From: Polyangiaceae bacterium
GTDB lineage: Bacteria > Myxococcota_A > Polyangia > Polyangiales > Polyangiaceae
Reading direction: 5' to 3'
DNA length: 40,000 nucleotides
NCBI GenBank assembly: GCA_965222375.1
Contig: CBDCTZ010000016.1
Location: forward strand, 342,808-382,807
The translations under genes were made by a program, and so were the position numbers. The notes beneath the pieces are model-generated. The model had not been told where the DNA came from and ran no database searches. It saw only the letters and a program-made list of their open reading frames with translations. Position 1 is the stretch's first letter. Each line of letters opens with the position of its first letter. Of this stretch, positions 1-40,000 are shown in pieces.

Positions 1-1
1 G

Positions 2-238
2 AAGTGGCACCATGTCGTGGCCACCCATGGCAGTAGCGGCGTGTGCCTCTACGTGCGCGCCGTCGATGCGGCCGCGCCCGTCTTCGACTGCAACAAAGCC
101 AACGGCAGCTTGCCATCGGTGACGGAGCCCATGCTGTTCGGTTCGAAACTCACCGGGCTCCTCGACGAACTCGCCATCTACGACAAAGAGCTGTCGCAGG
201 CGCAAATCACCGCGCACTTCAACGCGAAAACGAAGTAG
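2..238 (+). CDS. C-terminal end of a LamG/concanavalin-like domain protein (5' part outside window)
   Basis: The frame is open from the window edge. It reads KWHHVVATHGSSGVCLYV...LDELAIYDKELSQAQI, which resembles the end of laminin-G type domains. Confidence 0.5.
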   Translation, partial: KWHHVVATHGSSGVCLYVRAVDAAAPVFDCNKANGSLPSVTEPMLFGSKLTGLLDELAIYDKELSQAQITAHFNAKTK

Positions 239-247
239 CTCCGCCCC

Positions 248-1081
248 TCAGAAACGCAGTCGCAATCGCGCGCTGGTCGGCCCAATACCCACCGCGACCT
301 CTTCCGAGGGGCTCTGCAGAAAGTAGACGCCTACGGCGCTAGCGACGCCCGCAAGTCCAATGCCGAGCGCGATGTCGCCAATCAGGTACTTGGTGCCGAG
401 GCTATCCACGTCCGCTTGGTCGCAGCGCGGCTTGCACTCATCCAGATCTTTTTCGTCCTGCGCCACGACGAGCGCCATTGCGCCAAAGCCGATGAAGCCA
501 GCGATCCCCACGCCGCCCAGCACGTAGGAAGCCGTCGGGATGCTGCGCCCGGGCGCCGCGTCCGCAGCCGGGTCCTTTCCGCCACCACCCGCGCTCGCTG
601 CCACGGGCGTCTCCGTGAACGACACGCTGACCATGCGCGAGCGCTCTCCCTCCCGGACTTCGATCTGGCGCGTGATCTTCGGCTGGTCCTCGATCTCCGC
701 CACCACCATGTGCGCGCCGGGATCCAGCGAGATCTCCTTGCCGGGATCTTGCGCTTTGCCGTCCACGCTCACTCGCGCATCCGATAGCTCGCGACCCGCC
801 CGACGCACCGTGACGATGATGGTGGGCACGGACTTCTCCAGCTCGGCTTGCCACTGCCGGCACTCCTTGCGTACCGGCGCTGGACAAACCGGCACCGCGC
901 AGCTGCGGCTCAGCGAAAGCGCCTCGACCAATTTCTTCTCGACGGACTTCTGCTGCGCCTGCTCATGCGCCAGCACGCACTCCTCGATCTTGTCAGCATG
1001 CGCCGCAGCGGGCGTCAGCGATACCACTACCGCCGCGACCCGTCCCAGCCGCACAGCCCGACTCACTTGCGCAGACACCAC
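248..1081 (-). CDS. hypothetical secreted/membrane-anchored protein
   Basis: 277-aa ORF with a signal-like N-terminus and a C-proximal TM segment (YVLGGVGIAGFIGFGAMALVV). It lies immediately downstream of the kinase gene on the same strand. Confidence 0.6.
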   Translation of the reverse strand: MVSAQVSRAVRLGRVAAVVVSLTPAAAHADKIEECVLAHEQAQQKSVEKKLVEALSLSRSCAVPVCPAPVRKECRQWQAELEKSVPTIIVTVRRAGRELSDARVSVDGKAQDPGKEISLDPGAHMVVAEIEDQPKITRQIEVREGERSRMVSVSFTETPVAASAGGGGKDPAADAAPGRSIPTASYVLGGVGIAGFIGFGAMALVVAQDEKDLDECKPRCDQADVDSLGTKYLIGDIALGIGLAGVASAVGVYFLQSPSEEVAVGIGPTSARLRLRF

Positions 1082-2511
1082 ACCTTATACTTCTTGACCC
1101 CCGTCTTCTTGTCGATCGAATACGGAGGATTGCACGGGTCCGGTTTGACCGTGGGCCTCCGGATTGGTTTTTTGGGACTGTCCGGCTTTGTAGCTCCCTG
1201 TAATGGCGCTGGCTCCGGAGCCGCAGTGGCCTGAGGTGTCGGCACGCTTCGAAAACCAGGATTGCGCGCAAGCGGAGTTCGCTGATGCCCGAGGCTTGGC
1301 TCAGCAGCCACACGCAGCCCAAGTACGACGAGCGTGGCCGTGACGGCGAGCAATGCTGCGGCGACGAGTGCCCAACGAAGCGGCGCAGAGCCGCGACGTT
1401 TGGGCGTCTCGCTGGAAACCGATAGCTGCGTGGGCTGCTCTGCCGCCATCGCCACGGGCGTGGGCGCATCGGGCTCTTCGGCGGGCAGGCGCACCAGTTC
1501 GTTCAAGCGCGCAAGCTCTTGGCCTGCCACCGCGTCGGTCCACACCGCGAGTTGTTCCTGCGAAATTGGCGCGCACGCTGCACACAGCGCGCGCTCGAGC
1601 TCCGCTGCAGTCGCGTATCGCTGCTGCGGGTTGCGATCGAGACCCCGCATGATTGTCGCGTCCAGCTCGGGCGAGATCCCCGGTGCGAAGGCGCTCGGCG
1701 GATCGACGACTTTCGAGATCACCTCCGCGAACACTCCGGGGCCGCCACCACTGCGACTGAATAGCCGGCGTCCAGCGAGCAACTCCCAGAGCACCACGGC
1801 GGAAGCGTAGACATCCACTTGTCGCGTGGCGGCTCCGCCCTGCAACACTTCCGGCGCCATGTAGCCCAGCTTGCCTTTGAGCTCCCCCGTGTTCGTGTTT
1901 TGACTGCGGTCCACGGCCTTGGCGATCCCGAAGTCGAGCACGCGAGCGACACCGTCGACGCCTAGCAAGATGTTCTGAGGCGATATGTCACGGTGAATCA
2001 CCCCCAAGGCCGCGCCGGAATCGTCTTTCAGTTCGTGGGCCACATGCAAGCCGCGCAGCGCGCCGGTCATGATGGTGATGGCGTGGGCCGCGGGCAGCGG
2101 CGCCTTCAAGGAGCGCCTCAACTTGCTCAGGCTGACGCCATGAATGTACTCCATTACGATTGCAAGCTGTCCCGGCTCCGGCGTCAGCACATCGAGGGTC
2201 GAGACCACGTTTGGGTGTTGGATGTTCGCCGCCAGGCGCGCTTCGTCCGCGAGCATCGCCAGAAACTCTGGCTCGTGCGCGAAGTGGGGATGGAGCATTT
2301 TGAGGGCGACCCGCTTCGAAAACCCCCCTGGCCCCGTCAGCCGCGCCAGATAGACCGTCGCCATCCCGCCGCGCGCGATCTCGCCGACTACGCGGTAGCG
2401 ACCCACGAGGGTGGGCAGCGTGCGGCTGCCCACATCGCCGGTACCGGCGCTCCCTGACGGCGATCCAGAAAGCGAAGACGAAGAAGACACGAGGCCCAAA
2501 TCATAGCGCAC
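1063..2511 (-). CDS. serine/threonine protein kinase (Hanks type) with C-terminal TM and Pro-rich tail
   Basis: Kinase motifs are present: GGMATVY, VALKML, HRDISPQNILL, DFGIAK, GYMAPE. Confidence 0.9.
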   Translation of the reverse strand: MRYDLGLVSSSSSLSGSPSGSAGTGDVGSRTLPTLVGRYRVVGEIARGGMATVYLARLTGPGGFSKRVALKMLHPHFAHEPEFLAMLADEARLAANIQHPNVVSTLDVLTPEPGQLAIVMEYIHGVSLSKLRRSLKAPLPAAHAITIMTGALRGLHVAHELKDDSGAALGVIHRDISPQNILLGVDGVARVLDFGIAKAVDRSQNTNTGELKGKLGYMAPEVLQGGAATRQVDVYASAVVLWELLAGRRLFSRSGGGPGVFAEVISKVVDPPSAFAPGISPELDATIMRGLDRNPQQRYATAAELERALCAACAPISQEQLAVWTDAVAGQELARLNELVRLPAEEPDAPTPVAMAAEQPTQLSVSSETPKRRGSAPLRWALVAAALLAVTATLVVLGLRVAAEPSLGHQRTPLARNPGFRSVPTPQATAAPEPAPLQGATKPDSPKKPIRRPTVKPDPCNPPYSIDKKTGVKKYKVWCLRK

Positions 2512-2617
2512 CGCGTGCGAACCGGGCGACTTGGCGGCGTCTTTGGCGGCGCGGCGAAGCGTTCGCGCGTGGGCGCCACGCTGGCTGACGGAGCAGCCGC
2601 GTGCTGGCGCCGAATTG

Positions 2618-4039
2618 TCAGCGCTTCCGAGGCCGGGGGATCCCGTACATGTCCATGCGTTTCATCAAGACCTTGCGCGTGATGCCGAGTTCCTTGGCTG
2701 CGCGGGTTTGGTTGCCTGCAGCAGCATCGAGGGCGGCTACGATCCGTGCCTTTTCGACATCACCCAGGGTCTGAGTCGGGCCCAGGGTCTGAGTTGAACC
2801 GGCGCTCTCGTGCGGCGGCGGTGGCCGCAGCGTCGCGCCGCCGAGGTCGGGAGCGGGGGTTGGCGGCAGTGGCCGTAGCGTCGTGCCGCCGAGGCTGGGC
2901 GCGGGGGTCGGCATGCCGGCAGCGCGAAAATCCTCCACGCTGATCTCCGGACCGGGCTGCAAGATCAACGCGCGCTCGACGATGTTTCGCAGCTCCCGGG
3001 CATTGCCGGGCCAGGGCAGCTGCTGCAGAGACCGTATTGCCTCTGGGGCGATGCGCGGAACGTTGCGGCAGTGAGATGCTGCGATCTGTTTGGCAAACGC
3101 GTTCAGCAACGCCGGTACGTCCTCTGGGCGATCCCGAAGCGGCGGAACCACTATGGGAAAGACGTTGATTCGGTAAAACAGATCTTGGCGAAAGCGGCCG
3201 GCGGCGATCTCTGCTTCCAGGTTCCGATGCGTGGCGGCAATGACTCGCACGTCGATGGGTGTCGGCTCTCGGGAACCCAGTCGGAGCACCGAACGGGACT
3301 CGAGTACTCGCAGTAGCTTGGCCTGTAGGCCCACGGGTAGATCTCCGATCTCGTCCAGGAATACGGTTCCACCGTTCGCGGCTTCGAACAGGCCCTCGCG
3401 CCTCTTGTCAGCACCGGTGAAAGCGCCGCGCTCGTGGCCAAAGAGCTCACCCTCCAGCAGGTTCTCGGGCAGTGCGGCGCAGTTGAGGGGCAAGAAGGTC
3501 TTGGCAGCTCGTGGCGACCAAGCGTGTATGGCGCGCGCGAGTACATCCTTGCCAACGCCGGTTTCGCCGAGCAGCAGCGTCGTTGTATCGGATTGGGCGA
3601 CACGCTGCGCCACTGACAGCACCTGGACCATTGCTTTGCTCTCAGCGACGGGTGCGTCGTTGGAGCCGCGCTCGACGCTATCTTCATCAGCGGGAAGGAC
3701 TACCAAGAACACGGAGCCCAGGCGAAACACCGCTCGCTCCGAAAGCCTCTCTGTGTTGCCGCGCTCCAGACGTCGGTCGCTGTCCAGCTTGTGCGTGGCG
3801 TCTTGGGTAGACGGGTCCGCGACGTCGCGGACGAATGTGCCGTTGGCGCTACCGAGATCTTCCAGCAGGACCTCGTGGTCCAGGCTGAGCCGCGCGTGGC
3901 GCCTGGAGACCGAGGGGTCCTCGAGCACGATATCGCATTCCGGCGCCCGCCCGAGGACAACGCTGCCCGCCCTAGGCAACGCCACATCGCGTGCTTGGTC
4001 GACAGTCAGAATTCGAAGCCGAAGGGCGCCTCGGGACAT
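2618..4039 (-). CDS. sigma-54-dependent transcriptional activator with N-terminal FHA domain and C-terminal Fis-type HTH
   Basis: FHA domain ([22 protein letters not shown]...GSANGTFV), AAA+ domain ([22 protein letters not shown]) and HTH ([20 protein letters not shown]). Confidence 0.9.
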
Positions 4040-4146
4040 CGAGGATCGATATCACATCCGGCTTTAGCGAGCGCCTCCACCTCCGTCGCCCTCGCGGAAA
4101 GGCAAAGCTGGGGAAAGGCGGAAAGACAAAGACGGGCAACCCGACG

Positions 4147-4423
4147 GCGTGAATGGCGAAAAGACGAGGCGGGGAACGCGCGCGCGTGAATGGCGAAAAG
4201 ACGAAGCGGGGAACCCGAGGGCGTGAATGGCGAAAAGACGAGGCGGGTAGCTGGACGGCGTGGATGGCGGAAAGACGAGGCGGGTAGCCGGACGGCGTGA
4301 ACGGCGGAAAGACGAGGCGGGTAACCCGAGGGCGTGAATGGCGAAAAGACGAAGCGGGGAACGCGCGCGCGTGAATGGCGAAAAGACCAAGGCGGGTAGC
4401 CCGACGGCGTGAATGGCGCCGAG
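4147..4423. repeat. 37-bp tandem repeat array (about 7.5 units), non-coding
   Basis: Units start at 4147, 4184, 4221, 4258, 4295, 4332, 4369 and 4407. Consensus is GCGTGAATGGCGAAAAGACGAGGCGGGKARCNNNNNN. A degenerate copy lies at about 4111-4146. The period is not a multiple of 3. Confidence 0.85.
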
Positions 4424-4473
4424 AAAGTGGGAAGCGGTTGCCAGCAGCCCTAGGGGCGAGGTCACGGGTTCGA

Positions 4474-4845
4474 CTAGACGTGTTGGTCGACGAGGATGGG
4501 GTTTCCGTCCGGGTCCACCGCGATGAAGCTTGCGGGTCCGGTGGTGGTCTCGTCGGCTTCGCTGACGAGAGTGACGCCGGCTGCCTTGAGTTGCTTCTGC
4601 AGCTCACGCACGTCAGTGAACTCCTCGACGTTTTCGGCGTTCTGGTTCCATCCAGGATTGAAGGTCAGGGTGTTCTTCTCGAACATGCCCTGGAACAGAC
4701 CGATGACGCGGTCGCCGTTCTTCATGATCAGCCAGTTCTGGGAGGCGTCGCCACCCATCACGCTGAAGCCGAGCTTTTCGTAGAACGCCTTCGAGGCTGC
4801 GATGTCTTTGACGGCCAAGCTGATTGAAAACGCTCCGAGATCCAT
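4474..4845 (-). CDS. VOC/glyoxalase-bleomycin resistance family protein
   Basis: 123-aa ORF. The pattern [27 protein letters not shown]...[14 protein letters not shown] is typical of the glyoxalase/VOC fold. Confidence 0.8.
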
Positions 4846-4913
4846 GGCAGTGTCTCCTTTGCGGCGCGCAGAGTGTCAGCACTCGCGCTTCAGCTCAAGT
4901 GGGGGCGACTAAT

Positions 4914-5474
4914 ATGCGCGGCTGTGTCAGGCTCGGGCCGCTCGTCGAGGGTGCAAGTGACGTGAGACCGAAGAAGGGTGACGTTCTCTCCGAGGAAACG
5001 GAGGCGAAGATCAAGGCGCTGGCCGACAGCGCCGTGGCGGCGATGGACCGACAGGACTTCGTGCGGGCCAAGGGCGACGCGACGGCGGCGCTGGAGCTGT
5101 TTCCAGATCCCCTCGAGGGTTGGACGTCGTCCTTCTTGCTCAGCCTGATTGCCTTCGAGGCCGAAATGGGTCTGGGCAACCACCAGGTTGCACGGGTGCT
5201 GGTGGAGCAAACTGCAGGTTGCACCGGCGCGGACCGGGCGACGGTGGCCGTGATGCGGGGCCGGGTGAAGCTCGAGCTAGGCGACGAACAAGGCGCCGCT
5301 GCCGAGTTTTTGCAAGGGCTTCTAAAGGGCGGCGCCGTCGAGTTCGAAGGCGTCGACCCCAAGTACTTCGCCTTTGCCGAAGAGCACCTCAAGCCTCCCG
5401 AGGGCTGCAAGAGTTGGAAGGACTTCGATCCGAAAACTGGAGCAGCGAAGAAGAAGTGGTGGCGGTTTTGGTAG
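4914..5474 (+). CDS. hypothetical protein
   Basis: ORF 4824-5474. I chose the internal Met at 4914 to avoid overlap with the convergent VOC gene. No recognisable family. The start is uncertain. Confidence 0.45.
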   Translation: MRGCVRLGPLVEGASDVRPKKGDVLSEETEAKIKALADSAVAAMDRQDFVRAKGDATAALELFPDPLEGWTSSFLLSLIAFEAEMGLGNHQVARVLVEQTAGCTGADRATVAVMRGRVKLELGDEQGAAAEFLQGLLKGGAVEFEGVDPKYFAFAEEHLKPPEGCKSWKDFDPKTGAAKKKWWRFW

Positions 5475-5640
5475 CTGAAGTTGCTATTCGCGGCACGGTC
5501 GCTGAACCCCTGTGAGCGGAGATGCGAGGACGTGTTGGTGGCGGTTTCATGACTGGGGGCGCCGCGGTGATGTCGCGGGCGTCAGCGAACCTGTCCCTGG
5601 GGCCGCCGTGCGGAGGCGCGCACGCGTTGCAGCCCGCCGT

Positions 5641-6381
5641 CTACAGTGAGATCTCGAAGCCATCGTGGGCGGCCTCGAGATCGAGATCGCCCAGTCGAGA
5701 CAGCATGTCTTGGCTCATATGCGTGACCACGATGCGCTTGCAGTCGAACTGGGAGCGGTGCTGCATCAGCGTCGAATAGTCGAGGTGGAAGGGGACGCGC
5801 TTTTCGTAGAAGTAGGCCTCGCAAATGAAGAGATCGCACCCCGCGGCAGCCGTCAGCAGGCGATCCGTCCACTCTGTATCACCCGAGTAGGTGACCACAT
5901 GACCACTCGCCTCGACGCGTAGGGCGTAGGGCGGCGCACCACAGGCGTGTACGACCTCGTAAGGGGTCACGCCTAGCTCGCCAACCCTGGCGGTGACACC
6001 GTCGGCAAGCTCCTGGAACTCGACGGCGAACTTACGTTGCGCGCTGGACGAGCCGGGAAAGAAGACTTCCATCGCCTCGGTGACGCGAGCTTCGATGCCC
6101 GGGGGGCCAGCGATCTGAAGCGGCTTGTCGCGGCCTGAAAACTGGGCATCGACAATGACAAAGGGCAGGCCACCGAAATGGTCGCCGTGCAGATGGCTGA
6201 TCAGCACGGTGTCGATAGCGTTGGGATCTACTCCGGCTGCCTTGAGCGCAATCAGCGAAGAGGCTCCGCAGTCGATCAGGCACGAGCTGGAGTTGGCCTC
6301 GATCAAGATGCAGGTTTGAAAGCGCCCGCCGCTGCCGAAAGCGTCGCCGCTGCCCAAGAATCGAACCCGAACCTGTCCCAT
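5641..6381 (-). CDS. MBL-fold metallo-hydrolase
   Basis: 246-aa ORF with the HLHGDHFGG metal-binding motif and beta-lactamase-fold layout. Confidence 0.85.
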   Translation of the reverse strand: MGQVRVRFLGSGDAFGSGGRFQTCILIEANSSSCLIDCGASSLIALKAAGVDPNAIDTVLISHLHGDHFGGLPFVIVDAQFSGRDKPLQIAGPPGIEARVTEAMEVFFPGSSSAQRKFAVEFQELADGVTARVGELGVTPYEVVHACGAPPYALRVEASGHVVTYSGDTEWTDRLLTAAAGCDLFICEAYFYEKRVPFHLDYSTLMQHRSQFDCKRIVVTHMSQDMLSRLGDLDLEAAHDGFEISL

Positions 6382-6495
6382 CTTTCCAACGCTTTGGACT
6401 TCAGCGGCGCGTGACCGCCGACGGCCGGCGCCATGCTAGCACCAATCCAAGTCGGGATGCGTGCCCGTCGCTATAGTGCGTGGTAATCCCAGGGC

Positions 6496-7140
6496 ATGAA
6501 CGGCTTCCCCAGCGCGGCTCGCGCGTGTTTCTTCTGCGTGGTGTTGGGCACAGCTGCGGGCTGCGGCGGTAAGAGCGAGAGTGTCGACCCGCCGGTCGAT
6601 GCGGGAACGTCGGATGGGTCCGTCAAAGACGCGGCGCCTAGCGGTGACTGCGTGATTGCCGTGCGCACGGACGACTGCTGCACGGCGGCCGAAGCCGTGT
6701 CCGCTTCCGAGGTGGCCAAGGACCCGTGTTGGGAGCCCTACCGGCCGGAAAAGCTCGAACCCCAGTGCCTCGCGGCGCAGCCCAAGATGTGCGAACTGGT
6801 GGACTGCGACTACACGCCGCCAAAGAGCCGCGCGGTGCGACGCAACGCTGCGGGGCAGTGCGTGTTTGTCGACGAGTGCGCGACGGACCCCGACTGCACC
6901 TTCGCTTTCGACTACGGTCGGTGCTGCGTCAACTGCACGGGCGAGATCTTGTCCAAGTCGCTGGTGGATCAAGACCCGTGTCTGTCCACGGAGCTACTGC
7001 CGGGTGCTGCACCCGCTGACTGCAAGACGCCGGATTGCTCGGACGTGGACTGCGCATCCTGCTTGCCGGAAAAGCCGGATCCGCGCTGCGTGTCGGATCC
7101 GGATCCGGGTTCGCTCAAGGTGTGCGTGCAGGGAACGTAA
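6496..7140 (+). CDS. Cys-rich lipoprotein, unknown function
   Basis: Signal peptide with lipobox (LGTAAGC|GG) and many paired cysteines. Confidence 0.7.
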   Translation: MNGFPSAARACFFCVVLGTAAGCGGKSESVDPPVDAGTSDGSVKDAAPSGDCVIAVRTDDCCTAAEAVSASEVAKDPCWEPYRPEKLEPQCLAAQPKMCELVDCDYTPPKSRAVRRNAAGQCVFVDECATDPDCTFAFDYGRCCVNCTGEILSKSLVDQDPCLSTELLPGAAPADCKTPDCSDVDCASCLPEKPDPRCVSDPDPGSLKVCVQGT

Positions 7141-7336
7141 TGGCTGGTAGCGGAAAGCGACGCCCGAAGATTGAGGCCTAGGTCGACGGCAGCTTGGTCG
7201 CGCGCGGAACCCAGCCGGACTCTTTGGCGCAAGGCGAGAGTAGTGGCCCTGGGTGGACCAGAGATGCGACCCCCAAACCAAGCAACTCACCAGAATGTTC
7301 GGAGAGGGGGCCTGCGAAGTGTCGCGGTCGACGGAT

Positions 7337-7624
7337 TTACTTCGACCTCAGTTCGTAGATCCGGATGCTCTTGATGAAGGGGTTGCTCTCCGCGAGCTTG
7401 GCGGCGGCTTCGAGACTCTCGGCTTCGATGACGTTGTAGCCGGTAATGGCGTCCGCATCCCAGCCTAGCTCTCGCGTTCCAGTCTTGGAGATCTCTTTGC
7501 CGCCGGCGAAGCCACCCTGATCGACTTGCACGTCGGCAATGGAAGCGAACCAGGCTTTCCACTTCTCCATGATTTCCGGAGTGGGTTTCTCGAAGCCGAA
7601 ATGTAAGAACATGAACCTTTTCAC
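7337..7624 (-). CDS. small YciI/DGPF-like protein (tentative)
   Basis: The track ORF 7337-7852 is over-extended. A GTG at 7624 is preceded by AGGAGGAG. The product VKRFMFLHFG...ITGYNVIEAESLEAAAKLAESNPF resembles YCII-related domains. Confidence 0.5.
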   Translation of the reverse strand: MKRFMFLHFGFEKPTPEIMEKWKAWFASIADVQVDQGGFAGGKEISKTGTRELGWDADAITGYNVIEAESLEAAAKLAESNPFIKSIRIYELRSK

Positions 7625-7748
7625 AGCGATCTCCTCCTGGGGCCACCAGCCGCGGTGGGTCTTGACGTGTAGTGCTTCGTGCGCCGAGGCGTAAGCCCCA
7701 AGTTGGCGCAAGTGTGCCCCGGGGCTCCGTGCTAATGTTCCGTGCAGT

Positions 7749-10025
7749 ATGCGTAGAAAAAGCTTGGCTTGGTTGTGGGGCATTGCCCTCACGTCGTTGG
7801 TGTTTGCGAGTTCCTGCTCCGGAGAAAAGGAGCCACGACGCGGCCAAGTCATCGTCGCCTTTCAGACCGATCTTTCGATTCCCAAGGACATCAAGCTCAT
7901 CGTCGTCAGCATCTACGCGGGCGGGACGAAGCGCTTTCACCAGACTTATCCGCTCAACCCCGATGGCACCTTCAGCTTGCCGGCGACGCTGGCCATCGTC
8001 GAAGGTGAGCAGAAAAACCAGCCCATCACGATCCGTGCGGTGGGTCTGGATTCCGCGGGTGAGCCGCATGTGATTCGGCAGGCGGTGACGACGGTGCCGA
8101 AAGAACGCATCGCGCTGCTGCACATGCCGCTTCAGTTTCTCTGCTACCAAAAGGTGGACGAGGGTGTCGATATCGACGGCACCGAGAACTACGACGACGC
8201 CTGCACCAAGCAGGATCAAACTTGCATCTCCGGTGAGTGCGTGCCCGACGAGATCGACGTGAACACGCTCGCTGACTACGCTGGGGAACTCGTCTTCGGT
8301 GGGGTGGGCGCGCCAGGTTTGGCGGGTGGGCAGTGTCTCGATGTGCTCGGCTGCTTCGCGAAGGGCACGACGGTGGCGCCGGACGCCAACTGCACGGTGG
8401 CGCTTCCCGGTGGCAGTGAGGAAAACGTCAACGTGGGCCTCGTCATGCCCCTGAATGGGCAAGGGATCTGCGGCACGGAAGCTTGCATCGTGGCCTTGGA
8501 GCGGGATGACCTGTTGGGTTGGAAGTTCGAAAATGGCCGAGCCCAATTGCCGAAGGCGGTTTGCGATCGACTAGGCAAAGACATCAATGCGTTAGCGGTC
8601 ACGGGGGCGTGCGTGACCAAGACCACGTCGGTGCCGACCTGTGGTCCGTGGTCGAGCATCGACGGTGACTTCACCTTTGACGCGGGCGCACCCGCAGAGG
8701 GTGGCGAAGGTGGCGGGGAAGACCCCTGCGCTAACGCGGAAGATGGCACCTATTGCGAGTGGGAGCCGGTGATTGGCGGCGGTGGGGAAACCCTTCGCGA
8801 ATGCGCCGGGCGCACGACGGTGAGCATGACGGACTGCACGGCCAGTGGTCAGGTTTGCGTCGACGGTGCATCCGAGCCGGCGTTCTGTGCGCCAGCATCG
8901 GATGGCGGACTCGATGGCGGTGACGGCGGCGACGCCGGGTTGGTGACGTTTTGTACGGGCAAGTCCGACGGCTACTACTGCAGTGGCAGCGATCTGTATC
9001 GCTGCCTGGCGGGACTCGTGGATAGCCAGACCACGTGCACCTCGGGCTGCAGCAACGTCGGGCTCACGTCGTTCTGCACACCGCCACCGGATCCGACGGC
9101 GCAGTTTCTCGGGAACTTCTGCGTCAATGACTCGGAGTGCGGCGGGCTCAAGTGTTTGACCTCGACGGGGCTCAGCGACGGCAGTGGGCCCGCCTACGGC
9201 ATGTGCACCTGGCCCTGCGAACCTGGCCAAGGCGTTTGCAACGCGGTGTCGGCGGGGTCGGGTTGCCACACCTTCGGCACGGCGCAGAGCTTCTGTCTGC
9301 AACCTTGCAGCCTGTCTGCGTCGGGAAGCACCAAGTGCCATGGGCGCGTCGAGCAGGCCTGCGCGGATCTGGTCGACATGGGCGCGGGCGGGAAGAAGAC
9401 AATGTGCTTGCCCGCCTGCATTCAGGACACCGATTGCATTCCTCCGCCACCGCTGACTGACGCGGGCGCAGGCGATGCGAGTGCGCCGGATGGCGGCCCG
9501 CCCGATGCAAGCAGCGGGTTTGGTCACTGCTCCATCGCCAGCGGGCTATGTCAGCCGGTGTCGCCGGGTTCATCCAGCATTGGCAAAGACTGCTCGAGTT
9601 CGACCTGCAGCGACTCGGTGTGTACGCCCTTCAACTGGACCGCTCCACCGGATGCCGGCGTGGAAGCCGGACCCGGGTCGTCGATGGTCTGCTCCGGAGG
9701 CTGCTCCCTCGGCAATCTATGCGGTTGGGACACCCAGGCGACGTTGGAGCCCCCCGCGGCGTGTCTGCTGCCTACGGATCCCCTCAACATTCAGCTGGGC
9801 AACCTGGGGCAGTGCGTGCAGCTCTGCGGCTGCGGCAGCTCCTACTCGCCGGTATGCCCAACCGGTATGCAGTGCAACCGTTTCGACGCGAAGTGGCTCA
9901 AGGGCACTCCGGTGGAAGCCGCGATCATCTCGCTCGGCCTGACCAACTTCGGCGCCGATGGCTACTGCGGTCCGCCGATTGACCCGTCGGGCAAGCTGAT
10001 CACGAGTGTGATGCAGGATTGCTGA
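7749..10025 (+). CDS. large Cys-rich secreted lipoprotein
   Basis: 758-aa ORF with signal peptide and lipobox (LVFASSC|SG). It contains repeated Cys-rich modules and Gly/Asp-rich linkers. Confidence 0.75.
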   Translation: MRRKSLAWLWGIALTSLVFASSCSGEKEPRRGQVIVAFQTDLSIPKDIKLIVVSIYAGGTKRFHQTYPLNPDGTFSLPATLAIVEGEQKNQPITIRAVGLDSAGEPHVIRQAVTTVPKERIALLHMPLQFLCYQKVDEGVDIDGTENYDDACTKQDQTCISGECVPDEIDVNTLADYAGELVFGGVGAPGLAGGQCLDVLGCFAKGTTVAPDANCTVALPGGSEENVNVGLVMPLNGQGICGTEACIVALERDDLLGWKFENGRAQLPKAVCDRLGKDINALAVTGACVTKTTSVPTCGPWSSIDGDFTFDAGAPAEGGEGGGEDPCANAEDGTYCEWEPVIGGGGETLRECAGRTTVSMTDCTASGQVCVDGASEPAFCAPASDGGLDGGDGGDAGLVTFCTGKSDGYYCSGSDLYRCLAGLVDSQTTCTSGCSNVGLTSFCTPPPDPTAQFLGNFCVNDSECGGLKCLTSTGLSDGSGPAYGMCTWPCEPGQGVCNAVSAGSGCHTFGTAQSFCLQPCSLSASGSTKCHGRVEQACADLVDMGAGGKKTMCLPACIQDTDCIPPPPLTDAGAGDASAPDGGPPDASSGFGHCSIASGLCQPVSPGSSSIGKDCSSSTCSDSVCTPFNWTAPPDAGVEAGPGSSMVCSGGCSLGNLCGWDTQATLEPPAACLLPTDPLNIQLGNLGQCVQLCGCGSSYSPVCPTGMQCNRFDAKWLKGTPVEAAIISLGLTNFGADGYCGPPIDPSGKLITSVMQDC

Positions 10026-10152
10026 GCGGACCGCAACTCCGTACAGCCAGATCATGAGCACGGCGTCGTGTTGTTGATTTGAAACAGCAATCGGTGATCA
10101 GCACGCTCATAGCTTCGTCGAACCCGTGTGGCGCGACGGAGCGGGGCGGCGG

Positions 10153-11172
10153 TCAGCTGCGGGCGAACATCGCTTGCATCCAGTAGGGGTAGATGTTTGG
10201 CGGTGCGGTGAGCTTGGCGAGCTCGGCGAGCTCCTCCTCGGTCCACTCGACTTCGACGGCGACGAGGTTGTCCTCGAGCTGATCCATCCGCTTGGCCCCG
10301 ATGATGACCGACGTGATGGCGGGCTGGCGGACCACCCAGGACAGAGCGAGGCGGGGAATGGTCGAGTCTTTCGCCTTGGCGAGGGCTTCGAGCTTGTCAA
10401 CGACGTCGTAGCCTTTCTCCTTGTCGATGGGCGGAAAATCGAAGGTCGTGCGCCGCGATCCCTCCGGACTCTCTTGACCGCGCCGGTACTTGCCGGTGAT
10501 GAATCCGCCGGCGAGCGGCGACCAAACCATGATGCCGAGGCCCTGGTCTTTGCACATCGGGATCAGATCCAGCTCGAGCTCGCGACCGAGCAGGGAGTAG
10601 TACGCCTGAAGCGAGACGAAGTGGGCGCCGGAGCCCGCGAGGCCGTTGGCTTTGGTGATCTGCCAGCCCGTGAGGTTGGAGCAGCCCACGTATCGGACCT
10701 TGCCTTGGCGCACCAGATCCTCGAGGGCGCGCATGGTCTCCTCGAGGGGCGTTTTGGTGTCGGGCCCGTGGACTTGGTAGAGGTCTATGTGATCCGTGCC
10801 GAGGCGCTGCAGGCTCGCCTCGCAGCCAGCGACGATGTGCTTGCGTGACAGACCGATGTTGTTCACGTCGCCGGTCCCGTCGCCGGCGGCCTCGCTCATG
10901 GGGCCGCGAACCTTCGTGGCGATGACGACCGAGTTCCGATCGACCCCGAGCTTCTTCAACGCACCACCGAGGAGCGACTCGGACTGCCCCATGCTGTAGA
11001 TGTCGGCGGTGTCGAAGAAGTTGATGCCCCCATCGAGGGCACGCTTCACGAGCCCCGTGGCCCCGTCCTGCTCAACCTCGCCGATCCCGTAAAAGCCTTG
11101 CCCAAAAGTCATGCACCCAAGGCAGAGCTCGGAGACGCGAAGACCCGTGTTGCCCAGAAATCGATACTCCAT
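10153..11172 (-). CDS. aldo/keto reductase
   Basis: MEYRFLGNTGLRVSELCLGCMTFG..., GINFFDTADIYSMGQSE, LQRLGTDHIDLYQVHGPD. The start at 11172 is preceded by an AGGAGGG Shine-Dalgarno sequence. Confidence 0.9.
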   Translation of the reverse strand: MEYRFLGNTGLRVSELCLGCMTFGQGFYGIGEVEQDGATGLVKRALDGGINFFDTADIYSMGQSESLLGGALKKLGVDRNSVVIATKVRGPMSEAAGDGTGDVNNIGLSRKHIVAGCEASLQRLGTDHIDLYQVHGPDTKTPLEETMRALEDLVRQGKVRYVGCSNLTGWQITKANGLAGSGAHFVSLQAYYSLLGRELELDLIPMCKDQGLGIMVWSPLAGGFITGKYRRGQESPEGSRRTTFDFPPIDKEKGYDVVDKLEALAKAKDSTIPRLALSWVVRQPAITSVIIGAKRMDQLEDNLVAVEVEWTEEELAELAKLTAPPNIYPYWMQAMFARS

Positions 11173-11324
11173 ATTGCCCTCCTGTTGGTGATGCGGGCGC
11201 GAAGCGTAAGGCAGAGGGGGACGCACCGCCATCCCCTGAGATCGGTCTTTGATGAGGCGATCTGGGCGGGCTGTGCTTGCGGTGATGTCGTCGCTGTGAC
11301 GGTCTTGCTAGGACGGTCTTTACA

Positions 11325-11346
11325 AATGTACATCTAGATGTACATT
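11325..11346. promoter_or_regulatory. perfect 22-bp palindrome, probable TA operator upstream of the antitoxin gene
   Basis: AATGTACATCTAGATGTACATT lies 7 bp upstream of the antitoxin ATG (11353). Confidence 0.55.
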
Positions 11347-11352
11347 GGGAGC

Positions 11353-11631
11353 ATGGCAAAGAGTTACACGGTGGCCAGCGCTAGGGCGAAGTTGGCCAAG
11401 ATCGTCGACGAAGTGGAGTCGGGGAAGGAAGTTGAGCTGACGCGGCGCGGGAAGAAGGTGGCTGTGGTGATGTCGGCCGCCAGGTACGCCCGTCTGCGCG
11501 GCGATCATGTGGCCTTCATGACAGCGTACGAGACCTTTTGCGAGGAGACCGACCTGAGCGAGGTGGGCGTTGAACCGGGGTGGGCGCGTGGTCTTCGCAG
11601 TCGCGACGCGGGGCGGACCGTCAAGCTGTGA
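11353..11631 (+). CDS. Phd/YefM-type antitoxin
   Basis: MAKSYTVASARAKLAKIVDEVESGKEVELTRRGKKVAVVMS is typical of prevent-host-death antitoxins. It overlaps the next gene by 4 nt (GTGA). Confidence 0.8.
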   Translation: MAKSYTVASARAKLAKIVDEVESGKEVELTRRGKKVAVVMSAARYARLRGDHVAFMTAYETFCEETDLSEVGVEPGWARGLRSRDAGRTVKL

Positions 11632-12050
11632 CCCGATTTCTTTTGGATACCAGCACGGTTTCTGCGGCTGTCTGGAAAACCCCGGACCGGGGCGTGCTCG
11701 AGCGGTTGACCGAGCACGGAGGCGAGTGCGCGACGTGTTCGCCGGTCTGGCATGAGCTGCAGTTTGGCGCGCGGCGACTTTCACGCGGGAAACGTCGGGC
11801 TGCATTGGAGGCGTTTCTGGAGGAAGTCGTGCGTGCGACTCTGCCGATTCTGCCTTACGACGAGCGCGCAGCAGAGTGGCACGGCGCAGAGCGCGCGAGA
11901 CTCGAACGCTCCGGCAAAAGGCCGCCATTCGTGGACGGCCAGATCGCCGCGATTGCTGTGACCTCGGGGATTCCGCTGATCACCGCGAATCCGGCAGACT
12001 TCAAATCCTTCAAGGGGCTCGTCGTTCAGAACTGGGTGGCCGGGCGATGA
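11628..12050 (+). CDS. vapC: PIN-domain toxin VapC
   Basis: The product starts with a GTG-encoded residue followed by TRFLLDTS... (conserved Asp). It also has ...DGQIAAIAVTSGIPLITANPADF and is coupled to the upstream antitoxin. Confidence 0.8.
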   Translation: MTRFLLDTSTVSAAVWKTPDRGVLERLTEHGGECATCSPVWHELQFGARRLSRGKRRAALEAFLEEVVRATLPILPYDERAAEWHGAERARLERSGKRPPFVDGQIAAIAVTSGIPLITANPADFKSFKGLVVQNWVAGR

Positions 12051-12106
12051 CGGGCGACCGCTGAACGGTACGACTTCTTCCGCGGGACGTCTGCCGTATC
12101 CCCCGG

Positions 12107-12532
12107 TTACGCGGAGGCGTCGCCGAGCGGCTTGTCTGCGAACCACTTCACGAGCCGAGGCATCATGGTCTCGAAACCCGCGGGTATGTTGATGCTGATG
12201 AATCGGCAGTTTTCCGCAGCAAAGTTCTGGAAGTCGTGGGATGTGCCGCCGGGGATCAAGGCATAGCTTCCGCGGGGAGCATCCGTTCGCTGGCCCTCGA
12301 TGAACAGGCTGAGGGTGCCCTCCAGCACGTAGAAGATGTGGTCATCCGGATGCGAGTGAGCGCCCGGGCCCTCCGTTTGAGCGTCCAGCGACCACTCGGA
12401 GATCGAGTACCGATTGTCAGTCTCATCGCCGTCCGCGAAAAACACGGCCCGCATGCGCCCCATGTCGTACTCGCGCCCTTCGTCCGGCCTGACGACTAGC
12501 GGCTTCCGATCACTATCTCCTGAACTGGTCAC
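12107..12532 (-). CDS. cupin domain protein
   Basis: GPGAHSHPDDHIFYVLEGTLSL...ALIPGGTSHDFQN cupin motifs. Confidence 0.75.
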   Translation of the reverse strand: MTSSGDSDRKPLVVRPDEGREYDMGRMRAVFFADGDETDNRYSISEWSLDAQTEGPGAHSHPDDHIFYVLEGTLSLFIEGQRTDAPRGSYALIPGGTSHDFQNFAAENCRFISINIPAGFETMMPRLVKWFADKPLGDASA

Positions 12533-13125
12533 GCACGTTTCCCTTCATCGGACACTACACGAGCTAGGATCTGTTCGACCACCTCAGACTTCGCGTCGGC
12601 GTAGTTCTGCACGTGCTTCCAGCGCTGGGCTGCGAGCTCGCGCTTGGTTCGTTCGTAGAGCTCGCGGTCCTCGGTGTGGGTTCGCAGCCAGTCGCGAAAC
12701 CCGATCATGCGGTCGATCTCGATGCACCCCGCGGAGAAGACGTGGAGGTTCACGTCTGTGTCCGACCCCTTGAATACGCGGTGCTCGTACCACTCAGGTT
12801 CCCGGATCCGGAGGGTGTACCCCGCGGACTGCAGCGCCGGCACGTACCTCGGCTCGTTAGACGAGTCCTCGACAACCAAGAGAATGTCGATGCGCGGCTT
12901 TGCCGCAAGCCCGGGCACTGCAGTCGACCCGACGTGTTCCAGACACACGACGCTTTCGCCCAGCACATGCCGGATGCGCTCCGCTTCGCGAGCGAACAAG
13001 TCTGACCATGACGGATCATGGTCCACGATCAGAATGGACTCGTTGTGTGGCTCGAGCTCGCCAACCGTGTACGCGGCGATCTCTGCGTCGGTCGTGGGCT
13101 TGCGGCTGGGGGCGGAGGAGGACAT
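12529..13125 (-). CDS. GrpB family protein
   Basis: HVGSTAVPGLAAKPRIDILLVV and FRDWLRTHTEDRELYERTKRELA are characteristic of GrpB. There is a 4-nt overlap with the cupin gene. Confidence 0.8.
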   Translation of the reverse strand: MSSSAPSRKPTTDAEIAAYTVGELEPHNESILIVDHDPSWSDLFAREAERIRHVLGESVVCLEHVGSTAVPGLAAKPRIDILLVVEDSSNEPRYVPALQSAGYTLRIREPEWYEHRVFKGSDTDVNLHVFSAGCIEIDRMIGFRDWLRTHTEDRELYERTKRELAAQRWKHVQNYADAKSEVVEQILARVVSDEGKRA

Positions 13126-13479
13126 GTTCCTTCATGAGATCCGGTTGACGTCCTGACGGCAAGACGCGCCACACGTTCGGCCGGTACCGCTCGATCTCGG
13201 CAACCCGTCCTTGTACGATACTTGGAGGTCACTGAGAAGGAGAACACGACGGCCATGCCAGCACACAGTCCAGACGGGTATTTCGGTGGCTCCTTGCGGA
13301 GTCGGACACGCTAGTGGCCATTCCGGGGTGGCCACCGTGAACGAGGTCGACGACGGCACCGCCCCGAGAGGTTCGCACCGTTTGAGCGTTTTCTTCGAAA
13401 CGTGCCAACCAGCCTTCGCTGGTGCTTTGCACGCCGTCGAGGGAATCGCGCGCGCCACTCGTCAAGACCTTGAAGCAGG

Positions 13480-13800
13480 CCGCGTTGATCACGAATTGCT
13501 CAGGCGTCTATACGGGGACTATGAACCGCTGAACAATCTCGACGCTTTCATCAAGGCCGCGGAGCAGCTGTTCCCCGTGGGAAACTGCGGGATCGCGTCG
13601 CTTCTGTTGCGAGAGAGATTGGGCCGAGGGCGGGTTCACACGGGAAGCTATGATGGTCACTGCACACGTTCCTCGTGCTCGCAGCGAAGATCGCGGTTGA
13701 CATCACCGCCGATCAGTTCGGCGGGCCCCAAGTGTACGTTGGGCCTGTTCGTTTGCCATGGACCCACGAGCCGCCGAAAAATTCGTCGCACTTGGCAACA
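13480..13800 (+). pseudogene. possible frameshifted gene of unknown function
   Basis: Two + frames join into a plausible sequence (...LFPVGNCGIASLLLRERLGRGRVHTGSYDGH / HTFLVLAAKIAVDITADQFGGPQVYVGPV) only if a frameshift near 13665 is assumed. The start is undefined. Confidence 0.25.
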
Positions 13801-13923
13801 GGCAATGGGCCGACAAGGCCGCCAGTGCCTGCGCAAGGCCGAAGGGAACCCCTGAAAGGGGCAGGGCGGAACGGACACCAGGATGGAAAGCCGGTCGTCG
13901 CCTGCAGCAACGTCCTGTTAGGT
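13790..13923 (-). repeat. decayed attC remnant (one end only), outermost trace of the cassette array
   Basis: GCCGAAGGGAACCCCTGAAAGGGGCAGGGCGGAACGGAC...CTGCAGCAACGTCCTGTTAGG matches the long-class attC end. The opposite GCCTAAC end is absent. Confidence 0.5.
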
Positions 13924-13985
13924 GGTTCCCAGTGGCACTGCACGCAGGTCCACGTGTCGCCCGGTGTCAGGCGCAATCCGGACGT

Positions 13986-14036
13986 GCGGTATTCACTCGA
14001 GACGTGCACGGCGCGGTATTCACTCGAGACGTGCAC
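13986..14036. repeat. 27-bp-period tandem duplication
   Basis: GCGGTATTCACTCGAGACGTGCAC occurs at 13986-14009 and again at 14013-14036. Confidence 0.8.
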
Positions 14037-14109
14037 CGCGGGGTCCGCGCGGAGTAGGCTTTCGCCATGTTTCACCCGGGAGCCTGATCGCTCAGCGCCT
14101 CGGTCGACG

Positions 14110-14394
14110 TTAGAGCAGTGACTCGAGTTCGCGTCGCACCTCAGACCAGGGGCGTGCGGTATCAGGGTTCGCCTTGTGGGCGTGGAGGCGTCGGCGAACC
14201 AGGGCACGCTGGGCATCAGTGACTTCGAGTTCACCGGAATCGATCCTGTCAGCCAGGACACTAGATGCCAGTGTGCAAGCGAGCCGCACCGCTTCGTCTT
14301 GTGAGTCTCCGTAGACGACTACTCCAGGCAGTTCGGAGATCTCAGCCAACCAGCGCCCGTCCGCCTCCTGCTCGAGTGCGACAGTGAGTTTCAT
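14110..14394 (-). CDS. HicB/UPF0150-like N-terminal domain fused to an addiction-module-component-like C-terminus (putative antitoxin)
   Basis: MKLTVALEQEADGRWLAEISELPGVVVYGDSQDEA resembles HicB-type folds. The C-terminus LVRRRLHAHKANPDTARPWSEVRREL resembles addiction module components. Confidence 0.45.
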   Translation of the reverse strand: MKLTVALEQEADGRWLAEISELPGVVVYGDSQDEAVRLACTLASSVLADRIDSGELEVTDAQRALVRRRLHAHKANPDTARPWSEVRRELESLL

Positions 14395-14627
14395 CGTTTC
14401 AGGCCGACTAGGCTTGCACGGGCTTGTTCAAGGGCCTGCTCGGTAGAGATCGTGTGAGCCGTGCCATTGCGAAGTCGCTCAATTCGTCGTGCGACCTCGT
14501 GTGCCCAGGCGTCTTCTGAGTTGTTCTTCGCGTCTTCGAGAGTCTGCGCAAGGCGAAGCGCGAGACGGGCACGCTCGTCCTCAGGAAGCCCATGCGCTTC
14601 GGGGAGAAAGGAGTCTGACGAACGCAT
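14391..14627 (-). CDS. putative addiction module component
   Basis: LPEDERARLALRLAQTLED...WAHEVARRIERLRNG pattern. There is a 4-nt overlap with the downstream ORF. Confidence 0.45.
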   Translation of the reverse strand: MRSSDSFLPEAHGLPEDERARLALRLAQTLEDAKNNSEDAWAHEVARRIERLRNGTAHTISTEQALEQARASLVGLKR

Positions 14628-14835
14628 GTCGAGGTTGTAACACCACGGCTATGCAAACGCACGAGTGCTCGGTTTTCCGACGGCGGCGTGATGTCGCTCT
14701 GGAAGAGGTCGACCGACAGGGCGGCGTGACCGATCCGTCCGGCAACATCTGGTGGATCTCGACGCGGGTGGTCCAAGAGCCGTACGACTGAGGTGAGTGC
14801 GAGGCGCTCGACCAGGTTGCTCGGAGAGCCTCGGA

Positions 14836-15526
14836 CTAGCTCGAGCACCGGTCATCTGGACGGGAGGGAACCAAATGGCATCGCCGTCCGGACCGGTAAT
14901 ACCCCAGCTTCTCCGCGACTCGGAGAGACGCCCAGTTGTCCTCCGCACAACTCCAAACAGCTGTCTTTCCGCGCTCGAACACACGCCGGAGAACCACTCG
15001 CGCTGCGGCCTCAGCAAAACCCCGATTCCGGTACTCCTCCTTGGTAGTGTCAGCGGGCATCCGAAAGGGCGTCTAAGCGGGCGGCATGGCGAAGGTGCCC
15101 AGATTTGCGCGTGAGTGATGCCCAGATTTGCGCCTTCGGATGAGCGCGTGAAATTGGGCCTGGTGGGAACGACGCAAGTTCGAGGTAAACGTCACCGATT
15201 ACCCTTGGCTCCGAACCAAGCGCGCAGCGCACGTGATCCGCAACGTCCGCGGCTGCCTCCTCCGGAACGTTGAGACAACCCCACCCCGGAGCCACCTGGG
15301 CAAGGGACCAGATTGTGTCGGCAGTGCCGAATGCGAACGGCTCGTCCGGGTACGGTCCGGGCCGGATGAAGCAGCCCAAGAGCTCCCCGCTCCCCCCGCG
15401 CACCGTCCAGGCCTCACAGATTCCACGCTGTAACAGGTGGACCGCCGCAGCCGTCCACGGCGACTCACCCAGTTCGGCAGCCAATGCCGTAAACGCTGCT
15501 CGCGGCAACTTTGTCGGCCTAGCCAT
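14836..15526 (-). pseudogene. GNAT-like acetyltransferase, apparently disrupted by frameshifts
   Basis: The C-terminal piece (14836-15060) reads YRNRGFAEAAARVVLRRVFERGKTAVWSCAEDNWASLRVAEKLGY, which is GNAT-like. The N-terminal piece (15050-15526) is in another frame. Confidence 0.35.
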
Positions 15527-15569
15527 GGCGACGCTGTCTCAGAAACGTGCGAGACCCACCTGACGCGCT

Positions 15570-15612
15570 GCCGCTCATCTGCGGATCCGTCACCTGCAGC
15601 GGCTTGTTTGGC
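15570..15612 (-). repeat. very degenerate attC end remnant
   Basis: CTGCAGCGGCTTGTTTGGCC matches the consensus CTGCAACGTCCTGTTAGGCC at 16 of 20 positions. It lies 56 nt downstream of the GNAT stop, where a cassette attC would be expected. Confidence 0.3.
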
Positions 15613-15667
15613 CGACACTTCGCCACCAACTCAACTACTCCCGTCCCAACCCCTCGCCTCCGAAACA

Positions 15668-16276
15668 CTACAAGTTCCTTGTCATGCGCACGAACACCGT
15701 CGGCAGCAACTTGGACGCCGGCCAGCGCGAGGACTCGACCATCCCGCGACGCGCGTACAGCTTGCGCGCACCCTTGTTCTTCGCCGCGACATCCAGACAG
15801 AGCCGGGCTGATCCGGTGGCCCTGGCGCGTTCTTCCGCGTCGGCCATCAGAAGCGAGCCAATCCCGGCCCCACGCAAATTCGGCTCCACAGCCATTCCCT
15901 GGATATAGAAATCTCCCTCGGCAAAAGTGTTCAAGATGCGCCAGAGCGGCCCCAGAAGTGTCCGCACGCACCCCATGCGGAACGCGCTGCGGCCGGCGGC
16001 ACGCCTCAGGGGCTCCTCGCTGAAGCTGCGGTGCTGTGCGCCAGTGAACGCGGAGTTCATGCCGACAACCACACCATCGCGCTCGGCAAACAGCACGTGC
16101 TCGAACGAAAGCGAATGTCCGGGCTCGGAGAAGGCACTGGCGATGATCCGTTCCGCGTTTCGGCCGAGCATGAAGCCGAAGAAACTCTCGGCCGCCTGAT
16201 CCATGTAGCGAGCGAAGAGCAGCCCTTCATCATGGTCCGGTGTCGCGGGACGTATCAGCACGGAGGCACTTCGCAT
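15668..16276 (-). CDS. GNAT family N-acetyltransferase (distal cassette)
   Basis: IQGMAVEPNLRGAGIGSLLMADAEERARATGSARLCLDVAAKNKGARKLYARRGM acetyl-CoA-binding motif. The start lies 78 nt from the attC core at 16354. Confidence 0.85.
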   Translation of the reverse strand: MRSASVLIRPATPDHDEGLLFARYMDQAAESFFGFMLGRNAERIIASAFSEPGHSLSFEHVLFAERDGVVVGMNSAFTGAQHRSFSEEPLRRAAGRSAFRMGCVRTLLGPLWRILNTFAEGDFYIQGMAVEPNLRGAGIGSLLMADAEERARATGSARLCLDVAAKNKGARKLYARRGMVESSRWPASKLLPTVFVRMTRNL

Positions 16277-16353
16277 CTCTGTCCGCTCCTACCCTGATAC
16301 ACAGGTGCTCGGAAGCCCGCACCCGGTCATCAGCTGATAGAGCTTGTTCGTCC

Positions 16354-16434
16354 GCCTAACAATTGAGGCGTTCAGCAGCGAACGCCGAACAACATACGCA
16401 GACTCTATCACGCTGCAGGCGCAGAATTGCGCCG
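16354..16434 (-). repeat. attC half-site (R'/L' end only)
   Basis: GCCTAACAATTGAGGCGTTCAGCAGCGAACGCC...CACGCTGCAGGCGCAGAATTGCGCCG, after which homology to the attC consensus stops. Confidence 0.7.
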
Positions 16435-16471
16435 CGGTGGCGGTGTGCAAGGAAAATCCGCCGCCGTTCGT

Positions 16472-16891
16472 TCATCGCGCGTTCCTGATCGGGAGGCGGT
16501 CCCAAACGATGCGCGGCGCCAGGCTCCCATCCGGCACGGCCCGCACGGGCACGATGGCGCCCACTGGAAGCGTATCCGGCCATCCGCCACGCGGCGTGAC
16601 CCGTATTTTCGAGATGTTGGGTTCGCAACCCGGGATCTCGACACGCAGCTCGAGCTCGACACTGACGTTCTTGTCACGGGACATCGCATCGGTACAGTCG
16701 ATGATTGAGAGGATCGTTGCCTGGCCCGGTACCGCCAACGCTTCGAAGCGGCGGTCGAGGAACCGGTTGGAGATGAGAAAGAGAACGACGGTGGGCACCA
16801 TCAATGCGATGAACGCAACCGCGCCGCTGCCGCCGCCGTACACAGATTCGACGACCCCGCTTGCCACACAGCTCGCCAGCGCCGCGGCCAA
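16472..16891 (-). CDS. membrane-anchored hypothetical protein (DUF3592-like, tentative)
   Basis: 139-aa ORF with N-terminal TM segments followed by a soluble domain. It lies between the two attC halves. Confidence 0.5.
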   Translation of the reverse strand: MAAALASCVASGVVESVYGGGSGAVAFIALMVPTVVLFLISNRFLDRRFEALAVPGQATILSIIDCTDAMSRDKNVSVELELRVEIPGCEPNISKIRVTPRGGWPDTLPVGAIVPVRAVPDGSLAPRIVWDRLPIRNAR

Positions 16892-17286
16892 GACGACCTA
16901 GTCCAAAGCTCCACGGTCCGAGCTGATGGCACGTCTGCGGGGTCGGAGGTGTCGACCTTGCGTGCCGCCTGCCAATCGCGGCGCGGATCCACCGGCAAGA
17001 GGCGAACAGCCGCGTGGCGCCAGTGCAACGAAGGTCCGACAGCGCCCAGGCCCTCCACTGGCAGCGTAGCCGCGCGTTGTCGGGCTTCCTGACAAGCTAC
17101 GAGGACCTGAGCACCGCGGCCGGCGGACGGTTTCCACGTCATTGCCACAACCGACGTCGCGGAGCGTCTCGTCACGTCGCGGTAGGCCGCGTGGTCCTCG
17201 CCCGCAGGCACCGCCCGGTCTCACGCAAGCAATTGGTTTGACCGAACTAGCGGTTGATGCTCGGTTGCTTGCGGCGGTTCACTTTG

Positions 17287-17343
17287 CGGAGGAGCAGGGA
17301 TTCGACCCCTGGGTGCCCTTTCGGGCGCGCGGTTTTCGAAACC
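17287..17343 (-). other. tRNA-like 3' fragment (anticodon loop to acceptor end, type II-like), abutting an attC half
   Basis: Minus strand: TTCGAAA-ACCGC-G-CGCCCGAAAGGGCACC-CAGGG-GTCGAAT-CCCTG-CTCCTCC-G. It has a T-arm, a GCCC/GGGC variable-arm hairpin and an acceptor 3' strand. There is no 5' half, and G replaces T54. Confidence 0.3.
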
Positions 17344-17509
17344 CAAAATTCTACCACGCTGCAGGCGCAGGGTTGCGCCGACCGCAGCGAAGGCTGCTCG
17401 GCGCAAGAACCCTGCGCGAGACCGAAGGGAACCCCTGGAAGGGGCAGGGCGGGACGGCCGCTATCCACTCAGAAAGCCGGCGGTCGTCTGCTGCAACGTC
17501 CTGTTAGGC
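17341..17509 (-). repeat. attC half-site (R''/L'' end plus centre), long class; attC of the GNAT cassette
   Basis: ACCCAAAATTCTACCACGCTGCAGGCGCAGGGTTGCGCC...CTGCTGCAACGTCCTGTTAGGC. The GCCTAAC end is missing. Confidence 0.7.
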
Positions 17510-18037
17510 CGCCTTCGTGTCGATCCAGTATCGTCGTTTTGGTGTTTCGAGGTCGGGAGCGACGACGACGTTTTCGAGAACGCCGCCGTTCTTTTCGATA
17601 GCTCGGATGGACCCGATATTGTCGTCATCACACGTCACCAGCACGCGTTCGATACCAAGGTGATCGCGGGCGATGTCCATGGACAACCGGAGAATTGTGG
17701 TCGCGTAACCTTGCCGACGAAACTCCGGCACGACGACGAAGCCAATGTGGCCCCCTACGCGAAGCAGAATCTCATTCAGTGAATGTCGGATCGACGTACG
17801 GCCGACGATTCTTGCTCCGGCGAAAGCGAAGAGGAACGTCGATGGAACGTGATTCTGCGATGGTAGTCCGACGCCTCGCGCCCGCTCCGCGAGAATTTGG
17901 AGGTACCTCCGGAAAGGCACGCCCGGTTCATGGTAGTGCAAGAACTCCGGGAAGGTGGGCGATGTCGCCTTGTGAGCTCTGATGAACTCGTCCTCCTCGT
18001 CTTCCGTGGGATGTCTGAGCGTCAGCTCGCGCCGCAT
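17504..18037 (-). CDS. GNAT family N-acetyltransferase (cassette)
   Basis: FRRQGYATTILRLSMDIARDHLGIERVLVTCDDDNIGSIRAIEKNGG. The internal Met at 18037 is chosen because the track ORF runs into the attC. The TAA stop lies inside the attC core. Confidence 0.8.
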   Translation of the reverse strand: MRRELTLRHPTEDEEDEFIRAHKATSPTFPEFLHYHEPGVPFRRYLQILAERARGVGLPSQNHVPSTFLFAFAGARIVGRTSIRHSLNEILLRVGGHIGFVVVPEFRRQGYATTILRLSMDIARDHLGIERVLVTCDDDNIGSIRAIEKNGGVLENVVVAPDLETPKRRYWIDTKAA

Positions 18038-18063
18038 TCTCACCTGAGCTTGGAGAGTTGTAG

Positions 18064-18271
18064 ACCTAGCAATTGAGGCGTTCAGGAACGCCGCGAACAG
18101 CCTCACCCAAGACTACCACGCTGCAGGCGCAGGGTTGCGCCGCACGTGTCGAAGGGTGCTCGGCGCAAGAACCCTGCGCGAGACCGAAGGGAACCCCTGG
18201 AAGGGGCAGGGCGGAACGAACGCCATCCAGTCAGAAAGCCGGCGATCGTCTGCTGCAACGTCGTGTTAGAC
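18064..18271 (-). repeat. attC (long class, degenerate cores ACCTAGC / GTTAGAC)
   Basis: Full-length homolog of the repeat. The core AAC is mutated to AGC, and the L-box differs (TTCAGGAACGCCGCGAAC). Confidence 0.75.
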
Positions 18272-18281
18272 AGCTCTGTTG

Positions 18282-18656
18282 TCAGGGTGCGAGCTTGAAT
18301 TCGACGTTTTCTCGAGTGACGTGGCACTCGTCGCTATCGTCAACAACGACGGTCTTCTTGGCGGTCTGGTATCCAGGCGCGGATACAGTAACCTCGTACG
18401 TTCCAAGTCGCTCACCGACGCCGAAGCAAGTGCAGTCGGTAGCGGCGGAGCACTGGAGAGCCTCCTGGAACTGCCCGTCCTGCGCGACGACGGATGCGTT
18501 GCAAATCCGCTCTCCGGTTGCCTCGTCGCGAACGGTGACGTTGATGGAGTAGTGGAGACTAGCGTCGCAGGACTTACTGCTGCTGCAGTTTGGAAGGACG
18601 GCTAGCAGGGTCGGGCCGAGTAGTAACCACAAGAATCGACTGGAGGAAGCACGCAT
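18282..18656 (-). CDS. lipoprotein with carboxypeptidase-regulatory-like (Ig-like) domain (cassette)
   Basis: Signal peptide with lipobox (LAVLPNC|SS). NVTVRDEATGE...YEVTVSAPGYQTAKKTVVV. Confidence 0.65.
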   Translation of the reverse strand: MRASSSRFLWLLLGPTLLAVLPNCSSSKSCDASLHYSINVTVRDEATGERICNASVVAQDGQFQEALQCSAATDCTCFGVGERLGTYEVTVSAPGYQTAKKTVVVDDSDECHVTRENVEFKLAP

Positions 18657-18660
18657 GTCT

Positions 18661-18873
18661 GTCTAACGATTGAGGCGTTCAGCAGCGAACGCCAGCAACA
18701 GCATACACAAAAACCCACCACGCTGCAGGCGCAGGGTTGCGCCGAAGGCAGCGAAGGCTGCTCGGCGCAAGAACCCGGCGCGAGACCGAAGGGAACCCCT
18801 GGAAGGGGCAGGGCGGAACGGACGCCATCCAGTCAGCAAGCCTGCGGTCGTCTGCTGCAACGTCTTGTTAGGC
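18661..18873 (-). repeat. attC (long class, 213 bp)
   Basis: GTCTAACGATTGAGGCGTTCAGCAGCGAACGCC...CTGCTGCAACGTCTTGTTAGGC. Confidence 0.85.
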
Positions 18874-18899
18874 GGCATGCGCTGGGCTACGCTTAGTTC

Positions 18900-19124
18900 G
18901 TGGACCTACAGCTGACAGCGGTTTTCAAGAAGGTACCGCAAGGGTACATTGCGTTCGTGGAAGAACTTCCTGGTGCGAACACCCAGGGCGCCACGCTTGA
19001 CGAGGCGCGAGAAAACTTGCGGGAAGCCGTCGAATTGGTGCTTGTTGCCAACCGCGAGTTCGCGCGTGAGGACGCCGGTGACGACGAAGTAATCCGCGAG
19101 CAACTCAGGATCGCTAGCGGGTGA
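18900..19124 (+). CDS. hicB: HicB family antitoxin (cassette in inverted orientation)
   Basis: MDLQLTAVFKKVPQGYIAFVEELPGANTQGATLDEARENLREAVELVL. GTG start. There is a 4-nt overlap with hicA. Confidence 0.8.
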   Translation: MDLQLTAVFKKVPQGYIAFVEELPGANTQGATLDEARENLREAVELVLVANREFAREDAGDDEVIREQLRIASG

Positions 19125-19306
19125 AGCGTCGCGATCTGATCCGGCATCTTGAGAAGAACGGTTGCCGGCTCCTGCGCGAGGGTGGAAGTCACTCGGTGTA
19201 CGTCAATCCAGCGGCGAAGAAGGCATCAACTGTGCCTCGCCACTCCGAGGTCAACGACCATCTCGCGCGCAAGATCTGCAAGGATCTCGATGTGCCTCGC
19301 CCTTAG
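19121..19306 (+). CDS. hicA: HicA mRNA-interferase toxin
   Basis: MKRRDLIRHLEKNGCRLLREGGSHSVYVNP...VPRHSEVNDHLARKICKDL is the canonical HicA pattern. Confidence 0.85.
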   Translation: MKRRDLIRHLEKNGCRLLREGGSHSVYVNPAAKKASTVPRHSEVNDHLARKICKDLDVPRP

Positions 19307-19351
19307 CGGAGTGCGCTCCAACGGCCAGCCTGCGCGATGAGTCTGTGGTCC

Positions 19352-19562
19352 GCCTAACAATTGAGGCGTTCAGCAGCGAACGCCAGAAACAACACCACCC
19401 AAGACTACCACGCTACAGGCGCAGGGTTGCGCCGAACGCAGCGAAGGCTGCTCGGCGCAAGACCCCTGCGCGAGACCGAAGGGAACCCCTGGAAGGGGCA
19501 CGGCGGAGCGAACGCCAACCAGTCAGAAAGCCGGCGGTCGTCCGCTGCAACGTCCTGTAGGC
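19352..19562 (-). repeat. attC (long class) with 1-bp deletion in the R'' core (GTAGGC instead of GTTAGGC)
   Basis: GCCTAACAATTGAGGCG...CCGCTGCAACGTCCTGTAGGCGG. One T of the core is missing. Confidence 0.8.
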
Positions 19563-19814
19563 GGGGTTCACCGTGACGTAGAACGCCGCTGGCGGGGGCA
19601 GCTCGGTGGCGGCGCTGGCGAAAGCATGCGCGGCAGCAATGGACTTAGTGTGAATGGAAACAACGTCGCCCTCGAACACGCAGCGATCCACGTATGCCTT
19701 TGCGTCGACAAGAGAGAGCCCAAGGTGAGTGCAGAGCAGTCGGATTACTTCGACGGTCCCGACGCTAGCGGGACCACAGAAACGCGGGTCGATCCGGAGT
19801 TGTACAGTGGGCAT
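19413..19814 (-). CDS. hypothetical protein, second gene of a two-gene cassette; the C-terminus reads through into the attC
   Basis: The native part of about 84 aa (MPTVQL...FYVTVNPA) has a weak L7/L12-C-like pattern (VEVIRLLCTHLGLSLVDAKAYVD). An intact core would give NPA-TAA at about 19560. The deletion extends the ORF to 19413. Confidence 0.55.
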   Translation of the reverse strand: MPTVQLRIDPRFCGPASVGTVEVIRLLCTHLGLSLVDAKAYVDRCVFEGDVVSIHTKSIAAAHAFASAATELPPPAAFYVTVNPAYRTLQRTTAGFLTGWRSLRRAPSRGSLRSRAGVLRRAAFAAFGATLRL

Positions 19815-20203
19815 CAGTGATCACTTCGCGTCGGCGGCTGTAGGCGTGCCCTGATGTATCCGCGAGCCTCGAGATTGAGTCCCCACTCGTCGGTCCCGCG
19901 CGAAATGCCCAAGAAGTAAAGGTTCCGATCAAGTTGTTCAAAGTGCACATCGCAGTCGGACGCGCGCAACGACACCAGCGTTGATTCGTCGTCGACCTCT
20001 ACCGTCACCCATGCGGGTTGGTCATCCCAGGGATGGACCTGAATTCGGTTTTTCTGGGTCGTCCAGACGTCGATAACCGTGCTTGTTGAACCCCCGACCC
20101 GAAGGACGTAGCGCGCAGCACCAGTTCGGACGATCTCAATCAAGACGTCGTCGGCAGCAAAGTCATCGACGTCGCCGCTGGGCTGGACCTCGAGGCGCAT
20201 CAC
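19814..20203 (-). CDS. hypothetical protein, first gene of a two-gene cassette
   Basis: 129-aa ORF. Its stop overlaps the next start (ATGA-type coupling at 19812-19816). It starts 7 nt from the attC core. Confidence 0.6.
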   Translation of the reverse strand: MMRLEVQPSGDVDDFAADDVLIEIVRTGAARYVLRVGGSTSTVIDVWTTQKNRIQVHPWDDQPAWVTVEVDDESTLVSLRASDCDVHFEQLDRNLYFLGISRGTDEWGLNLEARGYIRARLQPPTRSDH

Positions 20204-20209
20204 TCCTCC

Positions 20210-20396
20210 GCCTAACGATTGAGGCGTTCAGCAGCGAACGCCAGCAACAGCATAACCAAAAAACCACCACGCTGCAGGCGCAGGGTTGCACCGAACGCAT
20301 CGAAGGATGCTCGGTGCAAGAACCCTGCGCGCAGGGCGGAACGGACGGTACCCGGTCAGAAAGGCCGCGATCGTCTGCTGCAACGTCCTGTTAGAC
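20210..20396 (-). repeat. attC (short class, 187 bp)
   Basis: GCCTAACGATTGAGGCG...CTGCTGCAACGTCCTGTTAGAC. Confidence 0.85.
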
Positions 20397-20690
20397 CGCC
20401 CGGTCACGCCAGTAGCCTGGTCGGCGCTTGCAGTGTGCGATGGCCACAACCAGCACCACTTCTCCACGCACGCAGTACACGACTTCGTAGGGGAACCGCT
20501 GCAGAAGGAACCGTCGCGTTCCCTCAAGATGTGCTGGCCAGGCGCCGGGCGCTGCCACGATTTCGCGAAAGGCGCGACGAACCTCGAGTTCAAAGGCGGT
20601 CGCGGCTACGGGGTTGCGCTCGGCGTACCACTCTGCCGCCGCGCGAGCCTCGTCTGCAGCCTCGGCGAGTACATCAAGTACGACCGCCAC
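20391..20690 (-). CDS. parE: ParE/RelE-superfamily toxin (cassette)
   Basis: AEADEARAAAEWYAERNPVAATAFELEVRRAFREI...RRFLLQRFPYEVVYCVRGEVVLVVAIAHCKRRPGYW. The stop TAA lies in the attC core. Confidence 0.75.
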   Translation of the reverse strand: MAVVLDVLAEAADEARAAAEWYAERNPVAATAFELEVRRAFREIVAAPGAWPAHLEGTRRFLLQRFPYEVVYCVRGEVVLVVAIAHCKRRPGYWRDRAV

Positions 20691-20913
20691 TCGCGATTGC
20701 TTTCAGGTCGTCCAACAGTTGTTCACCGGAAACAACGCGCGCCTTTCCGGCGTCGTAGGCCTGAACACGCTTTTGGATTTCGACCGCCCACGCGACGTCG
20801 CGGTCGGCGTCCGGTGGGGATTCATCCAGACTGTGAATTAGCTCGCCCAGGAGTTTCGCGCGGGCCTCAACTGGCAGACGGAGCGCTTCCTGCAGCAGTT
20901 GGTCGATATCCAT
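20674..20913 (-). CDS. addiction-module-component type antitoxin
   Basis: MDIDQLLQEALRLPVEARAKLLGELIHSLDE...VAWAVEIQKRVQAYDAGKARVVSGEQL. It overlaps the toxin gene start. Confidence 0.6.
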   Translation of the reverse strand: MDIDQLLQEALRLPVEARAKLLGELIHSLDESPPDADRDVAWAVEIQKRVQAYDAGKARVVSGEQLLDDLKAIASGGRT

Positions 20914-20962
20914 GAACCCAGTGTACCAGAGCAAGCGGCCACGGCCAGATACGGCGTTGTCG

Positions 20963-21148
20963 GTTTAACAATTGAGGCGTTCAGCAGCGAACGCCAGGAA
21001 CATCATACCAAAAAACCAAAAGGCTTCAGGCGCAGGGTTGCGCCGAACGCAGCGAAGGCTGCTCGGTGCAAGACCCCTGCGCGCAGGGCGGAACGGACGC
21101 TACCCAGTCAGAAAGCCGGCGATCGTCTGCTGCAACGTCCTGTTAGGC
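20963..21148 (-). repeat. attC (short class)
   Basis: GTTTAACAATTGAGGCG...CTGCTGCAACGTCCTGTTAGGC. Confidence 0.85.
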
Positions 21149-21154
21149 CGCCCG

Positions 21155-21514
21155 CTAACCCATAGACCTCGCAGCCGGGCCGTGCGGCTCTGGCCAGACG
21201 AACTTCACGAAGTAGATGGCCGCAGCCACGAAGCTGCCAACGAAGAGGAAGATGGCCCAAAGCACGCGAGCGTTCTGATCGAGTGCGGCGTTCTTGAAGA
21301 CGTGTGCGACGTAGAAGACGAGGAGCGCAAGGACCTCAAGCATAGTGAGGACATGGAGAGCGAGCAGTGTTGGTATCGCAGAGGCGACCGCGGGCGGGTC
21401 CTGGCCAATGGTTGTGATCGTGGTGAGAAACGCTGCAAAGAAGAGCAGCATGTAGAGTGGAGGCCAGCATGTAGCGACGCCGACAAAGATCTTGGTGCGC
21501 TTGCTCAGTTGCAC
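21155..21514 (-). CDS. small multi-pass membrane protein (cassette)
   Basis: 119 aa with 3-4 hydrophobic helices (CWPPLYMLLFFAAFLTTI, LLALHVLTMLEVLALLVFYV, LWAIFLFVGSFVAAAIYFV). Confidence 0.6.
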   Translation of the reverse strand: MQLSKRTKIFVGVATCWPPLYMLLFFAAFLTTITTIGQDPPAVASAIPTLLALHVLTMLEVLALLVFYVAHVFKNAALDQNARVLWAIFLFVGSFVAAAIYFVKFVWPEPHGPAARSMG

Positions 21515-21539
21515 AGAAACCTACGGGCAAAGCCAGTCG

Positions 21540-21752
21540 GCCTAACGATTGAGGCGTTCAGCAGCGAACGCCAGCAACAGCATACCCAAAAAACCAAAAC
21601 GCTGCAGGCGCAGGGTTGCGCCGAACGCAGCGAATGCTGCTCGGCGCAAGAGCCCTGCGCGAGACCGAAGGGAACCCTTGGAAGGGGCAGGGCGGAACGA
21701 AGGCCATCCAGTCAGAAAGCCGGCGGTCGTCTGCTGCAACGTCCTGTTAGGA
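21540..21752 (-). repeat. attC (long class, 213 bp)
   Basis: GCCTAACGATTGAGGCG...GAGACCGAAGGGAACCCTTGGAAGGGGCAGGGCGG...CTGTTAGGA. Confidence 0.85.
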
Positions 21753-21805
21753 GGCTGAGGGTGTCAGGTGCTGGAACAACGGACGCCAGGTGGTGTCATT
21801 AGATC

Positions 21806-22270
21806 GTGTGGGCAAGGGCGGCATTGACTCTCGTGCTGGCAATCGGATGTGAGCAACCGCCACCGGTAGAACTTGCGCGGGCGGGTGGGGCCGCTGGTGC
21901 CATCGAGAGAGCGCGCCAGAGTGTCATGGAGAATCACGCTTACGAGCGCCTCGCCTCGGCCAATGCACGGCTTGTGGTAGGCCACACCTGTTACTACGGT
22001 GCGAAGCGCCCGCAAGGTTGGGCGGAGCTGAACGTGCTTGTGCGTGCACGTCGTGACGACCTGCTGTGGCGGTTGCAGCGAGCGCCAACGCCGGAAGCGC
22101 GCTTGTACGGCGCGATCGGCTTGCGGGAAACGGAAGCGGTTGGCCCGAAGTGGTTCAAAGTGCTGGTGGCGGCGGTCCGGGAGCCCGTGGCGACGTGCAG
22201 AGGGTGCCTGCTTTCATCGGGTTCGGCGGTGGAAGCAGTTGCCGCGTACGATGACTGGGAGTCGGCCTAA
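21806..22270 (+). CDS. putative lipoprotein (cassette in inverted orientation)
   Basis: This is the only long ORF in the cassette. It has a lipobox-like LVLAIGC|E. Its TAA stop lies in the GCCTAAC core of the next attC. The start codon is uncertain. Confidence 0.5.
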   Translation: MWARAALTLVLAIGCEQPPPVELARAGGAAGAIERARQSVMENHAYERLASANARLVVGHTCYYGAKRPQGWAELNVLVRARRDDLLWRLQRAPTPEARLYGAIGLRETEAVGPKWFKVLVAAVREPVATCRGCLLSSGSAVEAVAAYDDWESA

Positions 22271-22450
22271 CAATTGAGGCGTTCAGCAGCGAACGCCAGA
22301 AACAACACCAACCAACAATATCACGCTACAGGCGCAGGGTTGCGCCGACCGCAGCGAAGGCTGCTCGGTGCAAGACCCCTGCGCGCAGGGCGGAACGGAC
22401 GCCATCCAGTCAGAAGGCCGGCGTTCGACTGCTGCAACGTCCTGTTAGGC
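22265..22450 (-). repeat. attC of cassette A (copy 1; short class)
   Basis: By eye it is the same as 30648-30833, at a constant offset of 8383. Confidence 0.85.
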
Positions 22451-22452
22451 CG

Positions 22453-22893
22453 CTACGCTACTCCGACGCCTTCCGCGCCTGCACTTCCGGGTCCGGAAGG
22501 AGGCGGTATGTCGGCAACCAGCGCCTCGATGCGCGGCAAGCGAGGAGTGACAGCAGATCGGACCGTTTCAATGGATTGAGGTGCCGAAAAACGAAGGAGC
22601 AACACGTAGATCCCGCCAAAGGATCTGAGATAGGCATCGCCGGAGCGGCGTTTCGCGAAGCGATCAAGGCGGCCGCCGCGACGGAGCGGGGGATCGAGAC
22701 TGGCGAGTTCGTCCAAAACGATCTGCGCAGCGGGAGAGCGGCCGTCGTCCTTCACGTGTTCGCTGGAACACCAGAGCGTACCGCGACTGTCGAGCACGTA
22801 GGCGTAGATGGCGCGGGCATCGGCAGCCAAATTGGTCAGCACGCGCCGCAGCTCGGACGAGGCCGGCGTTTCAGGACCCATGCGCATTCCCAC
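22453..22893 (-). CDS. cassette A protein, unknown function (copy 1 of 2); weak roadblock/LC7-like impression
   Basis: 146-aa ORF, identical in translation to 30836-31276. The start may be a downstream ATG. Confidence 0.6.
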   Translation of the reverse strand: MGMRMGPETPASSELRRVLTNLAADARAIYAYVLDSRGTLWCSSEHVKDDGRSPAAQIVLDELASLDPPLRRGGRLDRFAKRRSGDAYLRSFGGIYVLLLRFSAPQSIETVRSAVTPRLPRIEALVADIPPPSGPGSAGAEGVGVA

Positions 22894-22910
22894 CCACTGT
22901 CTCGACGTCG

Positions 22911-23097
22911 GCCTAACAATTGAGGCGTTCAGCAGCGAACGCCAGAAACAACATACCCAAACTCTACCACGCAGTCAGGCGCAGGGTTGCGCCGAACGCA
23001 GCGAAGGCTGCTCGGTGCAAGAACCCTGCGCGCAGGGCGGAACGGACGCTGACGAGTCAGAAAGCCGGCGGTCGTCTGCTGCAACGTCCTGTTAGGC
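22911..23097 (-). repeat. attC of cassette B (copy 1 of 4; short class)
   Basis: Same sequence at 27596, 29437 and 31294. The overlapping six-frame ORFs are identical in all four copies. Confidence 0.88.
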
Positions 23098-23101
23098 AAC
23101 G

Positions 23102-23467
23102 CTACGAGGACTTGCGGGTCAACCGTGACGCCACCTCGACCAACCCGTTGGTGATGACTTCCGGAAGCGGCGCCGCCAACTTCGTTCGGAGGAGCGCAGC
23201 GATGTCCATTGTGAACAGCACTTCTCCGCCAGCGAAGAGTGAGACGGTTTCGTCCTCCTGGTGCAACCCATCTGGCCACCACTTCCGCTGCCACTCGATC
23301 CTCAGGGGCTGGTCCTGGATCGAAGCGCAACGGAGGACGACACTGGCGGGGTTGTATGCCGTTTCTGATTCCTGAATTTGAACAACCTCGAGACCAAGTT
23401 CCTCGAGTCTTGCGCGGAGGTTGGAGACCGCCGCGGTGTCAGACAGGAAAAGGAAGGGCTGAGCCAC
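23102..23467 (-). CDS. cassette B protein, unknown function (copy 1 of 4)
   Basis: 121-aa ORF MAQPFLFLSDTAAVSNLRARLEELGLEVV... with a GTG start 10 nt after the attC core. All four copies are identical. Confidence 0.65.
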   Translation of the reverse strand: MAQPFLFLSDTAAVSNLRARLEELGLEVVQIQESETAYNPASVVLRCASIQDQPLRIEWQRKWWPDGLHQEDETVSLFAGGEVLFTMDIAALLRTKLAAPLPEVITNGLVEVASRLTRKSS

Positions 23468-23477
23468 CTGCGCGATT

Positions 23478-23664
23478 GCCTAACAATTGAGGCGTTCAGC
23501 AGCGAACGCCAGGAACAACATACCCAGACATTATCACGCAGTCGGGCGCAGGGTTGCGCCGACCGCAGCGAGGGCTGCTCGGCGCAAGAACCCTGCGCGC
23601 AGGGCGGAACGGACGCCATCCAGTCGAAAAGCCGGCGGTCGTCTGCTGCAACGTCCTGTTAGGA
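23478..23664 (-). repeat. attC of cassette C (copy 1 of 2; short class)
   Basis: GCCTAACAATTGAGGCG...CTGTTAGGA. Same as 28163-28349. Confidence 0.85.
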
Positions 23665-23686
23665 GGCGTCGTTCTTTAGCAGTCGA

Positions 23687-24076
23687 CTATTCCGTACGGC
23701 CAAGAGGCACCGCTTGGGACCAGCGAGCGCCCTCCTGACATTCGAGCATGGCGCCCTGGTTGTGTGCAACGAGACGGAGGGGCCGCGAGGTGACGCACCG
23801 AAGGAAGGCATTCAGATCGCTCGCCATTGCGGTCATGAGCTCGTGGCGGGGCGTGTCATCGTACCCGTCGTAATCGCACCAGTCGGTGACCTCCAGTCCG
23901 GAGGAGTGCTTCGCGTCGACGAACCACTCGAGAACGTTGATGGCAGCGTGGACTGTCACGGAAAGCTCGTCCCGTGTGAGGACAATCTCAACATACTCCG
24001 CGTGCCGCTGGACAACCACGCCCGGCGTTCCGGCGAAGGCCTCCACCGCAGCGACGTGGGGACGGAGAGCTTTCAC
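23687..24076 (-). CDS. cassette C protein, unknown function (copy 1 of 2)
   Basis: The track ORF 23687-24223 extends into the attC. A GTG at 24076 (VKALRPHVAAVEAF...) lies just inside the cassette. Identical to the copy at 28372-28761. Confidence 0.55.
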   Translation of the reverse strand: MKALRPHVAAVEAFAGTPGVVVQRHAEYVEIVLTRDELSVTVHAAINVLEWFVDAKHSSGLEVTDWCDYDGYDDTPRHELMTAMASDLNAFLRCVTSRPLRLVAHNQGAMLECQEGARWSQAVPLGRTE

Positions 24077-24081
24077 CGTCC

Positions 24082-24268
24082 GCCTAACGATTGAGGCGTT
24101 CAGCAGCGAACGCCAGCCACAGCATACCCAAAAAACTACAACGCTGCAGGCGCAGGGTTGCGCCGAACGCAGCGAAGGCTGCTCGGCGCAAGAACCCTGC
24201 GCGTGGGGCGGAACGGACGCCATCCAGTCAGAAAGCCGGCGGTCGTCTGCTGCAACGTCCTGTTAGGC
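24082..24268 (-). repeat. attC (short class) of the RHH-doc cassette
   Basis: GCCTAACGATTGAGGCG...CTGCTGCAACGTCCTGTTAGGC. The doc stop TAA lies in its core. Confidence 0.85.
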
Positions 24269-24603
24269 GGGCCCCGCCGTCTCTTGGACGTTGGCTTGCA
24301 GCCAGTGAACCAACGCCTCCAGGGTGAGCCGCCCCGAGGCGACGGACATTACGACGCTTTCCTGTTCGTCGTCCGTAGCGATGATTTCGAAACCGTTCAG
24401 TACGAGGAAGACTTCCATCGCGGCGTGACCGATTCGCTTGTTTCCGTCGATAAAGGGATGACCTTGTATGAGCGCGAAACCAAGCGCGGCGGCTTTCTCA
24501 ACAAGGGTTGGGTGCAGCTCGACACCATCGAACGTGGCGAGAGGTTGTGCGAGTGCGGATTGAACTCGCCCGAGGTCGCGCACACCGGCGGCACCGCCGG
24601 AAG
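24263..24603 (-). pseudogene. doc: doc toxin gene, 3' fragment (interrupted by IS)
   Basis: ...GAAGVRDLGRVQSALAQP...IQGHPFIDGNKRIGHAAM... carries the Fic/Doc motif HxFxDGNKR. The frame continues from 26644-26706 once the IS and one copy of the target duplication are removed. Confidence 0.85.
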
Positions 24604-24717
24604 GTAACCGTTCAGGGGTAGGGCGCCTGGACACCGCGGTCTCGCGCAAGCGATCGAGATTGCTCCATTATTTCAATCGGCTTTCCATCTTCGCAAAAAT
24701 GGGCGATTGGGACGCTG

Positions 24718-26172
24718 GTGAGCGATCCGCAGGCCGACCGTACCCGGCAGCTCGAGGCTGAAGTTGCAGCCAAAGATGCCCGCATCGCGGAGCAGGATGC
24801 GCGCATCGCGGAGCAGGATGCCCGCATCGCGGAGCTTGAGCAGCAGGTTGCTAGCTTGCTGGAGAAGCTGAATCAAAACTCGTCGAATTCGCACAAGCCA
24901 CCGTCCAGCGATCCCCCGGGCAATCGGAAGGAGCGTCGATCGCGGGCCAAGCAGAAGAAGCGCAAGCGAGGTGGGCAGAAGGGGCACCCGGGCAGCCACC
25001 GAAACTTGGTGCCGGAAGATCAGGTGGACAAGTTCGTCGACCACTTCCCACGCGAGTGCGAAAATTGCTGGAAACCGCTGCCGGAAGTCCGCGACCCGCA
25101 CGCCCATCGTCACCAGGTGACCGAGGTCCCACCCATCCGCCCGCACACGACCGAGTATCGTCGCCACGCGGTAGCCTGCGCAGGCTGCGCCCATGTCACT
25201 TGCGCGCGCTACGACGAATCTCTGATCCCAACGTCCTCATTTGGACCTCGCCTGATGGCGTTAGTGGCTCTCTTTACGGGCGTGTATCATCTCAGCCGGC
25301 GCAAGGCGCAAGGGCTACTTGCCGATGTGCTGGGCGTCTCGGTTTCACTCGGCGCGATCAGTGCGGTCGAAGAGCGCGTCAGCGACGCGCTCGCGCCCGC
25401 GGTCAATGAAGCCTGGGACCATGCGGTCCAGGCCGATGTGAAACACACCGATGGAACAACCTGGTTTCAGGCAGGCACGACGATGTCCCTTTGGACCATC
25501 GCCACCGCGGCGGTGACGGTGTTCCGGATCCTCGCCGATGGCGCCAAAGACACACTCCGGCCGTTGTTCGGCGACCTGAATGGGATCTTGGTAAGTGATC
25601 GCGCCACAGCACTTACTTTCTGGGCGGCGGAGCGCCGGCAGATCTGTTGGGCGCATTTGCTACGTAAGTTTGTGTCGTTCTCGGAGCGCGATGGTCCCGC
25701 CGGCGCGCTTGGCCGAGACTTGCTCGGCTACACCGGCATCTTGTTCGATTATTGGCGCGACTACCGGGCGGGGAAAATGACCCGGGAGCGATTTCTGGCG
25801 TGGATGGCTCCGCTGCGGCAGCAGATGGAGGCTATGTTCGAGAAGGCTGTCCTCCTCGACATCAAGGACTTGTCGGGGTCGTGCGCCAACATTCTGAAAT
25901 ACAAGGAGGCGCTTTGGACCTTCATCGAGCGCGATGACGTGGAGCCGACAAACAACCATGCCGAAAGGGAACTGCGCGCTTTCGTGCTCTGGCGCAAGGG
26001 CTCGTTCGGAAGCCAGAGCAAGCGTGGCAACGTCTTCGCTGAGCGCGTGATGACCATCGCGCACACGGCGCGCAAGCAGAACAAGAACGTGCTGACTTTC
26101 CTCGCCGAGTCCTGCCAAGCTCGCATGGAGGGGACAAACTGGCCCTCCTTGTTCAAGACCGCAGCAGCTTGA
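24718..26172 (+). CDS. IS66-family transposase (TnpC-like)
   Basis: N-terminal coiled coil with a 3x ARIAEQD repeat, NSSNSHKPPSSD, a Cys cluster (CENC...CAGC), and TNNHAERELR near the C-terminus. Confidence 0.88.
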   Translation: MSDPQADRTRQLEAEVAAKDARIAEQDARIAEQDARIAELEQQVASLLEKLNQNSSNSHKPPSSDPPGNRKERRSRAKQKKRKRGGQKGHPGSHRNLVPEDQVDKFVDHFPRECENCWKPLPEVRDPHAHRHQVTEVPPIRPHTTEYRRHAVACAGCAHVTCARYDESLIPTSSFGPRLMALVALFTGVYHLSRRKAQGLLADVLGVSVSLGAISAVEERVSDALAPAVNEAWDHAVQADVKHTDGTTWFQAGTTMSLWTIATAAVTVFRILADGAKDTLRPLFGDLNGILVSDRATALTFWAAERRQICWAHLLRKFVSFSERDGPAGALGRDLLGYTGILFDYWRDYRAGKMTRERFLAWMAPLRQQMEAMFEKAVLLDIKDLSGSCANILKYKEALWTFIERDDVEPTNNHAERELRAFVLWRKGSFGSQSKRGNVFAERVMTIAHTARKQNKNVLTFLAESCQARMEGTNWPSLFKTAAA

Positions 26173-26173
26173 G

Positions 26174-26587
26174 TCACTCAGTATCGGCCGCGGCGTCCAC
26201 CGCCATCGGGAAGTACCGCGTCAGATGCTTGGAACCGACGCTCCGGATCTGCCCCGCACTCCTCAAACGCGTCATCGGTCGGTGCAGCTCGCGCACCGAA
26301 ATGCCGACTTCCTCTGCCAGCGCCGCCATGCCCTTGCCGGGGCTCGCACAGATGGCCGCGTAGAGCCGCTGCCCAATCGCCGTAACTTCCTCGGGTGGAC
26401 GGCGACGTCCCGTGCGACCTCTCGACCCTGTCGATGACTTCCGCGCCCTGGCAGCCCGCGTCTCCGCCACCGCGAAGCCTCGCTCGACCGCCTCCTGCGC
26501 GCTCCGCCGGCTTTCCGCGATGTGCTCCCGAACCAGCTGCTCGATCCGCTCCGACAATCCCTCGCTGTTACTCGTCGTCTTCGCCAT
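26174..26587 (-). CDS. HTH/winged-helix DNA-binding protein encoded inside the IS, opposite strand to the transposase
   Basis: 137-aa ORF between the transposase stop and the right inverted repeat. GKGMAALAEEVGISVRELHRPMTRLRSAGQIRSVG looks like an HTH. Confidence 0.55.
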   Translation of the reverse strand: MAKTTSNSEGLSERIEQLVREHIAESRRSAQEAVERGFAVAETRAARARKSSTGSRGRTGRRRPPEEVTAIGQRLYAAICASPGKGMAALAEEVGISVRELHRPMTRLRSAGQIRSVGSKHLTRYFPMAVDAAADTE

Positions 26588-26643
26588 GCGCCACGAATCT
26601 CACGTCCCGAGCCGGGCCCTCAACCCAACCCCTGAACGGTTAC

Positions 26644-26706
26644 GCCGGAAGAGGCTACCAGGGCAGCGTGAAGCCTGAGCACCTCGCCGAGTGTCAGGAA
26701 CCTCAT
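26644..26706 (-). pseudogene. doc: doc toxin gene, 5' fragment (21 codons)
   Basis: ATG at 26706. The fragment reads MRFLTLGEVLRLHAALVASSG and ends in the target-site duplication. Its start overlaps the antitoxin stop (ATGA). Confidence 0.8.
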
Positions 26707-26900
26707 CGAGCAAGCCGACGATACAACTCCGCGTTTTTCGACAGGACGCGGTTCGCGGCATTCTCGAAGTCGTCCGCCGGTTGACCTAGGAGGTCAGCGA
26801 TTAGGGCGGAGGCCAACTGCTCTGCGGAGATGCCCAGTGACTTCGCCCTCTCGCGAAGGGCTTCGATCTGGGTTTCCGTCAGTTCGACCGGCATTTGCAT
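26703..26900 (-). CDS. ribbon-helix-helix type antitoxin partnered with doc
   Basis: MQMPVELTETQIEALRERAKSLGISAEQLASALIADLL. An internal Met is chosen because the track ORF 26703-26993 starts inside the attC. Confidence 0.65.
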   Translation of the reverse strand: MQMPVELTETQIEALRERAKSLGISAEQLASALIADLLGQPADDFENAANRVLSKNAELYRRLAR

Positions 26901-26984
26901 GCGAGAAGTGTAGCCGATTTTCTGACGACGGAAACCGGGGCCAACGAAGGCGCCACTCACCAACGCCGCAGCGCGAGATGCTCC

Positions 26985-27197
26985 GCCTAACAATTGAGGC
27001 GTTCAGCAGCGAACGCCAGGAACAGCATACCCAAAAACCCACAACGCTGCAGGCGCAGGGTTGCGCCGAACGCAGCGAAGGCTGCTCGGCGCAAGAACCC
27101 TGCGCGAGACCGAAGGGAACCCCTGGAAGGGGCAGGGCGGAACGAACGCAGTCCAGTCAGAGCGCCTGCGGTCGTCTGTTGCAACGTCCTGTTAGGA
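26985..27197 (-). repeat. attC (long class, 213 bp)
   Basis: GCCTAACAATTGAGGCG...GAGACCGAAGGGAACCCCTGGAAGGGGCAGGGCGG...CTGTTAGGA. Confidence 0.85.
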
Positions 27198-27590
27198 GGC
27201 TCCGTGGCGGATGGGGGCAAACTCGTTCGGACGCTCGTAAAAAACGCGTTCAAACCGTTCGGTGAGGAAGCTGTCGCTCGGGACCAGTTCGGCGTAGCGC
27301 TCGTTTGCGACGTGCTCAGTTTCGTCCGTCCACTGAGAGAGGACGGGATCCGTCGCCGCCCCGTTGAGGAAGGCGGCCACGTCCTGCAGACCGAAGTAGG
27401 AGAACCCGTCTGCAGCAGCAGCGAGTTCGACCGCTGTGAGGACATCGATGACATGGTGAACGCCGCCGTTCATCGCGATTCCGTGTGCTCGCAACAGAGC
27501 CGCGAGGGCGGTGTCACCGGAGTGTGGTGTCAGACCGCCAGACTCCAAGGCTGCGCGGTTCCAAACCTGATCCGCGGTGGAAAGAGTCAT
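27192..27590 (-). CDS. cassette F protein, unknown function (NGG-motif, possibly DUF4375/DMP19-like)
   Basis: 132-aa ORF. ALAALLRAHGIAMNGGVHHVIDVL. The stop TAA lies in the attC core. Confidence 0.55.
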   Translation of the reverse strand: MTLSTADQVWNRAALESGGLTPHSGDTALAALLRAHGIAMNGGVHHVIDVLTAVELAAAADGFSYFGLQDVAAFLNGAATDPVLSQWTDETEHVANERYAELVPSDSFLTERFERVFYERPNEFAPIRHGAS

Positions 27591-27595
27591 CGTCC

Positions 27596-27782
27596 GCCTA
27601 ACAATTGAGGCGTTCAGCAGCGAACGCCAGAAACAACATACCCAAACTCTACCACGCAGTCAGGCGCAGGGTTGCGCCGAACGCAGCGAAGGCTGCTCGG
27701 TGCAAGAACCCTGCGCGCAGGGCGGAACGGACGCTGACGAGTCAGAAAGCCGGCGGTCGTCTGCTGCAACGTCCTGTTAGGC
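27596..27782 (-). repeat. attC of cassette B (copy 2)
   Basis: Matches 22911-23097 at a constant offset of 4685. Confidence 0.88.
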
Positions 27783-27786
27783 AACG

Positions 27787-28152
27787 CTACGAGGACTTGC
27801 GGGTCAACCGTGACGCCACCTCGACCAACCCGTTGGTGATGACTTCCGGAAGCGGCGCCGCCAACTTCGTTCGGAGGAGCGCAGCGATGTCCATTGTGAA
27901 CAGCACTTCTCCGCCAGCGAAGAGTGAGACGGTTTCGTCCTCCTGGTGCAACCCATCTGGCCACCACTTCCGCTGCCACTCGATCCTCAGGGGCTGGTCC
28001 TGGATCGAAGCGCAACGGAGGACGACACTGGCGGGGTTGTATGCCGTTTCTGATTCCTGAATTTGAACAACCTCGAGACCAAGTTCCTCGAGTCTTGCGC
28101 GGAGGTTGGAGACCGCCGCGGTGTCAGACAGGAAAAGGAAGGGCTGAGCCAC
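27787..28152 (-). CDS. cassette B protein (copy 2 of 4)
   Basis: Its translation is identical to that of 23102-23467. Confidence 0.65.
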   Translation of the reverse strand: MAQPFLFLSDTAAVSNLRARLEELGLEVVQIQESETAYNPASVVLRCASIQDQPLRIEWQRKWWPDGLHQEDETVSLFAGGEVLFTMDIAALLRTKLAAPLPEVITNGLVEVASRLTRKSS

Positions 28153-28162
28153 CTGCGCGATT

Positions 28163-28349
28163 GCCTAACAATTGAGGCGTTCAGCAGCGAACGCCAGGAA
28201 CAACATACCCAGACATTATCACGCAGTCGGGCGCAGGGTTGCGCCGACCGCAGCGAGGGCTGCTCGGCGCAAGAACCCTGCGCGCAGGGCGGAACGGACG
28301 CCATCCAGTCGAAAAGCCGGCGGTCGTCTGCTGCAACGTCCTGTTAGGA
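28163..28349 (-). repeat. attC of cassette C (copy 2)
   Basis: Matches 23478-23664 at offset 4685. Confidence 0.85.
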
Positions 28350-28371
28350 GGCGTCGTTCTTTAGCAGTCGA

Positions 28372-28761
28372 CTATTCCGTACGGCCAAGAGGCACCGCTT
28401 GGGACCAGCGAGCGCCCTCCTGACATTCGAGCATGGCGCCCTGGTTGTGTGCAACGAGACGGAGGGGCCGCGAGGTGACGCACCGAAGGAAGGCATTCAG
28501 ATCGCTCGCCATTGCGGTCATGAGCTCGTGGCGGGGCGTGTCATCGTACCCGTCGTAATCGCACCAGTCGGTGACCTCCAGTCCGGAGGAGTGCTTCGCG
28601 TCGACGAACCACTCGAGAACGTTGATGGCAGCGTGGACTGTCACGGAAAGCTCGTCCCGTGTGAGGACAATCTCAACATACTCCGCGTGCCGCTGGACAA
28701 CCACGCCCGGCGTTCCGGCGAAGGCCTCCACCGCAGCGACGTGGGGACGGAGAGCTTTCAC
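28372..28761 (-). CDS. cassette C protein (copy 2 of 2)
   Basis: Identical to 23687-24076. GTG start at 28761. Confidence 0.55.
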   Translation of the reverse strand: MKALRPHVAAVEAFAGTPGVVVQRHAEYVEIVLTRDELSVTVHAAINVLEWFVDAKHSSGLEVTDWCDYDGYDDTPRHELMTAMASDLNAFLRCVTSRPLRLVAHNQGAMLECQEGARWSQAVPLGRTE

Positions 28762-28766
28762 CGTCC

Positions 28767-28953
28767 GCCTAACAATTGAGGCGTTCAGCAGCGAACGCCA
28801 GAAACAGCATACCCAAAAAACCTCAACGCTGCAGGCGCAGGGTTGCGCCGAACGCAGCGAATGCTGCTCGGTGCAAGAACCCTGCGCGCAGGGCGGAACG
28901 GACGCCATCCAGTCAGAAAGCCGGCGGTCGTCTGCTGCAACGTCCTGTTAGGC
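28767..28953 (-). repeat. attC (short class) of cassette D
   Basis: GCCTAACAATTGAGGCG...CTGCTGCAACGTCCTGTTAGGC. Its variable segment differs from that of the attC at 24082. Confidence 0.85.
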
Positions 28954-28988
28954 AGCTGGCGGCCCGCGCGTCGAAGCACGTGCCGTCG

Positions 28989-29432
28989 TCAGCGTGGCTT
29001 TGTCGCAACTCCGCGCAAGATGTCGATGCGATTCGGGGGAGCGTTCGGAGACATGAAGTCGGGAATGGTTTCCGCCGTTCGTCGAGGCCTGCTCAGGAAC
29101 TCCACAGGCCACTCCGTCACGCGGCGCTGCTTGACGTGGACGTACCGGCCGTCTTCGTGCTCATCAATGAATTCTTGTTGGACGATGAGCGCCAAGGGCT
29201 CTTGAGCGCCGCTGGTCTGCCTCGAAAACTCGAACGCTTCGTCACAAGACGCGAAAGCGTAGAAGTAGTCGCTCCCGTTGTCCTCGTCGTCAGCTCCTTC
29301 AGACGGACAGCACCAGACGCGATACTCGAGAACGCCGTCCCAGACATACCCCCCACCAGCGTGTGCTTCTGCAGGATAGGTGCCGACGAGCGCGGGATCC
29401 ACGACGGGCGGATATGTGTCGTCTGCTCTCAT
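28989..29432 (-). CDS. cassette D protein, unknown function
   Basis: 147-aa acidic ORF (GGYVWDGVLEYRVWCCPSEGADDEDNGSDYFYAF). It starts 5 nt from the attC core. Confidence 0.6.
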   Translation of the reverse strand: MRADDTYPPVVDPALVGTYPAEAHAGGGYVWDGVLEYRVWCCPSEGADDEDNGSDYFYAFASCDEAFEFSRQTSGAQEPLALIVQQEFIDEHEDGRYVHVKQRRVTEWPVEFLSRPRRTAETIPDFMSPNAPPNRIDILRGVATKPR

Positions 29433-29436
29433 GCCT

Positions 29437-29623
29437 GCCTAACAATTGAGGCGTTCAGCAGCGAACGCCAGAAACAACATACCCAAACTCTACCACGCAG
29501 TCAGGCGCAGGGTTGCGCCGAACGCAGCGAAGGCTGCTCGGTGCAAGAACCCTGCGCGCAGGGCGGAACGGACGCTGACGAGTCAGAAAGCCGGCGGTCG
29601 TCTGCTGCAACGTCCTGTTAGGC
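29437..29623 (-). repeat. attC of cassette B (copy 3)
   Basis: Matches 22911-23097 at offset 6526. Confidence 0.88.
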
Positions 29624-29627
29624 AACG

Positions 29628-29993
29628 CTACGAGGACTTGCGGGTCAACCGTGACGCCACCTCGACCAACCCGTTGGTGATGACTTCCGGAAGCGGCGCC
29701 GCCAACTTCGTTCGGAGGAGCGCAGCGATGTCCATTGTGAACAGCACTTCTCCGCCAGCGAAGAGTGAGACGGTTTCGTCCTCCTGGTGCAACCCATCTG
29801 GCCACCACTTCCGCTGCCACTCGATCCTCAGGGGCTGGTCCTGGATCGAAGCGCAACGGAGGACGACACTGGCGGGGTTGTATGCCGTTTCTGATTCCTG
29901 AATTTGAACAACCTCGAGACCAAGTTCCTCGAGTCTTGCGCGGAGGTTGGAGACCGCCGCGGTGTCAGACAGGAAAAGGAAGGGCTGAGCCAC
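29628..29993 (-). CDS. cassette B protein (copy 3 of 4)
   Basis: Its translation is identical to the other copies. Confidence 0.65.
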   Translation of the reverse strand: MAQPFLFLSDTAAVSNLRARLEELGLEVVQIQESETAYNPASVVLRCASIQDQPLRIEWQRKWWPDGLHQEDETVSLFAGGEVLFTMDIAALLRTKLAAPLPEVITNGLVEVASRLTRKSS

Positions 29994-30003
29994 CTGCGCG
30001 ATT

Positions 30004-30189
30004 GCCTAACAATTGAGGCGTTCAGCAGCGAACGCCAGAAACAACATCAACCAACCCTACCACGCTGCAGGCGCAGGGTTGCGCCGAACGCAGCGAAGGC
30101 TGCTCGGCGCAAGAACCCTGCGCGCAGGGCGGAACGGACCTCACCCAGCCAGAAAGCCGGCGGTCGTCTGCTGCAACGTCCTGTTAGGA
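30004..30189 (-). repeat. attC (short class) of cassette E
   Basis: GCCTAACAATTGAGGCG...AACATCAACCAACCCTACCACGCTGCAGG...CTGTTAGGA. Confidence 0.85.
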
Positions 30190-30217
30190 GGCGCGGTTCA
30201 GTTGGCGGAATGTACGT

Positions 30218-30631
30218 CTACGAATTCGCCGCCCGCTCGAGTGCTTCGCTGATGTCGGTGGCCCAGGACTTCGCGTCACGAAACGGACGTAAGAAGACGT
30301 GATCGTGTCCTGCGAACGCGAGCTCCATGTGCATCGCGGGGGCCCGCATGGCGTTCGAACTGTGCACAACGACAGGGTACCGGTGAGGCTGGCCGGCGAG
30401 GAAGGAAGACACGTCCTGTCCAGACCCCGGGTTTTCGCCCCGCAACGCGGGTGCGTCCAAGTCGCAATCAAGCGAAAGAACGTGGGCGCGTCCAGGGTGC
30501 AAGCGCAACCATGACAGCATTTCGTGCGCAGACTCGAAGAGCAGGAGCTCGCAGTCCACCAGCAACTTGAGGGCACGTCGCATCTCGGCAATGCGCCACA
30601 CGTCATCCTCAAGCACAGCGATCAGCGTCAT
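30218..30631 (-). CDS. receiver (REC)-like domain protein, resembles cyclic-phosphate-processing receiver domains (cassette E)
   Basis: MTLIAVLEDD...HVLSLDCDLD...GQDVSSFLAG...PVVVHSSNAMRAPAM. This follows a REC-like beta-alpha pattern without an output domain. Confidence 0.45.
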   Translation of the reverse strand: MTLIAVLEDDVWRIAEMRRALKLLVDCELLLFESAHEMLSWLRLHPGRAHVLSLDCDLDAPALRGENPGSGQDVSSFLAGQPHRYPVVVHSSNAMRAPAMHMELAFAGHDHVFLRPFRDAKSWATDISEALERAANS

Positions 30632-30647
30632 GAAGAGGTGGTCGTCC

Positions 30648-30833
30648 GCCTAACAATTGAGGCGTTCAGCAGCGAACGCCAGAAACAACACCAACCAACA
30701 ATATCACGCTACAGGCGCAGGGTTGCGCCGACCGCAGCGAAGGCTGCTCGGTGCAAGACCCCTGCGCGCAGGGCGGAACGGACGCCATCCAGTCAGAAGG
30801 CCGGCGTTCGACTGCTGCAACGTCCTGTTAGGC
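30648..30833 (-). repeat. attC of cassette A (copy 2)
   Basis: Matches 22265-22450 at offset 8383. Confidence 0.85.
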
Positions 30834-30835
30834 CG

Positions 30836-31276
30836 CTACGCTACTCCGACGCCTTCCGCGCCTGCACTTCCGGGTCCGGAAGGAGGCGGTATGTCGGCAA
30901 CCAGCGCCTCGATGCGCGGCAAGCGAGGAGTGACAGCAGATCGGACCGTTTCAATGGATTGAGGTGCCGAAAAACGAAGGAGCAACACGTAGATCCCGCC
31001 AAAGGATCTGAGATAGGCATCGCCGGAGCGGCGTTTCGCGAAGCGATCAAGGCGGCCGCCGCGACGGAGCGGGGGATCGAGACTGGCGAGTTCGTCCAAA
31101 ACGATCTGCGCAGCGGGAGAGCGGCCGTCGTCCTTCACGTGTTCGCTGGAACACCAGAGCGTACCGCGACTGTCGAGCACGTAGGCGTAGATGGCGCGGG
31201 CATCGGCAGCCAAATTGGTCAGCACGCGCCGCAGCTCGGACGAGGCCGGCGTTTCAGGACCCATGCGCATTCCCAC
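30836..31276 (-). CDS. cassette A protein (copy 2 of 2)
   Basis: Its translation is identical to that of 22453-22893. Confidence 0.6.
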   Translation of the reverse strand: MGMRMGPETPASSELRRVLTNLAADARAIYAYVLDSRGTLWCSSEHVKDDGRSPAAQIVLDELASLDPPLRRGGRLDRFAKRRSGDAYLRSFGGIYVLLLRFSAPQSIETVRSAVTPRLPRIEALVADIPPPSGPGSAGAEGVGVA

Positions 31277-31293
31277 CCACTGTCTCGACGTCG

Positions 31294-31480
31294 GCCTAAC
31301 AATTGAGGCGTTCAGCAGCGAACGCCAGAAACAACATACCCAAACTCTACCACGCAGTCAGGCGCAGGGTTGCGCCGAACGCAGCGAAGGCTGCTCGGTG
31401 CAAGAACCCTGCGCGCAGGGCGGAACGGACGCTGACGAGTCAGAAAGCCGGCGGTCGTCTGCTGCAACGTCCTGTTAGGC
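31294..31480 (-). repeat. attC of cassette B (copy 4)
   Basis: Matches 22911-23097 at offset 8383. Confidence 0.88.
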
Positions 31481-31484
31481 AACG

Positions 31485-31850
31485 CTACGAGGACTTGCGG
31501 GTCAACCGTGACGCCACCTCGACCAACCCGTTGGTGATGACTTCCGGAAGCGGCGCCGCCAACTTCGTTCGGAGGAGCGCAGCGATGTCCATTGTGAACA
31601 GCACTTCTCCGCCAGCGAAGAGTGAGACGGTTTCGTCCTCCTGGTGCAACCCATCTGGCCACCACTTCCGCTGCCACTCGATCCTCAGGGGCTGGTCCTG
31701 GATCGAAGCGCAACGGAGGACGACACTGGCGGGGTTGTATGCCGTTTCTGATTCCTGAATTTGAACAACCTCGAGACCAAGTTCCTCGAGTCTTGCGCGG
31801 AGGTTGGAGACCGCCGCGGTGTCAGACAGGAAAAGGAAGGGCTGAGCCAC
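31485..31850 (-). CDS. cassette B protein (copy 4 of 4), first cassette next to attI
   Basis: Identical translation. GTG start 10 nt after the attI/cassette junction core (31861-31867). Confidence 0.65.
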   Translation of the reverse strand: MAQPFLFLSDTAAVSNLRARLEELGLEVVQIQESETAYNPASVVLRCASIQDQPLRIEWQRKWWPDGLHQEDETVSLFAGGEVLFTMDIAALLRTKLAAPLPEVITNGLVEVASRLTRKSS

Positions 31851-31860
31851 CTGCGCGATT

Positions 31861-32010
31861 GCCTAACAGTAATTAGACCGCGATGGCGGTCTAAGGTGGC
31901 TGTCAGTCTAACAGAGCGGTGGGGCCCCGATAAATCGGGAAAGGGGGTGCGTGGTGCACGTTAGGTGGGTCCACCTAACGTGCGAAGACGAGGTCCATCT
32001 AACAGAGGGG
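31861..32010 (-). other. attI region (primary recombination site and putative IntI-binding repeats)
   Basis: The junction core GCCTAAC (31861-31867) is followed by non-attC sequence. Further GTTAG-type motifs occur at 31906-31912, 31973-31979 and 31997-32003. There are palindromes TTAGACCGC-GATG-GCGGTCTAA (31873-31894) and CACGTTAGGTGG-GT-CCACCTAACGTG (31957-31982). Confidence 0.65.
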
Positions 32011-32227
32011 ACTGGGCGGACCGTTTGGCCTCCGAGCCGGCGTTCAGCCGTGCGGGCGAGTTGGATGGCCGGCGCGGCGTTGGTTGGGGGTGGGCAGTGC
32101 TCGCAAGGGAGTGGCGTTCGCCATGGCGTCGATCTGGTGTCGCCACTGCGCGGAGCGGAGTGGCGACCGGCTTTCTGAGGAGAAGGGGGCGCCCGGGGGG
32201 CGGCATGGATGTTGATGAGGCTGGGGC

Positions 32228-33202
32228 ATGGGTTTGGAGCGTCGGACTCAGTTGTTGGAGCAAATGCGTCAGGCGCTGCAGGTGAGGCACTACAGTCCGC
32301 GGACTGAAGAGGCGTATGTGGCGTGGGTCGAGCGGTTCGTGCACCATCATGATTTGCGGCATCCGGCGGAAATGGGGGCGGAGGATGTTCGGGTGTTCTT
32401 GGAGCACCTGGCGTCTGCGGACCGGGTGGCTGCTGCGACGCAGAATCAGGCGCTGGCGGCGCTCTTGTTCTTGTACGCGAATGTGCTGGGCATGCCGTTC
32501 GAGGAGGTTGGGAGCTTTGTGCGTGCGAAGCGGCCGAAGCGCTTGCCCGTCGTGCTTGGCGCCGGGGAGGTGGCCGCCTTGCTGGAGCAGCTGGATGGGG
32601 TGCCGCTCTTGATGGCGCAGATGCTCTACGGCTCGGGGTTGCGGTTGCTCGAGTGCGCTCGCTTGCGCGCGAAGGATCTGTGCTTCGAGCGGGGTGAAGT
32701 CTTGGTTCGGAGCGGCAAGGGAGGCAAGGACCGGGTGGCGCCCTTCCCGCGCACGTTGGAGAGGCAGATGCGGATGCATCTCGTGAAGGTGAAGCGCCAG
32801 CACGACATGGATCTGTCTCGCGGGGCGGGGTGGGTGTTCGTTCCACCTTCGCTGGCGCGCAAGTACCCGAATGTGGGTCGCGATTGGCCCTGGCAATGGG
32901 TGTTCCCCGCGACGCGGCAGTACTTTCACACTGCGACGGGGCAGACGCGTCGGCATCACTATCACCAATCCGCCTTGCAGCGCGCCGTGCGCGTGGCGGG
33001 TCGCGCAGCGGGGTTGAACAAGCGCGCGACCTGCCACGCGCTTCGCCATTCCTTCGCGACTCACCTGCTCGAACAGGGCTACGACATCCGCACCATTCAG
33101 GAGTTGCTCGGCCATCGCTCAGTGGCGACCACGATGGTCTACACCCATGTGCTCAACCGCGGTGGCTTGGGAGTTCGCAGCCCGCTCGACGGGCTCTGCT
33201 GA
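32228..33202 (+). CDS. intI: integron integrase IntI (tyrosine recombinase)
   Basis: 324 aa. [71 protein letters not shown]. It also has the IntI-specific insertion [21 protein letters not shown]...[14 protein letters not shown]. The gene is divergent from the array. Confidence 0.93.
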
Positions 33203-33308
33203 GCGGATGAAGTCAAAGGCGCAGCCCGCTCGACGGGCTCTGCGGAGCGGATGAACCCAAAGGCCTAGCCCGGCCGACGGGCTCTGCTGAGCCAATGAAT
33301 CGAAGCCC
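33177..33308. repeat. three tandem 44-bp direct repeats starting inside the intI 3' end
   Basis: GCAGCCCGCTCGACGGGCTCTGCTGAGCGGATGAAGTCAAAGGC (33177-33220) is followed by two diverging copies (33221-33264, 33265-33308). Each carries a GCCCG...CGGGC hairpin. Confidence 0.8.
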
Positions 33309-33376
33309 GCCTGAAGTGCTCCGTCACCATCCACGAGGGTCGTTCGCGTGCCTCCGGCATGTATGAAAAACTGCGG

Positions 33377-33958
33377 TCAGCCCTCGCTTGCGCGAGGCGG
33401 AAACAACCGTGAGAGCTCCAGCTCGATGTCGGCGAAGGGCTCGATGCTCGACGTGTCGCCATCACCGTAGCTGCCGACTTCGACCCAGCTTTGGCCGTCG
33501 AGGCGAAGCGCCTCCAGCGTTCGGGCTTCGGGGTCGACGATCCAATAGTGGGCAACTCCGTGTTCGGCGTAGAGGCGACGTTTGGTCACGCGGTCGTGCG
33601 CGGCATTTCCAGGTGAGAGCACTTCGCAAACCCAGTCGGGGACGACGTCGATCGGTCGCGCATCCCAGGGATCGATTAGGCGCGAGCGTCGCCAGCCGGA
33701 GATATCCGGTCGTACGGCGTCGTGCTCCGCGAGGCGAACGTCGACCTCCAATAGGATCCACCACCCCCCAGGGCCGCCCCGACCATCATCGTCGTCGTAG
33801 GGTCCACCGACGAAGCGACCGAGGGTTCGTTGAACCCTCGAGTGTTTGGGTAGCGGTGAGGGAGTAACAGATATCTCGCCGCCCACGATTTCTGCGCGCG
33901 CGTCCGTTGGACCCTTCAATAGATCCTCGTAGGTTGCGCGCTTCTTCGCGGGCTGCAT
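33377..33958 (-). CDS. Uma2 family (DUF820) endonuclease
   Basis: PDWVCEVLSPGNAAHDRVTKRRLYAEHGVAHYWIVDPEARTLE is characteristic of Uma2/putative restriction endonuclease-fold proteins. Confidence 0.8.
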   Translation of the reverse strand: MQPAKKRATYEDLLKGPTDARAEIVGGEISVTPSPLPKHSRVQRTLGRFVGGPYDDDDGRGGPGGWWILLEVDVRLAEHDAVRPDISGWRRSRLIDPWDARPIDVVPDWVCEVLSPGNAAHDRVTKRRLYAEHGVAHYWIVDPEARTLEALRLDGQSWVEVGSYGDGDTSSIEPFADIELELSRLFPPRASEG

Positions 33959-34167
33959 TGCTCCAACTATAGCCCCTCGGCGTCGATCCTCCCATTACAG
34001 GCCGAGGCGAAAGAAGTGCCGTTGTAATTGCGAGAAGGAGGGCCAATGCGGGGTGGCTGGGCGCGCTGCTCAGCCTACGCGCCTGGGAACTGAAGCCAGA
34101 ACATCAGCGCCCGTTCGCTCCAGCTCCGTGTGTCCGCGGTTAGCTATGGGGCGATACAGGATGCCAG

Positions 34168-35121
34168 CTACCTCCCCGCGCGCTCCTCATGGCAGGCGTA
34201 GCTGAACACCGTGCGTTGTTTGACCGCGCCGTTCTTGTCCAGGTGATGAAGCTCGAGCAGGTTGCCATGGGCGTCGAACTTGCAGTCGTGCCGGGAGGTG
34301 GCGCTGCAGTGTTTCCGCGTGGTGGCTTCACCGAGCTTCTTCCTGGACGGAGTCCCTCGGCTCAGGTCCGTGAAGATCCCACCGGCGACGTCGAGTTCGA
34401 CTAGCGGCCTTCCAGAATTGCCCTCTTCAATGCCGCGTGGCGTTGCGGTAAGCAAGCGCCGACGCCTCGTGGGTTTGGCTTTCTTGTATGTGCGCGTCGA
34501 AACCATCTCGACCCGCTCGCCACAGGCGATGCAGCTGGCGGCTCCGGGCCTCTTGTTGATTGGCGCGCCGACATCGAGCAAGCAGATGATGCGCTCTCCA
34601 ACGAAGCACAGGCTCTGGTCGTTGGTCGGGCACAGGCAGAGCAGGGGTTTGTCCGTACGAGGCGTCAATCCGACGGGCTTCGCGGGTCCCCTCGCGGCCA
34701 CCCACGCGTCATCTTTGCGATCCTTGAACGAGTAGGTCGCCTCGTAGCTCCCGTTCTTGCGCTTGACCGACTCGGTCACTCGCCCGTCCGCATGGCGCTG
34801 AAAGTTGCGCGTCTCTTGCTTCCAACGTTTGGGTCCGGAGCGGGCGACATGCGCAACGGAGCTGACGAAGCCCTTGCTGTCGTAGGAGTAACTGCTGCTC
34901 GCGCCGATCACGTCGGGTGCGGCAAAGTCGCGCCAGCAGGGGCCGGTCCAACGTTGGCTGGTTGGACCTACGTGTCGCCGCAGTGGCTTTCCGAGGGGGT
35001 CTGGAAGTTTCGGACCCGCCCTCTTTGGCGTGATGTCGCATGCCAGCGACACGGTTGCCGCGAGCCACAGGATGTATCGCCAAGACACCCTGCTGCGCTT
35101 TGAGCCTTCACACCCCTTCAT
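34168..35121 (-). CDS. hypothetical lipoprotein
   Basis: 317-aa ORF with signal peptide and lipobox (TVSLAC|D). No confident family. Confidence 0.6.
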   Translation of the reverse strand: MKGCEGSKRSRVSWRYILWLAATVSLACDITPKRAGPKLPDPLGKPLRRHVGPTSQRWTGPCWRDFAAPDVIGASSSYSYDSKGFVSSVAHVARSGPKRWKQETRNFQRHADGRVTESVKRKNGSYEATYSFKDRKDDAWVAARGPAKPVGLTPRTDKPLLCLCPTNDQSLCFVGERIICLLDVGAPINKRPGAASCIACGERVEMVSTRTYKKAKPTRRRRLLTATPRGIEEGNSGRPLVELDVAGGIFTDLSRGTPSRKKLGEATTRKHCSATSRHDCKFDAHGNLLELHHLDKNGAVKQRTVFSYACHEERAGR

Positions 35122-35173
35122 CGCTACTTTCGCTTTGCCTGGCCCGCCTGCTAGCGGAAACGCGCTGCGCCAG

Positions 35174-36481
35174 CTAGCGGGTTGGCGTTTGCGGTGGCTT
35201 GCTGACCCAAGCTAGGCCAAAAGCGCCCGGGAGGCAGCTGCTGTCTCCGATTGCGACTTCGCGCTTCTTCAGGTGGGTGCGCTGGATCTTCGGGATCTTG
35301 AGTCCGCAGATCTCGACTCGGCGCAGCGTAACGATGGACAGCAGTGGGTCGAGATCACGGACCTTGGTTTCAGCGACATCCAAGAACTGCAGACGCTGGT
35401 GTTGCCATAGCGGCATCAGATCTGAGATGCGCGTACGGTTCACGTAGAGGTTTTCGAGCGCGCCGAGTTTCGCGACCAGTTTGAGGTCGCTGAAGTTCGT
35501 TTCGTCGAGCACCAACCACTCCAGCTTGGACAGTGCCGCGAGTGCGGAGAAGTTCGTCGCGGGCACTTTGCGTAGGCCGAGCATTTCGAGCGCGGTCAGG
35601 CCGCGCAGCGGAGTGAGATCGCTGACGCGGGTTTTGGCGAGGTTGAGACTCACCAGCCGCGACAGGCCGGCGAGGGGACCAATGTCGGAAACCTGTGTTT
35701 CGGAAAGATCCAGTTCCCGGAGTTGTGGCAGCCGCTTCAACGGGGCCAAGTCGCGCACGCCCGTGTCGTATAGGCCCAAGGACGTGAGCTGGCGCAAACC
35801 ACTCAGGGGGCGGATGTCGTTGACGAAAGTGTCGCCGAGCTGAAGCCAGCGAAGCTTCTCGAGGCCGGCAAGAGGCTTCAGATCGCTGACGGGGCAGCCG
35901 TGCAGATCCAGCCACTCGAGCTTGTTCAGGGACTCCAGCGGCGAAAGCCCTTTGATTGCGACTGAACGCAGGTTGAGCCCGCGCAGCTGGGTCAGCTTGG
36001 ATACAGGCGAAAGATCGATCTCCCGCGAGCCGCCGCTGTGGTGCAGCTTCAGGATCCGTAGGCTCTTGATGTGCCGCAGCGGCGCGACGTCGAGGCCCAT
36101 GTTGCGGATCTCCAGGTATTCGAGCTGCGGCAGTCGCCTCAGCGGCGACAGATCGATTTCGCCGAGGCTGTCGAGGATCAGCTTCTTGAGACCCATCAAG
36201 CCGCTGAGGCGCTCGAGATCTAGATCCTTGGGCAGGTCGTCGCCCAAGTACCGAGCGCACTCCAGTTCGACTTCGGTTCCCTTCAAGACCCGATTGCAGA
36301 ACTCGACTGGGTAGCTCTGTCGCGATTGCTCGGCGGGCGGAGGTGCCGGGGCAGAGGTCACCGGCGCTGCGACCTCACCCCCGGTTGCCTTGGTCGCTGG
36401 CGCGCTAGCGGCGGGATGCGGCGGTGGCGCGCAGGCGATCGCCATGCAGCACGCGGCGACGAAAACCCAGGACGACTTCAC
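35174..36481 (-). CDS. leucine-rich repeat (LRR) lipoprotein
   Basis: Lipobox MAIAC|A. About 14 tandem 22-aa LRR units (LxxLxxLxLxxTxVSDLxPLxG). Confidence 0.85.
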   Translation of the reverse strand: MKSSWVFVAACCMAIACAPPPHPAASAPATKATGGEVAAPVTSAPAPPPAEQSRQSYPVEFCNRVLKGTEVELECARYLGDDLPKDLDLERLSGLMGLKKLILDSLGEIDLSPLRRLPQLEYLEIRNMGLDVAPLRHIKSLRILKLHHSGGSREIDLSPVSKLTQLRGLNLRSVAIKGLSPLESLNKLEWLDLHGCPVSDLKPLAGLEKLRWLQLGDTFVNDIRPLSGLRQLTSLGLYDTGVRDLAPLKRLPQLRELDLSETQVSDIGPLAGLSRLVSLNLAKTRVSDLTPLRGLTALEMLGLRKVPATNFSALAALSKLEWLVLDETNFSDLKLVAKLGALENLYVNRTRISDLMPLWQHQRLQFLDVAETKVRDLDPLLSIVTLRRVEICGLKIPKIQRTHLKKREVAIGDSSCLPGAFGLAWVSKPPQTPTR

Positions 36482-36947
36482 GGAGCGAGCCTAGCAAGAC
36501 TTGCTCGCGGCTGCGGGGCTGGCGCGCGCTGAGCTTGGATTCTCGACGTCTGGGCGATGCTGGCTGGGCGAAAAAGACGAGCTTCAACTCGAACCGGTGC
36601 GGGTGGACTGGGTGTGCCTATCGGGTAGACGCATTGCGGGCCCACGCCCTGCGAGCCCCAACAAGCTTCCGCCCGCGCCAAACTGCGAGCCCAAGCTCGC
36701 GCCCCTGCCCTCCGCGTCCGCCTCACCCCTTCAGAGTGCTGGGAGTAAGAAGCCCAGAGACGACGAAGAAGACAGCACGCCAATTTGGACCTTCCCACTC
36801 GTTGGCGCGGTTCTGGTGGCCATCGTGCTGGTGGTCGTCAAAAGTCGTGAGTATGCCAACTGGTTCTGCGCCGGGGTGGGCCACTCGCTCCAACGCGGCC
36901 AACCGGCGTGGATTGGCATGACAGATCCGGGAGGCGGGTAGCCGTGC

Positions 36948-37952
36948 CTAGTCGTAGTAGGGGTCGAGGCGTAGCGCGCCCTTGCCCAAGGCCTGCACCC
37001 CCTCGCGGAGCTTCTCGTGTTGTCGCTTGCGCCACGCTTCGGCAGCGAGGCCGAAGACGGTTGGATCATCCAGGTCCACGTTCCAAGGCACCTGGCACAG
37101 CTGCTTCGCGCCCTCGACTTCGACCAAGCGAAGCGTGCCTCGAACCCGCCCCGGGCTGTACGTCTTGTCGGCTCGTTCCACTGGGCCGACACGCTCTTGC
37201 TCGTCGATCACGATGACGTGCTTAGGAAGCTCTCGGAGCTCGCAGGGCCCAAAAATCCGAGAGGGGGTCAAACATGCTGAGAACGGTGGGGAGCTCTTCA
37301 GTCCAGCCGGTTTCTTGCCGTCGAGCAATCTCCGGTCGAGTAGCGAGACTAAGTCTGAGGAGCGGGCCAAGGGCGGGCACTGCTTCTCGAGCTCAGTCCG
37401 AAGCGCGCGGCGCACGCGCTCGATCAGATCTCGCGCCACCCCCTCTCGCCTTGCTGCGGCTTCACGCTTGCCTTCATGCGCATCGAGCTCGCAATCGGCA
37501 AGTTCGAAGGCGGTTCCCATGTAGCGCCACCCCGCACTGTCCTTCGCCATACACACCGGAGTGGCATGACCGCCGCCAAGCCAAGCGTTGTCCACGTGAT
37601 TCGTGCGCACGGCACCCGTGAGGCGGTAGACGGTCGCGGTCACTTTCGTGAGCTTCGCCTTGGCGCAATCCACCGCGAGATCACCCCTGCTGAGCCGAGC
37701 ATGCTCGTAGACGGCGCAGACGTCTGCGGTGGCCTCTGGAGGAGATCGTCGGAGTTGATCCAGCTTGGCGCTGAGTTCCGACAGTCGCGAGTCCTTGCGC
37801 TCGTGAGTCTTGTTGACTGCGAGCAGCCCGAGACTACCGATGAGCAGCGTCATCAGCACTAGCCCGACTGCCAGCCACATCAGGCGACGGCGCCAGGGTG
37901 AAGGCTGCGAGTGAGCCGCGTTACCGGCACTGTTGGGCGTCAGGCTCGTCAT
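36948..37952 (-). CDS. membrane-anchored hypothetical protein
   Basis: 334-aa ORF with a single N-terminal TM (LMWLAVGLVLMTLLIGSLGLLAV). Confidence 0.6.
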   Translation of the reverse strand: MTSLTPNSAGNAAHSQPSPWRRRLMWLAVGLVLMTLLIGSLGLLAVNKTHERKDSRLSELSAKLDQLRRSPPEATADVCAVYEHARLSRGDLAVDCAKAKLTKVTATVYRLTGAVRTNHVDNAWLGGGHATPVCMAKDSAGWRYMGTAFELADCELDAHEGKREAAARREGVARDLIERVRRALRTELEKQCPPLARSSDLVSLLDRRLLDGKKPAGLKSSPPFSACLTPSRIFGPCELRELPKHVIVIDEQERVGPVERADKTYSPGRVRGTLRLVEVEGAKQLCQVPWNVDLDDPTVFGLAAEAWRKRQHEKLREGVQALGKGALRLDPYYD

Positions 37953-38115
37953 TGGGATCGCCTCCCTCGCTGGCTGGGTTGCGGGTTCGTCATCGGACTC
38001 GTTGCCATCGCCCGTTGGGGTGTCAGGCTCGTCATCGCCCTCGCCGCACGGGTAGTGGGCTTGTCATGAACCTGTTTCCCCCGGTTTCCGGGCGGACGCC
38101 TGCTCGTGAGAATGC

Positions 38116-38508
38116 TCAATAGCTCTCGCTTTGCGGCAGGCCATCGTTGATGTCGTAGTAGTCACCCTTGTCGCCCACGAAAGTGTGCTTGGAGAGGCGA
38201 ACGCCGGTGGGACAGTCGAACAGGCCCATGGCGACGGCGGTGAACTCGTAGCCCTCCCGGTTTGGCTTCCAGAACAGGGGCGAGCCGCAGGTACCGCAGA
38301 AACCGCGCCGGACCTGCTCCGAGGATTGAAACCACGTCACGTTGTCCCCACCGTGAATCGTCAGGGCACCGCGCCGCACGTTCGCGGCGGCGAAGAAATG
38401 ACTGGACGACTTTCGACACTGCGTACAGTGGCAGGCCTCCGGTTGATGCTCGAGCGCTCCCGCTACTTCGATGCGCACTGCGCCGCATAGGCACTTTCCC
38501 TTCAACAT
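38116..38508 (-). CDS. GFA (glutathione-dependent formaldehyde-activating / CENP-V) family protein
   Basis: MLKGKCLCGAVRIEV...CHCTQCRK...GFCGTCGSPLFW Cys motifs. An internal Met start is chosen. Confidence 0.8.
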   Translation of the reverse strand: MLKGKCLCGAVRIEVAGALEHQPEACHCTQCRKSSSHFFAAANVRRGALTIHGGDNVTWFQSSEQVRRGFCGTCGSPLFWKPNREGYEFTAVAMGLFDCPTGVRLSKHTFVGDKGDYYDINDGLPQSESY

Positions 38509-38738
38509 CTCGAGCCCTCCTCCGCATGCGTCTCGAGTCAACTAGCCGAAGGCGCTCCAGGGTGCCAGTTACCACCGATTACTTGGCTGAGCGCGGTTCA
38601 ACGCCAGGGTTGTCGGGGACTTGGGGGGTCGCGGAACAGGTGCGGCCCTGCTTTCCGTTCAGGTTGCCACGACCCCTAGCCGAGGGCACAATATGGTTAG
38701 TGTAGAGTGATTGGTGTCCCTTGCCCAAAGGTCAAAGA

Positions 38739-40000
38739 ATGACGTCGTGTTCTAGTCTGCGGTTCCCTACAGTTCTTGTCTTGGGCCTCTGCGCGGCCTC
38801 TGCTTGCGGCGAAGGTGATGACGGCGGAGCCTCTGGCACCGGAGGTGTCGGCAACACGGCGGGCACGGGTGGAACTCAAGCCACTGGGGGTAGTGGTGTG
38901 GGTGGGAGCGGCGCGACCGGAGGAAATGCGGCCAGTAGCGGTGCGGGTGGGAGCGGCGCGACCGGAGGAAATGCGGCCAGTAGCGGTGCGGGTGGCAGCA
39001 ACGTCGACGGCGGCGGTGGGCTCCCTTCGGACGCAGGAGATGGAGGCCCGAGCAAGGACATCGCCGCTATATCCGGTTCGGGAAAACCATCGTTGGGGCC
39101 GCTCGATGCCGGGGCATACAAGGAGGAACACGATCTTGCCTACGTCTTCACCAGCGGATCGAATTTTTATATTCGTGCTGGCTGCAAAGCGTGGAGCTCG
39201 CCAATCGTCGGCGGCGCACTGCTCTTCGATGGCGCGGGCAGCTACAAGAAGATGATCCACACCTGCCGCGCCCACAACATGCTCGGCATCAAAACCCCCG
39301 GGCAGAATTTCAGTCCCAATTGGCACAATCAGTATCACATCGCCGTTTTCCCTGGGCCTGGGGGAATCATCACCAACCACACCAGGTTCAAGTGGGACAA
39401 CGAGAACCACGCCGTGCCTGCCGTCAAGAACCCTGCTGGGTCGGGCGGTGTCGAGATGACACGCGTGTTCTACGACTACCAGGGCAAGCCTCGAAGCGCG
39501 CAGAGCTACTCTTGGGATGCCGCTGGCGGGATGTTCCCTCTCTGGAACGACGAAAAGGCGGCCCAGACGGTCTTCATCGATGCTCGTCGGGGCACTCTCG
39601 GTCCGATGGACCTCCGGCTAGACACGAGCGATGTCGAGCTTTGGACCGCAACTGCCTCGAAGGTGAGCAAGCACTCCCTCAAGGCTTTCGTAGCTCAGTA
39701 TCAAGCTCTCAGCATTTCAGGCATACCTGCACTTTGCGTTGGCGGTCGAGATCTCATCTTGGGACCGCGATTTAACGCAACGGATGTGCATTGGGCTCGC
39801 TGGGACTCCACAACCAGCTCGCTTTCTGCGCTGAAGAAGCTGCCCCTTGCCTCGAAAGCCAGGATCGACAGCTGCCACGGGGACGAGAATGGCATCTTTG
39901 TCGTCTGGCGTGACGAGCTCGACAAACGTCGGCTGCACTATTGGCGTTCGGCCACCAGCGGACTTTCCGTCGAGCCTATCAAACACTTCGATCCCAGCAC
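38739..40000 (+). CDS. lipoprotein of unknown function, 3' end beyond window (not in supplied ORF track)
   Basis: My manual translation from the ATG at 38739 found no stop to the window end. MTSCSSLRFPTVLVLGLCAASAC|GEG lipobox, a Gly/Ser/Thr-rich linker, then a globular region (...WHNQYHIAVFPGPGG...). Confidence 0.6.
   Translation, partial: MTSCSSLRFPTVLVLGLCAASACGEGDDGGASGTGGVGNTAGTGGTQATGGSGVGGSGATGGNAASSGAGGSGATGGNAASSGAGGSNVDGGGGLPSDAGDGGPSKDIAAISGSGKPSLGPLDAGAYKEEHDLAYVFTSGSNFYIRAGCKAWSSPIVGGALLFDGAGSYKKMIHTCRAHNMLGIKTPGQNFSPNWHNQYHIAVFPGPGGIITNHTRFKWDNENHAVPAVKNPAGSGGVEMTRVFYDYQGKPRSAQSYSWDAAGGMFPLWNDEKAAQTVFIDARRGTLGPMDLRLDTSDVELWTATASKVSKHSLKAFVAQYQALSISGIPALCVGGRDLILGPRFNATDVHWARWDSTTSSLSALKKLPLASKARIDSCHGDENGIFVVWRDELDKRRLHYWRSATSGLSVEPIKHFDPS
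38901..38990. repeat. in-frame 45-bp tandem duplication in the lipoprotein linker
   Basis: GGTGGGAGCGGCGCGACCGGAGGAAATGCGGCCAGTAGCGGTGCG x2, encoding GGSGATGGNAASSGA twice. Confidence 0.8.

Follow-up and report, generated by a model that had tools for sequence, protein, structure and literature searches.

An unusually long attC family in the integron of a Polyangiaceae bacterium

The repeats described here very probably serve a sedentary chromosomal integron as its attC recombination sites, with ordinary attC function and a passive hairpin. They form a new, unusually long attC family with ordinary recognition arms: the sites reach 186–213 nt, against a stated range of 57–141 bp (PMC5027507, PMC5371416), which bears out the length claimed in an earlier note on this DNA. 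They are far longer than usual because they carry a conserved extra hairpin in their middle.

The cassette array and its integrase

In the window (the whole 40,000-nt stretch that was analysed), an intact integrase gene adjoins the repeat array, which extends leftward from it and from attI. The integrase, IntI, scores 423 bits against TIGR02249 (cut-off 265) over model positions 1–315 of 315, carries the Pfam domains Phage_integrase and Phage_int_SAM_4 and displays the catalytic motifs HxxR and MVYTHV. The attI region joins the first cassette at GCCTAAC|AG (31861–31869) and includes, beyond this junction, GTCTAACAG at 31906, the palindrome CACGTTAGGTGGGTCCACCTAACGTG at 31957 and TCTAACAG at 31998. 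The cassettes are encoded on the − strand; besides many ORFs of unknown function they carry GNAT acetyltransferases, HicAB, ParE/antitoxin and Fic/Doc, as is typical in chromosomal integrons. The genes flanking the array suggest a divergent, uncultured, Polyangia-like member of the Myxococcota as host.

A profile search of both strands of the window finds 18 complete copies (E = 1e-51 to 1e-63) and three partial ones, all on the same strand and one per cassette, with no copy outside 13828–31480 and none on the other strand. Thirteen complete copies measure 186–187 nt and five 208–213 nt, so the two classes and the coordinates given earlier hold. As three cassettes are duplicated, only 13 of the 18 are distinct; duplicated blocks in a region this rich in repeats might conceivably stem from assembly errors. 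In the following list, every copy has its attC bottom strand on the window + strand, and pfold denotes how probable the recombinogenic fold is predicted to be.

32228–33202, + strand: intI, integron integrase, 324 aa, intact ORF (TIGR02249, Pfam)
31861–32010, − strand: attI region, extent inferred; conserved in sister locus L037
31294–31480, − strand: attC, 187 nt, short, cassette 1 (ORF 31485–31850); profile search; identical to copies 22911, 27596 and 29437
30648–30833, − strand: attC, 186 nt, short; profile search; identical to the copy at 22265
30004–30189, − strand: attC, 186 nt, short; profile search; pfold 0.91
29437–29623, − strand: attC, 187 nt, short; profile search
28767–28953, − strand: attC, 187 nt, short; profile search; pfold 0.92
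28163–28349, − strand: attC, 187 nt, short; profile search; identical to the copy at 23478
27596–27782, − strand: attC, 187 nt, short; profile search
26985–27197, − strand: attC, 213 nt, long; 26-nt insert at 27107–27132; pfold 0.11
24082–24268, − strand: attC, 187 nt, short, reference copy; DNA folds
23478–23664, − strand: attC, 187 nt, short; profile search
22911–23097, − strand: attC, 187 nt, short; profile search
22265–22450, − strand: attC, 186 nt, short; profile search
21540–21752, − strand: attC, 213 nt, long; pfold 0.89
20963–21148, − strand: attC, 186 nt, short; profile search
20210–20396, − strand: attC, 187 nt, short; compensatory variants GCACC/GGTGC and GCATC/GATGC
19352–19562, − strand: attC, 211 nt, long, degenerate; 1-nt deletion in R'' giving GTAGGC; minimum-energy fold without terminal stem
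18661–18873, − strand: attC, 213 nt, long; pfold 0.33
18064–18271, − strand: attC, 208 nt, long, degenerate; R' = ACCTAGC; 4-nt deletion in arm; pfold 2e-5
17341–17509, − strand: truncated long-class attC without R'/L' arm; adjoins a tRNA-like fragment; profile positions 46–185
16354–16435, − strand: partial attC, R'/L' arm, 5' linker and first hairpin half only; profile positions 1–84
13828–13923, − strand: long-class attC remnant (insert, 3' linker, R''/L'' arm), distal end of the recognisable array

The block 22265–23485 (1221 bp) is 100% identical to 30648–31868; its left boundary is the first base of GCCTAAC, and the repeated stretch stops in the attI junction, where homology covers only 8 nt. 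The blocks 22911–24088 and 27596–28773 are also identical. Such multi-cassette blocks, starting exactly at an R box and in one case ending at attI, argue that the sites are probably active.

Fold of the sites and role of the central hairpin

As the cassettes lie on the − strand, the recombinogenic bottom strand is that of the window + strand, which answers the strand question raised earlier. Folded as single-stranded DNA, this strand forms a basal stem of ~27 bp that includes a 7-bp R box (5'-GCCTAAC / GTTAGGC-3'), an unpaired and asymmetric spacer (9 and 5 nt on its two arms) and the L box; C16 and T23 are predicted to be extrahelical, with a 6-bp stem between them. The R/L-box pairing with extrahelical bases, on which the earlier note had made the attC reading depend, is indeed present: the minimum-energy fold displays the basal stem and extrahelical C16 in 24 of the 27 distinct copies, and T23 too in 21. 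R and L boxes with extrahelical bases at 16 and 23 separated by a 6-bp stem are the geometry that IntI reads. This agrees with the published rule, which has positions 16 and 23/24 extrahelical and 6 bp apart (PMC5027507), and the predicted recognition part of the repeats is fully canonical. The crossover would take place at GCCTAA|C. The base at position 16 is C, where the literature usually has G, a point counted against the attC reading. All short copies have a predicted pfold of 0.6–0.92. The basal stem is nearly invariant (no variation in 16 of 20 pairs) and covariation is therefore no test of it. The whole fold of the reference copy reaches −58.6 kcal/mol (z = −6.9), with the following parts, all taken from the DNA fold.

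24082–24088, + strand: R' GCCTAAC
24089–24097, + strand: 5' spacer
24098–24100, + strand: L' GTT
about 24115–24149, + strand: 5' linker
24150–24202, + strand: central hairpin
about 24203–24235, + strand: 3' linker
24246 and 24253, + strand: extrahelical T23 and C16, respectively
24254–24256, + strand: L'' AAC
24262–24268, + strand: R'' GTTAGGC

The extra length lies entirely in the variable terminal structure (VTS), made of an A/C-rich, almost G-free linker of ~35 nt, a G+C-rich hairpin of 53 nt (22 bp, GAAG loop, AAG bulge) and a second linker of ~35 nt. The self-complementary centre noticed earlier is real, since this hairpin alone reaches −27.7 kcal/mol (z = −6.6), and the linkers, which had been described as non-complementary, are predicted to be unpaired. 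The basal stem thus opens into a large loop carrying the hairpin, and the fold is not a simple hairpin.

In the hairpin, 98% of cells pair, and the compensatory double changes found among the 27 distinct copies (four pairs) all lie within it. Its covariation score is 0.052 versus 0.036 in shuffles, a value reached by 0/500 of them; covariation is nevertheless modest, as four compensated pairs are also reached in 13/500 shuffles and the variants are common to related copies. The + strand displays G.T wobbles at seven hairpin positions versus no A.C position, three of the seven stemming from a single degenerate copy (18064). Strand-biased mutation pressure is an alternative source of such asymmetry. 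The hairpin is probably kept as a bottom-strand structure by selection or concerted evolution. Folding calculations, in which its deletion or shuffling leaves the predicted folding probability unchanged, show that the recombinogenic fold does not depend on it at equilibrium; the role of the hairpin is most likely passive, compacting a long VTS.

The sole difference between the length classes is a 26-nt indel, AGACCGAAGGGAACCCCTGGAAGGGG, placed directly after the central hairpin between ...CCCTGCGCG and CAGGGCGG. It occurs seven times, each time within a copy (0 expected by chance); as claimed, both the truncated copy (17341) and the distal remnant (here 13828–13923) carry it. The earlier description as a hairpin insert is right about the insert but weak about the hairpin, which amounts to a 5-bp CCCCT/AGGGG stem (region z = −1.4). 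The insert lies 1–2 nt off the centre of the perfect 14-nt palindrome CCCTGCGCGCAGGG, and its presence on differing 5'-linker backgrounds indicates recombination between attCs. The two classes would go back to a single insertion, later passed between cassettes by such recombination.

Distribution and alternative readings

A sister genome (L037 and L038, overlapping by 359 bp at 100% identity) encodes an IntI 94% identical to that of the window, with the same attI and a flank syntenic at 78–90%. Its array carries 13 copies of the same repeat family (185–188 nt) and has only one cassette ORF in common with the window. No member of the family was found in plasmids and viral contigs, and nothing above chance matches in 185,579 species genomes.

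It is conceivable, although clearly the weaker proposition, that hairpin and insert are hitchhiking DNA: a small palindrome, then a second short insertion, would have entered the VTS of a founder attC and reached all cassettes through concerted evolution or attC templating, taking no part in recombination in sites that are still attCs. The indifference of folding to the hairpin, the near-central position of the 26-nt sequence in CCCTGCGCGCAGGG (as for an insertion rather than a designed element), its several linker backgrounds and the orthologous cassette, whose attC is long in the window and short in L038, all agree with this. However, conservation is far higher in the hairpin stems than in the neighbouring linkers, and all compensatory changes and wobbles keep bottom-strand pairing, unlike in purely neutral DNA; furthermore, the hairpin pattern has 0 matches outside attCs, and therefore no free-living parent element is known.

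A role of the conserved centre in − strand cassette transcripts, as intrinsic terminator, mRNA-stabilising or processing hairpin, or small RNA, is improbable. The − strand hairpin is equally stable (−27.3 kcal/mol) and some copies have a T-run 10–15 nt downstream on that strand, but this run lies within a variable linker and is missing from many copies, hence not conserved. Rfam gives no match, whether at gathering score or at E<=1, terminator-like sites number 16 versus 17.8 +/- 4.6 in shuffles, the G.T at columns 83/108 in nine copies would be an A.C mismatch in − strand RNA, and 16/16 wobble cells favour the + strand, which is not transcribed; the terminator or sRNA role suggested earlier is thus unsupported. 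As highly similar, strongly structured repeats between genes, the copies also recall a generic REP- or MITE-like intergenic element abundant near intI and distinct from recombination sites. This reading is already largely refuted and has hardly any chance of being right, given the RYYYAAC/GTTRRRY ends with extrahelical bases, the strictly uniform orientation with one copy per cassette, the duplicated blocks delimited by R box and attI, the confinement of sister-genome copies to the neighbourhood of the orthologous intI, and the lack of true matches in the species genomes. The scattering that the earlier note had named as its hallmark is absent from the window, whose 22 kb beyond the array hold 0 copies.

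Relationship to known attC sites

As attC sites, the repeats have their closest kin in the Vibrio cholerae repeats (VCRs), with which analogous species-specific families of other chromosomal integrons are grouped. VCRs likewise form a homogeneous, lineage-specific family in a long chromosomal array beside intI, with toxin–antitoxin cassettes and many ORFs of unknown function; close relatives likewise differ in cassettes and share the attC type. They also display R/L boxes, bottom-strand extrahelical bases and a long VTS for which branching has been described (PMC5371416, PMC5027507). However, VCRs measure 120–129 nt, have a long imperfect stem instead of the modular linker/conserved 53-nt hairpin/linker VTS and carry G, not C, at position 16, and the folding probability reported for Vibrio sites is 1e-5 to 1e-7, versus about 0.6–0.9 predicted here. 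The 5' arm of the aadA7 attC presumably starts similarly to the window copies, TAACAATT. This site and other mobile-integron attCs (57–141 bp) have in common with the window sites the RYYYAAC...GTTRRRY ends, the extrahelical base 16, T23 and the 6-bp stem between them (PMC5027507), but their VTS can be as short as 3 nt, versus 120–147 nt, and their spacer arm is usually 5–6 nt, versus 9 nt on one side. An array of Treponema succinifaciens that combines attC types of 63, 68 and 132 bp (PMC3607928) provides a precedent for discrete length classes with high within-class identity in one chromosomal integron; there the classes are different attC types, whereas here a single sequence either has or lacks one 26-nt insertion.

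A related integrase clade (L041, JGI metagenome 3300079164; IntI 67% identical) also has attCs above 141 nt (144–163 nt), with extrahelical C16/17 and T23 and a multi-branched VTS with G+C-rich hairpins, but these sites have a VTS of unrelated sequence, are 25–55 nt shorter and lack the optional 26-nt module.

The homogeneity of the present family would have the same cause as in other chromosomal integrons, where a single attC type is common to all cassettes of a lineage. The predicted structures support the branched fold proposed earlier, but not its status as a new attC structural variant: the recognition part is canonical and branched VTSs have already been described for large chromosomal attCs such as VCRs, so these repeats represent a longer attC family rather than a new structural principle.

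The integron and its repeat family

An intact ORF for a tyrosine recombinase of the integron integrase type occupies 32228-33202 (+) and matches TIGR02249 with 423 bits (cut-off 265) over model positions 1-315 of 315; the named relatives of this IntI come from Polyangiaceae and Minicystis. At 31861, the first cassette meets the integrase-proximal region in the sequence GCCTAAC|AG, and the region beyond this junction, which carries more TAAC-containing motifs and a 26-bp palindrome, is taken to be attI. Starting at attI beside intI, the array covers ~18 kb and comprises 18 complete cassettes plus distal remnants. All the repeats share one orientation and the cassette ORFs, one per repeat, lie mostly on the - strand; therefore, the attC sites are conventionally assigned to the - strand and the + strand of the window is their bottom strand. 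The spacing of the attC sites, of which each cassette has one at its 3' end, ranges from 567 to 2903 bp. The cassettes encode GNAT acetyltransferases, HicAB (inverted), ParE/antitoxin, Fic/Doc and many proteins of no family. Cargo of this sort is typical for chromosomal integrons, and inverted HicAB is common in such cassettes. Among the genes flanking the array are a Ser/Thr kinase and an FHA-sigma54 activator, the latter having its best named relatives (45-53% identity) in Sorangium, Minicystis, Polyangiales and Kofleriaceae. Together with those of IntI, these relatives suggest that the host belongs to a divergent, uncultured lineage of Myxococcota. A 44-nt tandem repeat (33176-33299, 2.8 copies, 87% matches) reiterates the last codons of intI and its stop region (…CAGCCCGCTCGACGGGCTCTGCTGAGCGGATGAA…).

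Repeat finding, a pattern scan and explicit extraction agreed exactly with the lengths and coordinates proposed in the earlier note. They yielded 18 complete + strand copies, 13 of 186-187 nt and five of 208, 213, 211, 213 and 213 nt, which amount to only 13 distinct sequences because three cassettes are duplicated. A partial copy consisting of the 5' arm begins at 16354. A profile built from the window copies finds them again with E = 1e-51 to 1e-63 and has, in the 40-kb window, no match outside 13828-31480 and none on the other strand; this confinement to one strand and one region speaks against a generic REP or MITE repeat, the alternative considered at the outset. The segment 15548-15622, lying between two distal ORFs and bearing loose RYYYAAC/GTTRRRY-like ends, was considered as a short attC and rejected, as its fold (z ~0) equals that of shuffles; the cassettes left of 16354 are thus devoid of a recognisable attC.

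Predicted fold of the sites and the central hairpin

In general, attC sites are recombined by IntI as a folded bottom strand, with a crossover at G|TT; for the sites of the window, indirect evidence comes from 100%-identical cassette blocks whose limits are the R box and the attI junction. The + strand of a short copy, when modelled as single-stranded DNA, folds at -58.6 kcal/mol (z = -6.9), with the following elements.

Elements of the folded attC site (+ strand, DNA fold), from the base of the stem to its apex
R box: outermost, 7 bp, GCCTAAC/GTTAGGC
Spacer: R' arm, 9 nt (AATTGAGGC); R'' arm, 5 nt (GTCCT); asymmetric, partly paired (AGG/CCT predicted)
L box: GTT/AAC, next after the spacer towards the apex
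Unpaired C: position 16, counted from the 3' end
6-bp stem: CAGCAG/CTGCTG, between C16 and T23
Unpaired T: position 23, followed by 7 further bp of stem
5' linker: ~35 nt, A/C-rich, almost no G, variable
Central hairpin: 53 nt, GCGCAGGGTT-GCGCCGA-AC-GCAGC-GAAG-GCTGC-TCGGCGC-AAG-AACCCTGCGC
3' linker: ~35 nt

The outer boxes GCCTAAC...GTTAGGC, or near variants, are present in 16 of the 18 full copies, the exceptions being the degenerate copies 18064 (ACCTAGC) and 19352 (GTAGGC), and 94% of the R-box cells are paired. The central spacer of attC sites usually has 5-6 nt per arm and is unpaired. In minimum-energy DNA folds, C16 is extrahelical in 24 of the 27 distinct copies and T23 in 21. Nivina et al. 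described an L'' extrahelical base at position 16, usually a G, and a conserved T at position 23 or 24, separated by a 6-bp stem that is required for efficient recombination (PMC5027507). As predicted by folding, the part read by IntI is canonical, except that position 16 is a C instead of a G and that one spacer arm is longer. The 5' arm also contains a self-complementary segment, GGCGTTC-AGCAGC-GAACGCC (e.g. 26998-27017), so that a possible local 7-bp hairpin rivals the basal stem; it prevails in the minimum-energy fold of the long copy 26985.

Beyond the basal stem, the sites are not the simple attC hairpin, as the earlier note had anticipated: the stem opens into a large loop made of linker, hairpin and linker, giving a variable terminal structure (VTS) of ~120-147 nt. 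The self-complementary centre that it had pointed out does form a stable 53-nt hairpin, which folded alone reaches -27.7 kcal/mol (z = -6.6) and whose stems are far better conserved than the linkers. Over the 27 distinct copies, 98% of the cells are paired, and both sides have changed at four pairs, all inside the hairpin (columns 75/119, 83/108, 85/106 and 93/100). None of 500 shuffles reaches the observed covariation score or number of compensated cells, but 13 of them likewise have four compensated pairs. Where only one side has changed, the + strand shows G.T at seven hairpin positions (16 cells) and A.C at no position, an asymmetry with p = 0.016 if positions are independent, three of the seven coming from one degenerate copy. 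This suggests that what is maintained is the hairpin of the bottom DNA strand rather than that of a - strand transcript, mutation bias being an alternative account of the asymmetry.

Several roles were considered for this hairpin. Transcription termination is rejected, since terminator-like sites, like promoter-like ones, are in no excess over shuffles and the T-run lies 10-15 nt downstream, in the variable linker, and is not conserved, so that an immediate conserved U-tract is lacking. The same holds for a small RNA: Rfam returned nothing at the gathering threshold over the whole window and nothing at E<=1 over 16300-24300. A nested attC or R box can also be discarded by inspection, as GTT and AAC stand in the wrong order and their flanks misfit RYYYAAC. 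The idea that the hairpin aids folding thermodynamically is rejected too: the predicted folding probability is about unchanged when the hairpin is deleted or shuffled, or when the whole VTS is shuffled, because the 27-bp basal stem dominates.

The best-supported reading is that the hairpin is a structural element of the VTS without a demonstrated separate function. The main alternative, a hitchhiking palindromic insertion, is compatible with it, and a kinetic, cruciform-extrusion or protein-binding role is possible. A more specific proposal, which we regard as improbable, would make the 53-nt hairpin an active second module selected on the bottom strand, which nucleates cruciform extrusion or strand opening from supercoiled duplex, or docks a host or integrase-associated protein. 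Its 4-nt loop and the AT-richer, G-poor flanking linker could then aid extrusion, very long attC sites could fold independently of replication or conjugation, and the optional 26-nt module of the long sites could tune this process; if true, this would define a modular attC class in Myxococcota-type integrons.

Length classes, probable activity of the sites and other elements in the array

According to the alignment, the two length classes differ by a single 26-nt indel (AGACCGAAGGGAACCCCTGGAAGGGG), located in the long class directly after the hairpin. The insert occurs seven times in the window, always within a copy, none being expected by chance; its reported presence in the truncated copy 17341-17509 and in the remnant 13828-13923 was confirmed. 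The earlier note had described it as a hairpin: a 5-bp CCCCT/AGGGG stem is possible, but with a fold of only z = -1.4 a strong hairpin appears unlikely. In the short class, a perfect 14-nt palindrome (CCCTGCGCGCAGGG) is uninterrupted, and the insert lies 1-2 nt off its centre; an insertion therefore appears likelier than a precise deletion as the origin of the two classes.

Most of the long copies (13828, 17341, 18064, 18661 and 19352) are gathered towards the distal, older end of the array, two more being at 21540 and 26985, and in the promoter-proximal part of the array of a sister genome all 13 copies are short. The insert is found on differing 5'-linker backgrounds, and in the one orthologous cassette the attC is long in the window and short in the sister array; together, these observations indicate that attC sites have exchanged segments, through recombination or gene conversion. 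Discrete length classes of attC also coexist in a single array in the integron of Treponema succinifaciens (63, 68 and 132 bp; PMC3607928), which resembles that of the window in this respect.

From the identities between cassettes, we infer that the sites are active. Indeed, 22265-23485, a two-cassette block of 1221 bp, recurs with 100% identity at 30648-31868; its first base is that of GCCTAAC, and its end falls within the attI junction. Furthermore, 22911-24088 is identical to 27596-28773, and 22911-23512 to 29437-30038 (100%). A 567-bp cassette, whose 121-aa ORF has no assigned function, occurs in four copies, one of them in the attI-proximal position. As attI and attC share only 8 nt, homologous recombination cannot account for the attI-adjacent copy; this copy is explained if a circle of two cassettes was excised and then inserted by attI x attC recombination. 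According to the folding predictions, every short copy adopts the recombinogenic fold with a probability of 0.6-0.92, and three of the long ones with 0.89, 0.33 and 0.11. The two distal long copies, 18064 and 19352, in which the R boxes are mutated, are predicted to misfold, which fits a decay of the array at its old end.

An insertion sequence also lies in this region:

24604-26643: IS66-family insertion sequence, with a transposase at 24718-26172 (+) and a small HTH ORF at 26174-26587 (-)

The ends of this element are inverted repeats (GTAACCGTTCAGGGG / CCCCTGAACGGTTAC), an 8-bp target duplication (GCCGGAAG) accompanies it, and the Fic/Doc cassette reaches 2903 bp because it contains it. Directly abutting the truncated attC at 17341, a fragment at 17278-17340 (-) resembles the 3' part of tRNA-Ser(CGA), with an anticodon-loop-like TTCGAAA, a long variable arm, a T-arm CAGGG-GTCGAAT-CCCTG and an acceptor 3' strand; neither ARAGORN nor Rfam calls it as a tRNA. 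This fragment and the partial attC at 16354 bracket ~0.9 kb (16436-17277) with two ORFs of no family, which may be the scar of an integrative element, or a deletion.

Relatives, length and significance

The one-genome-per-species collections of bacteria and archaea lack the family, and so do the plasmids and viral contigs searched. Among 185,579 species genomes (the source genome not being included), an arm-plus-centre pattern had 26 single matches in unrelated taxa, none of them in an array. nhmmer confirms none of these as copies; they are chance or conserved-gene matches. Ten of them (L008, L011-L014, L018, L020, L021, L025 and L027, from Bacteroidota, Treponema and Hyphomonadaceae) span exactly 82 nt and probably mark one conserved gene segment, unrelated to the attC family. 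In metagenomes, the central-hairpin pattern had 0 matches and the arm pattern four, of which only L035 is a true copy, truncated; a protein query made from the six-frame translation of attC yielded L038 and L039.

Metagenomic loci carrying the attC family or its integrase
L035 (JGI Ga0209567_10086841, 1074-1185): copy truncated after the first three quarters of the hairpin, running into an inositol-monophosphatase-like gene
L037 (ENA ERZ25072999, 1-1713): IntI 94% identical to that of the window, same attI
L038 (ENA ERZ25072999, 1-7762, 7.8 kb): 13 copies of 185-188 nt
L039 (NCBI metagenome contig): one 186-nt copy beside an IS21 helper gene

The truncation of L035 may be the array end in another relative, or an assembly chimera. 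As L037 and L038 overlap by 359 bp at 100% identity, and as the former combines a closely related IntI and the same attI with a flank syntenic with 35173-40000 of the window (78-90% identity), they represent one sister genome, whose integron occupies the same locus and shares the attC family. This integron has at least 14 cassettes, 13 of them with a complete short-class attC, the first encoding an Imm35 immunity protein; the contig broke at the array, as expected in regions rich in short repeats. A single cassette ORF is common to both arrays (1394-2290 of L038 with 21532-22455 of the window). The orthologous locus, the common attC family and this single shared cassette indicate, from sequence comparison, that the integron of the window is a sedentary chromosomal integron, a type which is defined by such a pattern.

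A more distantly related integron, L041 (JGI 3300079164, 900-4880; IntI 67% identical), carries mostly toxin-antitoxin pairs (ParE, Fic, BrnT). Its attC sites (144-163 nt) have a branched VTS and extrahelical C16/17 and T23. Both integrons thus have sites above 141 nt with a branched VTS, although the two attC families are unrelated and that of the window is the extreme case; sites of this size seem to be a tendency of this integrase clade. For the IntI relatives at 63-72% identity (L001-L006, L040 and L042), the array is off the contig or no repeat family is present.

The length range of attC sites is descriptive and not a mechanistic requirement. Quoted lengths are 57-141 bp, with a VTS that may be as short as 3 nt or, in large sites like the VCRs of V. 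cholerae, a complex branched structure (PMC5027507, PMC5371416), and the IntegronFinder paper gives a VTS of 20-100 nt (PMC4889954). The sites of the window, with 186-213 nt and a VTS of ~120-147 nt, lie outside the described range (57-141 bp and 3-100 nt), and full-text literature searches found nothing above ~141 bp described as attC. The suggestion of a new attC structural variant therefore stands in part: the sites form a new, record-length, lineage-specific attC family, but as they agree with attC sites in all the structural features tested and exceed only the length range, they are not a new kind of site, and they reveal no new mechanism.

The IntegronFinder default for the maximum attC size is 200 bp, a cap that would drop the 208-213-nt class. 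Such a cap would miss the long sites, fragment such arrays and bias integron surveys in Myxococcota and other little-studied phyla; a parameter for the maximum attC size does exist in this program (PMC13616975). The natural series of sites, with or without the 26-nt insert and with compensatory hairpin variants, is usable to address the effects of VTS size and structure on folding, strand choice and SSB competition. Globally, this family extends the natural attC length by ~50% (187-213 nt versus a 141-nt maximum), the part recognised by IntI staying canonical while the VTS grows to ~150 nt and gains a conserved substructure.
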